The notes under the pieces are model-generated. The model did not search any database. It saw only the letters and a program-made list of their open reading frames with translations, and was not told where the DNA came from. From positions 2,338-66,337 of the IMG/VR virus record IMGVR_UViG_3300031111_000012: a stretch of 64,000 bases of DNA; one strand, written 5' to 3'. A program made the translations under genes and the position numbers. How positions within the stretch are numbered: the stretch's first letter is position 1; each line of letters starts with the position of its first letter. This DNA comes from a virus. This document shows, piece by piece, positions 1 through 64,000 of this stretch.

Positions 1-911
1 TTTGGCAGGATAGATAAGTCATCGAGAATGTCCTGCTGCTGAGCAATATAACCTTCGTCAACAACAATACGGACAGCCTCAAAACTTTTAGATAAATTCA
101 GAAGCAGCAACACTTGTGCCTCAGACACTGAAACCGTGGATAAACCCACGGACCTACAACCTAAATGCCTTCCGTAGAAGTCCAACTTAAGTACATCGAT
201 AGGCCCCTCTACAACAAACAGGACCTTACCACCAGCTTGCGCTAGGTTTAAATTGAAAAGCGTATGCTTACTATGGATATACGCTTCATTCTTATTAACT
301 TCCTTGTACCTAAGACCTGAGCTTTTATACAACGACCTACCACTAAAGGTTACCAGCTCGTGATCGAGGTTGTAGTAGGGAAGGATCAGTCTTCTTTTAA
401 ACTTACCTAGCATTGCATACCTAAGTTTATAGGTACGAATGACGGAATCCACATCTTGTGGTTCAAACCCTCGGGATACCAGGTAATCTTTAAACTTCGT
501 TTCGGCAGTGTACTTACCATTGAATTCCCGGACACCTTTAGCAAAACCGAAGTTATTCTCGGGAACCTCGGAACGCTGCTCCTTATTTTTGAAATAGGAG
601 CCCTCTGCTAATAGATGAAGTAAATCCTCATCAATGTCCCCACCTTCCTTACCAACTATCCTTAGGGCTTCTTCGTGGGAGCAATGGATAAGCGCTTTTA
701 TTAACCTTACGGGACTTTTGCCCCTATGATTTTTATCCCGCCAACAGGCCCACATTGACGACTGAGGCTCGATGCCCATATGGTGGGAAGGATCATTGGG
801 TCCACAAAACGGACACTTTATATTTACGTTTCCTCTAGCAACATTAGGACCTGAGTCCACGTATTCGATATTATGCTTATCCAAAAATGAAATAATGTCA
901 AACTTAGCCAT
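1..911 (-). CDS. DNA primase (zinc-finger N-terminus, DnaG-like); runs off the left end of the window
   Basis: ORF absent from the supplied track, read manually from ATG at 911: MAKFDIISFLDKHNIEYVDSGPNVARGNVNIKCPFCGPNDPSHHMGIEPQSSMWACWRD. CPFC...H...C zinc ribbon, a later VVEGPID TOPRIM-like motif, and it follows two helicases. Confidence 0.85.
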   Translation of the reverse strand, partial: MAKFDIISFLDKHNIEYVDSGPNVARGNVNIKCPFCGPNDPSHHMGIEPQSSMWACWRDKNHRGKSPVRLIKALIHCSHEEALRIVGKEGGDIDEDLLHLLAEGSYFKNKEQRSEVPENNFGFAKGVREFNGKYTAETKFKDYLVSRGFEPQDVDSVIRTYKLRYAMLGKFKRRLILPYYNLDHELVTFSGRSLYKSSGLRYKEVNKNEAYIHSKHTLFNLNLAQAGGKVLFVVEGPIDVLKLDFYGRHLGCRSVGLSTVSVSEAQVLLLLNLSKSFEAVRIVVDEGYIAQQQDILDDLSILP

Positions 912-912
912 T

Positions 913-2529
913 TTACCCAACCAAAAGAGGTACTCGAGTATTGAGAGTTTCAGTGCCCGTTATAATTGAGCTAAACAGATCCTCGCCCTCTTTGAGGTAG
1001 TCGAGGATCTTTATCTCAACACTGTTGCCCGTAACAAAATCTACAATGAAAACCCTATCCGCCTTTTGCCCTGGGCGCTGTACCCTCTTAACACACTGCT
1101 TTCTATAGATTGGGGATACCGGGCTTTCATAAAAACCTAGGTACTTAGCCATCTGGAAGTTACCACCAACCCCCGCGGACTTCCAATGGGAAAGCAGGAC
1201 ACGTATTTTGGGGTCCTTCTTAAACTTGCGCACTGCCTCGATCTTTTGAGACTTACCTCCCTTCTTATCTACAACGCTGAAAGTTATTTTTTCTTTGGTA
1301 AGCCGCTCGCGCAGCATGTTGCGGGATTCGTCAAGCTCAAAAAATACCAGCATCTTTTCATCTTCTGGTAGCTCGTGAAGGAATTCAACCAGAGCATCTA
1401 ACTTAGGTACGCTAGAAAACCTTATGGCAGACCTACCTGTAGGCGTCTTAGCGTAAAGAAACCCGGAGCATACCTGGCGCAGCTTGATAAAGCTTGCCTC
1501 TACCTCAGTATCCTCTAGGGACTTACCTCGTGCAATCTCCTGTAGAGTTTTATTTGCAGGTTTGTAGTAGCTATACGCTTCCTTAGTGAAAGGCACCACG
1601 ATGCGCTTTTCTACTATTGGCGGTAGGTCTGAACACTCCCAATCCTCGTATCTGAGGCTACGGTTGCCCAAAATCCTGAATAGGTCATCCTCCATCCGCC
1701 GATCAAACTTATAATCGTTCCACCCACCCCACGCTACTTTCTTATTGAAAAACACATTCCGAAACATGGAGTAAGAACCCAAGGTATCCCCATGGTCAAC
1801 GAAGTGGAACTGGGACCATAGATCAGCAGGGTTCCTACCAAATGGGGTACCCGTACCGCCGTACCTTACTTTTATCTTGGAGGATAGCGCCATGCATGAC
1901 TGGTAATGAAGGCTTTCCCAATTCCTAATCTCGTGGGTTTCATCAGCAAGTAAACAATCAACGTACTGCAACATGGTACCTGCAAGCTTCGACGATACCT
2001 GCATCCTGTTTTTCTGTGACTTGTGATCGGTTACGAGATTGCAGAGCATGTGCATAAGGCCCGGATAGGTAACACCAACGATGCACTGCTCCGGGGAACT
2101 ATCAAGCAGATCCCACTTCTGCTCAGTTGAACCCACAAGAGGAATAAAGGGATAATGGCTATGAACCCTTGCATCATCTTCCCAACCTTCTAGGTTTATA
2201 TCACTAGGTACTATGGCTAGGGCTCTTCGGGAACAATCCTCAGTAACAAGGTTGAAGTGATACCAATCAAGATAGATTTTGGTTTTACCGGTACCCATAT
2301 CGAGGGACATAAAAAAGTTGCCCTCGAGGGCGCCAGCCACAAAAGTAGCTAGTTGGTGCAACCAGGGTTTTGTTTTCCAGTCAATAGCTTCTTTGCCAAA
2401 ACCTTGATCTGTAATCACGTCCCTAAGCGTGCGCATAAGCGCGGGCCTACGCCACGTCTTGAGGGTGCGCCAATCCTTAAGCTCCCTTTCATCCAAGTAA
2501 TAACGAATACCAGCGGCAGAGACTCCCAT
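913..2529 (-). CDS. SNF2/SF2-family helicase
   Basis: DMGTGKT Walker A, ADETH (DExH), GTGTP motif III, C-terminal SAGVGGNFQ and RVQRPGQ motifs. Confidence 0.9.
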   Translation of the reverse strand: MGVSAAGIRYYLDERELKDWRTLKTWRRPALMRTLRDVITDQGFGKEAIDWKTKPWLHQLATFVAGALEGNFFMSLDMGTGKTKIYLDWYHFNLVTEDCSRRALAIVPSDINLEGWEDDARVHSHYPFIPLVGSTEQKWDLLDSSPEQCIVGVTYPGLMHMLCNLVTDHKSQKNRMQVSSKLAGTMLQYVDCLLADETHEIRNWESLHYQSCMALSSKIKVRYGGTGTPFGRNPADLWSQFHFVDHGDTLGSYSMFRNVFFNKKVAWGGWNDYKFDRRMEDDLFRILGNRSLRYEDWECSDLPPIVEKRIVVPFTKEAYSYYKPANKTLQEIARGKSLEDTEVEASFIKLRQVCSGFLYAKTPTGRSAIRFSSVPKLDALVEFLHELPEDEKMLVFFELDESRNMLRERLTKEKITFSVVDKKGGKSQKIEAVRKFKKDPKIRVLLSHWKSAGVGGNFQMAKYLGFYESPVSPIYRKQCVKRVQRPGQKADRVFIVDFVTGNSVEIKILDYLKEGEDLFSSIITGTETLNTRVPLLVG

Positions 2530-3941
2530 TAGCTGCCCTCCGAGGATTCAGTGCTATCCCCTAGGGCTGCCCAGTACTTAGAGGTCATCAAGCGGGAGCC
2601 CACACAAAACTGACCCATCTGATAGGCCTGGCTGATCATAAGCGTATTACCTACTTCATCGTTACGGTGCTTAGCGATGAATAACCTAGCGATGCCCATC
2701 CTACGCTCCGCAGCTGTTTGGTTATAACTGAGGATCATGTCCGAGGTCGCTGCTTTCGAGTAATCCTCCCCCAGGTGCTGCAACGTGATTACTTTGGCTA
2801 CCTCCCCTGATCTGTTTGACTGAGATGCGGTAACCATTGAGGTGTCCCGCTCTACACCCAGCCCCCGTAGGTCCTTGTATATCTGACCTATATCCGTACG
2901 CAGCCTAGAGGAGTCCACCTTCATGAGATCCGCATAGTCTACCAAAATTATGTCGGGAACGAAGCCCTCGGAGCGCTCGAGGCGATCGATGTAGGCATGC
3001 AGCCCTGATATGGTTAACTGACCTGTAGGAAACTGCTTAATAACAAGCTGGAACCTACCATGGATGCTATTTACTTTTTCTGCAAGTAACTTATTGATCC
3101 CTGGGTCCGCCAATGAAGGGCGCACTAAGTCCACTTCACCGAAGCCTGCAAAGGCCCCGTCAAGCTCCTCAAGCAGCGTATACCTAACATCTGGGTCACG
3201 CTTGGCAATTGAAAAAAGCGCTTGGGTATATCGTTGGGCACAACGTTGCTCCGACATCTCAAGCGTTACATGCAAAACTCGCTTGCGATTAAGTAATGCG
3301 TACTTGCCGATATGAATAAGTGCCCAAGACTTGCCGCGGTTAGGTGGTGCTAGGATCGTTAGCAACTCCTTCCTAACTGGCCCGAACTCTATCTTCTTGA
3401 GGTAGTCAATACCCATAGGAATAACATCTATAGGTTTGGTAGTTGCTGTTACGAACTGCCCTGGATTTCTATGCAGCATCAAACCAGGGGTAAACGCTGC
3501 GAGGTCCTTTGTTCTAAGGACCTCCGTTAATGCATTCTCCGCCTCATCCGCAGCACCTTCCTGCAGGTCCCTTGCTGCATCAGTAATGGCCCGCTTTAAC
3601 CTCTGCTCCCTTACAAAGCCACGAAGCCTTGAGAGCACGAACTCAATGTTTATCGTGTCCCTGAGGAAGTACAGGTTGTCAATTACCTGCCCGTAGAGTT
3701 CCGACTTCTTCTCATCCCTACCCTCTAGCACATCCGCAAAGAGATCAGGCAAGTGCTCCTTGGGAGTCTCCCGGTATTGGTCGTAGTAGCTGATGCACTT
3801 GTCCGCAACTTCCCTATAGATTTCGGAACTGAAAAGATCCGCATCTACTGACTCAACGATTATTGAGGCAGCGCTGTCGTGGAATGCCAAGCACGCAAGT
3901 AGGTTTTCCTGGTGCGCGCTTGAAAGCCTATCGTTTTTCAT
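2529..3941 (-). CDS. Replicative DnaB-like helicase
   Basis: APPNRGKS Walker A, VTLEMS, LVDYADLM, TASQSNR motifs; stop overlaps next start. Confidence 0.9.
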   Translation of the reverse strand: MKNDRLSSAHQENLLACLAFHDSAASIIVESVDADLFSSEIYREVADKCISYYDQYRETPKEHLPDLFADVLEGRDEKKSELYGQVIDNLYFLRDTINIEFVLSRLRGFVREQRLKRAITDAARDLQEGAADEAENALTEVLRTKDLAAFTPGLMLHRNPGQFVTATTKPIDVIPMGIDYLKKIEFGPVRKELLTILAPPNRGKSWALIHIGKYALLNRKRVLHVTLEMSEQRCAQRYTQALFSIAKRDPDVRYTLLEELDGAFAGFGEVDLVRPSLADPGINKLLAEKVNSIHGRFQLVIKQFPTGQLTISGLHAYIDRLERSEGFVPDIILVDYADLMKVDSSRLRTDIGQIYKDLRGLGVERDTSMVTASQSNRSGEVAKVITLQHLGEDYSKAATSDMILSYNQTAAERRMGIARLFIAKHRNDEVGNTLMISQAYQMGQFCVGSRLMTSKYWAALGDSTESSEGS

Positions 3942-3945
3942 ACTG

Positions 3946-4833
3946 TCAGTGACTCCGCATGATACCTATTGCAGCCTCAAGCATTGGGTTAAGCTCGATG
4001 CCAAACTTATTTAGAAATACGCCTACCTTTCTAGTTAATACGCCGCGCTTAGGCAGCTCAGGTATCCTTAACTTATCGGTACCAGCTATGAAGTGCACAG
4101 GGGGTGGGAGTGCAGCTAAGGGCAGGTTGAATTCAACCAGGTCCCAGTTATCAAGTATCTTCTGTCCGCGCTTTGACTTGAGGCATGCAGCGGTATCAGT
4201 TATGTACTGAATTGCAGTCTTCTCCCCTACCCCATCGATACCCTTTAACCCGTTGTGCCCTCCTGTTATTGCTTGAACAAGAGGCCATTGACTTGGGTCA
4301 AGGTCCTGGTAATCTCTTTTGAAGGTGGCAATGGTATAGGGCTTTCTCGTACCCCTGGGACCTCCTCCTTTCATCATGTACACCTTGTCGTTAAGCAGAG
4401 AGTACAAGTCAGAATCGTTAGCTCCTATTGCAACCTCCTCAAACTCGTGCTGGTGATTGAGCGCTAGTAGTGCCGCAATGTCGTCAGCCTCAAGTCCCGG
4501 GATGCCAAGGTAGCGAATACCTGCAATATCCATAAACTCAGCGCCGGCCTTTTTACCGATGGCGATTGAGGCCCCCAACCACTCATCCATAGGCTCCTTT
4601 GATCGTGATTCCTTGTACTGTGGATATACCAAGGACCGTGCATAGGGTTTGGTATCCAAGCAGACAACAGTGACTCGCGGCTTAACTTGCACCACGAGGT
4701 TTGCAAGCTGCATAAGGAACCCGTACAGGGCTCCCGTGGGTTTGTTGTTATGAGATAGCAGCTTGTTAACGTGGGCAGCTTTGTGCAGTAAGCTGCTGAA
4801 GTCAACCAGCAATAGGGTCCTGTTGGTAATCAT
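3946..4833 (-). CDS. 5'-3' exonuclease / flap endonuclease (PolI 5' nuclease, T5 D15-like)
   Basis: LLLVD, YPQYKESR, GLEADD, NDSDL and H3TH GIDGVGEKTA motifs. Confidence 0.9.
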   Translation of the reverse strand: MITNRTLLLVDFSSLLHKAAHVNKLLSHNNKPTGALYGFLMQLANLVVQVKPRVTVVCLDTKPYARSLVYPQYKESRSKEPMDEWLGASIAIGKKAGAEFMDIAGIRYLGIPGLEADDIAALLALNHQHEFEEVAIGANDSDLYSLLNDKVYMMKGGGPRGTRKPYTIATFKRDYQDLDPSQWPLVQAITGGHNGLKGIDGVGEKTAIQYITDTAACLKSKRGQKILDNWDLVEFNLPLAALPPPVHFIAGTDKLRIPELPKRGVLTRKVGVFLNKFGIELNPMLEAAIGIMRSH

Positions 4834-5696
4834 TGCGGACCCTCGTTGTAGGGAACCTCCTTGGTAAAGTCAAAGCCCCTGTCCTCTTCATCACGGAACC
4901 TTACTGAGGGCGCCTTCTCTGAGGATTCCTCAAAGATATACTTATGCGCCTGAATGTTTACCCCGATTCCGAGCGAGGTAAGTCCCCATCCTCCCCTGCA
5001 GGACTTCAAGTAGTGAAAAATGGCAGCAGGAGTAAGCTCTCCCCCATGCACCGGGGAAACAAAGCAACGCACCCCAGGGTTGTGGTACACGTTACGAATA
5101 ACGTTAACAACGGAGATCGCATCCTCAAGCTCCTCTTGTGAGGCTACTACAAACTTGATTGCATCCCGATCGTCGGTATCTACGAGTATGCTTTTACTTA
5201 CCTGGCCCTGCAGCACCCCGGAAGAGGGCATCTTGTAATCAGCAATGATCGACAACGGGAACCGCATTGAGTTGCGGTAAGCGATCAAAGGACCCACGTC
5301 ATGGGTACCAGAGGTCTCAATGCTTACAGGAGCCTCAAGGTAGTTCCACAGTGAATTAACCAAGCGGTTAAACACAAGGCCACTTTGGTGCAGCGGCTCC
5401 CCTCCAGTTACAGTGGCCTTCACATTACCCCTAACCGCATGCGGAGGTACGAGCTGGTGTACCATCCCCATTATCTGCTCAACTGTGAGGTCCCGACCGC
5501 GGTTAAAGGACCAGCTGTATCCGGTATCGCACCAGGGGCAATGAACCCCGCACCCACCCAAGCGGATAAATACAGAAGGCTGCCCTTGACAAAAAGGCGG
5601 AGCTGTAACTTCCCCATCAATCGTGAGGAAGATAGAAAGTACCCGCAATTTATTTTCGGAGAGGCCCGGAAATTTAGTTCTGTCTATATCGTGCAT
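4830..5696 (-). CDS. queE: 7-carboxy-7-deazaguanine synthase (radical SAM)
   Basis: IFLTIDGE, FIRLGGCGVHCPWCDT (CxxxCxxC), VTGGEPL, IETSGT, DYKMPSS, IQAHKYI; queC and queD are in the same window. Confidence 0.9.
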   Translation of the reverse strand: MHDIDRTKFPGLSENKLRVLSIFLTIDGEVTAPPFCQGQPSVFIRLGGCGVHCPWCDTGYSWSFNRGRDLTVEQIMGMVHQLVPPHAVRGNVKATVTGGEPLHQSGLVFNRLVNSLWNYLEAPVSIETSGTHDVGPLIAYRNSMRFPLSIIADYKMPSSGVLQGQVSKSILVDTDDRDAIKFVVASQEELEDAISVVNVIRNVYHNPGVRCFVSPVHGGELTPAAIFHYLKSCRGGWGLTSLGIGVNIQAHKYIFEESSEKAPSVRFRDEEDRGFDFTKEVPYNEGPQ

Positions 5697-6014
5697 TTTA
5701 CATTTCCTCTAGGTTGATCAATTTACATTCCGACGTGTTTGGGATAATGATAAGCATTCTCCTTCCTAAAGCTGCCCTGGGAAGCCCTGAGCGGTCCCAG
5801 GAGCCCTTAGGAAGAAGGTTGTTGCTAGCGTATTTCCTTCCTGGAAACTGCTGCCAGGAGCGCGAGGAGAAAGCCCTATGCACAATCCCAGCTTAAAGCC
5901 CTGCCCAGCTAGCGCCTGAGCCCGCAGGAGCCCGAATCTGGCTAGTGCTGTGCGCTGGCAGCTTGAGCGCCTAACAGCAGCGGAGGAAGCAGGGGAATAA
6001 TAACTTGGGAACGC

Positions 6015-6064
6015 AAAAAGAGGCCCCCTACCCGAACCTGTAAATAGGTAGGTAGGGGGCCTCT
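6015..6064 (-). terminator. Rho-independent terminator with a large loop
   Basis: Stem agaggccccctacc/ggtagggggcctct followed by a T-run on the minus strand, just downstream of the 6102 gene. Confidence 0.7.
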
Positions 6065-6101
6065 AGGTTTCTCACATCAAACCCTTACGGGTTATCAATG
6101 A

Positions 6102-7328
6102 TTACTTGCGGCTCCGAGTGGAGCGACCGCGGCCACGGCTGGCCGGCTTGGCGGCTGCCTTCTTGGCAACCTTCTTGCGGGTGCTGGCACCGCGGGCCGA
6201 GCGCCCACGGCTGGCCGGCTTGGCTTCGGACTTCTTGGCCTTCTCGGCAACGGCTTCGGCAACGGCGTCGGCGAAGTTCTTCAACGTGTCGAACAGTTCC
6301 TTGCCCAGGTCGGCGTCGTCGATCTCCTTGGCCGCCTTGGCCTTGGTGGCACCGTCGAGGATTGCAGCGGAAACCAGCTCAACATCACCAATGGACAGGC
6401 CGGGGGCTTCCGGCTCCTCGCCTTCTTCTTCGCCCTCGCCTTCTTCCTCGCCTTCTTCGGCCGGCAGCAGGAAGCATTCATCGATGTCCTTGTGGGAAAG
6501 CTTCACTTCTTCCTCGCTTTCCGGCAGGAACAGGACAACAGCACGGGAGGTGCAGTCGACGACCTCACCCTCGTACTCGTCCTCACCGACCACGATCAGG
6601 GCGCCGTCGCCCTCTTGCAGTTCCTTGGATTCGACCGGCTCCAGGTCGTCCTCGCCTTCTTCCTCGGAGCCACCGTCACCGGCGACCAGGGTAACCGCCT
6701 TGATACGGGTGAACTTCATGCTGACGCGCTTGCCGGAATTGTCATCGCGAACCGAAAAGCCATCATCACGCACGTCCTCGACTTCGCCTTCGACCGGCTC
6801 ACCGCGCATACGTTCGACCACCACGCGGTCACCCTTCTGGACTTCTTCCGGATCGACTTCGGAGCCGTCCTCGCCTTCGCCCTCGCCTTCTTCTTCACCC
6901 TCGTCGCCCTCGCCTTCTTCTTCGCCCTCGCCTTCTTCCTCGCCTTCTTCGGGCGCGGCACCGGTGACCAGCTCATCGATGGAAGGAACATCTTCCAGGG
7001 CCTCGTCGTTGATAGCGTCGGCGGCGCGGTTGTACCAGTCCTGAATTTCCGGGGCCAGCGCTTCCCACTCGTCGTCGGACAGGCCGGCAACCGACTTGCA
7101 CAAGCGGCGGATGAACTTCATCTCATCCTCGCGAGCGCTCTGCGGCTTCTGGCCGGTGACCTCCAGGAGCATGTCCAGGTTGGTGTCTTCCTTCTTGGCT
7201 TCCGGCTTGCTGCGGCCGCCGCGACGACCACCACGGGCCTGCGTAGCTTTGGCGGCTGCCTTCTTGCGGGTACTTGCGCCGCGGGTCGAACGAGTAGTGG
7301 TATTGGTTTTTGCAGTACGTCGTGCCAT
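6102..7328 (-). CDS. Charge-patterned protein: basic histone-H1-like termini, Glu/Gly linkers, two SH3/KOW-like repeats
   Basis: Start at MARRTAK with RBS AAAAGGAG; EEGEGE repeats; repeats EVQKGDRVVV..VEGEVEDV and ELQEGDGALI..YEGEVVDC; strongly C/G-ending codons. Confidence 0.8.
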   Translation of the reverse strand: MARRTAKTNTTTRSTRGASTRKKAAAKATQARGGRRGGRSKPEAKKEDTNLDMLLEVTGQKPQSAREDEMKFIRRLCKSVAGLSDDEWEALAPEIQDWYNRAADAINDEALEDVPSIDELVTGAAPEEGEEEGEGEEEGEGDEGEEEGEGEGEDGSEVDPEEVQKGDRVVVERMRGEPVEGEVEDVRDDGFSVRDDNSGKRVSMKFTRIKAVTLVAGDGGSEEEGEDDLEPVESKELQEGDGALIVVGEDEYEGEVVDCTSRAVVLFLPESEEEVKLSHKDIDECFLLPAEEGEEEGEGEEEGEEPEAPGLSIGDVELVSAAILDGATKAKAAKEIDDADLGKELFDTLKNFADAVAEAVAEKAKKSEAKPASRGRSARGASTRKKVAKKAAAKPASRGRGRSTRSRK

Positions 7329-7459
7329 GATTGCACTCCTTTTTGATTGAATAAATAACACGTGTTATCCGAAGTTAGGATTTCCTTCCTTCAGAGAATA
7401 GATACGCCTACCTTGGCAAAAAGATCCTTCCTACAGGACCCTTCAACAATCCTCCTTGA

Positions 7460-7987
7460 TTATCGTTGCACTTCCGCATAGGAGTTTGAGGTCTCCCAAA
7501 CTCGAACACGCGTGACTCTGATTGGTGAATATTCCTCCTCGCCTGCGGCTCTGTCCAAAAGCATCTGCACAGCCTTAAGGGCATATCGTGCATAGTTTTC
7601 CGCGGTGGTATTCCACGGGGTTACCAGGACCCGCTGTTGGTGCAGGGCTGCATTAAGGCTTACCGCAAGGCTTGCGACATGCGGATCCTTGTCCCAAATA
7701 ACCAGGGAGTGATCGAACACATCGAACACCGCTTCCTTGATTGCTGCCTTAAGGTCCCCGAAGTCAACCCCAATCCCTGGCGTGGGGCTTTCATCCGTGG
7801 TGCCATCAATGAACCCCACAGGAGCCTCAACCTCGATCTCCCACCGATAGCTGTGGCCGTGGATGTTGGCGCACTTCCCTTCGTAACAACCAAGTCGGTG
7901 CGCCGTTTCAGTTTCAACAACCTTGCAAACCCGTACGAACGGAGTATCGGCAAGATCGGTCGTTGCTAGCCTAAGCAAGCTATTCAT
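7460..7987 (-). CDS. queD: 6-carboxy-5,6,7,8-tetrahydropterin synthase
   Basis: ETAHRL, CANIHGHSY, VDFGDLK, FDHS, TTAEN, VWET motifs. Confidence 0.92.
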   Translation of the reverse strand: MNSLLRLATTDLADTPFVRVCKVVETETAHRLGCYEGKCANIHGHSYRWEIEVEAPVGFIDGTTDESPTPGIGVDFGDLKAAIKEAVFDVFDHSLVIWDKDPHVASLAVSLNAALHQQRVLVTPWNTTAENYARYALKAVQMLLDRAAGEEEYSPIRVTRVRVWETSNSYAEVQR

Positions 7988-8555
7988 CTTTAAGTCCTCT
8001 TAAGTAATCCCTGGTACGCTCCGCAACCCCCTCAGTAACATCGAGGGCCTCCATAAGGAACCCGTCACCATGGAGTTTCATCTTACCGCGTTCCTCCCAA
8101 GCAGTTCCTATTTGCCGGAGGACTTCAGGCTTTGTATGAATGAAAAAGGAAAGCACTGACCTAACTTGGTCATCAGGAGCCTCGTCCACAATATCCGATA
8201 AACTTTGGGAGTCCGTAACGACCACTTCAGGTACAGATACAGCGGTGTCTTCATCTGAGGCTAAGCTACTTTCGTAAACCAAGGATCGGCGGTGCTTATG
8301 CTTCCTAGCCAGGTTAGTAATGTGATTCTGCAATGCGGACTTGAAAAGCCCCATGAAGTGCTTTTGAGATGTGACGGTAGCCCGATAGGTATTCCGAACC
8401 CTCGCAAACACCAAGTAGGCCTCCTGCAATGCTTCCTCTAGGTCCTGGTACTCGTGCTTGATCCTCCAAAATTGGGAGCTAAGCAAATTTACTGCATAAC
8501 CCTTGATCGGACCTTCCCAAAGTATCAGAACAACTCGCTTCTTCTTACTACCCAT
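7980..8555 (-). CDS. Sigma-factor-like protein (sigma70 region 2-like)
   Basis: DLEEALQEAYLVF...FMGLFKSALQNHITNLARKH resembles ECF sigma region 2; region 4 not evident. Confidence 0.55.
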   Translation of the reverse strand: MGSKKKRVVLILWEGPIKGYAVNLLSSQFWRIKHEYQDLEEALQEAYLVFARVRNTYRATVTSQKHFMGLFKSALQNHITNLARKHKHRRSLVYESSLASDEDTAVSVPEVVVTDSQSLSDIVDEAPDDQVRSVLSFFIHTKPEVLRQIGTAWEERGKMKLHGDGFLMEALDVTEGVAERTRDYLRGLKDE

Positions 8556-8566
8556 AACAGCCTCCT

Positions 8567-8971
8567 TTACTGCCTACGTTTCCGTATCGGTAGCTTGGAC
8601 CCTTTGAGCTTTACCCTCTTAGGTTTCGACCCTGAGGAAGCATCCCCTGCTTTAAGCTGTACCCGCTTCCTCCCAGTGGAGTCCTTGAGAGGTACCCGCT
8701 TCTTACTGTTACCAAAAGGAACCCTACGAACCTTTCCCAATGCGCGATCGGAAAAGGTGCGGCCAGACACGCGACTGATCCGCTTTCCTTGCACCCACGA
8801 ATAAGGCCAAAGTTGTTTAGACCCATCCGCTGACCAGGCCCCTACAACGTTTTTTGAGCCTACGTCATATAGCTGTACGGAACCATAGGGACCCGCCTCA
8901 ATCACTCCGAGGCATTTGCAACCCCCGAAGTGACCTTTCATTTTGTCAACTGCAAACTGTTCAGTTGCCAT
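8567..8971 (-). CDS. Hypothetical protein with basic C-terminal tail carrying four RVxL/F motifs
   Basis: RBS GAGGAGG; tail RRVPF..KRVPLK..KRVQLK..KRVKLK. Confidence 0.75.
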   Translation of the reverse strand: MATEQFAVDKMKGHFGGCKCLGVIEAGPYGSVQLYDVGSKNVVGAWSADGSKQLWPYSWVQGKRISRVSGRTFSDRALGKVRRVPFGNSKKRVPLKDSTGRKRVQLKAGDASSGSKPKRVKLKGSKLPIRKRRQ

Positions 8972-9001
8972 TGAAGCCTCCTCTCTAGCAATAAGTGTTG
9001 G

Positions 9002-10333
9002 TTAAACGATAATCCTGCCCTGCGCCTTCAGGTTGCGTACTTGCATGAGGAGCGAATCCAAAGCATCCCATGCCTCGTTTTCCTGATGGCGCCCCAAACC
9101 CCCACGCCGGAAGTTATTGTAGGTACTCGCGATACTGCTAAGCACCTGGCGGGCCTTCTTCTCACTGATAGCACCACCCTCAGTAATGGACTTGTTGAGC
9201 TTCACCCGCTTGGTACCGCTGCGCTGCTTAGCAACACTGCTAACCCGGCGGATGGGCAGCTTCCCATCTGCACTTGCTTGGGGTTCCGGATTGAGTTGCA
9301 GCGCAAGCCGGGCATCCTGCTCTGAGTGCTTGCCCTTGCATCCCTTCATAAGCTCCGGCAAGTCGGACAGCTGTACCTGGCCCTGGGCTACGGCCTCCGA
9401 AACCTTCGGGCTCGCAGCCATAAGCAGCAGCAACTCACGCGCCCTGGCTTGGGTGAGTCCAAGGTAGCCCGCTGCTTCCTTGAGTGGCATACCAGCGCTC
9501 TCTACTGAAGTGTGGAGGATGTGCGCAAGCTCCGCGGGGTGGTGGTGCTTGGCAGCAGCACGATAGGAAACGAGCCGCTGAATGTAGGCCGCTACCTCCA
9601 CGGGAAGCGGTTGGGGCTCACCATCAACATAGGGGCGTGTATCAACCCATGCCACCAGCGCAGGCACCCAGGGGTCCTTGGGAATCTTGCCAGCAGCCTT
9701 ACTTGCGGCACCATGCAAAGCGCGAAGGGTCCGCATGCCGTCGTACACATGCAGCGCCTCGACCCCCTTGGTCACCCGTGCCACGACAACGATCGGCTGC
9801 ATTACGCGCTGGAACTCTTCCCAGTTTTCCAACAGGAACCGCTCGTAGCTTTTCATGTCCCCCATATCGAAGCGCGGGTGCTCCGCTGCCGGTACGATAT
9901 CGCTCAAGTGAGCATGCAGCACCTTCTCCCCATGCTTTTCCTGCTTGAGGAGTGAAAGCTTCACTGAGCCCGTAGGGGAAAGCAGCACACCCGCACCGAG
10001 GTTCGACTGCTTTTTAGCCGGAGCCTTTTTGGTGGCCGCTTTCTTCTTGGCCGCTTTCTTTGCGACCTTCTTGGAGGTCTTGGCCGGCGCGGCAGTTGCC
10101 TTCCCCGAAAGGAGGTCGTCGATCAGGATTGAGGCAGTGTCCGCTCCGGAAGCAGCGACCTCCCCTAGCAGCCGTTGAGCCTCCCCGATTGCCGCCTTCA
10201 ATGCGTCCTTGTCTTTGCCGTCAACATTGGGCACCGCGCGGATAACAGCACCGCGCACCATGTTGTAACCAGCAATGCCCTTAGTTTCCAGTACCGTTTT
10301 AACTGTCGGTACCACAGTCTCTTTTTTAGACAT
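9002..10333 (-). CDS. ParB/Srx-like domain protein with Lys/Ala-rich region
   Basis: HPRFD...MQPIVVV...VYDGMRTLRAL resembles the ParB N-terminal domain; followed by an HTH-like LKEAAGYLGLT. Confidence 0.65.
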   Translation of the reverse strand: MSKKETVVPTVKTVLETKGIAGYNMVRGAVIRAVPNVDGKDKDALKAAIGEAQRLLGEVAASGADTASILIDDLLSGKATAAPAKTSKKVAKKAAKKKAATKKAPAKKQSNLGAGVLLSPTGSVKLSLLKQEKHGEKVLHAHLSDIVPAAEHPRFDMGDMKSYERFLLENWEEFQRVMQPIVVVARVTKGVEALHVYDGMRTLRALHGAASKAAGKIPKDPWVPALVAWVDTRPYVDGEPQPLPVEVAAYIQRLVSYRAAAKHHHPAELAHILHTSVESAGMPLKEAAGYLGLTQARARELLLLMAASPKVSEAVAQGQVQLSDLPELMKGCKGKHSEQDARLALQLNPEPQASADGKLPIRRVSSVAKQRSGTKRVKLNKSITEGGAISEKKARQVLSSIASTYNNFRRGGLGRHQENEAWDALDSLLMQVRNLKAQGRIIV

Positions 10334-10979
10334 TCGATGTCTCCTTGAATTGATACAGGATCTCCTGCACTTTGCTTAATGGAATTACGGCAGCGTGTTC
10401 CCTAACCTTCACTACCTTTGGGTTATTCATGCGGTCGCGCTCCGTTGATACAACCACGGTGCGGAATGCCTTGAGATAGAAGTCTCGCTGCGGGTTACTA
10501 GCGCCTCCAATTACCCACATCTGATAAGTAATGGTCTCCTGTTCACTCAGATGCTCTACCTCTTCGTGAACCTTCTTTAACCCGGAGTCCCTCTTCCCTG
10601 TCACTACTACTTTAGCGTTTGGGGATTCTGCAAGCCCTACATCCTCTAGGGGTACTCGCCAGCCGGATTCGTTGCCAACGTCACAGGTCCTGATCCCGCT
10701 ATGGGTGCTAAAGGTCCAGAAGTAAAGCTCACCGATCTCCTCATCCCTGAACTCTACGTCGAAGGTATGCTTACCCAAGCGCAGTACCCTCCCTATGCGC
10801 CACTTTTTGCGGCGTAGCGAACCAAAGCCCTGTGCGATTACGTAACACTCCTTAGGTAGCGTTGTAGGGCTTCCTAAGATAGGCAGGCGCCTTTTACTTA
10901 GCCGCTTTCGTGGGCTCTTCGGTTGCTGCTTCATTTTCAGCCTCCTTATTAATTTGTACCGTGGCATCGATCCGCTCAA
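10326..10979 (-). CDS. Hypothetical protein (true start probably downstream of 10979)
   Basis: Long ORF in the operon chain; stop overlaps next start. Confidence 0.6.
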   Translation of the reverse strand: MSGSMPRYKLIRRLKMKQQPKSPRKRLSKRRLPILGSPTTLPKECYVIAQGFGSLRRKKWRIGRVLRLGKHTFDVEFRDEEIGELYFWTFSTHSGIRTCDVGNESGWRVPLEDVGLAESPNAKVVVTGKRDSGLKKVHEEVEHLSEQETITYQMWVIGGASNPQRDFYLKAFRTVVVSTERDRMNNPKVVKVREHAAVIPLSKVQEILYQFKETSNV

Positions 10980-11130
10980 TACCCCAATCCTTGGGCGCTT
11001 GAATGCGGACGCGCGCGCTGTTCCTTGAGGTGCTGAGTAGCGTCACCGTAATCGGGCCAACGCTAAACCCTGCACCTACGCGGCGCCCCATTACGAGTGC
11101 CGTGAGTTGCTCATCTTGTTTGGTGTTCAC
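10894..11130 (-). CDS. csrA: CsrA/RsmA-family RNA-binding translational regulator homologue
   Basis: LVMGRRVGAGFSVGPITVTLLSTSRNSARVRIQAPKDWGIERI aligns by eye with CsrA [44 protein letters not shown]; the Arg44 equivalent is kept. Confidence 0.75.
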   Translation of the reverse strand: MNTKQDEQLTALVMGRRVGAGFSVGPITVTLLSTSRNSARVRIQAPKDWGIERIDATVQINKEAENEAATEEPTKAAK

Positions 11131-11133
11131 AAT

Positions 11134-11436
11134 CTATCGCCTCCTGATTCGATTGCGGTTTGAAGCCTTACTACCTTTGCGCTCCTCTCTGAGCTTCCTT
11201 CGGATCGCGCTCTTAGGCTTAAACACGTTTAAGTTTAATCGGATTTCGGGGCGCTCCTTAAGGCGGATCAATCCGCCAGAAGTAGCAACCATTATCGATC
11301 GGCCAGTACCGCTGGTACCCAGCTCCCGGGACAGGTCAATCGTTATTACCAACCGCTGCCCTACGCCTCTACCAACAACCTTAAAGGACATATTGCGTAC
11401 GTTGGGTTGGAACTCGTCACTGTCTCCGCTTGTCAT
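11134..11436 (-). CDS. Hypothetical protein
   Basis: RBS GAGGAGG; LVITIDLSRELGTSGTGRSIMVATSGG core, Arg-rich tail. Confidence 0.7.
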   Translation of the reverse strand: MTSGDSDEFQPNVRNMSFKVVGRGVGQRLVITIDLSRELGTSGTGRSIMVATSGGLIRLKERPEIRLNLNVFKPKSAIRRKLREERKGSKASNRNRIRRR

Positions 11437-11798
11437 TAACCCTCCTCAAAAATATAACCGAGGGACCTAAACCTACGCCTGCAATCAGGGCACCGACTGA
11501 TAAGCTCGTAAGCTGCGGAATCAGAATCCACCTTAGACTGCTCCACTTGCTTAGGTATTGGCGCGGGTGGGTGTAACTCAGGCAACGGACTGTTATGCGC
11601 GTAGCCTCTCCTTAACATCTCCCTCGTTAATACTTCATGCCTATCGTGGAGAGAGGAATACTCTAAGAGGCCTTTCTCAACAAACCCCAGCATAGAGATT
11701 CCGCTATTAATAGACCCTACAAACATATGCACTTCCACGTGCTCCCCCAACAGGTGCCTCCTGCATAAAACTTCGGGATCAATCATCCATAGCCTCAT
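11436..11798 (-). CDS. Pyrimidine-dimer DNA glycosylase / endonuclease V-like
   Basis: MRLWMIDPEVLCRRHLLGEHVE...LTREMLRRGYAHNSPL, typical of the Pyr_excise family. Confidence 0.8.
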   Translation of the reverse strand: MRLWMIDPEVLCRRHLLGEHVEVHMFVGSINSGISMLGFVEKGLLEYSSLHDRHEVLTREMLRRGYAHNSPLPELHPPAPIPKQVEQSKVDSDSAAYELISRCPDCRRRFRSLGYIFEEG

Positions 11799-11824
11799 AG
11801 GTACCCACCTCTAACTAAAGTGCC

Positions 11825-11977
11825 CTATAGCAATACGCTTACTGCAGTGAAAACGATTACTCCTGCTATCAGCTCCGCATAGGTTGCTGCTTTACCCTTG
11901 AGCTTCCCCAACGCGAGTACGGCAGCAAGTGCAAACAGAAGTGCAGCCCCTGCCCCTACAACGATTCCGGTACTCAT
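11825..11977 (-). CDS. 50-aa two-TM membrane protein (below track cut-off)
   Basis: MSTGIVVGAGAALLFALAAVLALGKLKGKAATYAELIAGVIVFTAVSVLL, strong RBS AGAGGAGG. Confidence 0.7.
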   Translation of the reverse strand: MSTGIVVGAGAALLFALAAVLALGKLKGKAATYAELIAGVIVFTAVSVLL

Positions 11978-12005
11978 GGTTTATTTCCTCCTCTAAACGT
12001 AATTG

Positions 12006-12290
12006 TTAGAACACAAAGTCACTGGGTCCTGATGGCCGTACCCTTACGCAAATACCTGGGTCCGTATGCTGAACCTCTAGCGCAAGGAGCGTTGCAGGCC
12101 ACTGATGTAGGCCTCGCTCGTAGCACTCCTCCTGGTGCCTAACCTCTCCCTCGGGAATTACACCGCAGTAAAGGCTTATCGGGTCGATTTCAGGTACATC
12201 ACGATAAACCTCCATTTGGTGAAACTCGTGAAGCACATCCCTTAGGGAGCACTGTATGCAGCCATCATGCGTTATCGTAATATGTGTCAT
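12006..12290 (-). CDS. Small early hypothetical protein (N-terminus shared with 12812..13000)
   Basis: MTHITITHDG vs MSHITITNDG; RBS GAGAGG. Confidence 0.7.
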   Translation of the reverse strand: MTHITITHDGCIQCSLRDVLHEFHQMEVYRDVPEIDPISLYCGVIPEGEVRHQEECYERGLHQWPATLLALEVQHTDPGICVRVRPSGPSDFVF

Positions 12291-12310
12291 TACTTGCTTC
12301 CTCTCAATAA

Positions 12311-12337
12311 GGTGGGGCGCCGGTAGGACGCCCCACC
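12311..12337 (-). terminator. Intergenic hairpin / terminator
   Basis: ggtggggcg...cgccccacc inverted repeat followed by ttatt on the minus strand. Confidence 0.5.
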
Positions 12338-12363
12338 AGTTACGGTAGGCTAATGCCGCGGGC

Positions 12364-12717
12364 TTAGTCGGCCAGCTTCACCTCACCCTTAAGCCAATCA
12401 TAACGACTGATCTGCTTTTGCATGTAGCTGGGCACCTCGTGCTCAACCCGACCGCTGTACTCATCGATCAGCAAACCCACCTTGTTGAGGTAGTTGCGGG
12501 CGCGGGTATCGTTGCGCTTGCCATTGAAGGGAACCATACCGGCGTCGCGCATATGGCACAGGATATCGAACAGGCCCTGCAGGTGTTCCTTGTTCCACTT
12601 GTGACTGTCTGCAGGCAGCTTCACCATCGGCAGACTACCACGTGAGGCAGAACGGCGGCTACGAGCGCGGGTAGAACGGGTGGTTTTGTTTGCACGTTTT
12701 GCAGTAGACTTTTTCAT
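12364..12717 (-). CDS. Early hypothetical protein, paralogue of 13279..13557, with Arg-rich N-tail
   Basis: Start at MKKSTAKR after GAGAGGACGCAAAG; shared WNxExLQxLxDxxCHxRDxxMVPF...NKVGL core. Confidence 0.8.
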   Translation of the reverse strand: MKKSTAKRANKTTRSTRARSRRSASRGSLPMVKLPADSHKWNKEHLQGLFDILCHMRDAGMVPFNGKRNDTRARNYLNKVGLLIDEYSGRVEHEVPSYMQKQISRYDWLKGEVKLAD

Positions 12718-12811
12718 CTTTGCGTCCTCTCTTTTAGAGATTGAAAAGGCCACGACATTGTGACCGCATAGCGCACTACCTAAGGAATGCGCTATAGGGT
12801 TCGTGATGCCG

Positions 12812-13000
12812 TTAAGCTCCTGGGTGCTCCTCTACAGTCCTGAACCGAATCTTTAGATCACGGCAGTTATACATAAACCTGCCCCTAGCGGTATCGATAG
12901 CGTCCTGCTTATTATCGGTGTAGTAAGCTGATTCCTCCCTGCCATCAGGAGCAGGCACCCGGTAGTCGTAACCATCGTTAGTTATCGTGATATGAGACAT
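12812..13000 (-). CDS. Small early hypothetical protein
   Basis: Preceded by the repeated leader CTGAGAGGACGCAGCT. Confidence 0.7.
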   Translation of the reverse strand: MSHITITNDGYDYRVPAPDGREESAYYTDNKQDAIDTARGRFMYNCRDLKIRFRTVEEHPGA

Positions 13001-13012
13001 AGCTGCGTCCTC

Positions 13013-13204
13013 TCAGTCTGCGTAAAGTACCGAACCATCCTCATCGAAGTGGTAATGGTACAAGTCTGTTTTCTCACCAGGGTAGGGCTCACGGCCATAA
13101 AACAACCTGACCGCTTCCTGTTCCTGATCCCCCATCGATGACCAAACTCTACCGCCAGGGGCGTGCGCGTGGAGGTCAATTAATACAGTGGTTGCGTTGC
13201 TCAT
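13013..13204 (-). CDS. Small early hypothetical protein
   Basis: Preceded by the repeated leader GAGAGGACGCAAAG. Confidence 0.7.
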   Translation of the reverse strand: MSNATTVLIDLHAHAPGGRVWSSMGDQEQEAVRLFYGREPYPGEKTDLYHYHFDEDGSVLYAD

Positions 13205-13278
13205 CTTTGCGTCCTCTCAAAGTGCTACGCCCCTGAGCTATCAGGGGCGCAATAGAGTTAGTGTGTAGCTGTTAAGCC

Positions 13279-13557
13279 TTAGGCTTGCAGCTCCCAGGTG
13301 TACTGGCCGATTTTGCTGGCGATATACTGAGGAAGCCTCAGGGTAACCGGCTTGTCGTAGTTGTCCAGCATCAGGCCTACCTTGTTAATGAAGTACTCCC
13401 CACGGCGCTTGTTACGAGCGCAGAAAGGTACCATTGCGTGGTCGCGCAGGTGGCACATTGCATCGTAAAGGCTTTGCAGCTGTTCACGATTCCAACTACC
13501 TCCAGACTTACCAAAGGTCAGGGTTTTTGCTTGCACGTTGTTGGTTTGCTTTTTCAT
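13279..13557 (-). CDS. Early hypothetical protein, paralogue of 12364..12717
   Basis: Start at MKKQTNN after GAGGATATGAAG; shared core sequence. Confidence 0.8.
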   Translation of the reverse strand: MKKQTNNVQAKTLTFGKSGGSWNREQLQSLYDAMCHLRDHAMVPFCARNKRRGEYFINKVGLMLDNYDKPVTLRLPQYIASKIGQYTWELQA

Positions 13558-13628
13558 CTTCATATCCTCAATAAAAATGTTTTGATCAATCAAGCAGCGC
13601 TCCGAAGAGCGCTGCAGGTTTGTGGTTA

Positions 13629-13913
13629 TCACTCACCCGACGGGAGCTGATCCGCCAGTACCTCGTTGAACTCCTTGGAAGTTTCCAGGGTTACTGATAC
13701 CAGCACCTCCCCGTACCGCTCGTCATTATAGGACAACTCAACGTCCTCAATGATTTTGATTGCCTTGAGTCCCGTTTCACGAAAATCAGAAGCAACGTCC
13801 ATCAGGTCCTTGTCCTTCCACTCAGCACTCTCGGCGAAGTCAATCACGTCGCCGTTTTCCATAAGCACCTGACCCTTAGTGATTTCCAAATTACCGATAA
13901 GCATGACTTTCAT
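13629..13913 (-). CDS. Acidic early hypothetical protein (first gene after the long leader)
   Basis: Preceded by CTGAGAGGACGCAGCT; 94 aa, Asp/Glu-rich. Confidence 0.75.
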   Translation of the reverse strand: MKVMLIGNLEITKGQVLMENGDVIDFAESAEWKDKDLMDVASDFRETGLKAIKIIEDVELSYNDERYGEVLVSVTLETSKEFNEVLADQLPSGE

Positions 13914-13919
13914 AGCTGC

Positions 13920-14565
13920 GTCCTCTCAGTTGTTTAAGCACAGTGTGGGAACCCTCTCCTCTAAGAAGGCTCCCTACTGCACTCAATACAGCAAGCTGCC
14001 TGCATCCTCCAATGCTTAGCGTTAGCTTGCTGCATGAGTGAGTCCTTGTGGGCCTATATCCTTGGCCCTACTACATTGTCCCCTTTACCGACGTTATGCC
14101 GCGCCGTTCGGTCGCTGCTGTCATTAAGCTTTATAAGCTGCGTTAGCCATCTGTCACCTGGCTAAGCAAAGCTCACACATTGAAGTTACCCAAAAGCTTG
14201 CGCTTGAGGTCGTCGGTTGCATTTAAGCTAGAGCGTTTGCAGCTCGTACCCGATCAATAGTGCTGACTGTCCTTCCGGACTCCCTGCCACTCAGCGCCGT
14301 TGAGGTTTACCTGAATGTCCCGCTAGCTTGAGTCGGTATGTTGCAGCTCGATTTCCTATTAAGCTGCTTACCGGTGGAGGTTGCATTTAAGCTAGAGCGT
14401 TTGCAGCTCGTACCCTCTTCCTTCAAGCCATTGGGGATTTAAGCTCCTCAATGCAGCTAGCTGTTCAGTGGCATCTAAGCGAGCCCTGTTCGGGCGTTCC
14501 TGACAGCTACTTTGCTGAATTCTCCGGCCCCTTCCTGGAGCGCTTCCTTGCTGTACATCCTGTAC
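13920..14565 (-). ncRNA. Candidate structured leader / CsrB-like GGA-rich RNA
   Basis: No convincing CDS; lies downstream of a sigma70-type promoter; about 20 GGA by manual count, several in hairpin loops. Confidence 0.4.
14215..14415. repeat. Perfect 37-bp direct repeat (14215-14251 and 14379-14415)
   Basis: ggttgcatttaagctagagcgtttgcagctcgtaccc occurs twice, 127 bp apart; partial copy ttgcagctcg at 14341. Confidence 0.95.
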
Positions 14566-14569
14566 CATC

Positions 14570-14599
14570 ATTATATGCAATGATTTTACACAATGTAAA
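14570..14599 (-). promoter_or_regulatory. Sigma70-type early promoter
   Basis: Minus strand TTTACA-N18-TATAAT with an A/T-rich UP-like tract upstream. Confidence 0.7.
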
Positions 14600-14695
14600 G
14601 TTTTTTAACTTGTTGTTTTTACTAGGAAAATTTGCTCGAAATAGGTACTTTAGGTAGGAGTTTTGCAGATTTTTCCGGCTTCCTAGCTCCCTGAA

Positions 14696-15268
14696 TCAAA
14701 ATTTTCCTTTACCTCCAGGAGGTAAGATTTTCGGGCTTCCTCGCTCAAGCAGCACATCCAGTAAGCCGGACTGCAGGTACCCAGGATAGGCATGGTCAAC
14801 TAAGCTTGCGGTTTTGATGTAGCCCTCAAGCAGTGTACGAAGCGTTACCGGTACCCTAGCATTCTGCAGGTAGTCAACAACAACAACGCCCGCAAGCTTT
14901 GCAAGCCGCTGAAAGTTTGCCTGATTGAATAACGAGGATTCCTCAAGCAGCACCTTAAGTGATCTCGCTGCTTTGGCTAACGACTGTTTATCCCTGGAAG
15001 GAAGATAAGAAGCTCTCACACGCCCAACCGCGATTCCTGCATCTATGAGAGTGTTCTCTGCTTGATCAAGCAACAGGTCCGCAAGTGTATCCACACTCCG
15101 CTGCCGTCGCTGATTACCAGAGCCCTGTACTTCGTTGTCCTTAGCGACTGCCCCTTGCTGCTTAAGCAGTGCAATGAGTAGCCCCTTCTCTTCGGAGCTA
15201 AGCTCAGGCAGCAGGGCCTGCACCGTACTAAATGCTTTACTTGCCATGTTAACCCCTGCACTTTGCAA
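14696..15268 (-). CDS. Hypothetical protein
   Basis: 190-aa ORF in the minus-strand chain. Confidence 0.7.
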   Translation of the reverse strand: MQSAGVNMASKAFSTVQALLPELSSEEKGLLIALLKQQGAVAKDNEVQGSGNQRRQRSVDTLADLLLDQAENTLIDAGIAVGRVRASYLPSRDKQSLAKAARSLKVLLEESSLFNQANFQRLAKLAGVVVVDYLQNARVPVTLRTLLEGYIKTASLVDHAYPGYLQSGLLDVLLERGSPKILPPGGKGKF

Positions 15269-15473
15269 GATAGCGTTTGAGTTCCCTGATCCTCCTACGC
15301 AACCCTACCCGGAATTGAATTACTGTCGGATCCGCTTCCGCTAGTTGGTGAATGTTATCCAAAGCTGCTTGGTAACCCCTGTAGTATGCTTCCTTCCGAT
15401 TGCGCGGTGTGGTAGTAGCTTCGCACTCCTTCCATGCTTCCAATACTGTTTTTTGACTTCCGATTACGCTCAT
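15249..15473 (-). CDS. Hypothetical protein
   Basis: 74-aa ORF with upstream AAGGA. Confidence 0.55.
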   Translation of the reverse strand: MSVIGSQKTVLEAWKECEATTTPRNRKEAYYRGYQAALDNIHQLAEADPTVIQFRVGLRRRIRELKRYLAKCRG

Positions 15474-15530
15474 TGTGTTTTTGGTCCTTCGCGCCTGGGC
15501 CTGCGCCTACATACAGGCATGGGCGCGCCT

Positions 15531-15561
15531 AACCCATACCCCCTAAAGGGGTATATGGGTT
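15531..15561. promoter_or_regulatory. Intergenic palindrome with CCCTAAAGGG core (copy 1)
   Basis: aacccata-cc-ccctaaaggg-g-ta-tatgggtt; same architecture at 49179. Confidence 0.55.
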
Positions 15562-15574
15562 TAGGGGTTTAGGT

Positions 15575-15844
15575 TTAGATAAAGGCTGGTTGTTGCTTCC
15601 TTTCTTCACAGATGGAGTTGAACAAGGTCAAGTTCATATCTCCTTCCTTACCGTGTTTCTTTGCCCACAGCAGTACTGTGGTAGCTTCAAACCTTACGAT
15701 GCTAATCTTATTCACTTTCTGCCTGGTAGCCTCGAGTCCCTTTTCCTTTTCCCAGTTATCAATCGAGGTCCTTGATACCGAAAAAATTTGCATCAGGTCT
15801 GAGGTTGTCAACCAAGCCCTTTTGTTGCGCTTCTTACCCATCAT
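15575..15844 (-). CDS. Winged-HTH DNA-binding protein (MerR/excisionase/Nu1-like)
   Basis: WLTTSDLMQIFSVSRTSIDNWEKEKGL; RBS AGGAGG. Confidence 0.7.
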   Translation of the reverse strand: MMGKKRNKRAWLTTSDLMQIFSVSRTSIDNWEKEKGLEATRQKVNKISIVRFEATTVLLWAKKHGKEGDMNLTLFNSICEERKQQPAFI

Positions 15845-15900
15845 TCCTCCTAACAGTTAGAGGGTTTACACTTTGCAAAATATACAGCTGTACAGATAAT

Positions 15901-15926
15901 AAAAGGGCCACCGAAGTAGCCCCTTT
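15901..15926 (-). terminator. Rho-independent terminator ending the late/lysis operon
   Basis: Minus strand gggctac-TTCG-gtggccc-tttt (cUUCGg loop). Confidence 0.85.
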
Positions 15927-15934
15927 CAGTCAGG

Positions 15935-16549
15935 TTAGGATTTCTGCTTGGAAAACCTTAGCAGCTTCTCCTGCAGGTTTGCCTGCGAGATTGCGTTGCT
16001 AACATCCTTTTCCTTGCTGCCCCTCGAGGATCCGAACTCGAACTGGAAGGCGTCGGACAGCATCTTAAGCAACCAACCCACTGCAGTGCTGAGGATTGAG
16101 ATAACGGATTGCAGGATAACCTTGTCGGAACCTTCAGGTGCCCCAGCCACACCCATATAGGTAAGCAGTGCGATAATTGCAACGAGGGCCGTGAAGGCAA
16201 TCCCAATCATAACGTCTGCACGAGTATTCCGGTATCCTGCCTTGTGCAACTCAAGGTCCCTGCGCCTTGCATCCTGCCTATCCTGCAGGTACATATCCTC
16301 GAGTTCCTTTTCGTGGGATAGTAAGGCCTTCTTGAACTGCGCCTGCAATTCACGATCCTCCTGCAAAGCACGGAGAGCCTCAGGGGCAGCTTTCCCCGTC
16401 AATGCGGTGGCAGTGCTTACAACTTCTTCGGCTACTGCTCCTGCTTTGTCTCCTGCCACCCACTTAACGATCTGAGGCCCTACAAGCTCTGCAAGGCCCA
16501 ACGCAATTGCTAACGGTCCCATTAGTTCCAACCTCCCAAGTATCGCCAC
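15935..16549 (-). CDS. Membrane protein of the lysis cassette (holin-like)
   Basis: DRQDARRRD coil, two TM helices, C-terminal FEFGSSRGSKEKD motif typical of phage lysis-region proteins; likely start at MGPL (16522). Confidence 0.65.
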   Translation of the reverse strand: MAILGRLELMGPLAIALGLAELVGPQIVKWVAGDKAGAVAEEVVSTATALTGKAAPEALRALQEDRELQAQFKKALLSHEKELEDMYLQDRQDARRRDLELHKAGYRNTRADVMIGIAFTALVAIIALLTYMGVAGAPEGSDKVILQSVISILSTAVGWLLKMLSDAFQFEFGSSRGSKEKDVSNAISQANLQEKLLRFSKQKS

Positions 16550-16917
16550 CGCTTGATACTGTTTACTTCGGAGATCGTAGACCAGCGGTAGCAGGAATAG
16601 GTCCTCGGATCTACAGGGATCGGGTTAAGGCAGTCGACGATCAAACCGGGTTCCGGGAAGTAGATCATTGAGTGACCCTCGTAACTTCCTCGAGTAGGAA
16701 TGTCGCATACAACAACCTGCCAATCGATACCAGCCTTGGTAGCTTCGTCAGCCATAAACATGACTGCCCCGTCGCAATCGTCATACAACTTACCTTTAGG
16801 GGTAAGCGTATAACTCCATTGATCCCTTTTTCCCTGCGCCATCATGTCCGGAACGTAGGTAAAGATACCCGCGCAGGCGTTAGCAATGTCCCGGACCTTA
16901 TCGGCACTTTTCGTCAT
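16522..16917 (-). CDS. Transglutaminase-like cysteine peptidase (BTLCP/LapG-like catalytic part)
   Basis: YVPD..G.RDQW...DDCDG...EGHSMI...VD resembles the GDCED/EGHAVL/LD Cys-His-Asp triad. Confidence 0.6.
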   Translation of the reverse strand: MTKSADKVRDIANACAGIFTYVPDMMAQGKRDQWSYTLTPKGKLYDDCDGAVMFMADEATKAGIDWQVVVCDIPTRGSYEGHSMIYFPEPGLIVDCLNPIPVDPRTYSCYRWSTISEVNSIKRWRYLGGWN

Positions 16918-17062
16918 TGGGATTCTCCTGACAGTAAAGGTAAGCTCCCAAAGGAGGAAGTGCAGGGCCCCCCACCTGAGGAGAAGGTTTGGTGCTCAGA
17001 GTTTGCGAGTTGCATCCAAGCAACAAAGCCGCGAGTACTGCGATGAAAAACATCCTTTTCAT
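16898..17062 (-). CDS. 54-aa lipoprotein (below track cut-off)
   Basis: MKRMFFIAVLAALLLGC lipobox, then PALPPLGAYLYCQENPNDEKCR; RBS AGGAG. Confidence 0.75.
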   Translation of the reverse strand: MKRMFFIAVLAALLLGCNSQTLSTKPSPQVGGPALPPLGAYLYCQENPNDEKCR

Positions 17063-17067
17063 TTTGA

Positions 17068-17331
17068 TTAGCTCCTATTCCTGTTTCGTAAGTTATGAAT
17101 CTTTGCCATCTTACTGGTTACCCAGTCGTAAGCAAGGATTAAGGACCCTGCGTGAAAAAACAGCAGGGTAAGTACGTAGGCTATGTGCTTTTCCCACTCC
17201 CCCGGAACTGCAAGGTAAAGGAACAGCAGCGAAGTAGCCGCGTTTATTACCCACAGTAGGAAAAGGATAAAAGCAAGCCTTCCGCACTTAACTATACGAT
17301 CGGGACTATAGGAAAAAAATGAAATGTTCAT
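17068..17331 (-). CDS. Two-TM membrane protein (holin/antiholin candidate)
   Basis: Two hydrophobic helices; lysis-cassette position. Confidence 0.6.
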   Translation of the reverse strand: MNISFFSYSPDRIVKCGRLAFILFLLWVINAATSLLFLYLAVPGEWEKHIAYVLTLLFFHAGSLILAYDWVTSKMAKIHNLRNRNRS

Positions 17332-17705
17332 TTTCCTGAACCTCCTTTATCAGAATCCTTTACGTAGCCTCGCAAATTAAAGACAATTGCGAGCACTTCC
17401 TTAATGCCTAGCTCCTGCAGCGCCCTTGCAATATTAAGGGCCATCATGCCTCCTAGGAACGCAGCAGAAAAGGCCAGGAAACTGTACCCCTCTAGATGCT
17501 TCCACTCAGTGACTAGCCCTGCAATGAGCCACCCAACAGGGGCGGCAATAAACAGGATTCTTATAATCTCGCGGAATAGGGAATCGTTTGGTTTTACCCC
17601 TAATACAAGGCGGCCGATTCCTCCTATAATTCCGAGCAGGGCAAACCAACCACCCGTATCGAGGATTTTTAGGAACCCTTCAAAAATATCCCTGCTGCTT
17701 GACAT
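17328..17705 (-). CDS. Holin candidate (3 TM)
   Basis: Three hydrophobic helices, charged C-terminus, directly after the tail genes. Confidence 0.65.
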   Translation of the reverse strand: MSSSRDIFEGFLKILDTGGWFALLGIIGGIGRLVLGVKPNDSLFREIIRILFIAAPVGWLIAGLVTEWKHLEGYSFLAFSAAFLGGMMALNIARALQELGIKEVLAIVFNLRGYVKDSDKGGSGK

Positions 17706-17717
17706 AAAGCCCTCCGG

Positions 17718-20700
17718 TTATCCTGTGTAGTTTCTTGCAAGCACTATATATCCTACTGTTATCGGGTAGTAAGTATCGTAAAGCTGTACACCACTATCCG
17801 AGTAGGAATTGAAACCATCCCATTCCCACCAAGCGCTGATAAACACGTTATCTGCGGAGGTTTGGGAACCCTTATCCCAAAAAGTTTTCGGTACAAATGG
17901 GGGCATCGCAAAGGTGGAGTATCCAGTACTCCTTGTACTCGCTTTAAACTTCCTCCTACCAGTCGTAGGATCGGTACCATCCGCCTCATGGATATTGGTT
18001 ACCGTAGTTATTGAGTTGTGGTCAACGTAAAAGGTGGAACCACCGATCGTTATGTAAGCTTTGTTTCTACCGATCCTTGGGCTAGTAGCATCCAGTAGGG
18101 ATAGGATTACTTCTAGGTCATCCAGGTCGTAAGTTGCACCTAGGTCTATCTCTACTCCCAAAGTGTTATCTACATTCCTTGTAGAGGGTACAGTTACACT
18201 TCCCGTAGCAATAACGGTGGGCATGTCGGGGGTTATTGTGGATACACTAGTACCTTTAGTGACCCTTAGGAGCGGGTCCCCAGAGTTGTACAGAATCTCA
18301 ACTGCAGGGTCACCACCGGAATCCTTCATAACGATCGACTTACCGTTAAAGTCAACGATCATATTGCTATCCGCGGACCTTGCTATACCTGCGGTTACCT
18401 CACCAATGTTTGCACTGATAGCGGACAGCTGGGTGACGAATAACTTCTCCGCAGTAACTGAGTTTGCCGCGAGGTGTGGGGTCTCAATTGCGCTGTCTGA
18501 GATATGGGTTGAAAGTATCAAGGTGGTAGTTGCAGACTGCTGCGGCGCAATATTTAGGTTATCCTCACCCCACACGTCATAGGCGGCTGCTTTTACGTAG
18601 TAGGTTTGGTCAGGATCAAGGTCAAGGTGGATAAGGTTATCGGGACCATCGTACTTCAAGTTACCGGCACCAGGGGTGAATCCTGTAAGTGTGTCTACCC
18701 ACACTTTAAAACCTGCAATGTCGTTTTCTGCAGGATAGTCAAACTCAATGTTGAGCCCTGAGAGGGTACCAACGACATTCAGATTGGTAAGTGCCACCGC
18801 TTGCGGATTGGTGCTAGTGATCGTTACCCATTCACTCTCCTGCCCCTCAATACCTACAGACTTCACATCGATACGAATGTTGCGGGTACTAGCACCATCC
18901 TCTTTGTACTTGTCGTAGGTATACTCGTAGAAGGTTTCCTTGATGCCTGTTTCAGTTCGCAGAAGCGTGGTGGTTGCGTTGTCGTACACCGCTACTGTAT
19001 AGCTAAATGCATTCTCTGCTTCACCCCAACGAACCGCCATAAAGGTTCCGGTAAAGGGTTGATCAAGTGCAAGTGGGTCAGGCTTTGCCGGTGGGGTTAT
19101 AGCCGCGCCCACAGTTCCTGACCACGTATTCCAGGGGCCTCGGATCAGGCGAACGGACGCAACGCGGATACTAAGAGGTCCAAGGTTTACAGGGAAGTGC
19201 ACCTGAGTTACTGCTGACCCATCGAGGTTAGGTACTGCGCTAGTCCAGTTAATCCCATCAGTGGACTGCTGAATAATGTACTCTACCGCGTTGGGTACTG
19301 GGTCCCAGCTCACTTCGGCAACAGGGGTTATGAGGTCACCTGCAATCGTTACAAACAGGTTGGTGATCGGGGGGCCATCCTCTGGGCTTAGCGGCTTTCC
19401 AGTTTCCGTGGAAGGTTCCGGAGGTATAGTTTGATCTACCGTATGCATTGCCGGATGGTCAGCAACAACTACGAAGTCAACCTGGTTGAAGTTTATCGGC
19501 TGCAGTGCTGTAACGAAGGCTTTAGTAAGCCCGGCATCCTCAGAAGTACCCAATGAGTAGCGAGTGCGCCTACGTGTAGCACCTACGGACTCTATCTCGA
19601 ATCCTACGGGTAGCGTTTCACCCAAAACCATTTGGGTGGGTGCAGTACCTTCAGTAACCAAAATAGGTCCTACTATGGAACCATCCACATCATTGAACTT
19701 AACATAGTGGGAAGCTCCCTCAGTCCACTCAAGGATCTCTGAGCAAGTCAGGGTACCTGTTACTTCATCATACCCTACGACCTCTCCTGATTGGCCCCAG
19801 GCAGGCATATCATGGGAAATCCCGATGGTTGATCCGTACTTAGGGATAAGGCCCTCAGCAGTGGCAGAAAAGTTAATCACCTTGCCGCCGTACTGATGCA
19901 TCGCGCACATATACATGCCTTCGCGCCACGCTTGATCGTGCTCAGTACAACCAAAGAACCGTATCGTGGCGGGCTTGAGGGCAGGGGACCCATCCAAGTA
20001 GCAGGTTACTGCCTTCCAGGTCCAGGTATTCTTATCCAGGTACTCCACCTTAACAGAATCCGAAGAGGTAGAATTAGGAGTGATGTAGTTAATGCTAAAG
20101 CTACCCCTTAGGATGTTTTCCATTGTGAACATCGCAACTTCATTAGCAGCCTGGTGGCGCTGCAGGCTAACGATGTTGCCGATCATAAAGGGTTTAGCTC
20201 TACCTACACGTGCGCAGGATTTCAGTGCATCCCACAGGGTTATCGTTGAGGCAAACACCGCATCGAAGTTATCACCACGATTGGTCCAAATGGTGTCGTA
20301 TGCCTCGAGTGCAAGCAGATCGATGTTAATATCGTTGAGGTCCCCGCCGGTAGTGCTCCTGCATAGGTTGGCAAAAGCCCACGCGATAGACCTGGTTGCT
20401 GTTGGGGCGGACCAACCAGTAACGGAATCCCATATGGGCAGCTTACGAGTAACCTCAATATTGAACTGCTGCGCAGATAACTGACTAAGGGAGTTGGATG
20501 CCTGAATGATCAAAGCAACCAAAGTAACATTCCCATAGGTGCGCTTACTGGGCAGGTATGCATGCAAACCAACCCAGTTCATATTCGTCATGGTACGAGA
20601 GTTTGGTGCAATTGCAGTGGTACGTTGCACCTTGACCTTATAACGACCTGCAGTTACCTGGTACCTGAAGGTCTTGCGGATTGCCGTTGTGGTAGCTCCT

Positions 20701-21713
20701 GGAATTGTTTCAGTACCCAGGGTAGTCCAGGTTCCTATTTCAACATCAGCGTCATCTATCTCAATAGCCCAAAATACCAGCTCAACAGATACCTCACTAA
20801 GCCCACCGCTATCATTTGCATAAAACATACCGCTGGGCGCTACCACATCAAAGGCAAGGTAGTTTGCTTGTGTACCAGAGGCATTAGCAATGAAGGGACC
20901 TACCTCTACGGGCTCGTATAAGTTCTGGCCGGCTACTTCAATTGAGGTTTCTACGTTGTCAGGAAACAGGGATACCTCACCATGCGGCTCGATAACTTCC
21001 CAGGTAGCTCCGGGAAAGTTAGTAAGCGCGGTATCCTCTATTTTCATATCCTCAGTGGTGAAATCGTAGTAACCCTCTCCAATGCAATATAGGGTATAGA
21101 GAAACTGCTCATTGCCTTCGTATGCAGTGTAGGGCTGAGCTGCATACGAAGGCCAGATGCGCAGGTGCCCATAAATATCAGGAATGGGCTCACCTAAGCG
21201 GGAACGGTTACCACGCGCCTGCACATCATAGGTAGGGTCAGGAGAAGGCAGTGCAGATGCCGGCGTGGGCATTGAGGGAGGGGGCAGGATTGCGTTAATC
21301 AGCATATTCCCCAGCATAGTAAAGCCGGCCGCAACAATCTTACCCATAAGGGTAAGGGAGCCTGCTGCCGTAGTCATGCCAGGAAGTGCACCTACAAGAG
21401 GCGGCACGAAGATTGCGATTGCAATCATTAGAATAATGCGAAGCGGGTTACTACCACCCCCACCCAGGGGCACTGCGGGGGCGAAGGTGAGGTTCGTGTT
21501 ATCCCTCATTACTGTAACAGGCCAGTCGGCGCGCAGTATCGGATGACCTCTGTAGAAGCAGATAGTAGGAGTTTCAGTGAACTCCTCAATCCCTAATTGA
21601 TCGAGTGCCTCCCGAATGGTTAGCCCAGCATCAACCTCCGTACGCACTGCGGCACTAGGCGGCTTGTGGTAATCGTCAATTATTACTACTGATACACTCA
21701 TTTCTTTATCCAC
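17718..21713 (-). CDS. Tail tip / host-specificity protein (lambda J-like with fused gpI-like N-terminus, FN3 domains)
   Basis: GGGGSNPLRIILMIAI, RLGEPIPDIYG, ATRSIAWA, FN3-like repeats; follows L- and K-like genes. Confidence 0.9.
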   Translation of the reverse strand: MDKEMSVSVVIIDDYHKPPSAAVRTEVDAGLTIREALDQLGIEEFTETPTICFYRGHPILRADWPVTVMRDNTNLTFAPAVPLGGGGSNPLRIILMIAIAIFVPPLVGALPGMTTAAGSLTLMGKIVAAGFTMLGNMLINAILPPPSMPTPASALPSPDPTYDVQARGNRSRLGEPIPDIYGHLRIWPSYAAQPYTAYEGNEQFLYTLYCIGEGYYDFTTEDMKIEDTALTNFPGATWEVIEPHGEVSLFPDNVETSIEVAGQNLYEPVEVGPFIANASGTQANYLAFDVVAPSGMFYANDSGGLSEVSVELVFWAIEIDDADVEIGTWTTLGTETIPGATTTAIRKTFRYQVTAGRYKVKVQRTTAIAPNSRTMTNMNWVGLHAYLPSKRTYGNVTLVALIIQASNSLSQLSAQQFNIEVTRKLPIWDSVTGWSAPTATRSIAWAFANLCRSTTGGDLNDINIDLLALEAYDTIWTNRGDNFDAVFASTITLWDALKSCARVGRAKPFMIGNIVSLQRHQAANEVAMFTMENILRGSFSINYITPNSTSSDSVKVEYLDKNTWTWKAVTCYLDGSPALKPATIRFFGCTEHDQAWREGMYMCAMHQYGGKVINFSATAEGLIPKYGSTIGISHDMPAWGQSGEVVGYDEVTGTLTCSEILEWTEGASHYVKFNDVDGSIVGPILVTEGTAPTQMVLGETLPVGFEIESVGATRRRTRYSLGTSEDAGLTKAFVTALQPINFNQVDFVVVADHPAMHTVDQTIPPEPSTETGKPLSPEDGPPITNLFVTIAGDLITPVAEVSWDPVPNAVEYIIQQSTDGINWTSAVPNLDGSAVTQVHFPVNLGPLSIRVASVRLIRGPWNTWSGTVGAAITPPAKPDPLALDQPFTGTFMAVRWGEAENAFSYTVAVYDNATTTLLRTETGIKETFYEYTYDKYKEDGASTRNIRIDVKSVGIEGQESEWVTITSTNPQAVALTNLNVVGTLSGLNIEFDYPAENDIAGFKVWVDTLTGFTPGAGNLKYDGPDNLIHLDLDPDQTYYVKAAAYDVWGEDNLNIAPQQSATTTLILSTHISDSAIETPHLAANSVTAEKLFVTQLSAISANIGEVTAGIARSADSNMIVDFNGKSIVMKDSGGDPAVEILYNSGDPLLRVTKGTSVSTITPDMPTVIATGSVTVPSTRNVDNTLGVEIDLGATYDLDDLEVILSLLDATSPRIGRNKAYITIGGSTFYVDHNSITTVTNIHEADGTDPTTGRRKFKASTRSTGYSTFAMPPFVPKTFWDKGSQTSADNVFISAWWEWDGFNSYSDSGVQLYDTYYPITVGYIVLARNYTG

Positions 21714-22120
21714 GTATTTCTAGGAGTCAACCCAAGGAGTTTTAGTTCGAGTGGTGTAGAGAGGCAAGGACCAAACTTCTCTAGGGAGTGAAACATCATT
21801 ATTGGGTTAATGGGATCAGTGAAAGCTACCCAGCAACCTACGTGCATTTCAGAACCCCTACCCATAAAAACAGGACAACCATCCTTCATGTAGGTAGGTG
21901 GCTTAACCTCCCACTTACGAATCTCCCTAAGAAATGCACGCTGCCTAGCCCTGGGGTCCTCAATATGCCAAACATTGGGTATCTCTATCCCATAATGGGT
22001 TCGTTGCACTTCAAGCAGCAAACCCCAACAACTGTAGGCATCAGGACCTAAACCCTCGGCATCATAGCCTTTTGACAAGTAGGGATAGGTCCAATGCGGT
22101 TGGTTGGCTAGTGCTTCCAT
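21698..22120 (-). CDS. Tail assembly protein, NlpC/P60 (lambda K-like)
   Basis: GPDAYSCWGL...HVGCW...HS catalytic pattern. Confidence 0.85.
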   Translation of the reverse strand: MEALANQPHWTYPYLSKGYDAEGLGPDAYSCWGLLLEVQRTHYGIEIPNVWHIEDPRARQRAFLREIRKWEVKPPTYMKDGCPVFMGRGSEMHVGCWVAFTDPINPIMMFHSLEKFGPCLSTPLELKLLGLTPRNTWIKK

Positions 22121-22123
22121 TGG

Positions 22124-22657
22124 TTACAATCCGGGGAATCGATCCTTGGTAAACAGTTGCATCGGATAGGCTCGCTTGTAAACCTGGCTAAAGCTAGCCA
22201 CTGCAGTTATCTCATTCACATCCACAGTAATATCCGTGAGTTCCATATGGATAGGCAGGGTTGAGGGAGCACTGGGTTGCTCAGCAATAAACCCGCGGAA
22301 TGTAACCTCGATCGGGTCAAAGGTAAGGGATACCTGATCGATCATTCTCGCAAGATCCGCAAGTACGTTGTCGACCTTCATCACTAGGGTGCCTGAACCT
22401 GTATCGTCCTGCCTCGGAAGCTCAATCCCAAAAGCACCTCTAACAAAGCGCACGCTTTCCCCACCATTGAGTGGTGCATCTGCTTCGAGTGTTCCGTAGA
22501 AGTCCTCCTTATTGCATACCACCCTACCTGGTGCAGGGGTTTCACCCTCAAGAAAAAGAGGATGCCGAAACTCAAGCGTATCGAGGTGCGTCTCGTTTCG
22601 CTTGCATACAGCAAAGGCCTCCGCAGAGGCCTGAGAGAGTAGATCAACAGTAGACAC
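22124..22657 (-). CDS. Minor tail protein (DUF1833 / lambda L-like)
   Basis: LDTLEFRHP, F.IELP, VDNV, C-terminal FTKDRFPGL. Confidence 0.85.
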   Translation of the reverse strand: MSTVDLLSQASAEAFAVCKRNETHLDTLEFRHPLFLEGETPAPGRVVCNKEDFYGTLEADAPLNGGESVRFVRGAFGIELPRQDDTGSGTLVMKVDNVLADLARMIDQVSLTFDPIEVTFRGFIAEQPSAPSTLPIHMELTDITVDVNEITAVASFSQVYKRAYPMQLFTKDRFPGL

Positions 22658-22672
22658 AATGTACCCCTTACA

Positions 22673-23179
22673 TTAAGCGGGAGCAGGAGCGCGCGCCTGT
22701 GCCCTCTCCTGCACAAGGGTTACTACCTCAGGGAGCGCGTTGTTGATAACAGCCTGCGCAGCATCTCGTTCCTGAGTATCCTTGACTATTTTTGGGTTGG
22801 GTACCTCATGATATACCCCGTCCCCATCAGGAAGGTTTACCGTTGCCGGAATTTCAGGATCCTCGGATACCAGAGGCTGTGCGAGGCGCTCAGCAGCAGC
22901 CTCGTACTCGAGCGCTTGCGACAGTAGGGCTGCATCTGCAACTGCCTGCGCCTGGACGTCTCGGATTGAAAGGACATAGGTAACGTAATCACTGATCTCC
23001 TGCGTTTCCTCCGCAGTAAGAGTGATAAAGCCCGCCCCACTACCGTGAACTAGACGACTTAGTCGCTGTTCCTGTTGTAGGGGATACTGTGAGCGAATGA
23101 TCTCATCGGCGCGCCGCTCAATGTCACGAAGCGTGGGCGCTGTTTGATCATTCACCAGATTGATAACCAATCTGTCCAT
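22673..23179 (-). CDS. Tail fibre-associated / chaperone protein
   Basis: Start at MDRLVINL with RBS GAGGAG, immediately after the fibre gene. Confidence 0.6.
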   Translation of the reverse strand: MDRLVINLVNDQTAPTLRDIERRADEIIRSQYPLQQEQRLSRLVHGSGAGFITLTAEETQEISDYVTYVLSIRDVQAQAVADAALLSQALEYEAAAERLAQPLVSEDPEIPATVNLPDGDGVYHEVPNPKIVKDTQERDAAQAVINNALPEVVTLVQERAQARAPAPA

Positions 23180-23183
23180 CCTG

Positions 23184-25850
23184 TTACTCCTCTTCTGCGT
23201 TAATGGCAATATCGACAGCACCTGGTGCGGCCGCAAACTGAATTACCCACTGAAACCCATCATGCTCTACCGTGTAGTCCTTGAGAGAACCCGGGCGCTT
23301 CTGCGCCCCATCTACAAATACCGTAAGAGGCTTCCAACCTGCAGGAACAGTAAACTGGGGATTCACGGAATCCCCATCATACCAGAAGGTAGTACGGCGC
23401 TTGGTATCCTTACCCATACCACCTTCCAGGAAGGCAGTGCGGATATGCTTACTCGGGGACTTCAACAGTACCCCTGAGTCCCCACCCGCAGCCAGGAACC
23501 CACGATCAGCGTCGGCGCACTTGATAGCCTGCAAAGTGAACCCACTAGCGTAGGAATCAACCACACGCATCCCAGAGAAGGTAGTTACATGATCCCCAGT
23601 GAATACGTGGCACAGTCCCAACGATTCATCGTGGGCCATTGACTTTACGTCCGCCGAGGAGCCCTGAATGAGGCACTTTGCGTTGGGCTCGAACAAGTGT
23701 TTTTCCTGTTCGTAGATGAATCGCAACTGCTCATCAGATACCTCACCTTTAGTAAGGCGCCAAAGTGCCATCATGTCCCCCGTCATACCACCTGCAGGGG
23801 CGCCGGGGCCTGGACCCAAGTTGAGGGTAGTACTCGCACCGAATACAGGGGTAATCCCAGCATCACCGCGCCACAGTTCCCGACCGTTAACGCTTACGGA
23901 GTGTTCCCCGTTTTCAAAGTGGCGCAAGGATACCATTCCCCACTTAGCCTCGGGGAGTGCATCAGTGAAGGTCTCAGTGTTACCTGTAGTATCCTTTTCC
24001 CATACGCTTAGGTCCATATTAGCGTCAAGGTATAAGTGGATAAAGTTACCCACAGTGATATCGTCGCCAAGGTGGAATATCCGCAGAATACCGGAGGGGG
24101 TGGCTACGCGGTATACCCACGCAATCATGCAATACGCAGGGGTATCAGTGAAGATATCCGGACAGTCTGCGTTAGCCAGTGATAGGCTATTGCCCGTAGC
24201 CCAGTTGGTAACTGCTTGCAGCTCAGCGCCCGCAGCCACCGGGGAGAGGCTGTGGGTACCGTTAGAAGTCATGTTTGCCCAATCGTCGATCAGGTTGGTA
24301 GTTGCATCCCCAGAGCAGCAGGCAATCCAAGGGGTACCCATCAACCATCCCGAAACGTTTGCGTAACCATTCCAAGCACGATCGCATCGATCCCCCTGGC
24401 TTGCCTTGATGGTATCGAGACGCATTTGTACAAAGTAAGGATAGCCAGTGCTACCCGTAGCAAATGCCTTGGGAGAATGTCCCCGAATAGCTGGGGAGCC
24501 GGCGGTTGCAGGCTTACGCGTATAAAGCGCGCCGACGGCTCTCTGGTAATGCAGCGAGTTAATATGAGTGAACCCGGCAGTGAGTTCATCTACCCTACCG
24601 TACCAACGAAACTCGTTCGCGAATACCCCCTCGTAGCCTACCAAGTGTTCGTTGATAAAACCTACACCATTCATATCAACTGTTAGGTTGTTGTTATACG
24701 TGATTTCCTGGTTTACGTAGATTGACAGGCCGGTATCCAGAGCAACTGCAATGGTGATTGCAGGACGACCAGTGTCATGGTTTATCGGTGCATCAGGGAG
24801 TGTGGTTATCGCAACACTTCGCACCGCCGTATAGGCTTTCATTACGAAGCCCAAATCAACGTTGTACTGCCAAATAGCGTCCCCGCCGGCACCATAGCGG
24901 GAGGCCAAGTTGTTAAGCAGCATGCCTTGGTAGGTTACGCTGGATGTGTGACGATGGGAGAAATCCCCGGAAAGGCTCACATGGTAAACCCCGCTATTAG
25001 TGCCCACTACGATCTCACCATCCTGCACAGCAATGCAAGTGGGTGAATGCCGAATAACCGAATTGTTTTGGTTGTTGCGGAAACTGATCCACATCGGGAA
25101 ACCCGGCTTGGTCAGATCAAAGGCAACTGTGTGCGTTGTCCAGGCAACCCATGCTACTGCTGCTGGGTAATCAGTGCTCCCCGCACGGTAGATAACTGAT
25201 TGGGTGCTACCAGGTTCCAGCACGTAGAAATGCGGATCAGTGAGAGTGGTATTGGTGTACCAATCACCATCAACACCACCGGCAGCGCGTGCAGCCGCTT
25301 GGTCAATGAAGATCCCGAGATAACGACCGGTGGGACGCGACTCCTGCGCCCAGGATTTATCAGCACCCAGAACAGGAGTTCTCGGGATATCAATCGCCAC
25401 GCCTACGGGGTCGTCAAACGGGTAGAGCAGGGACAACTCATCCAGGGTACCCAGCCAGTCCCCATTGATATGCCCCTCACCATCAGCGAGTGGAATCTTG
25501 CCAGCTTCCGGGGTGAGGGAAGCCGTACCTCCGGTTACGACTTCAACAGCCGATGCAGCAGCGGCTTCCGCAGCGGCCTGAGCTGCCTCCGCAGCGGCCT
25601 GCGCAGTTCCAGCGCTTGAGCTGTAGCCATTGGCAAGATCGCGGGCAGCCTCACACAGGTCAACCAAGCCGCTGCCCGTTGCGTTGTAGGTGTCCTCGAG
25701 GTCCTTGGTAAGCTTGCGGATGGTTTTGATTTCGGAACCGCCATCTACTACGACGGTTTCGTTGTCGGCACCAGTTACAAAGCTGTGGATGTGGGCAACA
25801 TCAACGACAAGTTGGTTTACTGAATTTGTAAGGTCGGTTTCAAGAGTCAT
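23184..25850 (-). CDS. Tail fibre / receptor-binding protein with LamG-like domain
   Basis: Ala-rich coil after the N-terminal anchor, AGKIPLAD motif, beta-rich body, C-terminal LamG-like region (MIAWVY...SVSVNG...LNLG). Confidence 0.75.
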   Translation of the reverse strand: MTLETDLTNSVNQLVVDVAHIHSFVTGADNETVVVDGGSEIKTIRKLTKDLEDTYNATGSGLVDLCEAARDLANGYSSSAGTAQAAAEAAQAAAEAAAASAVEVVTGGTASLTPEAGKIPLADGEGHINGDWLGTLDELSLLYPFDDPVGVAIDIPRTPVLGADKSWAQESRPTGRYLGIFIDQAAARAAGGVDGDWYTNTTLTDPHFYVLEPGSTQSVIYRAGSTDYPAAVAWVAWTTHTVAFDLTKPGFPMWISFRNNQNNSVIRHSPTCIAVQDGEIVVGTNSGVYHVSLSGDFSHRHTSSVTYQGMLLNNLASRYGAGGDAIWQYNVDLGFVMKAYTAVRSVAITTLPDAPINHDTGRPAITIAVALDTGLSIYVNQEITYNNNLTVDMNGVGFINEHLVGYEGVFANEFRWYGRVDELTAGFTHINSLHYQRAVGALYTRKPATAGSPAIRGHSPKAFATGSTGYPYFVQMRLDTIKASQGDRCDRAWNGYANVSGWLMGTPWIACCSGDATTNLIDDWANMTSNGTHSLSPVAAGAELQAVTNWATGNSLSLANADCPDIFTDTPAYCMIAWVYRVATPSGILRIFHLGDDITVGNFIHLYLDANMDLSVWEKDTTGNTETFTDALPEAKWGMVSLRHFENGEHSVSVNGRELWRGDAGITPVFGASTTLNLGPGPGAPAGGMTGDMMALWRLTKGEVSDEQLRFIYEQEKHLFEPNAKCLIQGSSADVKSMAHDESLGLCHVFTGDHVTTFSGMRVVDSYASGFTLQAIKCADADRGFLAAGGDSGVLLKSPSKHIRTAFLEGGMGKDTKRRTTFWYDGDSVNPQFTVPAGWKPLTVFVDGAQKRPGSLKDYTVEHDGFQWVIQFAAAPGAVDIAINAEEE

Positions 25851-25879
25851 GGTAAAGCCTCCAGGCAGTAATTAATCAA

Positions 25880-26086
25880 TCAGGGGTAGTCCATCACTAG
25901 GGTGACGTTGACTGCCTCATAAAGGTCGGAAGCACTAGCAGTTACTACTCTAGCTGGAACTAGGTCAACTACTGCCTGCTGCTCCTGTGTGTAGGAAGGG
26001 GCGGCATCAAGCCCCTTGGTATCCGAAGCCCTCAGTATCCTTCGTGTGGTAGATATCCGATCTGTTACTGGATTGAGGAAATCCAT
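25880..26086 (-). CDS. Small hypothetical protein in tail region
   Basis: 68 aa; start overlaps the previous stop. Confidence 0.55.
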   Translation of the reverse strand: MDFLNPVTDRISTTRRILRASDTKGLDAAPSYTQEQQAVVDLVPARVVTASASDLYEAVNVTLVMDYP

Positions 26087-26454
26087 CAGTAATCCCCCAC
26101 GTAGATATCGCCCCTACGTAGCAGCACCACCTCACCATCAGGCAGGGTTACGGATACTACATAGGTGCCTGAGGTCCAGGTGAAGGCCGCTATATCCGCG
26201 GCCTGCAACTCAAGATCAACTGCACCGTAGTCCGCTGCTGTGGGAATCACAAAATGTCCGCTTGCATCTGTTGCAGTGTAGATAACAGTTCCTGCACTGT
26301 CCTTTACCACGAGGGATGCAGCACAACTGCGCAAGTCGACTGGGGCACCATCGGAATGGGTATAAGCGAACTTGTGCTTATATGTTGCCCCGAGTGGTAT
26401 ATGAATGTTTTCCGTCGGTGTTGGATAGTGTGGGTAATCCGCTGCCTTAAACAT
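26086..26454 (-). CDS. Tail/baseplate-associated protein (BppU-like Ig fold)
   Basis: IPLGATY...DGAPVDL...GTYVV...G.I.V pattern; position between distal tail and fibre genes. Confidence 0.55.
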   Translation of the reverse strand: MFKAADYPHYPTPTENIHIPLGATYKHKFAYTHSDGAPVDLRSCAASLVVKDSAGTVIYTATDASGHFVIPTAADYGAVDLELQAADIAAFTWTSGTYVVSVTLPDGEVVLLRRGDIYVGDY

Positions 26455-26929
26455 CGTTGGTTGCCTCCGGAAGGTTATGGTGCACGATGGTGTTCAACAA
26501 CCCACCGTAATAATCGAGCACGGAGGGGCTGATGAGTTTGGCAGCTGCGTAAGCCTCCGCACTGTATATGCTGGGATCCTCGAGCCTCACGGATACAGAC
26601 ACCGTGAAGTTGAGGGGGTCCTTCATTTTCTTCTTCGGGTGTTCGAGGAAGTCAACGGTTTTAATATCGAGCCCTTGACCGTTTGCGATAGGCAGCTCTA
26701 CGAGGTTCATGCCGTAGTCAACATCGTGGGCATACCAAGCTTCAAAAAGGCCAAGCTCCTCAACTGAGAACTCAAAGGACAGTTTTACACCCTCGGGGTT
26801 CGTGGTAGAAGTGCGCCGCTTTGCAATTGACCCCCGCTCAAAGGTGCTAACAACAAAGGTTTGTTCCGCCTCAATCCCGTACCCAGCATAGGTAGGGTTA
26901 GGCAACAGCGTTGGGTATGATACAGCCAT
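26447..26929 (-). CDS. Distal tail protein
   Basis: YPTLLPNP..GY, LFEAWY motif; directly after tape measure. Confidence 0.7.
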   Translation of the reverse strand: MAVSYPTLLPNPTYAGYGIEAEQTFVVSTFERGSIAKRRTSTTNPEGVKLSFEFSVEELGLFEAWYAHDVDYGMNLVELPIANGQGLDIKTVDFLEHPKKKMKDPLNFTVSVSVRLEDPSIYSAEAYAAAKLISPSVLDYYGGLLNTIVHHNLPEATNDV

Positions 26930-26933
26930 TCAG

Positions 26934-29924
26934 TTATCCTCCGTAGGTCCTGGCACCTGCGCCTCGGTTGAGTGCAAACATACCTGCAAAGGTTTCTGCA
27001 GTTTCACTTTGTCCGGCTTTGGCAAGCTGTGAGATGCCTTGATCAATCTTGCGAATCATCATCTCAATAGACAGCCCTTCGCGGCCTTGGCTGCGAGTTA
27101 TCTCAACCTCTGCACCTGCTTGGTTGATTACATTTATAAACACATTATTTCCTAGGGCCCCGTTGAGGTTTACAGGAACTGAGTGCCCATTGGGCAGTGG
27201 GATGTTTGCTTCGTTGTAGGAGCCTTCCCCATGAACTGAAACCTCAGGGCTTGTGCTAACGCCTCCGGTTGCATAGTACTTCAGGGGCATAGGGCCCTCA
27301 GGAGTCATAATGCCTCCGTTAGCAAACAAGCTGGGCATCGTGAAACTGGAAGCCGTGCTAAAGGATATTCCAGGATCAAACCAAGAAGTACCTATACTGA
27401 AACTTGATGTACCCCCACCTCCCAGCACACTACCCAGCACTGTAGTAATAACATCTTCAATACCGGAGGACAGCGGGCCTATGATGTTTTTCTCAAGCAC
27501 CAGCCTATAGATATCCTGAAGGATAGAATCAATAAGGCCGGAGAACTCAAGCTTGCCGCTTTCAGCCATACGCACAAAGGCATCAGTGATACCTTCCAAT
27601 GCATCCACAGTAACGTCCTCAATCTCGTCGGACATATCGGCCCAATCCTCGGCCATCTTCTCAACTGCGGATTTATTGATCTCCTCTAACTTATCCATTT
27701 GAGCGGAGTACCAAGCATCGAAAGCTTCCTCCAACTCCATCCGCTTTTCAGTACCTTCTTCGTATACTGAAATTTCAGCACGTACGCGCTCAGCCTCAAT
27801 CTCTAGCAGTGCCTCCGCCCGAGCCCTTCGATCCTTGATAAGGTAAGCAGTAGTGGTAGCTGCATCTTGTCGAATGTTGTTCAGTAAGTTGCGATAGGCC
27901 TCTTCCTCACGGGCTGCTGCCTTCTCCGCTGCAGTAAGTACACCATCATCACCACCTGCAGCACCTCCCGACAAATTAGGGAGGTTTTGTTCAAGCGTTT
28001 CTGCCCACCCATTGAAGGCATCCATCTCAGCGAAGATTGCGTCAGAGGTTGCCTCAAACTCAGCACGCTGTTCACGCTGCACTTTCAACTCATCCTCACG
28101 CGCCTTTCTTCGGGCAATAATTTCCTCGCGTTGTTGCAGCGCCTTGCCGATTACCGTGTCGGCAATTCGTACTTCCTGTTCGTAACCTGCAACCACACGA
28201 CGTAACTCAGACTCGATATCCTCGAGGGCCTGTCGGTGCTCAGCACGGAGGTTGAGAATTCGTTTTTCTGCTTCCTCTTGGCCGTTAGCAGAATACGAAA
28301 GTGCATCTGCAAGTTGGCGCAACTGTTCCGCAGTTTCATCGGCACCTAATGCAGCCAGTCCAGAGGCCACAGCATCGAGGAACTCAATAGCCTTCTCCTT
28401 GAGGCTATCCATCACGCCACCATAAAGGCTTTCGATTTGAGCCCCTGCCATGTTCCAGGAATAGGCAACGTTTTCCGCGATAGTCTTTGCGTCAGCTTCC
28501 AACTCTGCAAACACCGACTTACCACGAATGGTAAACTTGTCAATCTCGCCTATGAGTACGGAAAACACAGTGCGCAGATTGGTAGGAAAGTCCATGAAGG
28601 CATCCGATAGGATGTTACCAGTTGCCTCAATGATATAGCCCAGCTCTCGGTTAGTAACCCCTAGGGCAAATGCAAGCGCTTCCCACTGCTCAGGGTCAAG
28701 CGTATCCTGCACCTCTCCCATGGTCATCTGCCATTGCTCAGCCAACACTTGCAGCTTTATAAACGCGTCGCTGAGGTCCCCGGACAGCGTGCTAGCCAGA
28801 TCGGCAGAGGACACTTCGGTGAGGTCCTCTGCATCGATAAGCATCGTCAACGTTGATACTACTGAGGTAGCCTCTTGGGTGGTTTCCCTGAGGGCTGGGG
28901 TGGCCTTATCCGTCGTGGTGATAACGAAACCTTCGATTGCTGACTGAAGTGCCTTCCAATCCCCGGAAAGGTTATCGATACGAATAGCCGCCTGTTCATA
29001 GGCAGTAGAGGTCCCCGTGAGCTTTGCCTCTAGTTGGGTTAACGCATCCACGTTACCCAGCAGGGCCTTTGCTGCGGCTACGTTCTCAAGCCCGAACAGT
29101 TTCATCAACTGCGTGGTGCTGTAGCTGCGTTCGTTGAGGTTTTCTAGGGCCTTGGTCAATCCTACGACTGCAGGGTTGAGTTCATCCTCCCCTGCCTTCT
29201 GCAATCTCAGGATGATGTTACGCAGTGCGGTACCTGCTTGGGTACCCTTGAGGGCCACCGTTGATAGTACTTGGATGCCTGCATTCAACTGCTCAAAGGA
29301 TACGTTTGCATCCGCAGCCACAGTACCAGCGTACTTCAGTGCCTCCGCAGTTTGGGGGATTTCAGAGGCGCCGTACTTAGCACCAGCTGCAAGGACGTTG
29401 ATAAACTTGCTTGCTTGCTCAGCACCAGCACTGAACTGGTTGAGGGCGGAGCCCAAAGTAGACGCAGCCTCAGGCAACGTAATGCCGGCAGCCTCTGCAA
29501 GGGCCAGGGCTTCCTTGGTAACGACAGCAAGGGCCTCCGCATTCTCCAAAAGATCCGGCTTGGCGGAAGCCATAAGCTTGAATGCCTCCGCAGATTGGGA
29601 AGCAGTGAAGGTGGTGGTAGAGCCGAACTCCAACGCTTTAGCCTTGAGATAGTCAAGGTCGTCGCCTACCGCACCAGTGATGGCGGACAGCTCGGATACT
29701 GTCTCGTTAAACCTAGCGGTAGTTTGGATAGCACTGGCAAACGAAAGGCCAGCGCCGATAGTAAGCATGATGCCCTGCGCGGACATAAGGGCATCTTTAA
29801 GCTTACTGAAGGAGCCTATAGTCTGAGAAGCTCCCGCCCTCATACTACCGAGGGCGTTGTTTACTTCCTTGGAACCCTGTCGGGCTCCTTTCGAGTCAAT
29901 CGTTACTCCTAATCTTGTGTCCAT
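26934..29924 (-). CDS. Tail tape measure protein (TP901-type)
   Basis: Ala-rich helical repeats, GSTTTFTASQSAEA, GTQAGTALR, DNLSGDW; C-terminal FANGGI..GE..EA.IPL. Confidence 0.95.
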   Translation of the reverse strand: MDTRLGVTIDSKGARQGSKEVNNALGSMRAGASQTIGSFSKLKDALMSAQGIMLTIGAGLSFASAIQTTARFNETVSELSAITGAVGDDLDYLKAKALEFGSTTTFTASQSAEAFKLMASAKPDLLENAEALAVVTKEALALAEAAGITLPEAASTLGSALNQFSAGAEQASKFINVLAAGAKYGASEIPQTAEALKYAGTVAADANVSFEQLNAGIQVLSTVALKGTQAGTALRNIILRLQKAGEDELNPAVVGLTKALENLNERSYSTTQLMKLFGLENVAAAKALLGNVDALTQLEAKLTGTSTAYEQAAIRIDNLSGDWKALQSAIEGFVITTTDKATPALRETTQEATSVVSTLTMLIDAEDLTEVSSADLASTLSGDLSDAFIKLQVLAEQWQMTMGEVQDTLDPEQWEALAFALGVTNRELGYIIEATGNILSDAFMDFPTNLRTVFSVLIGEIDKFTIRGKSVFAELEADAKTIAENVAYSWNMAGAQIESLYGGVMDSLKEKAIEFLDAVASGLAALGADETAEQLRQLADALSYSANGQEEAEKRILNLRAEHRQALEDIESELRRVVAGYEQEVRIADTVIGKALQQREEIIARRKAREDELKVQREQRAEFEATSDAIFAEMDAFNGWAETLEQNLPNLSGGAAGGDDGVLTAAEKAAAREEEAYRNLLNNIRQDAATTTAYLIKDRRARAEALLEIEAERVRAEISVYEEGTEKRMELEEAFDAWYSAQMDKLEEINKSAVEKMAEDWADMSDEIEDVTVDALEGITDAFVRMAESGKLEFSGLIDSILQDIYRLVLEKNIIGPLSSGIEDVITTVLGSVLGGGGTSSFSIGTSWFDPGISFSTASSFTMPSLFANGGIMTPEGPMPLKYYATGGVSTSPEVSVHGEGSYNEANIPLPNGHSVPVNLNGALGNNVFINVINQAGAEVEITRSQGREGLSIEMMIRKIDQGISQLAKAGQSETAETFAGMFALNRGAGARTYGG

Positions 29925-30273
29925 TAGTGGCCTCGTCAGAAGTGTTTATGGGTTTACCTTGTAGGGTACTTACCCTTACCTTCCTGTAGGCTTCATCGAG
30001 TTGCCTCATGACTCTAACGAAAAAACCTACATCTTGTATTGAGAAAATTTCCGCATGTTCCCTCATCTCCGACAAGGTTATAGGTTCGGAATAGTGTGCA
30101 CGCCCCGCGCGCAAAAAGTTAAACTCTTGAAGCATCCAAGCCCATGTTGGGTCTAGCTCTACCTTTCCTTGTAATAGCTTCGGGGTACGCCCGGTTATCT
30201 TTTCAACCTTCCTTAAGTCCTTTTCTGCTGGGGCTATCTCAAGCCTCCAGCAGACGTACCCGATTAGTTTCCC
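29896..30273 (-). CDS. C-terminal part of the frameshifted tail chaperone (gpGT-like)
   Basis: The -1 frame from the slippery site reads open (KLIGYVCWRLE...WAWMLQEF) into ORF 29896..30135. Confidence 0.8.
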   Translation of the reverse strand, partial: GKLIGYVCWRLEIAPAEKDLRKVEKITGRTPKLLQGKVELDPTWAWMLQEFNFLRAGRAHYSEPITLSEMREHAEIFSIQDVGFFVRVMRQLDEAYRKVRVSTLQGKPINTSDEATNGHKIRSND

Positions 30274-30674
30274 GCTGCGGCCTGGATAGCACTCTCGTAG
30301 AACGTGGTGGCGTCGGAGGCGACCCTTACAACGAAGTCCCTGAAATCATGCAGCTTGGGGTCACTCAGCACTCGAACTGCCGCCTCCTTGCTGTAGGGCA
30401 GCTCCTCACCATCTTCCTTCATGCCCCGCCAGTCAAGCAGTACATGCTCCGCCAACTGCTCGGTTACCACCTTGGTTCCCTGCTCTGAGGAAATGAAGGC
30501 CTTCCGTTCCCCTGGAGTAGCAGAGGAACCCACCGCCTCAGTGATCGCCACGGCAACCGCCAAGTTATAGCGGTTACCAAGGCGAGCTACCAGGATCTCG
30601 GTTTCGAGGTCCACCGGTACCCAGGTACCATTGCGTTCCGCTTCCGGATCAGTTTTCTGTTTTCCCAGGTCCAT
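30264..30674 (-). CDS. Tail assembly chaperone (gpG-like)
   Basis: Between tail tube and tape measure; LLDWRG..EDGEELPYS motif. Confidence 0.85.
   Translation of the reverse strand: MDLGKQKTDPEAERNGTWVPVDLETEILVARLGNRYNLAVAVAITEAVGSSATPGERKAFISSEQGTKVVTEQLAEHVLLDWRGMKEDGEELPYSKEAAVRVLSDPKLHDFRDFVVRVASDATTFYESAIQAAAGN
30267..30273 (-). other. Programmed -1 ribosomal frameshift site G GGA AAC
   Basis: X XXY YYZ heptamer immediately before the chaperone stop codon; the -1 frame is open. Confidence 0.8.
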
Positions 30675-30715
30675 AGTTAAGGGTCCTTTGTTAAGGGTTA
30701 GTGGGTATTTGCTTT

Positions 30716-31906
30716 TTAGCTATTAACCCAACGTTGCAGGCCGATGGTGAACCCGAAGGTTGCATGCATGTAGGCCGTGAAGTCGAACGCCGCTACCACG
30801 TCCTGACCTTGGCCACCACCCAGCACACGACCACCGGTGTACTTCAGCTGAGGCAGAACCACGGAATACCCACCGGAGTTGCCATCACCAAAGGTGTAGG
30901 TAAGCGTGGAGGCCAGGTCGGCCAGGAACCGGGTGTAGATGTCCCAGTCAGCGAAGTACATGGTAACGGTACCATTGACGTTGATCTGACCCTTGCCCAC
31001 ACCTGCAGGAACCGGGCTGCATGCCTGGGGCCGCAACCGCATGTTGTTGGCGACATTGAGTGTCAGGTCAGTGACGATGGGATCGTTGGTTGCGTTGTGC
31101 TCCCTGATCTGGCCGTTGCAGTTTACCGCGTCGATCTTCTCCACCGGGGTGTAACTGTTGATCGACCCATGGTCACTGCTGAGCGCTACAGAACCACCCA
31201 TCAGGCCGAAGTTGATTCCGATCATCTCTTCCGCAGCCAAACCGATACGCATGGTGTTTACCACGTTGCCGGTCAGGAGCATGTACTTCAGTGCCGCCGC
31301 ACCATCAGTGAATTCCTTCTCGATGGCAAAGCTGCGGATGACCTGACCATTGATGATGGAGGAACACTCGGTGACAACATCGGTACCCGATTCATCTGCC
31401 AGGCCAGTGGTATCAACCGTTACAGTATTCGCGCCCACCGCGGTTACCAGGTGGAAGCCATTGTTCCCTGCGTTGGAGAAACCTGCAGTACGAATCATCC
31501 GACCTGCAGTAATGCCGGAAGGGCGGCCACCAGCATAGGTAAAGGTTTTGGTTGAAGCGACTACGGTGATGTCATCCGTGTCCGTCGGAGGAGTACCACC
31601 GGTAGTGCCATCGATGTTCGTCCAGTCACCGGAGCGCAGTGCCGCTTGGAGCAGTTTGTCGTAGGTGCTGTACTCGAGTTGCCCATCGAGGGCGCCTCCC
31701 GAGGATTTGCTGCGCAGCTTGAGCGAAGGAATCTGACCATCGTTGCGCATATCCCCGGAGGTATTGTGCGCAACATTGGGAGCCAGGCCTTCGCTGTTTA
31801 CAGGCAGTTCATCATAGGCGCCACCAGGCGCGGTATCCCACTCAGACTCCTCAGCAAACAGAGTTCGGAAGCCCGCGGTGTCGTGCAAAGTTGAATAGTC
31901 AGGCAT
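30716..31906 (-). CDS. Major tail tube protein
   Basis: Start at MPDYS with RBS AAGGAGG; SGDMRNDGQ, GTVTMYF.D..IYTRF, VLPQLKY patterns; strong codon bias. Confidence 0.85.
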   Translation of the reverse strand: MPDYSTLHDTAGFRTLFAEESEWDTAPGGAYDELPVNSEGLAPNVAHNTSGDMRNDGQIPSLKLRSKSSGGALDGQLEYSTYDKLLQAALRSGDWTNIDGTTGGTPPTDTDDITVVASTKTFTYAGGRPSGITAGRMIRTAGFSNAGNNGFHLVTAVGANTVTVDTTGLADESGTDVVTECSSIINGQVIRSFAIEKEFTDGAAALKYMLLTGNVVNTMRIGLAAEEMIGINFGLMGGSVALSSDHGSINSYTPVEKIDAVNCNGQIREHNATNDPIVTDLTLNVANNMRLRPQACSPVPAGVGKGQINVNGTVTMYFADWDIYTRFLADLASTLTYTFGDGNSGGYSVVLPQLKYTGGRVLGGGQGQDVVAAFDFTAYMHATFGFTIGLQRWVNS

Positions 31907-31917
31907 GGTTTGCCTCC

Positions 31918-32349
31918 TTAGTAATAGCCGAACCAAACAAAGGGAGTACGAACCTGTATGCCGTACCACCCATTCTCTTCTCCAATATCCGACACCGCCG
32001 GAACTCGTAACCGGAGGGCTGAACCCCCAAGGTTTACATAGCGGAGGATATCCGCTACTTGATCTGCAAAGGTTCGGACAGCAGCGGTGCCTTCACCTTT
32101 CCTAACGAAAACGTTTACGTAAAGTACCCCGGTTCCTTTGGACAGCCGGGTACCAACCGCTCCTGAACTCTGCTGAGTTTCCCCTCCTTCTGCGATATGA
32201 CACTCCGCGTACATACCAGAGGTTTCCTCAACCTTACGCAACAGTTCCTCAGTAACAGGAATGTTATCGAACACCTTAAGCACTTCCGAGGAAGGCCAGT
32301 TGGTTGCAATGTGAGTTTCAATTGCAGCGCGCCGTTCCGCCGAGTTCAT
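31918..32349 (-). CDS. Tail terminator protein
   Basis: GVLYVNVFV..GEGT, WYGIQVRTPF; position before the tail tube. Confidence 0.75.
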   Translation of the reverse strand: MNSAERRAAIETHIATNWPSSEVLKVFDNIPVTEELLRKVEETSGMYAECHIAEGGETQQSSGAVGTRLSKGTGVLYVNVFVRKGEGTAAVRTFADQVADILRYVNLGGSALRLRVPAVSDIGEENGWYGIQVRTPFVWFGYY

Positions 32350-32350
32350 C

Positions 32351-32785
32351 CTAAATACTCCTGAGTACTCTTACTAGGTCGGCCTCAACCTCACCGAGGG
32401 TTACGGCAACCATGCCGTTGGGCGCTTGACCACTATGACCATTTTCCAATCGGAAAATATAGGGCAAGGGGTTGATTATGTAGATTACTGAGTATTCGCT
32501 TGCTTGTTGAATCTCAACTGAGCCCTCTAACGCTATGCGGGACGCTGCCTCCGCAGATAGGGGCGCGTTACTCAGGTCCCCGGGAGCCTCGCTATCAGCT
32601 GGAACCTTATTCACGCCTACAAGCCAGGACGCCATAGCCCTTCCAGTATCCACAGGGGTCTTTTGAACCACACCACGTAAAACCTGCAAAGCGACCCGCT
32701 TTAGTACCAGCTCTACGTTGCTGTCGATAGTTTTTGCAAACCTATTAAGGTCCGCAGTGAAACTTGCTAGAGACCCATTACTCAT
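32351..32785 (-). CDS. HK97 gp10-like neck/tail-completion protein
   Basis: TPVDTGRAMASW, NPLPYIFRLENGHSGQAPNGMV. Confidence 0.9.
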   Translation of the reverse strand: MSNGSLASFTADLNRFAKTIDSNVELVLKRVALQVLRGVVQKTPVDTGRAMASWLVGVNKVPADSEAPGDLSNAPLSAEAASRIALEGSVEIQQASEYSVIYIINPLPYIFRLENGHSGQAPNGMVAVTLGEVEADLVRVLRSI

Positions 32786-33174
32786 CTGCGTATGTGTAGG
32801 GTTGCCAGCGCAGTGATAGGATCAGTTGAAGGCTTTATAACTCGCCACTCACTGCCGTCGGAGAAGGTAACCCGTACCATCCCTGGGGCAATTCCGTGAC
32901 CTTGCAAAGCCGCAGTGGGGAAAATCAGCTGCTTGTCTCCCCGCTGTATCTTTTCGCCATCAACTAAGCGCTCCTCAAACTCTACCTGCACTGCCTCCTC
33001 TACATCTACAACTACTTCGTGATCCCTGCTAACGGTCCCCGTTACCGGATCATAGTTAACCCCAACCTGAGGTTCCGAGTTAATGATAAGCCTTGCAGAA
33101 ACTACCAGCTCCTGCGCCTTCAGGAAGGCAAAGGCTTGGGTTATTGCTGACTGCGCAACAGTTTTCAGGGACAT
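32782..33174 (-). CDS. Head closure / head-tail connector
   Basis: YDPVTG, IQRGD motifs; position. Confidence 0.7.
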   Translation of the reverse strand: MSLKTVAQSAITQAFAFLKAQELVVSARLIINSEPQVGVNYDPVTGTVSRDHEVVVDVEEAVQVEFEERLVDGEKIQRGDKQLIFPTAALQGHGIAPGMVRVTFSDGSEWRVIKPSTDPITALATLHIRR

Positions 33175-33175
33175 C

Positions 33176-33703
33176 TCAAGACCTCCCTATTTTAACCATG
33201 CCGTTAACACTCTCCGAGTGCACGCTCTCAGCATAAGGTCGAAGCATCCTTCGGATGAAGTTGGAAATGACTTCCACCTTCTCCTCACGTGCCCGATCGA
33301 ACTTGAAGCTAAGTGGGCCTACCTTCATGTCCGAAATCTGATCAGCTGAGGCTTCCCCAGCTTTGGTACGATCCCGCTCCAACAAGGTCAGTGCGAGTTC
33401 ACACGTTACCTTCACAATGCCCCCCGGGATTGCGTCGTTAGGTGTGAGTACCCCATCTACGTCAATGGAAGCCCGAGGCCAACCTAAAGCCTGGGTATCC
33501 GTCATGCGGTAGCTCCGCCACTCGCAATGGGAGTCAAGGATGCCGGTTGCCGTGATTAGGGCAGCTTTGCGTTCCTCATCATCGCCGGCACCATCCCAAT
33601 CGTCAGAATGCAAGCGACTACCGAAATAGTAACTTGCAGTTTCCAGAGTGACGTAGGAATTGGCGTCTGCTGCGCCGGCTGTAGCTATAAGGTCAATCGC
33701 CAT
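33176..33703 (-). CDS. Head-tail adaptor
   Basis: ADANSYVTLE.A..YF, QALGWPR, IP..IVKVTCELA. Confidence 0.8.
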   Translation of the reverse strand: MAIDLIATAGAADANSYVTLETASYYFGSRLHSDDWDGAGDDEERKAALITATGILDSHCEWRSYRMTDTQALGWPRASIDVDGVLTPNDAIPGGIVKVTCELALTLLERDRTKAGEASADQISDMKVGPLSFKFDRAREEKVEVISNFIRRMLRPYAESVHSESVNGMVKIGRS

Positions 33704-33749
33704 GCCTTGACTCCCAGTGTCTTAAGGTTGCAGGTCCGCGGTGTAGGTT

Positions 33750-34016
33750 TTACTTGTTGGAAGTTGCGCGAGTGCTGCGGCGCACGGTCTTCTTGGGTGC
33801 GGGTGCTTCCTCAGAGGCTTTCGCTTCTGCAACCTCGGCTTCCTCGCCTTCGTCTTCCTCGTCCTCGAGGATCACGCGGCCGTGAATCTTGGAGTCATAG
33901 TCGCCCTTGTTGATCAACATGGTCTGACCTTTCAGGGTGGGGTGCTTGACCCGCACCGTATCCAACTCGCCCACCTTGAAGTTGAAACCTTGCACCACAC
34001 GTTTACGATCATTCAT
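33750..34016 (-). CDS. Small post-capsid protein with acidic then basic tail
   Basis: RBS AAGGAG; MLINKGDYD..IH core. Confidence 0.75.
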   Translation of the reverse strand: MNDRKRVVQGFNFKVGELDTVRVKHPTLKGQTMLINKGDYDSKIHGRVILEDEEDEGEEAEVAEAKASEEAPAPKKTVRRSTRATSNK

Positions 34017-34044
34017 CGTTGTATCTCCTTAATAGGATGTTTGG

Positions 34045-34083
34045 AAAAAGGCGGCAGCCCTTAGGAAGGGGGCTGCCGCAAAA
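34045..34083 (-). terminator. Terminator after the major capsid gene
   Basis: gcggcagccc/gggctgccgc stem with a T-run on the minus strand. Confidence 0.8.
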
Positions 34084-34126
34084 CACCACCAGGACCCGCG
34101 GCGATGTTTATCAACCGCCGGTCTGG

Positions 34127-35404
34127 TTAACCTGCGGTACGGTTGGCGAGTTCAGCGCGAACCAGGGCACCACCGAAGAGGATATCGTAAGCCCAGCGGA
34201 CACGCTTGTGCTGGCGGGTAACCTCCAGGCGCAGGGTCAGGCCCGAGACCGGATCGGTAGCCGATTCGATGATGGAACCCAGACCGCCCATCTCGACATC
34301 CAGCAACGGCCGCGAAGCGAAACCAAAGGCGTCACGATGGAAGGCCAGGTTGACCACATGATCAGCCTTCTGCGTGATGGCTTCACCACCGGAAAGGGCT
34401 ACCTGAAGGCCCGGCTCCACCGCCAGGGTACCAGCACCAGCACCATCGAGCGTGGCATCTGCGGTCAGGGTGTAGGTCTGCGTGTGACCGGCAAAGGTGA
34501 GAATGTCACCTTTCTTGCCGGTACCAGCAGCACCACCAGCGGTAACCGGAACCGACTTGGCACCAGCAGCAGCCGCACCAGCAACCGGAGTACCACCCAG
34601 CGCGCCGGCGGTGTGCGTCGGAACGTCCTGATCCATCAACCAGCCGAAGCCCAGCTTCTCGGTGAGGTTACCCTCGCGGACGTCCATTGCGTTCACGGCG
34701 AAGTTGGTATCCTGGAACGGGCGCAGGTTCAAAGCGTTGGCTTCTGCGTCGGGGTCCATGACGAAGTAACGCGGACCCTTCGGAGCGAGCTGCGCGTTCA
34801 GGTTACGACGGGCCGCCGTTGCATCCGGGATACCATTCGGGTTCGTGGCGCCGACCGGAGCGAAAGGAGTGGTACCGGGAGTGCCATTGAAGCCGTAGAT
34901 GCCAGTGTACAGGCTGAACAGGTACTGGTTTACCGCATTGGCGATGGCCTTCACTGCTTCCGTCATCTGGCCGGGAACGACGCCTGCCTTCGCGTTCGCC
35001 AGATCCTTGTCAGACATGAAGAACGGGGCTTCCTTCCACTGGTCCAAGGTGATCTGGGCCTTGGTCGGAGTAACGCCGGCGTCATCCGGAGCGGTACGAG
35101 CCGGGGTAACGTCCTGGGCGGCGATGGCCGAAGGGATATCGATGTTGACGGTCTCGCCCTTTTCCTTGGCGTCCTCGGAGTAACTGGAGTTGACCAGTGC
35201 CGGCATGACGCAGTTTTCACGCAGCGCCAGCAGGCCTTGGGCCAGGATCTGAGGGGTCACATTGGAAAGGTCGTTGGTGTTATCACGAACACCGATGCCG
35301 CTGTACTCACGGATGAAGAAATGCGGCATGGTAGCAGCAGCGAGGATGCCTGCAATGCCGCCGTGGGAAGCCAGGCGCACTGCCTGGGATACTTGCTTAC
35401 TCAT
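34127..35404 (-). CDS. Major capsid protein (P22 coat-like, HK97 fold)
   Basis: ALRENCVMPALVN, KGETVNI, NLAFHRDAF.FASRPL, SGLTLRL, DILFG; strong codon bias; follows scaffold. Confidence 0.9.
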   Translation of the reverse strand: MSKQVSQAVRLASHGGIAGILAAATMPHFFIREYSGIGVRDNTNDLSNVTPQILAQGLLALRENCVMPALVNSSYSEDAKEKGETVNIDIPSAIAAQDVTPARTAPDDAGVTPTKAQITLDQWKEAPFFMSDKDLANAKAGVVPGQMTEAVKAIANAVNQYLFSLYTGIYGFNGTPGTTPFAPVGATNPNGIPDATAARRNLNAQLAPKGPRYFVMDPDAEANALNLRPFQDTNFAVNAMDVREGNLTEKLGFGWLMDQDVPTHTAGALGGTPVAGAAAAGAKSVPVTAGGAAGTGKKGDILTFAGHTQTYTLTADATLDGAGAGTLAVEPGLQVALSGGEAITQKADHVVNLAFHRDAFGFASRPLLDVEMGGLGSIIESATDPVSGLTLRLEVTRQHKRVRWAYDILFGGALVRAELANRTAG

Positions 35405-35552
35405 GAGAGCCTCCTTTTAGGTGCAAGTGTCGGAACATTAAACGATGTGTTTAAGTTGGGCTTATGCCCTGCCTCTTACGAAGCACAACCTCCGACACCG
35501 CCGAAGGTCTTCTTGGTGGGCTTCCTATCCCTAGCCTGCAGAAGTTGCAGGT

Positions 35553-36329
35553 TTACGAAACCACGTTGACTTTGCCTGCGGCAACGTCCTCCAGGTTTGA
35601 GCCGATCTGGTTGCGGCCAATGGTACCCTTTGACTGGCTACCACTGTCACCACGGTCCTGATTGTTGGCGCCCCCACCGGAGGAGCCCTCGAAAAGGTGT
35701 GGTGCATCCTGCTTGAGAGACTCCGCCCACTCTTCCATGGTGAGCGGATTGGATCCGTCGGCTCCGTACTTAACCTTGTCGCCTTCCATTGCAATCAGGT
35801 TCCCGTCCTCGTCGACGGTCCAGGTTTCGTGGGCGCGGCGCTTGATATCCGCCAGGGCGCCTTTTGCAGGAACACCGATGTTGGTGACCACTTCTGCGAT
35901 ACGGCTATCCACCGAAGTGGTGCGGATGGTATTGAAGCGCTTGTCGGCCAGTTCCTTGAACTTGTCACGATCCTGGGTCACCGCGGCAAGGCGACCTTCA
36001 AAGTCCTGGCGCATGCGCTCGGTACGGTTGGCAAGCAGTTCATCTACTTTGCCCTCATCGATCAGCTGCTTGTCCTTCAGCTGTTCGAGTTCTTCGAGGG
36101 CGGCGCGGGCCTTCTTGGGGTCGATGTCCTTGTACTGGTTAACGGTTCCTTCCAGTTCCTGCACTTTCTGCTGCAGTTGGATGTTGTTGGTTCGGAACTC
36201 CTTCAAACGATCCCTGGAGTCATCGTCGGTGTCCAGCAGGTAGTTGCCGCTGCCGTCCTGCTTGTAATGCGCCTTGAACGCATCCTCCAGTTCGTCGAAC
36301 TCGTTCGCAGTAAGTTTGAATTTCAGCAT
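35553..36329 (-). CDS. Capsid scaffolding protein
   Basis: Start at MLKFKL with GGAGG; coiled coil; APHLFEGSSGGGA motif. Confidence 0.85.
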   Translation of the reverse strand: MLKFKLTANEFDELEDAFKAHYKQDGSGNYLLDTDDDSRDRLKEFRTNNIQLQQKVQELEGTVNQYKDIDPKKARAALEELEQLKDKQLIDEGKVDELLANRTERMRQDFEGRLAAVTQDRDKFKELADKRFNTIRTTSVDSRIAEVVTNIGVPAKGALADIKRRAHETWTVDEDGNLIAMEGDKVKYGADGSNPLTMEEWAESLKQDAPHLFEGSSGGGANNQDRGDSGSQSKGTIGRNQIGSNLEDVAAGKVNVVS

Positions 36330-36493
36330 GATTGAGGCCTCCGGTCTCAAGTGGTTTCAATAGGAACCATGTGTTCCCACAACCATAAGATTAATCGGGA
36401 GGCCTACCTGTCAATGAACTAGTGTACCTATGTAGGTGTAGCAGTTAGGTACCTGCCACCATGGGCAGGTGTATAAAGTCGTAAAGGGAATTT

Positions 36494-37597
36494 TCAGGCG
36501 TACTTAGCCTGCAACTCAGCTACGGTAAGAGGCCTTCCTGACTGATCAAGCAGGTCTCTAAAGCTTTCCAGCTTTCCTTCCTTCCATAGTGAGTATTTGG
36601 TGGGACCTAAGGCTTCGAGTTGATCGGCTTTAGGTTGTTTGCGCAGCCACCCTTCGTAATCAAGCTTTGCACTAACTTGACCATTCATGGAGGCCTGGGT
36701 GGTTTCCCTATCCTTTACGGTGGACTTTACCTTAGGGCTAAGCTCACTCCATTCCTTGAGGATAGGGATAATCGTGGTGCGGCATTGGAAGTGCCACGGA
36801 GGGGGTCCTGGATAAGATTCCGAGGTGTTGGTTTCAGGCATCGGCTTACCATCCATGGTCCACTGGTTACCACTTCTACCCTTGCAGGTATCTGAGGTCC
36901 TTAGATCAAGGGTTACCAACGCTCCTCTGCCTTTTACTACTTGTGAGTTTTCAGCTAACAGCCTATCCCTGGCGTTGTTCGAGATTGTTTGCGCAGCAGT
37001 GCGCACCAAGGCAGTTGCCTCTCTGGTGGTTGTTTGCATTACACCGCCATAGTAACCACCGGGCCCAGCTCTACCTCGAATACGCCTAACCATGTCGCCA
37101 ACAGTTTCACCCGCAAACATGCCTTTCCGAATTTCATCGGATACACGCAGGACAGTGTTTGAGGATAAGCGGCTGAACCATTCGGACAGCTGACTACCTT
37201 GGATGAAGGAGGTCCTTGCAATCTCAGAAGCAAGGGTACGAGTTATACCAGCGGTTGCTAGCTCCGCGTGCACAGAGCTGTTAATAGCGCCCTGCAGGAA
37301 GGAACCTTCAACTTGGGCAAGGTCGATGAGTTCCCCTGTAAGCTTCGTAGCACCCTTCTTGTATGAGCTTGCCACCATCTCACGAGTTTGCTGTAGGAGC
37401 TTCATCAGGCGCTGGGTCCTGTAGGTTTCCTGCAGTGGGCCCGTAGGATCAATGTCCCGCAACGCCTTAATGATGTCTTTCTCAAGGCTTTTGAGGAGTC
37501 TTCGCATATCCCTAACTAAACTTTCCTCAACACGCATAAGGTTGACGCTATGCATGGTGATTGAGTTATAGAGTGCCTCATCTGCTGGTGTTACCAT
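36494..37597 (-). CDS. Minor head morphogenesis protein (SPP1 gp7 / Mu gpF-like)
   Basis: LVRTA, TLDLRTS..C, PPWHFQCRT. Confidence 0.9.
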   Translation of the reverse strand: MVTPADEALYNSITMHSVNLMRVEESLVRDMRRLLKSLEKDIIKALRDIDPTGPLQETYRTQRLMKLLQQTREMVASSYKKGATKLTGELIDLAQVEGSFLQGAINSSVHAELATAGITRTLASEIARTSFIQGSQLSEWFSRLSSNTVLRVSDEIRKGMFAGETVGDMVRRIRGRAGPGGYYGGVMQTTTREATALVRTAAQTISNNARDRLLAENSQVVKGRGALVTLDLRTSDTCKGRSGNQWTMDGKPMPETNTSESYPGPPPWHFQCRTTIIPILKEWSELSPKVKSTVKDRETTQASMNGQVSAKLDYEGWLRKQPKADQLEALGPTKYSLWKEGKLESFRDLLDQSGRPLTVAELQAKYA

Positions 37598-37632
37598 ATT
37601 CGTTCATCCAAGGTAGGTAGAAGCTTGAAGGA

Positions 37633-39207
37633 TTACTGGTTGCCCGACTCATCCTCATCATTGCCCTCATCTTCATCCTCAGAAGCAGGGGCACCAGACA
37701 TAAGCTGTAGCAAGCCCGGAATGTACTGCTTGATAAAGTCAAGCTCCTGCTCTACGGTGAGCCCCTCGGGCAGCAGTTCAGCTTTACGCAGGTTATGGAA
37801 CAAGGTGGGGTAGGACAGCAACCCTTGCTGCACTGAATCCATGAGGATACGCAGAACCTCCGGGGACATATCGTGGGCACCGAAGTCCTTATTGAGGGTA
37901 ACCTTAGGAGCAACGGAGCTATTCGTAGCGAGGGGCTGCATCTGGTGGGTTATATCAAGGAGGGACTGCAACGATTCCTCTAGGGCATCCGCAAGTGCAG
38001 CAGTAACGCTTTGCTCCCCCATTCCGCGCTGCTTATGAGTATCCGCGGACTCTACTGCGCGCTTAGGCTCCTCGAGCATACGCGCACCCAGTACCGCCAT
38101 CTGAGACTCCTTGGATTCCAGTGCCCGCTCCAATGCACCCAAACCCTGCCCCGTATACTCGAGGAACCCGCAGGTTGCATTCGGGCTTTCTGAAACCCAG
38201 GCCTTTTGGCTGCCGATATACAGCCCCTCTCCTGAGTCTACCTTAAACCCAGCAGCCCAAGGAGTGGGCAAAGCGGTGAAGTGCCTGCCATGCTCAAGGT
38301 CGGCAGAGTTCCTGTAGTGGGAAAGGTTGACGTTAGCGATGTCGAGTACCGGGGGCTTACTGATCGTAGACGTGTTGCCCTTAGCACCGAGGAATACGAA
38401 GGGGATACGACTTATGAAACGCCCTATCGCATTCATGTATACCTCATCCTTTACCAAGCGGAACTTAACGTTCTTCTTGGCTGCCCCTGAGGTACCTGAG
38501 GAGCCTGAGGCTACCGGATCCTTTACTTGTTCCCAAAGAGTTTGGCTTACGTAGAACCTATCGGAATCCGACTTTGAACGGAGAAGCTCAAGAACTCGAT
38601 AGTAGGTCTTCTCCTCGTGAGTGAACCCATCGTCCAGCAGTTCATCATGGGTCTCCCGAAGCACCACCAAGGTGGTTACGTTGGGTTCCCCATCTACGGT
38701 TTCCACCCTCCAGTTGCAAACACAGGTTTCTGGGTAATGCGTCCAGTAGGGGAAGGCTGAGGCATCAACCTCATCCGGGAAGTCAACGAGCACGCCGCCC
38801 CTGCTGGTGAGTACGATGTTATGGGCGCACACCTCCGCAAAGTTATTGAAGGACTCCTGAGTACCACCCGCATTGGGCAGGAACTTTTCCTTTGCAGTCT
38901 CGCTGAGGGTGGAGTCAAACTCCGGATCCTTTCGGAACATGATCCCCACAAGGCCGGAAACGGTCCTGCTTGTTGCAGCATAGAAGGACGCGCGCTTCTT
39001 GTATGCCTCGTAGTCCTCCTGGCTCTGTTTGGTAAGCCGTGGCAGGTACTTGTCACCTGCAGCCTTTACCGCGTCCTCTCCTTGATCGCAGGCGCGGCAC
39101 TTGGCCCACTTCTCCGTGTACTTCTTGTACTCAGGATGGGTAGCAGCAATATTTGCAGTAGTGACAGTGCCTTTAACTCTCTTTTGATCAGCAACTCTAA
39201 CAGCCAT
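37633..39207 (-). CDS. Portal protein (DUF4055-like)
   Basis: YLPRL...YEAYKKRA, IPFVF, PP.LDIANVNLSHYRNSADLE; follows TerL. Confidence 0.9.
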   Translation of the reverse strand: MAVRVADQKRVKGTVTTANIAATHPEYKKYTEKWAKCRACDQGEDAVKAAGDKYLPRLTKQSQEDYEAYKKRASFYAATSRTVSGLVGIMFRKDPEFDSTLSETAKEKFLPNAGGTQESFNNFAEVCAHNIVLTSRGGVLVDFPDEVDASAFPYWTHYPETCVCNWRVETVDGEPNVTTLVVLRETHDELLDDGFTHEEKTYYRVLELLRSKSDSDRFYVSQTLWEQVKDPVASGSSGTSGAAKKNVKFRLVKDEVYMNAIGRFISRIPFVFLGAKGNTSTISKPPVLDIANVNLSHYRNSADLEHGRHFTALPTPWAAGFKVDSGEGLYIGSQKAWVSESPNATCGFLEYTGQGLGALERALESKESQMAVLGARMLEEPKRAVESADTHKQRGMGEQSVTAALADALEESLQSLLDITHQMQPLATNSSVAPKVTLNKDFGAHDMSPEVLRILMDSVQQGLLSYPTLFHNLRKAELLPEGLTVEQELDFIKQYIPGLLQLMSGAPASEDEDEGNDEDESGNQ

Positions 39208-39209
39208 GA

Positions 39210-40538
39210 TTAAGCTCCTTCGATTCTTACGAGGTCCATAGTTAAATGTTCGATAGGGTTGAGTCTATGCACCGGATAACCAAAAGCATCCAATAGGTGA
39301 CTCATCTCCTTTTGTTTATTTCGTTCTGCATGCGTGTACTTGTTAAGGTACGAAATCAACCTCTTGCATCCCGGGTCTATGGTAAGGTGTGGTTCACCCT
39401 TCCTTGGTGCTAACATCCCATTTACTGAGTTCTCCCTATCCCTTACAAATGGATTTGCAGGAGGTGCATCTACCACGAATCCATGGTCCTTAATTATCCT
39501 GAAATCTGACTTACCTCCTCGTTGGGAAGTCTTCCTAGCGTCCCCCGTAGCATCAGGATAGATTGTCTGAATTCTACACTTACCATCCTTACCTTGGAAA
39601 TGATCCTTAAGGTATTGGCACATGTAATCAGTATCGGCATTGGGCAGTTCAATTTCTTTGACTACATGCATATGCTTTCCGTTCCTCCAGAAAACAACTG
39701 CGGCCATTGGGTCGACGTTAAAGTCCATCCCTACAATCAGTTCGTGCCCCGGATCAGGCAGACTAAATACATTCGCTTCCTTATTGAAGCCATAGTAAAC
39801 ACGACCACCTGTAAGGTTAATGAACTTGCCATCAACGTAAGCCTGTGCGGCTAGGTCAGTAAAACCTTTCTCTAGTCGTGCTGAATACCCAGGGCCTAGA
39901 GAAAGGTTATCCCGTGTTGAGGCGTGTATGACGAAGGTATCGAAGTCGCTCCTACGCTCCCCTTCGCATACATCGTATCCCCAGTTAAGTTGCTCAGGGG
40001 TTCCTGTAAGGAATAGCTCCTGCCTCCTTGCATCCGGGTGACGAACACGAGCGTAAACCTGATCAAGTACATCCTCTGGTTGGATGAAGGGTTCGTCGAT
40101 CCCCGCACTGCCGATGTTAGGACCTTTTAGGGAATCCGGGTCGTCACCTGAACCTATCCAAATGCGCCCCTCACGTCCTCGGTAGCGGATGATGAATTCC
40201 CACTCCGACTTGTTGAACTTCCACCAGAAGTTAGGAAGCATGGTTTGCTTTCCGGAAAGCAGTGCTTTTAACGTAGGTACCACGGTTCGGCGCGCTATCT
40301 TGTAGGAGGGGCTCACCATTAGGTGGGGCACGATAACTTCTGAGCCTACCTGCGGTCCGTTATGGAGTGCAAGGGAAATGGCCCGCTTACCTCCTATGAA
40401 GGTCTTACCCGAACCGTAACCCGCTACGAGGGCCTTAAGGAAGGCATCACTCTCCCACCAAGCCCTCTGGTAATCAAACATCCCACCTTTCAGCACCTTC
40501 GTACCTTCAAGTACAGGATCTTCTTTTCGCCAAAGCAT
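39210..40538 (-). CDS. terL: Terminase large subunit
   Basis: AGYGSGKT, GIDEP, TGTPE, nuclease GMDFNVDP, YPDATG, HLLDAFGY. Confidence 0.95.
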   Translation of the reverse strand: MLWRKEDPVLEGTKVLKGGMFDYQRAWWESDAFLKALVAGYGSGKTFIGGKRAISLALHNGPQVGSEVIVPHLMVSPSYKIARRTVVPTLKALLSGKQTMLPNFWWKFNKSEWEFIIRYRGREGRIWIGSGDDPDSLKGPNIGSAGIDEPFIQPEDVLDQVYARVRHPDARRQELFLTGTPEQLNWGYDVCEGERRSDFDTFVIHASTRDNLSLGPGYSARLEKGFTDLAAQAYVDGKFINLTGGRVYYGFNKEANVFSLPDPGHELIVGMDFNVDPMAAVVFWRNGKHMHVVKEIELPNADTDYMCQYLKDHFQGKDGKCRIQTIYPDATGDARKTSQRGGKSDFRIIKDHGFVVDAPPANPFVRDRENSVNGMLAPRKGEPHLTIDPGCKRLISYLNKYTHAERNKQKEMSHLLDAFGYPVHRLNPIEHLTMDLVRIEGA

Positions 40539-40545
40539 TACCTGC

Positions 40546-40803
40546 TTACTCCTCTAGTTCTATTGTGCGAAGAATCCTTACCAATTCCCTACGATCCACC
40601 TCAACGGCCCCATTGGTAACCGCGAGGGCGCGCTTTGACTTGCAGATGTCGTAGTGAGGATACTTACCATGGTTTTGAAACCACTTGCGGGCGACGCCGA
40701 TAAGGTCTGCCATCTCGTGCAGCTCAATAAGGGTATCCGCTACCATGTGGCACATAACCATCCTACGATAGCGGTATACAGATTCGTCTACGTATACAGG
40801 CAT
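40546..40803 (-). CDS. DUF4031-family protein
   Basis: MPVYVD...CHMVAD..ELHEMA..IG...WFQ...HYDI. Confidence 0.8.
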   Translation of the reverse strand: MPVYVDESVYRYRRMVMCHMVADTLIELHEMADLIGVARKWFQNHGKYPHYDICKSKRALAVTNGAVEVDRRELVRILRTIELEE

Positions 40804-40807
40804 AGGC

Positions 40808-41020
40808 TTACTGCAGTACCGGGGACAGGCAGTACTTGAGTTCGATCCTTTCACCTGTAGTAGTATCCAACCAAGCAACGTTTACCAACCCATCGAGTGT
40901 GCATTCCTTCCCGTGAATTGACGGGTAGCCTTTCACTGCTTGCATATCGTGGCCCATCTGCATGCGCTCGTTCATCCAGCGGTTAACTTCTGCGTGATTA
41001 ACAAGATTGAGTTCTGACAT
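40808..41020 (-). CDS. Hypothetical protein
   Basis: RBS GGAGG; coupled to neighbours. Confidence 0.6.
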   Translation of the reverse strand: MSELNLVNHAEVNRWMNERMQMGHDMQAVKGYPSIHGKECTLDGLVNVAWLDTTTGERIELKYCLSPVLQ

Positions 41021-41206
41021 TTATCCATCCTCCGTAAGTCGTTCCCATACTTCGTTGAGCTTAGTGTCCTCGCGCTCAGTTAAGGTTAACCTGCCTACCT
41101 TACCAACAAGGTGGGCAATAAAGTCCTTCTCCCAAGCGCTTGCACGATTAATCCGTTTAAGGCAGTCATTGATCAGCTGCCTTTGTTCCTCAGTAACAGT
41201 ATCCAT
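41021..41206 (-). CDS. Hypothetical protein
   Basis: 61 aa, WEKDFI...LT..E..KL..VW pattern. Confidence 0.6.
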   Translation of the reverse strand: MDTVTEEQRQLINDCLKRINRASAWEKDFIAHLVGKVGRLTLTEREDTKLNEVWERLTEDG

Positions 41207-41330
41207 AGTGATTATCCCTTAAGCCTGTGAGCAACTAGGAGCGCTTCATGCTGGCAACGCAGCTGAGTCAATGCCAGCTGTGCAAACCCTGCTCCTGTTT
41301 GTGCTCCTATAGCGAAACCATACAAAGTAC

Positions 41331-41364
41331 AAAAGGGCAGCCACCTAATTGGGTGACTACCCTT
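41331..41364 (-). terminator. Rho-independent terminator
   Basis: Minus strand gggtagtcacc...ggtggctgccc-tttt. Confidence 0.7.
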
Positions 41365-41388
41365 AGAGTAAATCAGCTTTGCAGCTGC

Positions 41389-41958
41389 CTACCCGACGGA
41401 TTCAGCAAAGGCCACTGCAGCAATGCGCGCCTGATCCTTTGAGCGGATAACGAACTCCCCATGTCGTTTATTGGGAACGTGCTCCTTGAGGGTTGAGTAG
41501 AATCGGGGACTTCCCCAGCCTACGAAGAACTCCCTGATGTTGCTACCAATCAGGTCTACCCACAGCCTCAGGTAGGGGAACAAGCCGAAGTTGTCCACTG
41601 TAGGGATGAAGTCCTCCTGGTACACGCGGTCCCCAATGGCAAAGGAACAGGCTGCCCTGTGACTCCAACCGAAGTAGGCTTGGTGCTTCTCTGACCAGCC
41701 AACAGTGCAAACAGTATCCTCACTGGTTGCTACTTCAGGGGCAATGCCATTACCGCGCAACCACTTGATCGTTGAAGCCCAATGGTTTCCTGCGATGTAG
41801 TAACCTTCACGATTGAAGTATCCATCGAGCGAGTAGAAGGAGGCATCCTTGTTATCCAACCCAAGATAGTCATCAGATGGCTGATAGGTATACTTGAAGA
41901 TACCCAGGTGGTTGTCCACAGCCCTGCAGCTTAGGACCCGAACGGAATCGATGTGCAT
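41389..41958 (-). CDS. Hypothetical phage protein
   Basis: VGWSEKHQAYFGWSHRA..F.IGD motif. Confidence 0.7.
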   Translation of the reverse strand: MHIDSVRVLSCRAVDNHLGIFKYTYQPSDDYLGLDNKDASFYSLDGYFNREGYYIAGNHWASTIKWLRGNGIAPEVATSEDTVCTVGWSEKHQAYFGWSHRAACSFAIGDRVYQEDFIPTVDNFGLFPYLRLWVDLIGSNIREFFVGWGSPRFYSTLKEHVPNKRHGEFVIRSKDQARIAAVAFAESVG

Positions 41959-42392
41959 TTTTCCAATCCTCCAAACTTGGTTAAGGTTGTTGTTGGGTTT
42001 GATACATCGATCACTGGTATGCCCATCCTTACGCAGTACTTCTTTGCGTCCGTAGTTCCTTTGCCTCCTTTAAAAGCAATGCACAGATCAGGGCGTGCGT
42101 GTACCATGCGCCTGTTACGCACTGCACCGGAACCCTTGCCCGCAGCGCTGTCCCAGTCAGCGTCGAAGGTAACGAAGGGGATACCATTCCGCTTTGCCCA
42201 CTCCCTTGCAAAGGTATCAACACCTCGGGCTCCTCCCTCGTACAGCACCTTAATTGGGAAAGCGCTTAGTGCATCATCCAAACGATAGGAAACCTCATGG
42301 TAATCCCTGCAGTTCCTACCACCAGTGACCATCACGGAAAAAGCCAGAGGCACCCGCCTCCGGCTTCTATCTTTCAGTTTGACCCTGCGCAT
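41931..42392 (-). CDS. SLOG-superfamily (DUF2493/YspA-like) protein with basic N-terminal tag
   Basis: VTGGR, EGGARGVD..A, ADW...GAVRNRRM, AFKGGKGT; start at MRRVKLK avoids overlap with the upstream gene. Confidence 0.8.
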   Translation of the reverse strand: MRRVKLKDRSRRRVPLAFSVMVTGGRNCRDYHEVSYRLDDALSAFPIKVLYEGGARGVDTFAREWAKRNGIPFVTFDADWDSAAGKGSGAVRNRRMVHARPDLCIAFKGGKGTTDAKKYCVRMGIPVIDVSNPTTTLTKFGGLEKCTSIPFGS

Positions 42393-42396
42393 AGGA

Positions 42397-42717
42397 TCAG
42401 TCGCCGGCGTCCTCGGTGAAGGTAGCCTCCTCCTCGAGGGTACCTTCGTCCTCACTGAACGGCTCCTCAGGGAAGAGCTTCTGTACCTGGCGCACCAGGA
42501 TATGCAGGCTCCCGAGGTAAGGCTGATTGAGGCTTACTTCGTGAACCTCCTGCTCATTGGCCTCCAGCTGTTCATAGGTACCAGGCACCGTGAAGGCCTT
42601 TGGGCTTACCCAGTAGCGCTCCTGGGTACGCTCGAACTGTACCAGTGCTCGATCCGGTTCCTTGATGATCAGGCGGATATCCACCAACACACCCAAGGGA
42701 TAATTCGTTTCACCCAT
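42397..42717 (-). CDS. Hypothetical protein
   Basis: RBS AAGGAG; acidic C-terminus. Confidence 0.65.
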   Translation of the reverse strand: MGETNYPLGVLVDIRLIIKEPDRALVQFERTQERYWVSPKAFTVPGTYEQLEANEQEVHEVSLNQPYLGSLHILVRQVQKLFPEEPFSEDEGTLEEEATFTEDAGD

Positions 42718-42729
42718 CTTTACTCTCCT

Positions 42730-42915
42730 TTACAGTTCAATGCCGAATGATTCGACAAACCAAATAGGCAGGTTTACTGCATGCAGACCTACCTCACGAA
42801 CCTGCTCACCCAATGCATGATGCGTAATGGGCTTCACACCTACGGGGGTTTCAACAAACACCCGATGGGCTTCTACAGCAGTAATCCGAACAACAGCAGG
42901 CAGTGTTATTACCAT
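42730..42915 (-). CDS. Hypothetical protein
   Basis: RBS AAGGAG. Confidence 0.55.
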   Translation of the reverse strand: MVITLPAVVRITAVEAHRVFVETPVGVKPITHHALGEQVREVGLHAVNLPIWFVESFGIEL

Positions 42916-43052
42916 TGCAAAAGCTCCTTAATAAAAAAGCAGCGCTAGTCAGGCCTGACAAAATACCACACTAGCCTGAGGTTCCAAAGGCTAATGGGGT
43001 GGAGGAGGAAAGGAAGGTCAGGTACAGTATTGGACACTAGCCGCTGCGAAAA

Positions 43053-43370
43053 TCATTCACTCCCAAAGTTTATACGCCTACCACAACGAGGACAGAAAAA
43101 CCCATTCCTGGTTACAAAGAAGAGGTCGTTGCCACAGTTGCAATGCCACCAATCCTCTTCGGGAGTAATCAGATGTTTGGGTATCCCGCTGCATCGTTTG
43201 CACTTGGGGCACTCAGCAGCAGAGTACTCATTCTCGAAGGATTGATCCTCCCACTCATGCCCACAGTGCAGGCATGTTGCGGGGCTCACGATAAGGCGGT
43301 CGATGCGGGGCTCAACTTTAAACTGCAACAGCCTAAAGGAGCGCTCGACATTGTTTTCGGAATCGTCCAC
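43053..43370 (-). CDS. Zinc-ribbon protein
   Basis: CLHC, CPKC, CNC, CPRC pairs. Confidence 0.7.
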   Translation of the reverse strand: MDDSENNVERSFRLLQFKVEPRIDRLIVSPATCLHCGHEWEDQSFENEYSAAECPKCKRCSGIPKHLITPEEDWWHCNCGNDLFFVTRNGFFCPRCGRRINFGSE

Positions 43371-43861
43371 TACGACTCCTCACCTCGGCGGCGGCAGTAG
43401 TCTTCGTAATCCTCAAGCGCCTTGTCCCCATCTTCCCACGGGTAGATAAGCCAGTAGTTGTTCGGGACCACCAGCGAGGGCCACCACCCCATAAATGAGG
43501 GCTGGGCTTCCCTCTCACGCAACAGGTTTTTGCTTCTCTCCTTTACATGCAGTGCCAGGTAGTAATGATCACTCCCTAGCCTGCGGTAGGCATTCTTTAA
43601 TGCATGCCCGGTGTCTATTACGTCATCCACCCACAGTACAGGCCCCTTCGTGTCCTTCAGGTGTTGGTCAAGGTCCAGGATAAGGGGAAGATTGGTAAAA
43701 TGGGACAGGGTTACAGCTATAGGCAACCCACCTCGAGGCTCCCCATAGATGCCTGTAGGCCTTCCGTAAAAGTTGTTGTACATACCATTAAGCAATGGTG
43801 AAACATCTCGGCACCATGCGTAAACCGTATCCCATGGGATATTCACAGGAATCATACTCAT
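43370..43861 (-). CDS. Type I phosphoribosyltransferase (purine PRTase-like)
   Basis: GEPRGGLPIA, PRPP-binding VLWVDDVIDTG, WLIYPWE. Confidence 0.85.
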   Translation of the reverse strand: MSMIPVNIPWDTVYAWCRDVSPLLNGMYNNFYGRPTGIYGEPRGGLPIAVTLSHFTNLPLILDLDQHLKDTKGPVLWVDDVIDTGHALKNAYRRLGSDHYYLALHVKERSKNLLREREAQPSFMGWWPSLVVPNNYWLIYPWEDGDKALEDYEDYCRRRGEES

Positions 43862-43888
43862 TATTAGCAGGTCCTTTTTAGGTTGGTT

Positions 43889-43940
43889 AAAAAGGGAGGC
43901 TGCAGGTAGTCATATCCGAATCGGAACCTACAGCCTCCCT
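43889..43940 (-). terminator. Terminator with a large structured loop
   Basis: agggaggctgcaggt/acctacagcctccct stem plus T-run on the minus strand. Confidence 0.65.
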
Positions 43941-44023
43941 CACTTCACCGAGTTATACTACACTAAGCAGACACCTCCCTGTAAGGTGCGCCTAGCCTTT
44001 CTCGGCGTTGTGGGCCTACCTCA

Positions 44024-44398
44024 TCAAGCCCAGGCCTCCTCGGTAAAAGGACTGGGTTGCGGATGGATGGGGGCGAAGCGCGAACCAAAAAGCAACCAGG
44101 CTGGGTTGACGTCGAGGACGGCAGCGTACTCTTTGATACATCGAGGCATATGGCTATGCCCATTTTCGATCTTCTGCACAGTAGCCTGATTGCTGTTTGA
44201 TAGTACTCCGAGCTTGTCCTGGGTGAGGCTCTCATAGGCTTGCCTTGCTGATCGCAGCCTCCCACCGAGCGTGCGGAGGATACCCAACCGTTCGAGCCTA
44301 AGTAACTCCTTGCGGACACGAACAGCAGCAAAGCTATCGAAAGCAACGACAACAGTTGCTGTAGCTTCTGCATCCGTTTCCTTTGTGGGTGCTTCCAC
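44024..44398 (-). CDS. Cro/CI-type HTH transcriptional regulator
   Basis: LGGRLRSAR..LTQDKLG...QATVQKIENG...PRCI.EYA.VLDVNPAWLLFG resembles the 434 repressor/Cro DNA-binding domain; no peptidase domain. Confidence 0.85.
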   Translation of the reverse strand: MEAPTKETDAEATATVVVAFDSFAAVRVRKELLRLERLGILRTLGGRLRSARQAYESLTQDKLGVLSNSNQATVQKIENGHSHMPRCIKEYAAVLDVNPAWLLFGSRFAPIHPQPSPFTEEAWA

Positions 44399-44399
44399 A

Positions 44400-44801
44400 T
44401 CACTCCCTCCCTATTGATTGTTTCCCTTGTTGCATGCGCTCCAACTCGCAGATGATTACAGCGGCTGCCGCAATCAGGTTTTGCTCCACTGAGTCCGGAG
44501 GCGAAAAGTTGCCGTGTGGGTTTCTGTCGTTGTCCTGGTTGAAGGGGTACACGGCTTGCGGGTGTCCCAGCTTGTGGGGATTCCGGTTACCCATGATGTG
44601 CTGAGCCTGAGCCAGGTGGGCGGCGGCAAGGGTTACCAGCTCCTGATTCACATGGTCAAGGTCACGCTCGGGTGTGTGTCCTCGGCTTATGAGTTCGTGG
44701 CGCTTCTCGAAGATAGCACCATACGGGTAGAACGGATAAGGTCCCGGAATATGCCTCGGCCTGCTAGGGGAGTTGTGGGAATCCCCAGTATCGTTACTCA
44801 T
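44400..44801 (-). CDS. Hypothetical phage protein
   Basis: GHTPERD...EL..AA...YPF...NLIAAAAVIICELER pattern. Confidence 0.7.
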   Translation of the reverse strand: MSNDTGDSHNSPSRPRHIPGPYPFYPYGAIFEKRHELISRGHTPERDLDHVNQELVTLAAAHLAQAQHIMGNRNPHKLGHPQAVYPFNQDNDRNPHGNFSPPDSVEQNLIAAAAVIICELERMQQGKQSIGRE

Positions 44802-44863
44802 GTTGCTTTCCTCTTGGTTTGTTTGTTAATGCACTCAAGCTATACAGCTGAGCCTGTTCCTGC

Positions 44864-45220
44864 TTAATGCAACTTGCTAAGGGTTGGGTACTGTGGGAAC
44901 TGAGGTTCCTTTCCCATATCCCCTTGCACAAAGTGATTACACGCCCATCGTACGTTATCGAACCACTCACTCAACAGGCCATCGGCAACGCTTGCAACAG
45001 CCTCCGCAGGATAGCAGTCAGCGCTTTTCCGTAGGGCTGCCTTAAGGTGGTCGCTATTAACACTATGCCCTAGGTACTTTGGGGCACCTGCGTAGCCCTT
45101 ATCTACTTCTTCCTGAGGAAGCCACCATACTGAATAAAATCCTGCATTGGCGGCGTAGAACATCTTGGCCCGCCACTCCAACCTGTGAGCTTCCTCAAGG
45201 ATTTGTTTGTCAGGTTTCAT
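44864..45220 (-). CDS. Hypothetical protein
   Basis: Start at MKPDKQ overlaps the previous stop (ATGA). Confidence 0.6.
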   Translation of the reverse strand: MKPDKQILEEAHRLEWRAKMFYAANAGFYSVWWLPQEEVDKGYAGAPKYLGHSVNSDHLKAALRKSADCYPAEAVASVADGLLSEWFDNVRWACNHFVQGDMGKEPQFPQYPTLSKLH

Positions 45221-45522
45221 AGCGGCCAGGCAAGATGGGAAACCTTGTACTTCTTGCACAGGTGTTCGTGATACAGTCGATAGCCGATTGATCCAACAAT
45301 CAGGCCCATACCTGCACCAACAAATGCACCAAACAGAAAAGCGCCTTTCTCGCTCGGGACCAGCAGTACCCCTACCCAACCACCCAGGATTGCAAACAGT
45401 ACAACGGGTCCGAGGGAGAGCAGGTTCTGCGCTGCATTTTCCCACTGAGTCATATTGTGGTATTCAGTGGGATCAAGGATACGGGTTTGCCGCTTACGTG
45501 CAACGATAGGATCAGGGTGCAT
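45217..45522 (-). CDS. Two-TM membrane protein
   Basis: Two Gly-rich hydrophobic helices; RBS GAGGAGG. Confidence 0.7.
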   Translation of the reverse strand: MHPDPIVARKRQTRILDPTEYHNMTQWENAAQNLLSLGPVVLFAILGGWVGVLLVPSEKGAFLFGAFVGAGMGLIVGSIGYRLYHEHLCKKYKVSHLAWPL

Positions 45523-45635
45523 AGTTGTTCCTCCTCATTGAATTAAAAGGCAGCAGGCAGTTGGTGTTGTTTCAGCTCTATGGGAAGAAAGCGCTGCCTA
45601 CTGCAAAACCTGTTACCAAGCCTATACGCATGACC

Positions 45636-46250
45636 TTATAGGAATGCATCATCCGGAGCGTAATCTTCTGAGTTCTTATGACGATCCTCTGCAAACTCCT
45701 TGCCCCAGGTATCCCTGTCTCTCCGCTCTAGCACCTGGAAGTCCCTGCGCCAGTAATCGTTACCAGGTGCATTGAGTCCAGTGTTCCTTGTTCTAAGGAA
45801 TGCAGCAGCTGCCCTCCTACAGGCCACCATGAACCTGTAGTAGGATTCCTCGAGCTGGGTTTGTTTGGAGTTCCAGTCAACCCGACCTTCCTCCATCGCT
45901 TCCTCAAAAGCAAGGCCGCGCTTCACCCAATGGTTGTAGGTTCGCTTACTCAATCCTGCAAGGTCGCACACTACACTGGGTGGGTTTCCCTCTGCAAGCA
46001 GATCAACGAAATAGTCCTCCATTGCATCAACAAGTGAAGGCAGACCTCCCTGGTTGCTTGTGCCGGGTGCCTGTTTGCATTGAAGGATTAACTCTGGGTA
46101 CCTGCCTTCCTCTATATGCTCCACTCCTATGTGCTCTACAGAGGCGCGTAAAGGTACCCGCTTTGTAGGTTTGCTGCCTTGTTTGGTATTGCGCCCCCTT
46201 CTACGGGTGGGCTTCCTTGTTGGGATTTGCTTATTGCTCCGCATATGCAT
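45636..46250 (-). CDS. Terminase small subunit
   Basis: LLAEGN...VCDLAGLSKRTYNHW..RG HTH, Y.RF...RRA.A, W......LERR....WG typical of TerS. Confidence 0.75.
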   Translation of the reverse strand: MHMRSNKQIPTRKPTRRRGRNTKQGSKPTKRVPLRASVEHIGVEHIEEGRYPELILQCKQAPGTSNQGGLPSLVDAMEDYFVDLLAEGNPPSVVCDLAGLSKRTYNHWVKRGLAFEEAMEEGRVDWNSKQTQLEESYYRFMVACRRAAAAFLRTRNTGLNAPGNDYWRRDFQVLERRDRDTWGKEFAEDRHKNSEDYAPDDAFL

Positions 46251-46401
46251 AGGCCCTAAGTGTTGGTTGGTTGTGAAAACCCATAACCTAACCTACGCCT
46301 AGGTACCTATGACTATATGGGATGGTATGTGCTGTACCTAATAAGACCCTACCTGGTGCTAGGCAAAAAGGCTCATTATTATTATAAAGGAGGACACCCT
46401 G

Positions 46402-46635
46402 TTACTCAGTGTCCTCTTCCTCTGCCTTAGCATATTCAGCAGCTACCTTAAGGTGGTTGATAGCTGCCCCCAGCTCATCTACAACGTCTCCCATGCCCTG
46501 CGGTGACCTCTCCGAAAACCTTTTTAACACTCGCAAGGCCTCAACATGGTCACCAAGGAGCTGGCTAAGCGTAAGCGGAAGTGTTGCCTGTGGTATGTCC
46601 ACTCCTCCTCTCAATAGGGTACTCATCCCTAGCAC
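46402..46635 (-). CDS. Hypothetical protein
   Basis: ORF in the minus-strand chain. Confidence 0.5.
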   Translation of the reverse strand: MLGMSTLLRGGVDIPQATLPLTLSQLLGDHVEALRVLKRFSERSPQGMGDVVDELGAAINHLKVAAEYAKAEEEDTE

Positions 46636-47081
46636 TCCCCTCCCTGCTGCTGAGCTACTTCGGAGTCAATCTTACTCCTCAGGTCTGACTTTTCATCCCC
46701 ATCCATGGTGGTGGAAATGAGTATCAGGTTACCACCCTTGGTATACCTTTCGTGCACTGTCACCCGCTTGGTAAGTAACCACTCCATCCGAATGCAGTCC
46801 TGGTATCCGCTTTCCTCACCTGCCAGGCAACCCATCTTGGATGCGTAGGTTCGGCGCTCTACCATCCTCATCAGGACCCACACGGTCACCGCGGTTGAGG
46901 CAATAGGCCCCAGGAGCAGTACCCCTACATACCACCTACCCTCCGGTTCATGGGCATCGAGGATTGCATAGCTGATAGCCATTCCGATAAGGATAACTAC
47001 CAATACCACCACCACTTCTACCAAATGCGCTTTTCCTTGTTTCATCTTCGTCACCTTAGTTTTTACAAACAACGTCCTCAA
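46629..47081 (-). CDS. Membrane protein
   Basis: Two TM helices; likely start at MKQGKAHLVE (pilin-like N-terminal methylation pattern). Confidence 0.6.
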   Translation of the reverse strand: MRTLFVKTKVTKMKQGKAHLVEVVVVLVVILIGMAISYAILDAHEPEGRWYVGVLLLGPIASTAVTVWVLMRMVERRTYASKMGCLAGEESGYQDCIRMEWLLTKRVTVHERYTKGGNLILISTTMDGDEKSDLRSKIDSEVAQQQGGEC

Positions 47082-47259
47082 GCGAAGGACCTCTTAACCG
47101 AATCGTTACTTCTACCATCCTATGGGACTCCGGTTTATCCCTTGGGGGCTCAATTGCACGCAGCTGCGTAAACACCACGCCTGCCTGTCCCTCTTGAATA
47201 AGCCGCTGCAGGCACTGTGCAAGATTGATTGCTTCCTTGTTGGGATTGGGCCTATGCAT
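47056..47259 (-). CDS. Hypothetical protein
   Basis: RBS GAGGAGG. Confidence 0.6.
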   Translation of the reverse strand: MHRPNPNKEAINLAQCLQRLIQEGQAGVVFTQLRAIEPPRDKPESHRMVEVTIRLRGPSLEDVVCKN

Positions 47260-47284
47260 TATTCCTCCTCAGTTGTAACTGTTG

Positions 47285-47461
47285 TTATACCCAATAGGGG
47301 GTGTACTCGCCTGTCTTGGTATCCTCCAGATCACAAACTCCATCGTTATCCACTACCCATAACACTGCATGAATGAATGCACCCAAGGTTGTACGGAAGG
47401 GCTTTGGACCGCTGGTATCCTCTGGGTAGTGGTGTACAAGGTAGCGCTTCTTACTATCCAC
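47285..47461 (-). CDS. 58-aa hypothetical protein (below track cut-off)
   Basis: GTG start after GGGAGG, (M)DSKKRYLVHHYPED...EYTPYWV; fills the gap. Confidence 0.55.
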   Translation of the reverse strand: MDSKKRYLVHHYPEDTSGPKPFRTTLGAFIHAVLWVVDNDGVCDLEDTKTGEYTPYWV

Positions 47462-47476
47462 GCTTAAGCCCCTCCC

Positions 47477-48382
47477 TTACTCAATGTCCTTCAGTATGTT
47501 CCGCGTCATCATGGACTGCACCGTAGTGAGGGCTTCGTTCCACTCATCGGATTGGTGCAGTGCATCGATCAACTGCCCGTAGTGTTGCTCAGTAACCGTA
47601 GTCCTTTTACTCATACTACGGTTAAGGGTACCTACCTTATCCATCAGGCGCTTAAGGGTACTGCCGCAGAGGTTCAATTGACCCTCCACCATCTTCACCA
47701 TGGAACACTGGGATTGGGCGTAGTCCTCGGCTGCCTTCTTCTCCGACAAGCAGGCCATTACCTCCTGTTGACTATCAGACAACGTCGTTTCTGCTTGTTC
47801 GATCTTTTCGTAAAGATCCTGCACCAAGGCATTGAGGCGGTGGATTTCCTCCTGCTGCTCCTTCAAGCGTTCCTCGTTCTTCACTGCAGAGTACGCCGGG
47901 TTGAGCTTTTCGTGATCAGCAGCAGCCTTATCCTCGTGATCAGCAGCAAACGTCTCCGATATTGAGCGTGTAAAGGAATCCTTACCTTCTCCCTCAGAGG
48001 TGTCCGGCGCAGGCCCTGCAAAATCCTCGAGAATTTGTGTGGGGCTCCAACCTTTCAGGGCTTCCTTGAGGGGAGTAGTTGGCTCTACCTCGATCTCCCC
48101 CAAGCAACCCAGGTACTCAATATCCTTGATGCACCCAGTGGGGATGGAAATATAACCGGTAACCTGGTCCTCCCCACCCAGGTCCTCCAGGCCTTCGTGT
48201 ACATGGGGAACGATGAGCTTCTCAGTATCCCCATCAACCATCAGGTACCCAATGCTCTCATGCTGGGTAGTGAATTTGGGTTTGCGGAAGGCATCCAGTA
48301 CCTCCTGCATAGCCTCCCACTGGCCATTGCTACCAATGCTGTCAACCCAGGTAACTTTTACGATCGGATAGATACTACTCAT
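47477..48382 (-). CDS. Hypothetical protein: small beta N-domain plus coiled coil
   Basis: IVKVTWVDS...SIGYL...IP.GCI.DI domain, then heptad repeats. Confidence 0.75.
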   Translation of the reverse strand: MSSIYPIVKVTWVDSIGSNGQWEAMQEVLDAFRKPKFTTQHESIGYLMVDGDTEKLIVPHVHEGLEDLGGEDQVTGYISIPTGCIKDIEYLGCLGEIEVEPTTPLKEALKGWSPTQILEDFAGPAPDTSEGEGKDSFTRSISETFAADHEDKAAADHEKLNPAYSAVKNEERLKEQQEEIHRLNALVQDLYEKIEQAETTLSDSQQEVMACLSEKKAAEDYAQSQCSMVKMVEGQLNLCGSTLKRLMDKVGTLNRSMSKRTTVTEQHYGQLIDALHQSDEWNEALTTVQSMMTRNILKDIE

Positions 48383-48394
48383 TTGCGCTAGCTC

Positions 48395-48643
48395 CTAATT
48401 GAGGTTCTTTGGTTGGGGGAAGTGGATTTCACCATTTCCCATGAGGTTGTAGTATACCTTCCCTACCTTCCACTCACCAGTACGCACCATGTGCTCCTGG
48501 TTTGCGTTGTACGGCAGCAAATCCCCATCCTCATCGATGAAGACAGGAAAAACAAAATGGTTGAGTGTTGGGTCCGCGGAAACTTGCATCAGCTCCCCAT
48601 CGTAAGGACCTCCGACTGCTTTTCTCGTTACAAGTTGGCGCAT
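48395..48643 (-). CDS. Hypothetical protein
   Basis: VGGPYDG motif; RBS AAGGAGG. Confidence 0.65.
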   Translation of the reverse strand: MRQLVTRKAVGGPYDGELMQVSADPTLNHFVFPVFIDEDGDLLPYNANQEHMVRTGEWKVGKVYYNLMGNGEIHFPQPKNLN

Positions 48644-48654
48644 GCTAGCCCTCC

Positions 48655-48852
48655 TTACTTAATCGTGTCAGATTTACTACTGCGGTGTTCGTCATCCCAA
48701 TACGCCTGGTCAAGCAACCATTGTGGGCATGCCTGCAGTGCCCTAGCCCTTCGGGTTCTTAGGTCCTCTGCCTGCTTCGTATTGTAATCAGGATGACGAA
48801 AGTCATAGGTCCACTGCAGATGCCTATCAGGATTTAAGGAAAGCCTTACCAT
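48655..48852 (-). CDS. Hypothetical protein
   Basis: Coupled ORF. Confidence 0.5.
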   Translation of the reverse strand: MVRLSLNPDRHLQWTYDFRHPDYNTKQAEDLRTRRARALQACPQWLLDQAYWDDEHRSSKSDTIK

Positions 48853-48854
48853 CC

Positions 48855-49142
48855 TTAACTTCCATTAATCGTATTCGGAGTATCCGGGATTATGTAGATA
48901 GCTACCTTATAGGATTTTCCTGCAACCCTATAGGAAGGACATACGCTTGTAGTTGCAACAAGCGCTTCCTTAAGCCCTTCCTGAGGAAGGCAGGAATCAA
49001 TTGCTGCCACGAGGAAAAAGGAAGCAGGTGCGAGCTTTTCGTCATTAGGATTTTTGAGTGCAGCCTGTAGGGCCCTGCTAAGGTTATCCCCTGCAGTCTC
49101 TAGGTAGTCCTCAATAGGACGATTCGGGTTGGAAGTTGGCAT
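48855..49142 (-). CDS. Hypothetical protein
   Basis: RBS AAGGAG. Confidence 0.6.
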   Translation of the reverse strand: MPTSNPNRPIEDYLETAGDNLSRALQAALKNPNDEKLAPASFFLVAAIDSCLPQEGLKEALVATTSVCPSYRVAGKSYKVAIYIIPDTPNTINGS

Positions 49143-49178
49143 CTAAATCTCCTTCGCGCGCCTGCGCATGAATAAACC

Positions 49179-49214
49179 TTAGCCTCTATACCCTAAAGGG
49201 TATATAGAGGCTAA
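49179..49214. promoter_or_regulatory. Intergenic palindrome with CCCTAAAGGG core (copy 2)
   Basis: ttagcctctata-ccctaaaggg-ta-tatagaggctaa. Confidence 0.55.
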
Positions 49215-49228
49215 ATAAGGTAGGTTTG

Positions 49229-49717
49229 TTAGTTACGGAAAATCCAAGCGGAACGAATGACTACCTTATCGATATTTTTGGAAGCTGCCTTAAGGTTTGG
49301 TGCAGCAGGATCCCACACTTGGGATCCGTCGAAGTAGACCATGTGGTACCCATCTTCCCTGAAGGTATCGATCATAAGCATTGCATTAAACCTGCTTGCA
49401 ATGAGGTACCCCTTGAGTTCCTTTTCAGTGTAGAGGCTGCCTGACATCCACCTTTCCCTGAGTACCCTTTCCTCAGGAGGCAGTGAGGTTACCAGGTGTT
49501 CCTTTGTCACCTCGTATTGGTACGGCATTCCCAACGCGTTCAGCAGGAAGAAAATCTCGGGCTCTGAAATTCCCTTAGGAATGTTTGTGTCCTTGAGGTG
49601 GTCCTCTGGTTTATGGATAAGTGAGCCCCGCACCTCTTCCTCAGAGAAACCTGAGGCCATCCTTATACATGCAATTACGCAATCCGCGTTTGTACGTTGA
49701 CCAATAAACTCCTGCAT
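49229..49717 (-). CDS. Peptidase C39-like cysteine protease
   Basis: QRTNADCVIACIRM (Q-x5-C) and HMVYFDG...WDP. Confidence 0.65.
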   Translation of the reverse strand: MQEFIGQRTNADCVIACIRMASGFSEEEVRGSLIHKPEDHLKDTNIPKGISEPEIFFLLNALGMPYQYEVTKEHLVTSLPPEERVLRERWMSGSLYTEKELKGYLIASRFNAMLMIDTFREDGYHMVYFDGSQVWDPAAPNLKAASKNIDKVVIRSAWIFRN

Positions 49718-49763
49718 TTTTAGCAGCTCCCAGCAATCTACCCTTCTAATTCAGCTTGAAACC

Positions 49764-50138
49764 TTAGCGGACCCGCTGCCTCCGCTTGCCTCCGCTGCGT
49801 TCACGCTTTTTGCTTGCGCTGGTAGCGCGGGGCTTAAGAGGAACGCGCCTGCGCGCTGCGGTCTTTTTCTCGGTGCGCGGGCTTACGCTAACAGGAAGTG
49901 GATTATCCACGTTTATGGAATCGGGCAGGATACCCAGGGCCTCCATCAGGGCAACCAAGTGCTCAACCTGGATCATGGTGGCAACAGGAGACCAAAAGAT
50001 GCGGCCATCGCTTTCCTTCAATTCGGGAGTAAGGATTGAGTTGTAGGAATCCCCCATACCGCGCAGGCCAGCCCCTACCCAAATACTGGTTGCAATTTCA
50101 CGCAGCGCTTCGATATCGATGTTTTCGTCACTCTTCAC
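49764..50138 (-). CDS. Hypothetical protein with basic C-tail (RRRVPLK)
   Basis: GTG start after AGGAG. Confidence 0.65.
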   Translation of the reverse strand: MKSDENIDIEALREIATSIWVGAGLRGMGDSYNSILTPELKESDGRIFWSPVATMIQVEHLVALMEALGILPDSINVDNPLPVSVSPRTEKKTAARRRVPLKPRATSASKKRERSGGKRRQRVR

Positions 50139-50535
50139 GATCGGTCTCCTTGAAAATGTTCCTCGGTATGGGCTCGTTTGGATCAACCAAACCCATAAGT
50201 ATTCGTAACTGGTTGAACATAGAATCGGAGGCCATAACCGCACGGGAAAACCTTACAACTCGGAATTTGAGTTTCATCAGTTCCGAAAAGGCCTCTTGGT
50301 GAACCTCCAGGGTAGCGAACTTCTTACCGCAGGTGAGGCACTCGCGACTCCTCCTTATTCCGGATCCTAGGGCATTGTTGCGCTTTCGGAAGCGGGTGGA
50401 TACAACTCTGCTTCTGCCGCTACTGCAATGCGGGCAAGACATGCTGCCGCTTGCCTCTGCATCCTCCGCCAGGGCACGCTTTACTTCCGCGGTAAGTGGA
50501 AAGCCTAGCGCGGGCTTTTTAGCTGGTGGTTTCAT
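50128..50535 (-). CDS. NrdR-like zinc-ribbon protein (no ATP-cone)
   Basis: MSCPHC...SRVVSTR...IRRSRECLTCGKKFATLE matches the NrdR N-terminal zinc finger. Confidence 0.75.
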   Translation of the reverse strand: MKPPAKKPALGFPLTAEVKRALAEDAEASGSMSCPHCSSGRSRVVSTRFRKRNNALGSGIRRSRECLTCGKKFATLEVHQEAFSELMKLKFRVVRFSRAVMASDSMFNQLRILMGLVDPNEPIPRNIFKETDREE

Positions 50536-50954
50536 TTTAGTTTTACTCTCCTGGTAGGCAGTTTTGTTGATCCCTTACTCCTCCGGGATTTCAGGGGCTT
50601 ACTTTTGCTGAGGCTTAAGTCCCTCTCCTCCCCATCAACAACCAGACGGTGGTCGTTGGAGTAGTCCTCCTGATAGGTGTGGTGTCCAAGCCCAGCAGCC
50701 CTGGTATACAGGCCGTAGTTTTGTTGCGTGAGCATAAGCAGCAGGTACGCAACATCATAGGGGATTTCAAAGGTACCCTTGCCTCGGATTGAAACTGCGT
50801 TGGAACCCTTCGGATCAACCAAGGCAGCTACCTGAACCTCAACGTCCGAGGCTAGGCAATCCTCGTAGTGCTCCTTTGATTCAAGGTGACCTTCTAAGCC
50901 CTCAAACAGGTCCCTGTTATCCCCAGGGGCTAGTAAGCGTGTACGTTTAGCCAT
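50532..50954 (-). CDS. Hypothetical protein with basic C-tail (KLPTRRVKLK)
   Basis: Coupled ORF after sbcC. Confidence 0.65.
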   Translation of the reverse strand: MAKRTRLLAPGDNRDLFEGLEGHLESKEHYEDCLASDVEVQVAALVDPKGSNAVSIRGKGTFEIPYDVAYLLLMLTQQNYGLYTRAAGLGHHTYQEDYSNDHRLVVDGEERDLSLSKSKPLKSRRSKGSTKLPTRRVKLK

Positions 50955-50957
50955 AGT

Positions 50958-52766
50958 TCAGTAAACCTTCTCAATAAAGCTTCCTTGAGTGTCCCTTACA
51001 ACCTTCCACGATCCTGTGAAGTTGCCTGATAATGTTCGGTGATCGCAAAGCCAAATAACCTTGCGTTCTCTAACGGCCCTTTCGCGCAGCACCTCTACCA
51101 GCTGTTCAACACCTTCGGGGCTCAACCAATTTGTAGGTTCATCCCAAGCCTCTACTTGCAGCTTTGATCCGGTTTCCGCTGCAATCAGTTCTGATAGTGC
51201 TATAGCACCAGCTAAGCGCAATCGTTGAGACTCCCCACCACTCCAGGACTCCCAGGGTACCTTCTCCTCGGACAGTGGAGCCTTTACTAGCACCTCAAGC
51301 CTTGCTGAGGTTGCATCCCCTTTTTTGTTTATACGCTTAGTTGAAAAGGTAAGCTCCCAGTCACCAAGCCCTATGGTATGCAGCACGGAGTTTACCACCC
51401 GCTGCAATTGCCCTAAGGCATCCTCCATAAGCATAAGGCGAAGCTCGCGGAATCCCGTTACCCAAAACTTGGCAAACTGATAGCGATCCCTCAAATCCGC
51501 ACCATTTATTTCAAGGTTTGAGAGTTGCCGTCTAAGGCTACGATAGCGTGCCTCTAGTGCTGCTATTTTGTCCTGGCGTTTGGATTCCCAGCTAGCAATG
51601 GTACTTAGGTTGGACTCCTTTTCCCTTATTGAAGCGGACACCTCAACTAGGCGATCTTCAAGGGAACCAAGGGCTTTATCACTAGCGCTTAGGCTGCTTT
51701 CAAGCTTCCGTATCTTTGAGCTGATAGCCCTACTATTTTCGGTGAGGGTTGCAATGGAAGCATCGATACCTTGCATCTCGTCCCAATAATCCTGCATACG
51801 CACCATAAGGCGAGTGGTTTCTGATTCTCTATGCATTCTGCTGAGGTGTTGTCCGCAGGTTGGGCAGTTACCCTTGGATTGCTCAAACATCTTGAGCTGT
51901 TTTTCGTCTGCCTCAATACGCAGCGACAGTTCCTGCTTTCTTCTTTGTAGGTTATCCTTAGCCTCTCTATGCTCTGAAAGTTCACCTTCTAGCTCCTCAA
52001 TTGCATCGGGAAGATGCTCGGACTTCTTAACTGCTTTATCTATCCGATTTAGAAGTCCTTGTTTTGAGGTTTCCAACTTCTTAAGGTCCCGCTTGAGTGC
52101 TGACTCTTCCTCCTTAATCCCTATGGATTCAGGCTCCAAGTCCTCTAGTTGCCTAACGGTATTCCCGAAGTCCCCCTCAACCCTGCCAAGCTCGTGATAG
52201 TTATCGCGCTCCTCTCTAGCTAGGTCCGAGGCGTAGGCACCAGCTGCCTTGCTATAGTCAAGGTATACGTTGAGCCCTAAAGCGCTGCATAGTACTGCTT
52301 CCTTCTTAGTAGGATCTAAGTCAAGGAAGGTGTCGTTGAATTGACCAAAGACAACAGAGTTGAGGAACGAGGGATACTCCATCCCTATAAGGCGCTCAAG
52401 TTGTGGTTGCTCTATGTTTTTATTTCCACGATCGCCTACAAGCATCAAGGAATTGGGCTTCCAGGTACGGCGAATAGTAATAACTTTACCCTTGGCCTCT
52501 ACAGTAAGTTGCACCATTACACCACCAGGCTTTTTACTACGCCAGCTGCTTATGTCCCCCGCCTTCAAGCCCCTTACTGTTTTGCCATATAGGCACCAGC
52601 AAACAGCATCCCATAGGGTTGACTTACCTACAGCATTGGCACCTAGCTCAGGCTTCTCGCGGTTTTCCCCTGTCATGTAGTAAACACCAGGCTGCCTTGG
52701 AAATAGGAAAGTCTGGTGCCTATGAAAGCCCTTAAATTTTTCTAGGGTAATTTTAGAAAATCTCAT
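50958..52766 (-). CDS. SbcC/Rad50-like ATPase (T4 gp46-like)
   Basis: GANAVGKST, coiled coil with CPTC zinc hook, WSGGE signature, WDEP. Confidence 0.93.
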   Translation of the reverse strand: MRFSKITLEKFKGFHRHQTFLFPRQPGVYYMTGENREKPELGANAVGKSTLWDAVCWCLYGKTVRGLKAGDISSWRSKKPGGVMVQLTVEAKGKVITIRRTWKPNSLMLVGDRGNKNIEQPQLERLIGMEYPSFLNSVVFGQFNDTFLDLDPTKKEAVLCSALGLNVYLDYSKAAGAYASDLAREERDNYHELGRVEGDFGNTVRQLEDLEPESIGIKEEESALKRDLKKLETSKQGLLNRIDKAVKKSEHLPDAIEELEGELSEHREAKDNLQRRKQELSLRIEADEKQLKMFEQSKGNCPTCGQHLSRMHRESETTRLMVRMQDYWDEMQGIDASIATLTENSRAISSKIRKLESSLSASDKALGSLEDRLVEVSASIREKESNLSTIASWESKRQDKIAALEARYRSLRRQLSNLEINGADLRDRYQFAKFWVTGFRELRLMLMEDALGQLQRVVNSVLHTIGLGDWELTFSTKRINKKGDATSARLEVLVKAPLSEEKVPWESWSGGESQRLRLAGAIALSELIAAETGSKLQVEAWDEPTNWLSPEGVEQLVEVLRERAVRERKVIWLCDHRTLSGNFTGSWKVVRDTQGSFIEKVY

Positions 52767-53881
52767 TTCTTAGAAGCCTTCAGTATTTCAGCACCCACTT
52801 CAGTGCATAGCTCAGTGAGTTGGGCCTTATCCGCAAAAACCCTAAGGGCTTGCTCAGCACTCCGATAACTACTGCCTAGTGCCTCTGCGGCCCCTAGTAA
52901 GTCTTCATCATCCTCGGCAGCCTCCAGTAAAGGCACCCTAACAATGCTTCTCTCCTTAACTCCGCCGTGCACAAGGAACCCGTGATCGTCACAGGCCTTC
53001 AGAATCAACGAACGGGCTATGCGCCAATCCTCGGGGTCCTTTGAGCTACCCGAAAGTTCCACGCTAACATGGTCACCTTCAGTAAGGTCCCAACGATCGA
53101 CAAGATCCTCGAAGGTTTCTATGTATCTTGTTAGCGGCAGTTTAAGGCTTGCGCGCTTTACTGTTGTAGGAAGCGTAAAAGTATTCCACGTAACCTCACC
53201 TCTATCCTTGGTTACGAGTAGAAACCGCCCCTCGTACACATCACCAAAATGCACCCCGTACGGAGTTCCTATATAAGTAATAGGACCTAGCTGTTGAGGT
53301 ACATGAATGTCCCCACTAAAGCATACCGCATTGAGATTTCGGAACATCTTGAAACTACTACCTGGAAGTTTCGATCCATTGCTAGCCTTAGCTCCGTTGA
53401 AGGTTTCGTGCATGATAATCACGTCACTATCCTTCAGGTACTGGAAGTTAATATCCTCCCGCTGCTGCATAGGCTCGTAGGAGTGGGGGATAAGATAGGT
53501 GAGGAAACCAGAAAGCAACTGTGTCCTAGGTCTTGTTACTACCTCAACCCCTAGATGCCGTAAAAAACCGAAGAAGGGGTACTGAGGATCGTTAAGGTGG
53601 TCATGGTTACCAACAACCCATACTAACTCACATTTGCAGCGGTCCCTTAGAAGGGTTGCAAGAGTCATAAAGGAATCCGCTACCCTTTTAACGAATCTCG
53701 CCTTATGGTCACTCTTCTTATCCGTTATGTCCCCCGCCACTACAACGGCCAGTATAGGCGTGCTTGTTTTCACGGAACCAACCACAGCGGACAGTACCCA
53801 CTCAAACACCTGCCACCTATACTCGTGCTCCGGATTGTCTGTAAGGTGCCAGTCTGTAGTAAGTAGGATCTGAGCGCTCAC
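52763..53881 (-). CDS. SbcD/Mre11-like nuclease (T4 gp47-like)
   Basis: TDWH, AGDI.D, GNHD, MHE, GDIH metallophosphoesterase motifs. Confidence 0.92.
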   Translation of the reverse strand: MSAQILLTTDWHLTDNPEHEYRWQVFEWVLSAVVGSVKTSTPILAVVVAGDITDKKSDHKARFVKRVADSFMTLATLLRDRCKCELVWVVGNHDHLNDPQYPFFGFLRHLGVEVVTRPRTQLLSGFLTYLIPHSYEPMQQREDINFQYLKDSDVIIMHETFNGAKASNGSKLPGSSFKMFRNLNAVCFSGDIHVPQQLGPITYIGTPYGVHFGDVYEGRFLLVTKDRGEVTWNTFTLPTTVKRASLKLPLTRYIETFEDLVDRWDLTEGDHVSVELSGSSKDPEDWRIARSLILKACDDHGFLVHGGVKERSIVRVPLLEAAEDDEDLLGAAEALGSSYRSAEQALRVFADKAQLTELCTEVGAEILKASKK

Positions 53882-54390
53882 TTCAGATGCCTCCGTTGCA
53901 GGACAGAGGTATCTCCCGAGTAGGTTTCCATTGCATAGGCTGCAAGCAAACAGGCATCCGCAAGGTTATGCGCCTTACTCTTGGCAATCCTTCCCCAATC
54001 AACTTCAGGGTACCTTTGACTTGCAAGCACCACCGACTTGTCCTTGCCCTTTCGGTTACTCAACCCGAAGTGGGCTTGCCATGCCTTTGGTTGGATGAGT
54101 CGAAAAGGAATCCGCCGCATCTCAAGAAAGGTTTTCGTCGCGTAGAAGGCTCCCCCAAAGGTAAAGGCAGCCTGCCTACCTTTCACTGCACCTGAGTTAA
54201 CCTCCTCAAGCCCTGCAATGAGAATAGGGCCGTGGGTCTGCGCCATAACCCTAAGTGCCGGGATGTAAACCTCACCCCGTGCCGAGTGCATTACCGGCAT
54301 AAAGCTATAAAAGGTTACCCTTCCGGTTTTCCCATCAATAACCACGATTGCACCAGAGATGCCTGGATCAATCCCCCATATTGTAGGCAT
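53878..54390 (-). CDS. RuvC-like Holliday junction resolvase
   Basis: GIDPGISGA, LEEV, P.AWQ, ADACLLA. Confidence 0.85.
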   Translation of the reverse strand: MPTIWGIDPGISGAIVVIDGKTGRVTFYSFMPVMHSARGEVYIPALRVMAQTHGPILIAGLEEVNSGAVKGRQAAFTFGGAFYATKTFLEMRRIPFRLIQPKAWQAHFGLSNRKGKDKSVVLASQRYPEVDWGRIAKSKAHNLADACLLAAYAMETYSGDTSVLQRRHLK

Positions 54391-55499
54391 CAGTACTTAC
54401 TCCTCGTTGGTAGGAACTTGGACTCCGTGGTCTCGTAAAGCTCGATCACGTACTTGCGTGCCAGTTTCATACGCTCCGGGTCCTCAAGCAGCTTGTTAAT
54501 ATGCACTGCAGTGAACTTGGAAGGAACCCCGATATCCTCAAGGGCATCCTTTGCCTTGATTGACTCGAGGTAGGCAACGCAGGCTTCTGCATCCTCCATC
54601 CCATAACCGAAGACGATCGGATACTGACACTCCCGGAAAGGTAGCCCTACCTTGTTTTTATCGTTGCGGGCTCTTATATCAACACCGACAACTCGGGCAA
54701 CTCCCCCTATCGTTTTCTTGCGCTTTTTCACCTCGGCCAGGACCATAACGAGGGATGCATAGAAGTCCAAGGCCTTACCACCACTGCGGGTCCACTTCTT
54801 ACCGAACACCGCGCCTATCTTGTCCCTGATTTGGGAAATGATGATAAGGGTGACGTATCCTGCCTTTATCTTGCGGACAAGCTTGCGAAACATCTCAGAC
54901 ATCATTTTGGCCTTCTCCTGACCATAGGTAGCCTCGCCGAAGTCCCTCTTTATCTCTGCCTCGGAGGAAAGGGAGTCCAGGCTGTCCACGATAACGAGAC
55001 GCTCCACCTTGTCCTCAGCCCCTCGGTCGGCGAGAGCTTCAATAAGGCCCGCCATAGCTTCCACGCTTTGGATGTCTTCGTGAAAGTGAATCTTACTTAC
55101 CGGTATCCCCAGGGCCTCCGCGTAGTCCTTATCGAACGCGGATTCCGCTTCGATATAGTGAGGCTCACCTTCGGGATAGGTAATGAGGAAGTTTACTACA
55201 GCCTCCATTGCCTGCAGTGTCTTGCCTGAGGACCTGTCCCCAATGATGTTGGTAACGCGATGCAGCGGATACCCGCCACCCATGGTGCAGTCCAAGGGGG
55301 TACAGCCCGATGGTATGAACTGTACCCCCTTCTTAATGGCAGAGGCAAAGTAGAGGGATTTCAGTGCTCCCTCAACTCCCTTTGCCGGTTTGTCTTGGGC
55401 CCCCTTGATAGGTCTCCGAACTACCTTCTTGTTGGTAGTTTTCTTTCGTGAAGGGCCGGAGGCCTTGGCGCCTGTGCGCTTTAATGGCTTTCTTTGCAT
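54390..55499 (-). CDS. recA: RecA-family recombinase with basic N-terminal extension
   Basis: GDRSSGKT, IVDSL, ISQIRDKIG, SGGKALDFYAS, KNKVGLPFRE. Confidence 0.93.
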   Translation of the reverse strand: MQRKPLKRTGAKASGPSRKKTTNKKVVRRPIKGAQDKPAKGVEGALKSLYFASAIKKGVQFIPSGCTPLDCTMGGGYPLHRVTNIIGDRSSGKTLQAMEAVVNFLITYPEGEPHYIEAESAFDKDYAEALGIPVSKIHFHEDIQSVEAMAGLIEALADRGAEDKVERLVIVDSLDSLSSEAEIKRDFGEATYGQEKAKMMSEMFRKLVRKIKAGYVTLIIISQIRDKIGAVFGKKWTRSGGKALDFYASLVMVLAEVKKRKKTIGGVARVVGVDIRARNDKNKVGLPFRECQYPIVFGYGMEDAEACVAYLESIKAKDALEDIGVPSKFTAVHINKLLEDPERMKLARKYVIELYETTESKFLPTRSKY

Positions 55500-55567
55500 G
55501 CTGATAGTGCTCCAGTAAAAAGAGGGCGTCCTTGCCCTAACAGCGCATACCCAAATTTGCGCAGGCC

Positions 55568-56695
55568 TTAACGGCGGCTACGACGGGAACGCTTCGGTGC
55601 GGGCTTTTCAATGCCCAGCTCGGCAGCGATGTCTTCCGCCAACTCCTGCTCCTCACCCTCGGGGTAGTCATCCGGATCGATGTCGATGCCCTCGTCGTTG
55701 ATCACTTCGCAAAGCGAGTCGAAGTCCTCCTCCGCCATGACCATCAACTCATCCCAAGTGAGGCCGTCGCCTTCCTCGGCTTCCTCTTCCTCAGCTTCCT
55801 CTTCCTCACGACCACGGCCACGATGCCGGCCCCGGGTACCATGGTAGTCGTCATCCTTCTTGGACTTCTTCGATCCACGATGACCGCCGGCGAAGGCTTC
55901 CTCGATCAGGTCGGAGTCGATTTCGGCAAGCAGCTCAGGCAGCGGATTTTCAACGACAACCTCAAGCCAGTCGTCTGCGTTCCTGCCCAGCTCGCTGGAA
56001 TGGCGACTGATCTTCAGGCCCTCGTAGCGGGTGCGTTGGCCTTTGCCGGTTTTGGTGAACTCAACGTCGTATCCGTTTTCGGGATCATCGATGTTGAGCA
56101 CCTCGCCAGTGCGCCTATCCACCATCTGAGCGGCCAGCTCCTTATCGATGGAGCGGTAGGGGGATGCCCAAAGCTTCGGACCTTCCTTCTCGTTGTCCCG
56201 GTCGATAACCCAATAGAGCACGCGGTGAGCCGGATTCAACTCACGTGCCAGGTCCTCATCCCCATCTGCGGCGGCCTCGTCGGCAGCGTCGCACACGGCG
56301 CAAGGCTCCCCTTTCATCCTCTTGGGACACAAGTAGGCTCCCTCCTCAGGACCTACACCGTAGTGCACGTAAGCATCGAGGCCGAAGTGTTCCGCGTCAT
56401 CCCAGGTAGGCGGCAGAATGCGGATAAGGTTATCCCCGTCCGCAGGGGTGAACCTCGGATGGTCCCCTACCAGAAAAGAAGGGCCCCGGTTACCATCGGC
56501 CTGCTGGCGACGGCTCACGTCATCAGCACTGCGCGGACGGTAAGTAAAGTTACCACCACCGCGACTGGAACGACCACCACGCTCACGAGAGGAACCACGG
56601 GATTCGCTACGATCCCTGCTACGGCTGCTACCGCGATCCGAGGAGCCCCGTGGGGCACGAGTGCCGCGTGACTCTGTACGGTTTTTTCTACGCAT
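55568..56695 (-). CDS. Single-stranded DNA-binding protein (gp32-like) with RS/RG-rich N-tail
   Basis: IRILPP, CP...EPCAVC, IDDPENGYD.EF.K.G...TRY; acidic C-region; strong codon bias. Confidence 0.8.
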   Translation of the reverse strand: MRRKNRTESRGTRAPRGSSDRGSSRSRDRSESRGSSRERGGRSSRGGGNFTYRPRSADDVSRRQQADGNRGPSFLVGDHPRFTPADGDNLIRILPPTWDDAEHFGLDAYVHYGVGPEEGAYLCPKRMKGEPCAVCDAADEAAADGDEDLARELNPAHRVLYWVIDRDNEKEGPKLWASPYRSIDKELAAQMVDRRTGEVLNIDDPENGYDVEFTKTGKGQRTRYEGLKISRHSSELGRNADDWLEVVVENPLPELLAEIDSDLIEEAFAGGHRGSKKSKKDDDYHGTRGRHRGRGREEEEAEEEEAEEGDGLTWDELMVMAEEDFDSLCEVINDEGIDIDPDDYPEGEEQELAEDIAAELGIEKPAPKRSRRSRR

Positions 56696-56711
56696 GATTA
56701 CTTACTCCTTA

Positions 56712-57263
56712 TCATCTATGGGTTTTACTGCGCTTGATACTCTTATGCCTTAGCGGCTTTCGAGTTGATGTTGCCTTCTTCCTGCTGGCAAGTGTGCCCG
56801 CTTCACTGCGGACATCTGTAGATACCGAAGGATTGCTCCCAAAGTATTCAGAAACATAAAGACGGGCGAGGTGGCCCAGCATTCTTGATCGTGTTTCGTA
56901 GGCCTCTTTGAGTGAGGCTATACGCGCCACCATACTCTTTTTATCTTGCAGGCGCGCGCGTAGCTTCACAACTTCAGGGTCCGTCATAACCTCTGACTTC
57001 ACCTTCCCCTCGGTGTAGGAAATACCCTCATCGTCGTACTCCTTGCGGATATCAAGGCCTACTTCTGACTCCAAGCGGTCAAGCTCATCCTTAAGCATGT
57101 CCCTTTCATCCTGAAAGGATACCAAGGCATCCGCCACCACGCCGAACAACCAGGGCTGACGCATCAACTCTGTATCGAGGTCTAGCGGATCAATTTCCAG
57201 CAAGGCCTTAAGCTCACTGAAAGTGTAATCGGAGCCCACAAGCTCCTCGTTCTTATCACGCAT
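56712..57263 (-). CDS. UvsY-like recombination mediator (coiled coil)
   Basis: LEID..DLD.EL..QP, YTEGKVKSEV..DP helical protein next to SSB and RecA. Confidence 0.5.
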   Translation of the reverse strand: MRDKNEELVGSDYTFSELKALLEIDPLDLDTELMRQPWLFGVVADALVSFQDERDMLKDELDRLESEVGLDIRKEYDDEGISYTEGKVKSEVMTDPEVVKLRARLQDKKSMVARIASLKEAYETRSRMLGHLARLYVSEYFGSNPSVSTDVRSEAGTLASRKKATSTRKPLRHKSIKRSKTHR

Positions 57264-57274
57264 GTTCGTATCCT

Positions 57275-58243
57275 CTATGATTGATACGCTAGGTAGCCAA
57301 TGGCCCTAAGGATTGGTGAGTACTTCTCCGAGCCCGCACAGGGTGACTTAAAGGCATCCAATACCGCTACCAACCATCGTGCATCCCTTGCACCCTTCGG
57401 GCTTAACAGGATAGAGGACATATAACTGAGCACGACCAGCCGGACACTTTCAGGAGAGGTGTTATCCTTCAACCCTGAAAGTATTCTGCAGGCTTCCTTG
57501 TAGTACTGATCTTCATCACGGCTAGGCGGATTGCTAAGCAACCTGCACAGCTCAATCACTTCCGCGTTCCCCTGCTCTACCTCCTGCAGTATCTCTGCGG
57601 CCTCTTTGCTTGAGTCACATGCAGATACCTTGCTGAGGTTAACCACAGCCTGACGAGCGCTGCCAGCAGCAGCCTGCACGCATACGGAAAGCACTTCCTC
57701 AGGAACCTCCCCTTGGAACTCCTCATCGTTAACCCAACCTACAAGCTCGAACAGGTCGTCTCGGCGTAGCTCGTTTAACGCGTAAGCGTGGCAGCGGGTA
57801 CGAATTGTTTTGGGCACTTTTCCGCTTTCCGTAGTGCACAGTACGAAGTAGACGTGGGGTGGAGGCTCCTCAAGGGATTTAAGCAGCACCTGCCACGCTT
57901 GCGAGGACAATGCGTGCACCTCATCGAGGATAACCATCAGGTCACCTCCGTTGAGTGGCTTATTACGCAAGCTTGTTACAAGCTGGCGGGCATCCTCAGC
58001 CTTGGCGTAGGTGGCTGCATCTACCTCCCGAATGTTTTGAGGGTGCTCAATACCTAGCAACTCCCCGGCGATAATACGGGCAATGGTTGTCTTGCCCACC
58101 CCACTAGGTCCCTCAAGCAGAATTGCATGCGGAACCTTATCGCCTAGGTCTTGCAGAGACCTGATAACATGGTCCTGACCTATTACTTCTTCAAGTACCT
58201 TGGGGCGATAAAGGATATGTAGATCCTCGAGCTGTTCACTCAT
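57275..58243 (-). CDS. Clamp loader (DnaX gamma/tau-like AAA+)
   Basis: YRPK.LEEVIGQ, GPSGVGKTT, LDEVH.LS, LLKSLEEPP, TIRTRC. Confidence 0.92.
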   Translation of the reverse strand: MSEQLEDLHILYRPKVLEEVIGQDHVIRSLQDLGDKVPHAILLEGPSGVGKTTIARIIAGELLGIEHPQNIREVDAATYAKAEDARQLVTSLRNKPLNGGDLMVILDEVHALSSQAWQVLLKSLEEPPPHVYFVLCTTESGKVPKTIRTRCHAYALNELRRDDLFELVGWVNDEEFQGEVPEEVLSVCVQAAAGSARQAVVNLSKVSACDSSKEAAEILQEVEQGNAEVIELCRLLSNPPSRDEDQYYKEACRILSGLKDNTSPESVRLVVLSYMSSILLSPKGARDARWLVAVLDAFKSPCAGSEKYSPILRAIGYLAYQS

Positions 58244-58282
58244 CTTTTAAGTTCTCCTAAGAACCAGTAAAATTGGTTAGCA

Positions 58283-60925
58283 CTACTGCGGCAGTACTTC
58301 GTCGCTTCGGAACTCCCCGAACGTTTTCATATCGAACCAGTTATCCCCTGTAGTGACCTCTACCACAATAGGTACGCATACCCACTCGAAAGGTACATCG
58401 CACATAATCCTTACCACATCCATGATGCGATCCTCAAAGGACCTGTCGTCCTTCATGTGAAAAGTAAGGTCATCGTGAATTTGCATCATTGGTTGCTTAC
58501 TGCGGTTATGCAGCACCCTGCGATTCCTGAACTTCCCAGCAGGGGGATAGGCAGCCTCACTGCACCGGTTCATCGCATCCCCAACAACCTCTGCGGTGGT
58601 TCCCTGTATCGGGCTATTGATCAGCTCGTTCTCCTTCATTGGCCCATACCTACGGCGACCATTCAGGGTTTCAATGTACCCATACTTTTTATAGAAGCGT
58701 TTTACGTCCTCCTGCCACTTCTTAACACCGTCATAGGTATCCCAAAACAGCTCGTACACTGGCTTTATAGTTCTAGCTTTTAGTCCAAGATGCAGTGCTG
58801 CCTGATCGAGCGTAGCCCCATAGAACAGTGGGAATGTCCAAACATTCTTCACATCCTTACGGAACCACTTAACGAGCTTTGCCTCGTCATCCTTATCATC
58901 GGTATACTTCTCCGCCATCTCATCTAATTTTTCAGGCGCAACGATCAGCAGTTCATCTGTCCACTTTTGGTGGGTATCGAGCCCTTTCCATAGCTCCTCA
59001 ATGTAGGCCTCATCCCCTGAGGCCATTGCAATATTACGTGCATCAATTTGACCGTAGTCAATAGCCACTAGCTTATAGCCCTCAGGAGGTACGATGATAC
59101 TGCGCACGTAGGCATCCCTTCTACTGGGCCAGTTTTGGTTATTGGGATCCTCTGAGGACAAGCGGCCAGTCACTACTTTGCTGTTGGTGTAGTTTGTATG
59201 CAGGCGCCCATCGTCATGCAACTGGTCAACTACACCATCAACGTAGGTTCCTTGAATCTTGGTTATGTTGCGGTACTCAAGGATTAGCTTAGCTATCTTT
59301 ACGGGCATCTTGCTAAGTGCTGCCTCATCCACTGAGTACTTATTGGTTCTCTCGTTCTTACCTTCCGGGCGTTGTAGCACCACACGGAACAGGTCCAACA
59401 CATCCTTGTTATTTGAGCCCGGATTAAAGGTATGACCATACTTAGCCTCAAAGCGTTTTACTGATTTATCCTTAGCAATCTCAGCAACAACGCGCTCGTA
59501 ATCCTTGGCAAGCTTTTTACTTAGCTGCCTGCGCCGACCCTCATCAATGCACATGCCTTCCTGCTGAGCCAGGGCAAGGGTTGGTGCGGATTGAACCTGG
59601 TACTCGTAGGTGCGCTGGGTACCTACATAGTAGGGGCTGGTGAGCTGCGCAAGCATTGGGTACATAAGCGCAGCAGTCCACTTTGCGTCCAACCCGTTGT
59701 AGGGTAGGATCCGATCAAGCTTTTCTGCCGCTAGGTTCGACATATTCATCTTGGGCGACAGGGCTTTAACGTTGAACCCGAAGTACCTCATAGTCAACGA
59801 TCCAAGCCTGTGGGAGGACCAATGGTTCATCGCATAGGACATACTCATCGTATCCTCCCATGAGGCAGTCCTTAACAGGTCTTTGCCGAATTCATACGAT
59901 AACCATTCCTGCTCAAATTTCAGATTCTGCGCAATCCAAATGGGCCCGTCGTAAAGCATCTCCCGTAGGCGCTTATGGATGCGCCTAAAACCGTGCCTAT
60001 TGGTTTTGTAGCAACCTTCAGTATGGTATAAAGGAAAAGAAACCCCTCCTTCTGCGGTTGCGAGAGCTACCGTAAGGATATCGTTACCTACGTTATAGGG
60101 GCGCAGGCCCTGACACTCAAGGTCGATCCCGCACTCAGGTTCCCCTGAAAGCTCATCCATCCAACCCAGCACGTTATCTACGTCGTAGTTACTTTTGCAT
60201 GTATACCAATCAAGGCCTTGCATTGCTTCTTCCTTGTTTGGTATATGAGGTACTGGGGGCAAACCTTCTTGCAGCATATCTTGCAAGCGCTGAAGGTCCA
60301 ACTCCATAACGTGCCTATTAGGATCATTGAAGGGCTCCGGTGCCCCCCTCTTACCTGGATTGCGGATTACCCACGAAGGATGGTAAATCGGGTATACCCA
60401 AAAGGTATGATCCTGAATACGATAGGGGAACAACATACCTCGCCAAGATTGGACCCTGGTATCCTCCAACCCAAAGCCGCCCAATAACCACTGCAGTGGA
60501 AAGTGGCCCGTAGCTATCAAAACCTGAGGTTTTGTTGCTACGATGTCGTCCTCTATATACCCACGACAACACGCCAGTTCCAGGGGCTCAGGATTGCGGT
60601 TACCATGCGGATGGCAGTTTATAGTATTGTTGAATCTAGCTACTTCCAAAAGGTCACCCATTGCGGGTCTAAGCAACCTGCCAGCCTTACCTACGAACTG
60701 CTCTGCTTTGAAGTCCTCTTCCTCCCCTGGTGCTTCTCCTAAAACATACACGGAGGCATCCTTCGGTCCCGTGGGTTCCATTTGAGGAGTGCGCAGCATG
60801 CGCCACTCCTTCTTCATCGAACAGCTATCGCAACCCCGCGTTGCTAGCACCTCAAGCGTTTCCTTGCTTAGTGATTTACCACCCTTTTGAGCCCTTGAAG
60901 AGGCCCCAGAAAGAAAAAAGCCCAT
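58283..60925 (-). CDS. Family A DNA polymerase with N-terminal uracil-DNA glycosylase (family 4-like) domain and 3'-5' exonuclease
   Basis: UDG: CDSC, GEAPG, FVGKAG, HPS. Exo: DLE, QNLKFE, YNGLDA. Pol: TGRLSS, DYGQIDAR, R...K....F...YG, NSPIQG, QIHDD. Confidence 0.93.
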   Translation of the reverse strand: MGFFLSGASSRAQKGGKSLSKETLEVLATRGCDSCSMKKEWRMLRTPQMEPTGPKDASVYVLGEAPGEEEDFKAEQFVGKAGRLLRPAMGDLLEVARFNNTINCHPHGNRNPEPLELACCRGYIEDDIVATKPQVLIATGHFPLQWLLGGFGLEDTRVQSWRGMLFPYRIQDHTFWVYPIYHPSWVIRNPGKRGAPEPFNDPNRHVMELDLQRLQDMLQEGLPPVPHIPNKEEAMQGLDWYTCKSNYDVDNVLGWMDELSGEPECGIDLECQGLRPYNVGNDILTVALATAEGGVSFPLYHTEGCYKTNRHGFRRIHKRLREMLYDGPIWIAQNLKFEQEWLSYEFGKDLLRTASWEDTMSMSYAMNHWSSHRLGSLTMRYFGFNVKALSPKMNMSNLAAEKLDRILPYNGLDAKWTAALMYPMLAQLTSPYYVGTQRTYEYQVQSAPTLALAQQEGMCIDEGRRRQLSKKLAKDYERVVAEIAKDKSVKRFEAKYGHTFNPGSNNKDVLDLFRVVLQRPEGKNERTNKYSVDEAALSKMPVKIAKLILEYRNITKIQGTYVDGVVDQLHDDGRLHTNYTNSKVVTGRLSSEDPNNQNWPSRRDAYVRSIIVPPEGYKLVAIDYGQIDARNIAMASGDEAYIEELWKGLDTHQKWTDELLIVAPEKLDEMAEKYTDDKDDEAKLVKWFRKDVKNVWTFPLFYGATLDQAALHLGLKARTIKPVYELFWDTYDGVKKWQEDVKRFYKKYGYIETLNGRRRYGPMKENELINSPIQGTTAEVVGDAMNRCSEAAYPPAGKFRNRRVLHNRSKQPMMQIHDDLTFHMKDDRSFEDRIMDVVRIMCDVPFEWVCVPIVVEVTTGDNWFDMKTFGEFRSDEVLPQ

Positions 60926-60955
60926 ACCATCTACTCCTCAATGCCGCTGGTTAGG

Positions 60956-62113
60956 TTAGCTTGTGGTTGCTACCAGGTGCTCAATGATCGTATTACCTAC
61001 CTCTGACTTGAGGTAAATGGAGTGTGGGAGTATCGCCATCTTCTTGGGCTCAAACTCAAGCCCTCGCAGCCAGTTGGGGGCGGATATGAAAACGTGTGTA
61101 TGCATCCCGGGCCCCTTGAACGGAAGCGCATCCTTCACCTCACTACCGAAGGCCTCTGCCCTGAGATGCATGAAGGAATCCTTGAGAGTAACCTCAATAC
61201 GACTGTCGCTGCTGTCCTTGCCTGCAACAATCGAGGCGCGGTTCAGGCAGTCATCCAAGCCCAAGGGGGGCGCTACTGGCTTTATCTTGCCGATAGCGTT
61301 ATGCCCCAATACATCCTCGAACGCTTCAACGTCAACGGAAAGGTTGAGCTTGGTAAAGGCACATGCAGCAAGGTACTTTCGTGACGCATCCAGGAATAGG
61401 CAGAAGGCCTGCTCTGATTCCTCGTCGATGTAAAGCATAACCTCACCTTCCTTGTCGTAACCGAAGTTGCGCGCCAGTGAAAGTACCTGCTTGCAGAAGC
61501 CCAAAGGAAGGTTTGCTTGAACCTCACCACTCTCGGTTTCATGGTCCTCAATGGTTATCTTGGTGAGGGTTTTATTGTCCGTTGAGTAGAGGTGCATTGC
61601 ATCCCCTACGTGGTCGATGGTAATACCCAGCTGTACGTCGTACATTGGATTCTCACCTGACACCTTTACCAGCATCTCCATTGCCTTCAACGCTTCCCCA
61701 TCGAGCGGAACCGCAACCCCTGCCGTATCCTCCCCGTAGATGATCTCACCATCCACTTCATCCGGAGGTGCAAAAAGGTAACTGGAAGCATCCAGAATGG
61801 GAAGCTTCATTCGGGTCTTGCCCTGCTTGATCACGAGGGAGTCCTTATCCTGCTCAAACTCCACCTGGGAATAGAACGTACCAAGGCTACGAATGAGGAT
61901 ATCTCCGGGAACCGCACACTCAAGATCCTCAAAGGCCTCGTTAAAAACCACGATACCCAGGGAGTCGTTGTACGCAAGCGCCCAGGGGCCGTGCTCCTCA
62001 GATTCCCCGAAGCATAGGTAACTGAGGATAGGCAAGATGCCCTTAACATCGAGCGCAGGTTGCAGCATCTTGAGATAGGTGGAGAATTCAGTAGGTTCTA
62101 CTTTTACAGTCAT
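60956..62113 (-). CDS. DNA sliding clamp (beta/DnaN-like)
   Basis: ILPILSYL N-terminal motif, LYSTD, 385-aa length, adjacent to polymerase and clamp loader. Confidence 0.75.
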   Translation of the reverse strand: MTVKVEPTEFSTYLKMLQPALDVKGILPILSYLCFGESEEHGPWALAYNDSLGIVVFNEAFEDLECAVPGDILIRSLGTFYSQVEFEQDKDSLVIKQGKTRMKLPILDASSYLFAPPDEVDGEIIYGEDTAGVAVPLDGEALKAMEMLVKVSGENPMYDVQLGITIDHVGDAMHLYSTDNKTLTKITIEDHETESGEVQANLPLGFCKQVLSLARNFGYDKEGEVMLYIDEESEQAFCLFLDASRKYLAACAFTKLNLSVDVEAFEDVLGHNAIGKIKPVAPPLGLDDCLNRASIVAGKDSSDSRIEVTLKDSFMHLRAEAFGSEVKDALPFKGPGMHTHVFISAPNWLRGLEFEPKKMAILPHSIYLKSEVGNTIIEHLVATTS

Positions 62114-63180
62114 TGTGGGTCTCGCTGATAGTTGGGAAAAGCGGCCATTGCGTTATTAAACACTCTGGGGTAGAAGAAAGTACCCAAAAGGTTCAAACAG
62201 CCTGACCGCATAAGCTTGGTATAAACAGTACGCATAGTAGGTACATCATGTACTGCCGGGGCTCCTGCAAGGAATACGTTGCAACCCTCGCCATAGCCCC
62301 AGCGCTGCTCCGCTAGCTCCTTGGCCTCGCGTTGAAGTTCCATAAAAAAGTGCCCGTTGGCAATATCCCTAGCCCAATACTCCTTGCTGAGCAACTCAAG
62401 GTATCTGGGACCAACTAGGGGTTTTATGTGACTCTCCAGGTACTCTGTAAGTACCCGCTGCTCCTGCTCCGAGTGTCTATGTAAGTGATCCTTTGCACCC
62501 AACTCGAAGGCCCTGTCCGACGTCCTAACAGGGGCAGGGCTTCTAGTGTATGTGTACCTGAACTCCCCGTTATGATTGCGCACCTTCGGGATGAGGACCC
62601 TGCCGTAACGCGTATTAGTGCACCAGGTTGACGAGTCAATGGTGTACCAAGGAAAGCGCGCTACCAATTCAGGGCTTGTTACGGCAAACCCGTGTGTTTT
62701 GTATTTTGGGGACCCATCCGGATTGCTAAGCAACCTAAAAATTTTGTCGGCGTGTGCTATGTAGGAAGCCTTCGCACTGAACTGACCCAGGCCACCGATC
62801 CCTATGTAGTCATGGTCATCCATATACCTACGCAGCCACTTAAAGTCCTCCCCGTTGTGGAATACAGGTACAGGATTTAATCCATTTTCCTCCAGGTATT
62901 TTTGAAGCTCCCAAGTAAGCTCCGCGTTACCAATCACGTCCAGGTTTACTACGAACCTAAGACGATCAGCGTGTTCGTGACAGTATTCGATATACCTCTC
63001 AACGTAATCCTTGAATGCCTGGGACCTGATAACATCGTACTTCCTCTCGATTGAGCCCCCATCCCGCTTAACGACCATCTGCATATAAACGGAGTGGGCA
63101 CCCGAATCGAGGGCATAGGAAAGTTGATTAGAGGTTATGAGGTCAAAGGCGCTACTATTTCTAAGCCGTTGCTTTAGCAC
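62110..63180 (-). CDS. dpdA: DpdA-like DNA guanine transglycosylase (TGT fold)
   Basis: LDSGA, NLDVIG, PVFH.GE, IGIGG, HGFA, DSSTW TGT motifs; adjacent to queC inside the replication operon. Confidence 0.8.
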   Translation of the reverse strand: MLKQRLRNSSAFDLITSNQLSYALDSGAHSVYMQMVVKRDGGSIERKYDVIRSQAFKDYVERYIEYCHEHADRLRFVVNLDVIGNAELTWELQKYLEENGLNPVPVFHNGEDFKWLRRYMDDHDYIGIGGLGQFSAKASYIAHADKIFRLLSNPDGSPKYKTHGFAVTSPELVARFPWYTIDSSTWCTNTRYGRVLIPKVRNHNGEFRYTYTRSPAPVRTSDRAFELGAKDHLHRHSEQEQRVLTEYLESHIKPLVGPRYLELLSKEYWARDIANGHFFMELQREAKELAEQRWGYGEGCNVFLAGAPAVHDVPTMRTVYTKLMRSGCLNLLGTFFYPRVFNNAMAAFPNYQRDPQ

Positions 63181-63192
63181 CTTAGTCCCTCC

Positions 63193-63924
63193 TTAACCAA
63201 TACTCAACCTCTGAATAAGCGGATCCTCCACCCCGGCGGCCTCGAAGCCCCGCTGCCGCAAAAGACAGGCGTGACACTTCCCACAGGGTGGAACCGCGCC
63301 GGCGTAGCAGGTGTGGGAATAGGCAAGGGCCTCCATTACAGGCAGCCCGTATTCCTCCTGAAGGTTTACAGCAAGGTTTACTGTTTCCCTCTTATCCAGG
63401 TAGAGCAGGGGGGCCTCCAGGATAATGGGGGTATCGGTAAGGCCCATAATTGCTGCGTTAATGGCCGCAGCCTGAGCCTCGAGGAAGGTGCTACGGCAGT
63501 CGGGATACCCACCGAAGTCCTCTTGAGATACCCCGGTAATGATGGTGGCAGCCCCCAGACTAACAGCACGGTTTGCCGCAACTGTGAGGAACAGCGCGTT
63601 GCGCATGGGGACGAAGGTTTGTTCGATGCCCTCATCAGGCAGCGCATCCACTCCCTCATAGGTATCGAGCGCGTGGCTTCTCGAAACCAAGGGGCTTGTG
63701 GATTGGAGAATACCTTCAGGCATGAAGATAATCTCGTGGCTTTCCACCCCAAGGATCCCAGCAGCCTTTTTCGCCGACTCGAGTTCCACTGAGTGCGCCT
63801 GACCATAATGGAAAGTTACCGCGTGTACCTGCGAAAAGACTGCCTTCGCATTAGCGAGGCACGTTACGCTGTCCTGACCTCCAGACAGCACTACCAGGGC
63901 AGTATCCTCTTTCAATTCGATCAT
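63193..63924 (-). CDS. queC: 7-cyano-7-deazaguanine (preQ0) synthase
   Basis: LSGGQDS, YGQAH..E, TFVPMRN, GYPDCR, HTCY...PCGKCHAC.LR. Confidence 0.95.
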   Translation of the reverse strand: MIELKEDTALVVLSGGQDSVTCLANAKAVFSQVHAVTFHYGQAHSVELESAKKAAGILGVESHEIIFMPEGILQSTSPLVSRSHALDTYEGVDALPDEGIEQTFVPMRNALFLTVAANRAVSLGAATIITGVSQEDFGGYPDCRSTFLEAQAAAINAAIMGLTDTPIILEAPLLYLDKRETVNLAVNLQEEYGLPVMEALAYSHTCYAGAVPPCGKCHACLLRQRGFEAAGVEDPLIQRLSIG

Positions 63925-64000
63925 ATCAATTCTCCTTCTTAGAGAGTAGGGGGGGGGGTTAGTAACCTTAGTTGATCAATTGCTCGATACGTTTAAGGTT

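What the first reader, a model, noticed from the sequence alone, without database searches (positions are those of the whole stretch)
913..57263. One short basic motif ([KR][KR]V[PKQ]L) sits on the tails of many unrelated phage proteins: candidate docking or addressing code
Seen in translations. Full motif: 8567..8971 (RRVPF, KRVPLK, KRVQLK, KRVKLK), ParB-like (KRVKLN), SLOG N-terminus (MRRVKLKDRSRRRVPL), TerS N-tail (KRVPLR), 49764 C-tail (RRRVPLK), 50532 extreme C-terminus (RRVKLK). RVPL core only: SbcD linker (VRVPLL), SNF2 helicase C-terminus (TRVPLL), 10326 (WRVPL). Weaker variants: RecA N-tail (RKPLKR), UvsY-like (RKPLR), sigma-like (KKRVVL). A companion KLP[IT]R occurs in three of these proteins. 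Most copies lie outside the catalytic domain, in terminal or linker extensions, and the carriers are often DNA-transaction proteins. Inference: a phage-wide short linear motif that recruits clients to one hub (clamp, SSB, the acidic 6102 protein, a replication condensate) or marks them for packaging or proteolysis. I know of no description of such a motif in phages.
Basis: partly seen in the sequence, partly recalled or inferred. Interest (0 to 1): 0.85.

Follow-up and report, generated by a model that had tools for sequence, protein, structure and literature searches.

The report
Recurring basic peptide tag in phage
One phage carries the same six-residue basic tag on the floppy ends of at least seven otherwise unrelated DNA-handling proteins, which looks like a shared docking address whose partner is still unknown.

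Summary
In this 66-kb siphophage, [KR]RV[PKQR][LF] occurs 11 times in 7 proteins against 0.31 expected. RVPL is the most over-represented 4-mer in the proteome. Codons under the motif vary, so selection acts on the peptide, not the DNA.

The copies sit in K/R/S/T-rich tails or inserts. Several of these are add-ons absent from homologues in related phages.

The motif is not private to this phage.
- In 150 TerS homologues, R[VI]xL lies in the first 35 residues of 28, against 3.8 in shuffles.
- R, V and L are invariant against the only close TerS relative.
- The four-copy carrier has a homologue in related contig G005 with the motif at aligned C-terminal positions.

Proteome-wide enrichment is seen only in this phage, G005 and G003. 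Only these three encode small beta-barrel repeats in a hyper-acidic protein, here at 6102-7361.

Best reading: a portable docking motif, with that barrel protein as a candidate hub. A DNA-binding hook is a serious rival.

The parts
8567..8971 (-). 134-aa protein of unknown family. Its C-terminal tail holds RRVPF (8714-8728), KRVPLK (8684-8701), KRVQLK (8651-8668), KRVKLK (8603-8620) and KLPIR (8582-8596).
   Evidence: No Pfam or PHROG family. Only itself in the 5.8-billion-protein search. A homologue in G005 has the motif at aligned C-terminal positions.
9002..10333 (-). ParB-like protein. KLPIRRV (9242-9262) and KRVKLN (9194-9211) lie in the linker after the ParB_N plus HTH_ParB part.
   Evidence: Residues 115-345 resemble ParB_N/HTH_ParB clusters (feature score 0.96, TM 0.65 by query). 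No Pfam hit at E<=0.01.
41931..42455 (-). SLOG (YspA-type) protein. RRVKLK (42372-42389) and RRVPL (42345-42359) lie in the tail before the domain.
   Evidence: Pfam YAcAr 3.2e-18, residues 41-102. Motif. Start codon ambiguous.
45636..46250 (-). Small terminase subunit. KRVPLR (46146-46163) lies in a 40-aa basic N-terminal tail ahead of the HTH.
   Evidence: PHROG 4102, 1.2e-12. R31, V32 and L34 are invariant against the 57%-identical P0002. R[VI]xL lies in the first 35 aa of 28 of 150 homologues.
49764..50243 (-). Small protein of unknown family, likely starting at GTG 50138. RRVPLK (49833-49850) lies in the basic C-terminal tail.
   Evidence: No family.
50532..50954 (-). 140-aa protein of unknown family. 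KLPTR (50550-50564) and RRVKLK (50535-50552) form the extreme C-terminus. The N-terminus MAKRTRLL is a look-alike.
   Evidence: Only itself in the 5.8-billion-protein search.
1..920 (-). Primase, 374 aa in the whole genome. Its motif-bearing C-terminal tail ...QRRVRLLRV lies about 200 bases left of window position 1.
   Evidence: The tail is absent from the G001 and G002 primases.
52928..52939 (-). RVPL core in SbcD, inside a 12-residue insertion.
   Evidence: The insertion is absent from G001 and G002 SbcD.
925..936 (-). RVPL core, seven residues from the C-terminus of the SNF2 helicase.
   Evidence: It aligns with KRIKL-KR at the C-terminus of the G002 homologue.
10647..10658 (-). RVPL core in the 10326-10979 protein. 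It is not in a basic tail and may be chance.
55476..55493 (-). Weak variant RKPLKR at the UvsX/RecA N-terminus, in a 32-aa add-on tail.
   Evidence: Statistically weak.
56748..56762 (-). Weak variant RKPLR in the UvsY-like C-terminal tail.
   Evidence: Statistically weak.
8526..8540 (-). Weak variant KRVVL at the N-terminus of the sigma-like protein.
   Evidence: A single case.
6102..7361 (-). Hyper-acidic protein (net charge -41) with basic ends. It holds two small beta-barrel repeats (residues 168-227 and 243-300, 6462-6860). Candidate hub.
   Evidence: The barrels are found only in this phage, G003 and G005, the three genomes with motif enrichment.

Best explanation
The hexapeptide [KR]-R-V-[PKQR]-L-[KR] is a selected, portable short linear motif.

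It was first a feature of the disordered N-terminal tail of this small-terminase subfamily. In this phage lineage it has arisen again on basic add-on tails and inserts of further proteins: primase, a ParB-like protein, a SLOG protein, three small proteins of unknown family, and perhaps SbcD and the SNF2 helicase.

I infer that it works as a docking peptide. The Arg and flanking Lys/Arg residues would meet an acidic surface, and the Val and Leu would fill a small hydrophobic groove. In this way many clients would be tethered, some through several copies, to one shared partner.

The best candidate partner is the SH3/KOW-like beta-barrel repeat of the hyper-acidic protein at 6102-7361.

Shown: the motif's reality, its peptide-level selection, its add-on context, its conservation in relatives, and its co-occurrence with the barrels. 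Inferred: docking itself, and the identity of the partner.
For: Enrichment:
- 11 copies in 7 proteins against 0.31 expected.
- RVPL is the top 4-mer proteome-wide.

Peptide level, not DNA level:
- Arg, Val and Leu are each written with four or five different codons.
- Only 2 of 11 sites hold GGTACC, and no extended DNA motif surrounds the sites.

Disordered context:
- Flanks are 63-88% K/R/S/T/G/P/Q/N/D/E, against 56% for the proteome.

Add-ons:
- The primase tail, the UvsX tail and the SbcD insert are absent from G001 and G002.

Conservation:
- R[VI]xL lies in the first 35 aa of 28 of 150 TerS homologues, against 3.8 in shuffles (maximum 9 of 300); only 11 copies occur in the remaining 19,523 aa.
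- The family logo K-R-[VI]-[RK]-L-[KNR] matches this phage's own logo.
- R31, V32 and L34 are invariant against P0002 while the rest of the tail diverged.
- The G005 homologue of the four-copy carrier ends ...KRKRVQLRGSK, and its KRIRV aligns with this phage's KRVQL.

Terminal anchoring with variable spacing to the HTH fits a tethered motif.

Hub lead:
- [KR]R[VI][PKQR][LI] is enriched in this phage (10 against 0.56), G005 (5 against 0.69) and G003 (3 against 0.65). Shuffles reach these counts in 0, 0 and 5 of 200.
- The barrel HMM hits only these 3 of the 15 genomes scanned. That is 3 of 3 with barrels enriched against 0 of 12 without; among kin sharing the replication module it is 3 of 3 against 0 of 4, Fisher p 0.029.
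- G004, an equally close and 100% complete relative, lacks both barrels and enrichment.
Against: - No binding test of any kind was run.
- The co-occurrence was noticed after the fact, rests on three positive genomes, and those genomes are related to one another.
- G010 has three terminal copies (3 against 0.73; 11 of 200 shuffles reach that) without a barrel protein.
- G001's TerS carries ERVKLKR without a barrel protein.
- The TerS-family motif occurs in many phages whose other genes I could not see.
- In 14 distant TerS loci, neighbouring genes hold only 4 [KR]R[VI]xL copies in 31,469 aa, which is about chance.
- The barrel fold is assigned only from weak matches: Pfam Nodulin_C 6e-8 on the G003 repeats, and PDB hits all at E>=0.04.
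- Most carriers with a known domain bind DNA or nucleotides, which suits the rival reading equally well.
Confidence: 0.4

Rival explanations
1. The motif is a nucleic-acid-binding hook. It would be an AT-hook-like or N-terminal-arm-like peptide whose Arg enters a DNA groove, added to DNA-transaction proteins to raise their affinity for phage DNA. That DNA is probably 7-deazaguanine-modified in the major groove.
For: - Carriers with a known domain are DNA or nucleotide binders: TerS, ParB-like, primase and SLOG.
- In TerS the motif precedes the HTH, and the nearest solved relative, Sf6 gp1, starts its HTH right there.
- The array of three or four copies in one tail recalls multi-hook proteins.
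- Related phages carry looser basic tails at the same ends.
- QueC, QueD, QueE and a TGT/DpdA-like gene are present.
- NLS-like basic signals overlap nucleotide-binding domains of prokaryotic proteins (abstract of PMC7189692).
Against: - Generic electrostatic tails do not need invariant Val and Leu, yet block shuffles that keep local composition give only 0.16-0.31 copies.
- Spacing between the motif and the HTH varies from about 15 to 50 aa, while the motif stays near the N-terminus.
- The motif also sits at extreme C-termini with no adjacent DNA-binding fold.
- SSP002 has Arg-rich tails on the same proteins but no copy of the motif.
Confidence: 0.3
2. The motif docks clients on a replisome hub, as in T4. 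The hub would be the phage beta-type sliding clamp (60956-62113, net charge -29) or the acidic C-terminal region of the gp32-like SSB (55568-56695).
For: - Clamp-binding motifs are short, sit at disordered termini, and the pocket tolerates very different peptides, including the basic APIM (passages of PMC11139829).
- T4 gp32 recruits partner proteins to DNA (start of the abstract of PMC11551737).
- The clamp and the SSB are both strongly acidic.
- The clients include primase, SNF2, SbcD and perhaps UvsX and UvsY.
Against: - The motif fits neither Q-phi-x-[LM]-[FL] nor APIM, as it has no Gln and no aromatic residue.
- The polymerase lacks the motif and instead has a conserved N-terminal MGFF.
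- All kin with the replication module have a clamp and an acidic SSB, yet most show no motif enrichment.
Confidence: 0.1
3. The motif marks proteins for an AAA+ unfoldase or protease, for processing, or for loading into the capsid.
For: - Many copies are at extreme termini: RRVKLK and RRVRLLRV at C-termini, and MKRVRL-type N-termini in TerS relatives.
- Basic-plus-aliphatic terminal tags are used by ClpX (recalled, from no call).
Against: - Internal and tandem copies, as in the ParB linker and the three or four copies in one tail, do not suit a terminal degron.
- TerS is not a virion protein in known systems (established knowledge).
- No prohead protease was identified among the head genes.
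Confidence: 0.08
4. The motif has no specific function. It would be a by-product of composition, of tail segments copied between genes, or of a DNA-level signal.
For: - The motif was defined after looking at the data.
- The tails are K/R-rich.
- GGTACC is over-represented in the genome, 50 against 17 expected.
Against: - Block shuffles that keep local composition never reach the observed count.
- The unbiased 4-mer screen ranks RVPL first.
- Codons differ between copies.
- GGTACC lies mostly in the GGT-ACC frame (29 of 47 genic sites) and under only 2 of 11 motif copies.
- The motif recurs in independent TerS lineages and in a 26%-identical homologue.
Confidence: 0.05

Closest known systems
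Sliding-clamp binding motifs: bacterial CBM Q-phi-x-[LM]-[FL], APIM [KR]-[FYW]-[LIVA]-[LIVA]-[KR], and the T4 gp45-binding ends of gp43, gp55 and gp33
   Same: One short peptide at disordered termini of several unrelated DNA-transaction proteins addresses them to one hub. APIM also has basic flanks around aliphatic residues (passages of PMC11139829). The T4 case is recalled.
   Different: The sequence fits neither consensus. This phage's polymerase does not carry the motif. No clamp binding was tested.
Acidic-tail hubs: T4 gp32 and the bacterial SSB C-terminal tip
   Same: One acidic disordered element recruits many replication and recombination proteins (start of the abstract of PMC11551737).
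   Different: In those systems the motif sits on the hub and the pockets on the clients. Here the motif sits on the clients.
c-Myc nuclear localisation signal PAAKRVKLD, and NLS-like signals in phage terminal proteins
   Same: KRVKL is identical to the c-Myc core (abstract of PMC7069228). Functional NLS-like signals are known in phage DNA-bound proteins (abstract of PMC3609834).
   Different: The host is a bacterium: the phage has a siphovirus tail module with a J-like fibre, and bacteria have no importin. Half of the copies carry P or Q where the NLS needs a basic residue. Any resemblance is most likely convergent.
AT-hook and N-terminal arms of HTH proteins, such as the Hin/resolvase GRP arm and the lambda cI arm (recalled)
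   Same: A short basic peptide next to an HTH, sometimes in several copies.
   Different: No GRP core. Val and Leu are invariant. Many copies are far from any DNA-binding fold.
SH3, LSm and KOW-type small barrels that bind short linear motifs (recalled; weak matches)
   Same: The candidate hub repeats look like such barrels, and these folds often bind short peptides.
   Different: The fold is not established here. No peptide match to known SH3 ligand classes.

Membership tests
Short linear motif (general definition) | 3-10 residues with a few fixed positions, in a disordered region, arising independently in unrelated proteins | tested here: met
   R, V and L are fixed within 6 residues. Flanks are 63-88% disorder-type residues. 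There are 7 unrelated carriers and several add-on tails.
Short linear motif (general definition) | Binds a defined partner domain | not tested
   The complex prediction never ran. There is only a co-occurrence lead.
Beta-clamp binding motif | Q-phi-x-[LM]-[FL] or Q-phi-x-[LM]-x-[FL] (PMC11139829) | tested here: not met
   No Gln. Arg stands at the aliphatic position.
APIM | [KR]-[FYW]-[LIVA]-[LIVA]-[KR] (PMC11139829) | tested here: not met
   None of the 11 copies has an aromatic residue.
Classical monopartite NLS | K-[KR]-x-[KR] core (recalled) that binds importin-alpha | tested here: inconclusive
   KRVK, with the Lys the core needs, stands in 2 of the 11 copies (KRVKLK in 8567-8971 and KRVKLN in the ParB-like protein). 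RRVK and RRVR copies start with Arg, and the P and Q copies lack the last basic residue. Importin binding cannot be tested here and has no role in a bacterial host.
PP1-docking RVxF | [KR]-x(0,1)-[VI]-{P}-[FW] (recalled) | tested here: not met
   10 of 11 copies end in Leu. The one ending in Phe has Pro at the barred position.
AT-hook | G-R-P core flanked by basic residues (recalled) | tested here: not met
   No copy has a GRP core.
Twin-arginine signal peptide | N-terminal [ST]-R-R-x-F-L-K followed by a hydrophobic stretch (recalled) | tested here: not met
   Many copies are C-terminal or tandem, and no hydrophobic stretch follows.
Small terminase, PHROG 4102 type | HTH, a conserved ILERRDR..WG block and a PD[DE]xFL C-terminus | tested here: met
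   PHROG 1.2e-12. Alignments A1 and A2.

The most novel reading that the evidence does not exclude
A group of siphophages builds a replication-and-packaging compartment by address code. A hyper-acidic scaffold protein carries SH3-like barrel repeats, and these capture a KRVxLK tag placed on the disordered ends of primase, terminase, ParB, SLOG and small accessory proteins. The number of tags and the number of barrels would set valency, as in scaffold-client condensates of eukaryotic cells.
Probability: 0.15. Interest if true: 0.85.

Novelty: new variant of a known kind. Interest (0 to 1): 0.62.

Why it matters
Shared docking peptides are the way T4 and cellular replisomes gather many enzymes on one hub, but few such codes are known in phages. 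This one can be read straight from sequence. It is conserved at the start of a widespread small-terminase subfamily, and in one lineage it has spread to at least six further proteins.

If the partner is the hyper-acidic barrel protein, it would be a new, genetically simple scaffold-client system in a virus of bacteria. It would also explain why many phage DNA enzymes carry basic floppy tails. If the partner is DNA, it would be a new kind of DNA hook. Either outcome can be tested with one peptide and two point mutations.

Tried and rejected
DNA-level repeat: rejected.
- Codons vary between copies.
- GGTACC, though 3-fold over-represented, lies mostly in another frame and under only 2 of 11 copies.

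Searches for close relatives that found nothing:
- megablast of 20 kb against isolated phages.
- tblastn of TerS against isolated phages.
- Single-protein scans of IMG/VR with the 134-aa protein, TerS, the portal and P0002.
- The JGI metagenome scan with TerS plus P0002.
- The 134-aa and 140-aa carriers find only themselves among 5.8 billion proteins.

Other dead ends:
- A back-translated triple-motif DNA pattern in IMG/VR gave 18 loci, all tandem DNA repeats.
- My own EM motif finder on protein tails over-fitted and was uninformative. RVPL-like models were only fifth among the real runs.
- The last IMG/VR scan, with the acidic-protein alignment, picked low-complexity acidic patterns and yielded one locus.
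- A possible link between the motif and loss of the GRP arm in TerS showed no association (Fisher p 0.53).
- The PDB search with the ParB-like protein found nothing.

Complex prediction, first clamp dimer plus tail and then acidic barrels plus tail, never ran:
- Queue full.
- No usable answer.
No verdict exists on either pair.

Structure prediction was not accepted.

The barrel HMM gave one bias-dominated hit in SSP002 (E 0.0037; 12.9 bits, bias 10.0), left unresolved.

Supplementary files of papers were not consulted.


Full report
**What the window is.** All long ORFs lie on the minus strand. The window is bases 2338-66337 of a single 66,337-bp virus record. PHROG and Pfam searches identify the following.
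- A siphovirus structural module: TerL, portal, head morphogenesis protein, scaffold, major head protein, tape measure and a J-like tail fibre.
- A replication and recombination module: beta-type clamp, PolA, clamp loader, UvsY-like protein, gp32-like SSB, UvsX-like recombinase, RuvC, SbcD and SbcC.
- Primase, DnaB, an SNF2 helicase, an exonuclease, and QueE, QueD, QueC and TGT-like genes for a 7-deazaguanine base.
- A small terminase and a SLOG protein.

No isolated phage is close. The portal is at most 33% identical to Vibrio and Dinoroseobacter phages.

In 86 minus-strand ORFs (20,046 aa), [KR][KR]V[PKQ]L occurs 9 times in 6 proteins. Shuffling whole proteins, 20-aa blocks or 10-aa blocks gives means of 0.30, 0.16 and 0.28, and 0 of 300 shuffles reach 9 in each case. 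With a trailing [KRN] the count is 8 against 0.03-0.07. The companion KLP[IT]R occurs 3 times against 0.02-0.04.

The motif was chosen after looking at the data, so I screened all 4-mers by the number of distinct proteins that hold them. RVPL came first, with 7 proteins and -log10 p 6.9. The best 4-mer of 100 block-shuffled proteomes averaged 4.79 and never exceeded 5.93.

In the whole genome (94 ORFs, 21,197 aa), [KR]RV[PKQR][LF] occurs 11 times in 7 proteins against 0.31 expected (maximum 3 in 500 shuffles). In the six-frame translation, 11 hits lie on the coding strand and 1 on the other strand. The seventh carrier is the primase, whose C-terminal ...QRRVRLLRV lies just outside the window.

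**Peptide or DNA?** Peptide. Across the copies, Arg is written AGA, CGC, CGG and AGG. Val uses all four codons, and Leu uses CTA, CTT, TTA, CTG and CTC. GGTACC is over-represented in the genome, 50 against 17 expected from base composition. However, 29 of its 47 genic sites are in the GGT-ACC frame, no extended DNA motif surrounds the sites, and only 2 of the 11 motif copies contain it.

**Context.** The flanks of the copies are 63-88% K/R/S/T/G/P/Q/N/D/E, against 56% for the proteome.
- The SLOG copies lie before the Pfam domain, which spans residues 41-102.
- The TerS copy lies before the HTH.
- The ParB-like copies follow the ParB_N plus HTH_ParB part.
- Against the syntenic relatives G001 and G002, three elements are add-ons: the primase tail, the first 32 residues of UvsX, and a 12-residue SbcD insert that holds RVPL.
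- The SNF2 C-terminus TRVPLLVG aligns with KRIKL-KR in G002.

Thirteen protein ends in this phage have a net charge of +7 or more over 30 residues.

**Conservation outside this phage.** A full HMMER search with TerS found 172 relatives, and I examined the best 150.
- R[VI]xL lies within the first 35 residues in 28 of 150. Shuffling those 35 residues gives 3.8 (maximum 9 in 300). The remaining 19,523 residues hold only 11 copies.
- The family logo is K-R-[VI]-[RK]-L-[KNR], the same as this phage's own logo.
- The motif is a subfamily trait: it occurs in 17 of the 50 best hits, 9 of the next 50 and 2 of the last 50.
- Against the only close relative, P0002 (57% identical), R31, V32 and L34 are invariant while the rest of the tail has diverged.
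- Of the 8 IMG/VR TerS loci, 6 have a readable N-terminus, and 3 of those 6 carry RVLL, RVRL or RVKL there.

**Is it phage-wide in relatives?** Mostly not. I fetched 14 related virus contigs in full (G001-G013 and G020) and the isolate SSP002. G001-G005 and G013 share the replication module in synteny. The others share mainly head genes.

Results for [KR]R[VI][PKQR][LI], with 200 block shuffles each:

| Genome | Observed | Expected | Shuffles reaching observed |
|---|---|---|---|
| This phage | 10 | 0.56 | 0 |
| G005 | 5 | 0.69 | 0 |
| G003 | 3 | 0.65 | 5 |
| G010 | 3 | 0.73 | 11 |
| G001 | 2 | 1.22 | 72 |
| G002 | 1 | 1.15 | 143 |
| G004 | 1 | 0.66 | 97 |
| G006 | 1 | 0.98 | 129 |
| G012 | 1 | 0.41 | 69 |
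| G007, G008, G009, G011 | 0 | 0.55-0.79 | 200 |
| G013 | 0 | 0.80 | 200 |
| G020 | 2 | 0.97 | 47 |
| SSP002 | 0 | 0.48 | not counted |

Across the 14 contigs, 12 of 19 copies lie within 45 residues of an end, where 40% of residues lie (binomial p 0.037).

G005 matters most. It encodes a homologue of the four-copy carrier (26% identity over 125 residues, E 3e-8 in a small database). The gene sits in the same neighbourhood, between a homologue of the 10326-10979 protein and a homologue of the acidic protein. The protein ends ...AKRKRVQLRGSK, and its KRIRV aligns with this phage's KRVQL. G005 also has KRVRI in the TerS tail, KRVQI at the N-terminus of a 96-aa ORF, and QRVKV at the N-terminus of the homologue of the 10326-10979 protein.

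In 14 distant TerS loci from metagenomes, the neighbouring genes hold 4 [KR]R[VI]xL copies in 31,469 aa, about what chance gives.

**A candidate partner.** The protein at 6102-7361 (net charge -41) belongs to a family also found in G002, G003, G005 and G013. Members have a conserved N-terminal helical domain and polyacidic linkers, with net charge -37 in G005, -64 in G002 and -92 in G003 (G013's was not calculated). They have from none to three copies of a 60-residue repeat.

An HMM of the six repeats, run on all proteins of the 15 genomes, hits only this phage (2 repeats), G005 (1) and G003 (3). These are exactly the three genomes with motif enrichment.
- Over all genomes scanned: 3 of 3 with barrels are enriched, against 0 of 12 without (Fisher p 0.002).
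- Among kin with the replication module: 3 of 3 against 0 of 4 (Fisher p 0.029).

G004 is as close to this phage as G003 and G005 (TerL 55% identical, against 57% for each), is rated 100% complete, and lacks both.

The repeat gives only weak family matches:
- Pfam Nodulin_C, 6e-8 on the G003 repeats.
- PUA, ProQ-C-like and BPL_C below their cut-offs.
- PDB hits to the Edc3 LSm domain, a HERC2 domain and uL24, all at E>=0.04.
- Atlas structure rows with SH3-like names at TM<=0.41.

I read the repeat as a small SH3/KOW/Sm-like barrel, as a lead only.

This co-occurrence was found after the fact, the genomes are related to one another, and G010 and the G001 TerS are partial exceptions.

**Mechanism.** I commit to a docking motif at about 0.4, of which the barrel protein as partner is roughly half.
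- Shown: enrichment, peptide-level selection, disordered add-on context, conservation of R, V and L, and co-occurrence with the barrels.
- Inferred: that Arg and the flanking Lys/Arg meet an acidic surface, that Val and Leu fill a hydrophobic groove, and that tandem copies give multivalent tethering.

The main rival, at 0.3, is a DNA hook. It fits the carriers' functions and the motif's position ahead of the TerS HTH. It explains less well the invariant Val and Leu, the variable spacing to the HTH, and the extreme C-terminal copies.

A clamp or SSB hub (0.1) is weakened for two reasons. The motif fits neither the clamp-binding consensus nor APIM. The polymerase carries a different conserved end, MGFF.

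A degron or packaging tag (0.08) and no function (0.05) are less likely.

**Comparison with the known.** KRVKL equals the core of the c-Myc nuclear localisation signal (abstract seen). NLS-like signals are known in phage terminal proteins and in prokaryotic nucleotide-binding domains (abstracts seen). In a bacterial host this resemblance is probably convergent.

Five full-text searches found no description of this motif in phages or terminases. I saw only listings and abstracts, plus passages of one review. Supplements were not consulted.

**What could not be done.** The closest kin, the contigs encoding P0002, P0155 and P0156, could not be fetched.

Noticed in passing
window 6102-7361; L145:15187-16146; L139:1029-2510; L035:7071-7895: A family of hyper-acidic phage proteins (net charge -37 to -92). 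Members have a conserved N-terminal helical domain, polyacidic linkers (DDDS or EEGE runs) and 0-3 small barrel repeats. In G002 the gene sits between QueD and QueC. No family name is known beyond PHROG 38529, of unknown function.
   Followed up: partly
window 41389-41958: A Tad6-type Thoeris inhibitor (Pfam PF25188, 6e-27) lies directly downstream of the SLOG gene. This could be a small counter-defence pair.
   Followed up: no
window 63193-63924, 62110-63180, 7460-7987, 4830-5696: QueC-, TGT/DpdA-, QueD- and QueE-like genes are present. The phage DNA probably carries a 7-deazaguanine base.
   Followed up: no
whole genome: GGTACC occurs 50 times against 17 expected from base composition, mostly as GGT-ACC (Gly-Thr). 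This was not tested against codon-preserving shuffles.
   Followed up: partly
window 58283-60925 (N-terminus); SSP002 48786-51440: The PolA N-terminus MGFF is conserved with SSP002 (MGFFHT) and resembles G001 (TTGFFT). It may be the polymerase's true clamp-binding end.
   Followed up: no
window 45636-46250 and alignments A1, A2: The TerS family ends in a strongly conserved ILERRDR..WG block and a C-terminal PD[DE]xFL. This acidic-hydrophobic tip may be the TerL-binding end.
   Followed up: no
G001:C1:9844-12687: TerL of G001 is one 947-952-aa open frame in which the match to this phage's TerL is split in two. This suggests an intein-like insertion.
   Followed up: no
window 50128-50535: A 135-aa ORF with an NrdR-like zinc ribbon (two Cys-x-x-Cys pairs, read by eye) overlaps the longest reading of the 49764 gene. 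That gene more likely starts at GTG 50138, behind an AAGGAG Shine-Dalgarno sequence.
   Followed up: partly
window 55568-56695, 54390-55499, 56712-57263; SSP002 homologues: Arg/Ser- or Lys-rich disordered tails on SSB, UvsX and UvsY-like proteins recur across the group, including Vibrio phage SSP002, even where the specific motif is absent. This phage's SSB also ends in a basic tip rather than an acidic one.
   Followed up: partly

Follow-up and report, generated by a model that had tools for sequence, protein, structure and literature searches.

The early region of an uncultured marine-sediment phage contains a long, folded, non-coding leader, which is read here tentatively as a CsrA-controlled 5' leader and not as a dedicated sponge; that the virus carries a control loop of the Csr kind is a plausible hypothesis. 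In the window (the whole stretch of 64,000 nt that was analysed), a csrA-family gene lies 3.4 kb downstream of this leader, on the same strand and behind the sole strong host-type promoter. The transcription start, the co-transcription of csrA, the binding of CsrA and the direction of regulation are what we infer. The promoter and the operon comprise the following elements.

14600-14620, A/T-rich tract upstream of the early promoter, read from the sequence
14551..14600, strand (.), 50-bp dyad around the early promoter, with arms of 22 nt that are 77% complementary and 6 nt apart
14587-14597, TACA-N3-TGTA palindrome 1 of the dyad, over the -35 box
14570..14599, minus strand, early promoter TTTACA-N18-TATAAT, an 11/12 match to sigma-70
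14554-14564, TACA-N3-TGTA palindrome 2 of the dyad, at +1, 33 bp from palindrome 1
13914..14563, minus strand, non-coding structured leader of the early operon, about 650 nt, with 20 GGA
13917-27, 13208-18, 13004-14 and 12721-31, with a variant at 12295-305, minus strand, five ribosome-binding-site (RBS) cassettes of GAGAGGACGCA
11134..13913, minus strand, nine small early ORFs, mostly without known family
11436-11798, minus strand, ORF of a DenV-like pyrimidine-dimer glycosylase
10894..11130, minus strand, divergent CsrA-family gene of 78 aa with a GTG start

The promoter described in the initial annotation is present at 14599-14570 on the minus strand and is unique in strength, being the only one of 25 promoter-like sites to exceed 9/12 in a scan that covered positions 1-60000. 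Given how near the promoter comes to the E. coli consensus, laboratory strains could serve for testing the parts of the system in place of the phage's own host. Judging from the spacing, transcription is predicted to start near 14563. The window contains four copies of the TACA-N3-TGTA palindrome, where 0.74 +/- 0.82 are expected (none of 100 shuffles reaches four), and both copies outside the promoter dyad fall within coding sequence. The two at the promoter are candidate operators, resembling a repressor-site pair.

The 656 nt between the -10 box and the ATG at 13913 hold no minus-strand ORF longer than 62 aa, and no codon-usage signal was found in any frame from about 13990 to 14800. Both the ORF list and the codon-usage scan bear out the earlier statement that about 650 nt are devoid of a credible CDS. 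This gap is the longest of the five of at least 150 nt that lack a minus-strand ORF of at least 45 aa. Relative to shuffled sequence, its fold has a z of -3.7 for the sense strand, compared with -1.9 for the antisense strand. From 13914 to 14570 the minus strand has no terminator-like site, and the leader continues directly into the first RBS, the long hairpins before it forming a possible processing site. The elements within the leader are listed below.

14490..14566, minus strand, 5'-terminal cluster of five GGA, including CAGGAUG, AAGGAAG, CAGGAAG and CAGGAAC
14553..14565, minus strand, hairpin GUACA-GGA-UGUAC, with a GGA unpaired probability of 0.49, in the same place as the +1 palindrome
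14379..14415, minus strand, copy 1 of a perfect 37-nt direct repeat, GGA-free; assembly contigs break at this copy
14269..14280, minus strand, tetraloop hairpin GUCC-GGAA-GGAC, unpaired probability 0.93
14215..14251, minus strand, copy 2 of the 37-nt repeat, 164 nt from copy 1
14050..14068, minus strand, hairpin GGGCC-AAGGAUAUA-GGCCC, unpaired probability 0.94, a hairpin loop in the minimum free energy (MFE) fold
13939..14040, minus strand, two long hairpins that close the leader directly before the first RBS, from the folds

The leader region was chosen for study because it appeared rich in GGA, and its raw GGA number is ordinary for this strand. A recount over 652 nt gave exactly 20, in agreement with the manual count of about 20. 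The accompanying expectation of about 10 ignored base composition and does not hold, the single-base expectation being 16.0. Dinucleotide shuffles contain 13.1 +/- 2.7 (p ~0.01, 2000 shuffles), and same-strand windows of equal size have a mean of 16.05 +/- 4.0, with 20.7% of them reaching 20. The AGGA form is more distinctive: its 13 copies compare with 4.9 +/- 2.1 in shuffles (p 0.0005) and with 6.7 in windows of the same strand, where 2.8% reach 13. The motifs CAGGAUG, CAGGAAG, CAGGAAC and AAGGAAG, noted earlier as CsrB-type, were all four found. Three CAGGA[ACU] in the first 77 nt of the leader represent the window maximum (0.06% of windows), and four [AC]AGGA in the 5' cluster are met in 0.04% of windows. 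Five plain GGA in such a cluster are ordinary, occurring in 2.7% of windows and in 58 clusters on the strand. The spacings within the 5' cluster are 10-25 nt.

Comparison of the GGA loops with shuffled sequence, the check proposed in the initial annotation, revealed enrichment both in MFE hairpin loops and in summed unpaired probability. The MFE fold places 4 of the 20 GGA in hairpin loops; 150 shuffles give 1.1 +/- 1.1 (2% of them reach four), and 49 native windows give 1.0. When the leader is folded locally, the unpaired probabilities of its GGA sum to 8.5, a value reached by none of 200 shuffles (3.9 +/- 1.15) and by one of 98 native windows (3.6 +/- 1.65). Measured against dinucleotide shuffles, GGA ranks first of the 64 trinucleotides for summed unpaired probability (z 4.57). 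It keeps this rank with wider folding (z 5.26) and after removal of the 5' 80 nt and the Shine-Dalgarno (SD) sequence; by halves, it ranks first in the first and third in the second. On the antisense strand GGA ranks 41, and the purine-rich AGA and AAA are not over-exposed in the leader. The exposure of UCC on the antisense strand has a z of 2.7, and part of the GGA signal is therefore due to count and shared loops.

All three hairpins singled out earlier exist, at 14553-14565, 14269-14280 and 14050-14068, and GGGCC-AAGGAUAUA-GGCCC is, in the folding models, the best CsrA-type loop of the leader. The placement of GGA in hairpin loops is above chance relative to shuffles and native windows, but the number involved is modest: 6 of the 20 have an unpaired probability above 0.5, and only 4 to 6 are well exposed overall. 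The exposed positions are 14010, 14061, 14276, 14283 and 14356, and the GGA of the SD sequence at 13923 has an unpaired probability of 0.90. At least two GGA sites, one at the SD sequence, at a spacing that a dimer can bridge, form the pattern of a CsrA-regulated leader, and this pattern is found here. The 5' hairpin, described as close to the CsrA consensus, is present, but it has a DNA-level explanation as half of the promoter dyad. Its full 5-bp stem requires a start at or before 14565, so that the 5' arm may precede the predicted start and the hairpin lies partly upstream of it.

The presence of a CsrA/RsmA homologue in the same run of genes was confirmed by Pfam, PHROG, PDB and profile searches. 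The ORF at 10894-11130(-), assigned to PHROG 9500, scores 25.4 bits with the Pfam CsrA model (PF02599) against a cut-off of 27 (E 1.4e-5), and a genome search returned the same score. A single-sequence PDB search gave 11 matches at E <= 1; the best nine are CsrA/Rsm proteins (top E 1.5e-5) and the other two are beta-lactamases (E 0.57-0.58). A two-sequence profile matched 9/9 solved CsrA/Rsm proteins over residues 11-68, the whole domain, with a best E of 5.4e-10. The R6/R7 pair and R44, in strands 1 and 5, matter for RNA binding by CsrA. The alignment sets RR against RR, APKD against APKE and the arginine of IER against the R of HRE (R44), with the substitutions V40 to W and L4 to M. The monomer model has five strands, with a pLDDT of 66 for the whole chain and about 80 for the core, and Foldseek gave no match at E <= 0.001. 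A single relative, with 52% identity, was found among 1.84 billion representatives. The sequence comparisons argue for a real but very divergent CsrA homologue.

Cassettes of GAGAGGACGCA precede unrelated small genes, often after a GC-rich hairpin. Four exact copies and one with a single mismatch lie inside 12295-13927; a sixth match, with one mismatch, is in the portal gene, and none of 100 shuffles gives six. The initial annotation had included this shared GGA-bearing RBS in a Csr circuit. Its repetition before downstream genes stands, but it is not specific evidence for Csr, because any SD sequence carries GGA. A self-contained viral circuit, in which the first RNA, a multi-GGA leader, captures host CsrA as infection begins, and the acidic-tailed phage CsrA, produced later from that very transcript, binds the leader and the cassette RBSs, switching the early genes off as a post-transcriptional early-to-middle timer, is improbable.

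In the preferred reading, that of a CsrA-controlled leader, host RNA polymerase would start at the single strong sigma-70 promoter inside the repressor-site-like 50-bp dyad, and its first product would be the untranslated, highly folded leader of about 650 nt. Small takeover genes with cassette-like RBSs would be transcribed next, and then the divergent CsrA-family protein 3.4 kb downstream. CsrA-type dimers may bind some six to eight exposed (A)GGA sites, the dimers being those of the phage CsrA once it has accumulated and possibly, as infection begins, those of the host. The bound sites would be those at the 5' end, in loops like GGGCC-AAGGAUAUA-GGCCC and at the first SD sequence. Binding would alter translation, stability or read-through of the early transcript and so exert feedback on early expression. 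If host CsrA were titrated, this would follow incidentally from high expression and would not be a dedicated CsrB-like function.

A dedicated sponge of the CsrB/RsmZ type is very improbable; here the leader would be released by cleavage, e.g., at the long hairpins that end it, and would build up as a separate RNA sequestering host CsrA early in infection. The leader would be the first and probably the most abundant phage transcript, GGA exposure is enriched, and three of the five GGA motifs in its first 77 nt are of the CsrB type. Against this, CsrB and CsrC, to which the available text of PMC4347634 assigns 18 and 9 binding sequences, have a site density several-fold higher. A dense, mostly looped GGA array is absent, with 20 GGA in 652 nt and 4 in MFE hairpin loops; other motifs occupy two thirds of the RNA, and the leader is without a terminator. 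No Rfam Csr/Rsm model matched at its gathering score in the window, and with the CsrB model the leader scores 10.9 bits (E 1.7), where the gathering score is 71. The sponge form claimed earlier is not supported, given the low site density and the lack of a terminator and of an Rfam match. Co-occurrence of csrA with GGA-rich leaders was also checked, and four other csrA-bearing phages display nothing of the kind: ten intergenic stretches near their csrA genes have 0.24-2.2 GGA per 100 nt, no CAGGAH and no Rfam sponge. Database searches found no relatives, no RNA data and no host of the phage itself. The result from the four other phages counts against the preferred reading too and favours a structured early leader unlinked to Csr, which is somewhat unlikely. 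Such a leader would make the transcript more stable, protect it against Rho or nucleases, or offer sites for processing, and the phage CsrA would act only on host mRNAs. The strong sense-strand fold, the long hairpins directly before the first RBS and the ordinary GGA number suit it, and the exposed AGGA, being the SD core, could aid 30S binding as SD-like ribosome contacts or be exposed by chance. It leaves unexplained, however, that GGA is the most over-exposed of 64 trinucleotides, leader-wide, in a phage that encodes csrA.

The strongest sequence features of the leader, an AGCT excess and the perfect 37-nt repeat, are unconnected with GGA. AGCT occurs 18 times against 3.1 +/- 2.2 expected, a six-fold excess and the window maximum (0.08% of windows). 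These features might point to a mainly DNA-level element, the largest intergenic region with protein-binding repeats (origin, iterons, operators) and RNA features of secondary importance, which is distinctly unlikely. Candidate repeats would be the 37-nt repeats, which are confined to the leader region with copies 164 bp apart, the TGCAA(A)C and AGCTTAA motifs, and the promoter dyad with its two palindromes. Nevertheless, the motifs are one-directional (AGCTTA 6 against TAAGCT 0, GCTGCAA 3 against 0, GAGCT 6 against AGCTC 0), which would suit RNA no less than direct DNA repeats. A GC-skew switch is absent, and no replication initiator was identified adjoining the leader region; an additional RNA role is also compatible with this reading. 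The two identical 37-nt units directly after the early promoter could alternatively belong to another decoy or regulatory RNA, e.g., a mimic of a host CRISPR repeat or of a type III antitoxin repeat. This is extremely unlikely, as the units are non-tandem, an exact match to their 24-nt core was found neither in 185,579 species genomes nor in the JGI metagenomes, the 37-mer had none in IMG/VR, and no Rfam match was obtained.

Several known systems resemble the proposed CsrA-controlled leader. CsrA favours GGA that lie in the loops of hairpins, is a competitor at SD sequences and guards the E. coli flhDC 5' region against RNase E, according to the available text (PMC4347634). The available parts of two further sources describe remodelling of the pgaA leader by CsrA for Rho (PMC4052769) and the Xanthomonas hrpG 5' UTR as a CsrA-regulated mRNA leader (PMC3937308). 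Like these, the phage leader is long and untranslated and has several GGA, one at the SD sequence, several near the 5' end and some looped. It is much longer (about 650 nt), however, and viral, its operon itself encodes a CsrA homologue, and its status as a CsrA target is putative. Like CsrB/CsrC and RsmX/Y/Z, it is non-coding, CAGGA(U/A/C)-type motifs recur in it and some of its GGA lie in loops; unlike them, it is far sparser, has neither a terminator nor an Rfam match, is not a discrete gene and is dominated by AGCU-type motifs.

CsrA genes have been reported in 30 of 2517 phage genomes, about 1%, and their function is called untested in the available text (PMC7366521). A plasmid-borne CsrA-family regulator, RsmQ, is described in the available part of PMC9928087. 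The present search found ordinary CsrA in 88 of 50,697 phage records. As with those phage and plasmid alleles, the early or accessory genes of a mobile element include a CsrA-family regulator of its own, but the protein here is far more divergent, with one relative and a conserved acidic tail. Literature searches found no published description of a phage RNA partner for a phage-encoded CsrA. Should CsrA prove to bind the leader, a phage CsrA would have a first target, and there would be a compact, testable case of a virus applying Csr logic to its own early transcript.

In phage T4, RegA is a translational repressor of early mRNAs that acts at ribosome-binding sites. The phage CsrA comes from an unrelated protein family, but it would likewise be a phage-made RNA-binding protein that stops early messages, a shut-off that we only infer. 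T4-type PeSL modules are recurring cassettes of a stem-loop plus a signal, placed between small early ORFan genes, and the early leader of T7 is processed by RNase III. The cassette here differs from PeSL in consisting of a hairpin and an 11-nt RBS with no promoter, and T7-like processing of the leader is putative. The phage nevertheless resembles both, with comparable cassettes between its small early ORFan genes and a long leader in front of the first of these.

The early region of this uncultured marine-sediment phage comprises a strong early promoter, a long folded non-coding leader in which GGA is the most over-exposed trinucleotide, repeated ribosome-binding site (RBS) cassettes and, downstream on the same strand, a divergent csrA gene. 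We infer that a CsrA-type protein binds the leader. The window represents nearly the whole of a 66,337-nt IMG/VR virus record with linear ends, estimated to be 88% complete, and its minus strand carries all the long ORFs. PHROG matches identify a tailed phage (portal, terminase, tape-measure, J-like tail proteins, DNA polymerase, helicases) and include QueD/QueE-like genes and a weak sigma-factor-like protein; the portal protein has at most 33% identity to cultured phages. Along the direction of transcription, the tail genes are followed by a terminator-like hairpin, three small genes including one for a helix-turn-helix protein, the promoter, the leader, about ten small ORFs, the CsrA-like gene, and regulatory and replication genes. 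The main features are the following:

15926-15901, minus strand, terminator-like hairpin
14599-14570, minus strand, early promoter
13914-14563, minus strand, non-coding leader
14215-14251 and 14379-14415, 37-nt perfect direct repeat in the leader, without GGA, the copies 164 nt apart and nowhere else
12295-13927, minus strand, RBS cassettes ahead of small early genes
11436-11798, minus strand, early gene for a DenV-like pyrimidine-dimer DNA glycosylase (Pfam E 1.5e-14)
10894-11130, minus strand, CsrA-like gene, 78 aa
10326-10934, minus strand, next ORF, whose start overlaps the last 41 nt of the CsrA-like gene
7980-8555, 7460-7987 and 4830-5696, minus strand, QueE-like, QueD-like and weak sigma-factor-like genes

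The presence of QueE-like and QueD-like genes points to 7-deazaguanine modification of the DNA, and middle or late transcription could be directed by the sigma-factor-like protein. The early ORFan genes also include two pairs of paralogues. The members of one pair (12364-12717 and 13279-13557) are 39% identical, have a basic N-terminus and returned no homologues outside the present genome. Those of the other (12006-12290 and 12812-13000) have the N-terminus M(S/T)HITIT(N/H)DG in common.

No relatives of the region were found by blastn against 50,697 phage records, in IMG/VR scans with the first early protein, the 37-nt repeat, the portal protein and P0002 (the single known homologue of the CsrA-like protein), or in JGI metagenomes and GTDB genomes searched with the CsrA alignment. 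A word-index protein search matched only the query itself. The region is contained in one marine-sediment DNA run, its likely source, in identical contigs without variants that are broken at the 37-nt repeats, and no RNA run containing it occurs among the listed sequencing runs. The Logan contigs that carry P0002 are no longer than 5.2 kb.

The CsrA homologue recognized in the initial annotation is real and very divergent. It scores 25.4 bits against the Pfam CsrA family, slightly below the cut-off of 27, and matches PHROG 9500, "CsrA-like regulator", at E 3e-5. Phmmer against PDB sequences gave 11 matches at E <= 1, of which the best nine are CsrA, RsmA or RsmE and the last two are beta-lactamases (E about 0.6). 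Searched exhaustively, a set of 1.84 billion representatives yielded P0002 (78 aa, 52% identity, E 7e-9) as the one true relative, along with an unrelated repeat protein (E 9e-4). The profile built from the two relatives matches nine of nine solved CsrA/Rsm sequences and nothing besides, with a best E of 5.4e-10 and coverage of residues 11-68. The strand-1 RR pair, the APK(D/E) motif and the arginine aligned with R44, all functionally important residues in CsrA, are kept in the alignments. The monomer model has five strands at moderate confidence; Foldseek found no structure at E <= 0.001 with it, a CsrA chain standing at rank 31 (E 0.77). Both relatives carry the acidic tail EA(E/D)N(E/D)AATEE, encoded here at the C-terminus (10894-10940), which might bind a partner or be self-inhibiting. 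The overlap with ORF 10326-10934 suggests translational coupling. The neighbouring 100-aa protein has no family match and does not resemble the CsrA-like protein.

The TTTACA-N18-TATAAT promoter is present as described and scores 11/12, with an A/T-rich tract directly 5' of the -35. Promoter-like sites number 25 in window positions 1-60000, which is not above shuffle numbers, and the remaining 24 all score 9/12. The promoter is enclosed by a 50-bp dyad (14551-14600) with 22-nt arms that are 77% complementary. Within it, two TACA-N3-TGTA palindromes cover the -35 and the +1, 33 bp from each other, and together they look like an operator pair. Four copies of this palindrome occur in the window versus 0.74 expected, a number reached in 0 of 100 shuffles; the third and fourth are inside genes. 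The gene for the 89-aa helix-turn-helix protein (15575-15844) lies just upstream of the dyad. The early promoter is strong and probably repressor-controlled. The near-consensus CsrA hairpin claimed for the 5' end, GUACA-GGA-UGUAC, does exist (14565-14553), but it is itself one of the two palindromes and can also be read at the DNA level as an operator. With the predicted start at 14563, 7 nt past the -10, only three of its five stem pairs would be kept in the RNA.

The stretch downstream is non-coding, as had been proposed. It spans the 656 nt between the -10 and the first ATG (13913), holds no minus-strand ORF longer than 62 aa and is the longest ORF-free gap of the coding strand. The codon-usage signal is absent in every frame and present in each flanking gene. 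Small ORFs inside the leader were ruled out as genes, having neither a Shine-Dalgarno sequence (SD) nor a coding signal.

The leader contains exactly 20 GGA, and all the motifs and hairpins named previously are there. The claimed richness holds as a modest excess over dinucleotide shuffles (13.1 +/- 2.7, p about 0.01), with a clearer one for AGGA (13 vs 4.9 +/- 2.1, p 0.0005), but the GGA count is ordinary against equal-sized same-strand windows, mostly coding, in which the mean is 16.05 and 20.7% have at least 20; for AGGA the leader is in the top 2.8%. GGA exposure is a stronger signal than GGA count. Four of the 20 lie in minimum free energy hairpin loops; 150 shuffles average 1.1 +/- 1.1 and 49 native windows 1.0, and 2% of either set have four or more. 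The summed P(unpaired) of GGA under local folding is 8.5, as opposed to 3.9 +/- 1.15 in shuffles (0/200 as high) and 3.6 +/- 1.65 in native windows (1/98 as high). Exposed sites include the GGA at 14560, 14356, 14276, 14061, 14010 and 13923. When the 64 trinucleotides are ranked by exposure, GGA is first (z 4.57) and AGG second; AGA and AAA are exposed less than expected. GGA keeps the top rank when the folding window is widened (z 5.26), when the 80 nt at the 5' end and the SD are left out (z 3.2), and in the first half of the leader; in the second half it ranks third. On the antisense strand GGA ranks 41st and its complement UCC reaches z 2.7, so part of the signal reflects plain count and loops common to both strands. 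The first 77 nt, with three CAGGA[ACU], are the densest place in the window for this motif, and five plain GGA per 77 nt are found at 58 places on the strand. As the region was picked for its GGA-rich look, these statistics overstate the surprise somewhat; the leader is the only long non-coding stretch of the window, so few other regions could have been chosen.

The most striking sequence features of the leader are unrelated to GGA. AGCT occurs 18 times versus 3.1 +/- 2.2 per window, a roughly six-fold excess and the maximum over the whole window. Its extended motifs are one-directional (AGCTTA 6 vs TAAGCT 0; GCTGCAA 3 vs 0; GAGCT 6 vs AGCTC 0), and AGCTTAA is found five times, GAGCTGCAA three times and TGCAAC three times. 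No tandem-repeat structure was found in the leader, and GC skew gave no informative signal. The 37-nt repeat has no exact match in the IMG/VR viral collection. It was rejected as a CRISPR-repeat or other mimic, its 24-nt core having no exact match in genome and metagenome collections, a search that diverged copies would escape. A boxA/nut-like or phage-promoter reading was also discarded; AGCTTAAAT with at most one mismatch shows no enrichment elsewhere in the window, with 10 matches versus 14.9 expected.

The GGA-bearing RBS, GAGAGGACGCA, is truly clustered, with four exact copies and one near-copy, all in 12295-13927. The cassettes form two sub-types extended to 20-21 nt, precede genes for unrelated proteins and often have a GC-rich hairpin just before them. 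They do not constitute specific evidence for CsrA, because any strong SD contains GGA; among the other early genes examined, only one lacks it at this site. An equally good explanation is that they are recombination linkers between early ORFan genes, for which T4 offers a precedent. Hairpin and 11-nt cassette together may serve in recombination, as linkers, or in translation, as a control site common to these genes.

A csrA gene in a phage is not new in itself: 88 of the 50,697 phage records have an ordinary CsrA gene, and a comparative survey reports csrA in 30 of 2517 phage genomes and states its function as untested (PMC7366521). Within 6 kb either side of csrA in Dartukuta, phi297, 431E46.1 and F116, all unrelated to the present phage, ten intergenic stretches had 0.24-2.2 GGA per 100 nt, summed P(unpaired) of 0.05-1.4 and no CAGGAH, and no Csr/Rsm Rfam family matched. 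A GGA-displaying leader is therefore no general companion of phage csrA. Unannotated gaps that are not GGA-rich adjoin csrA in Bacillus phage Dartukuta (478 nt, L002 5263-5740) and Vibrio phage 431E46.1 (413 nt, L004 5989-6401), the coordinates being those of the compared loci.

Taken as a leader under CsrA control, the region has a plausible reading, short of a probable one. The remaining probability, after this reading and a sponge, is shared among a leader unconnected with Csr, an element acting at the DNA level and some other RNA function. That the leader is a true sponge RNA titrating host CsrA in the manner of CsrB, as originally proposed, is quite improbable and was not borne out. It has no terminator-like site and continues directly into the first RBS; Rfam gave no match at gathering score on the window, hits at E <= 10 being noise and CsrB reaching 10.9 bits against 71. 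Its sites are also sparse: CsrB and CsrC have 18 and 9 binding sequences, respectively, according to a published account (PMC4347634), and the site density of the leader is several-fold lower.
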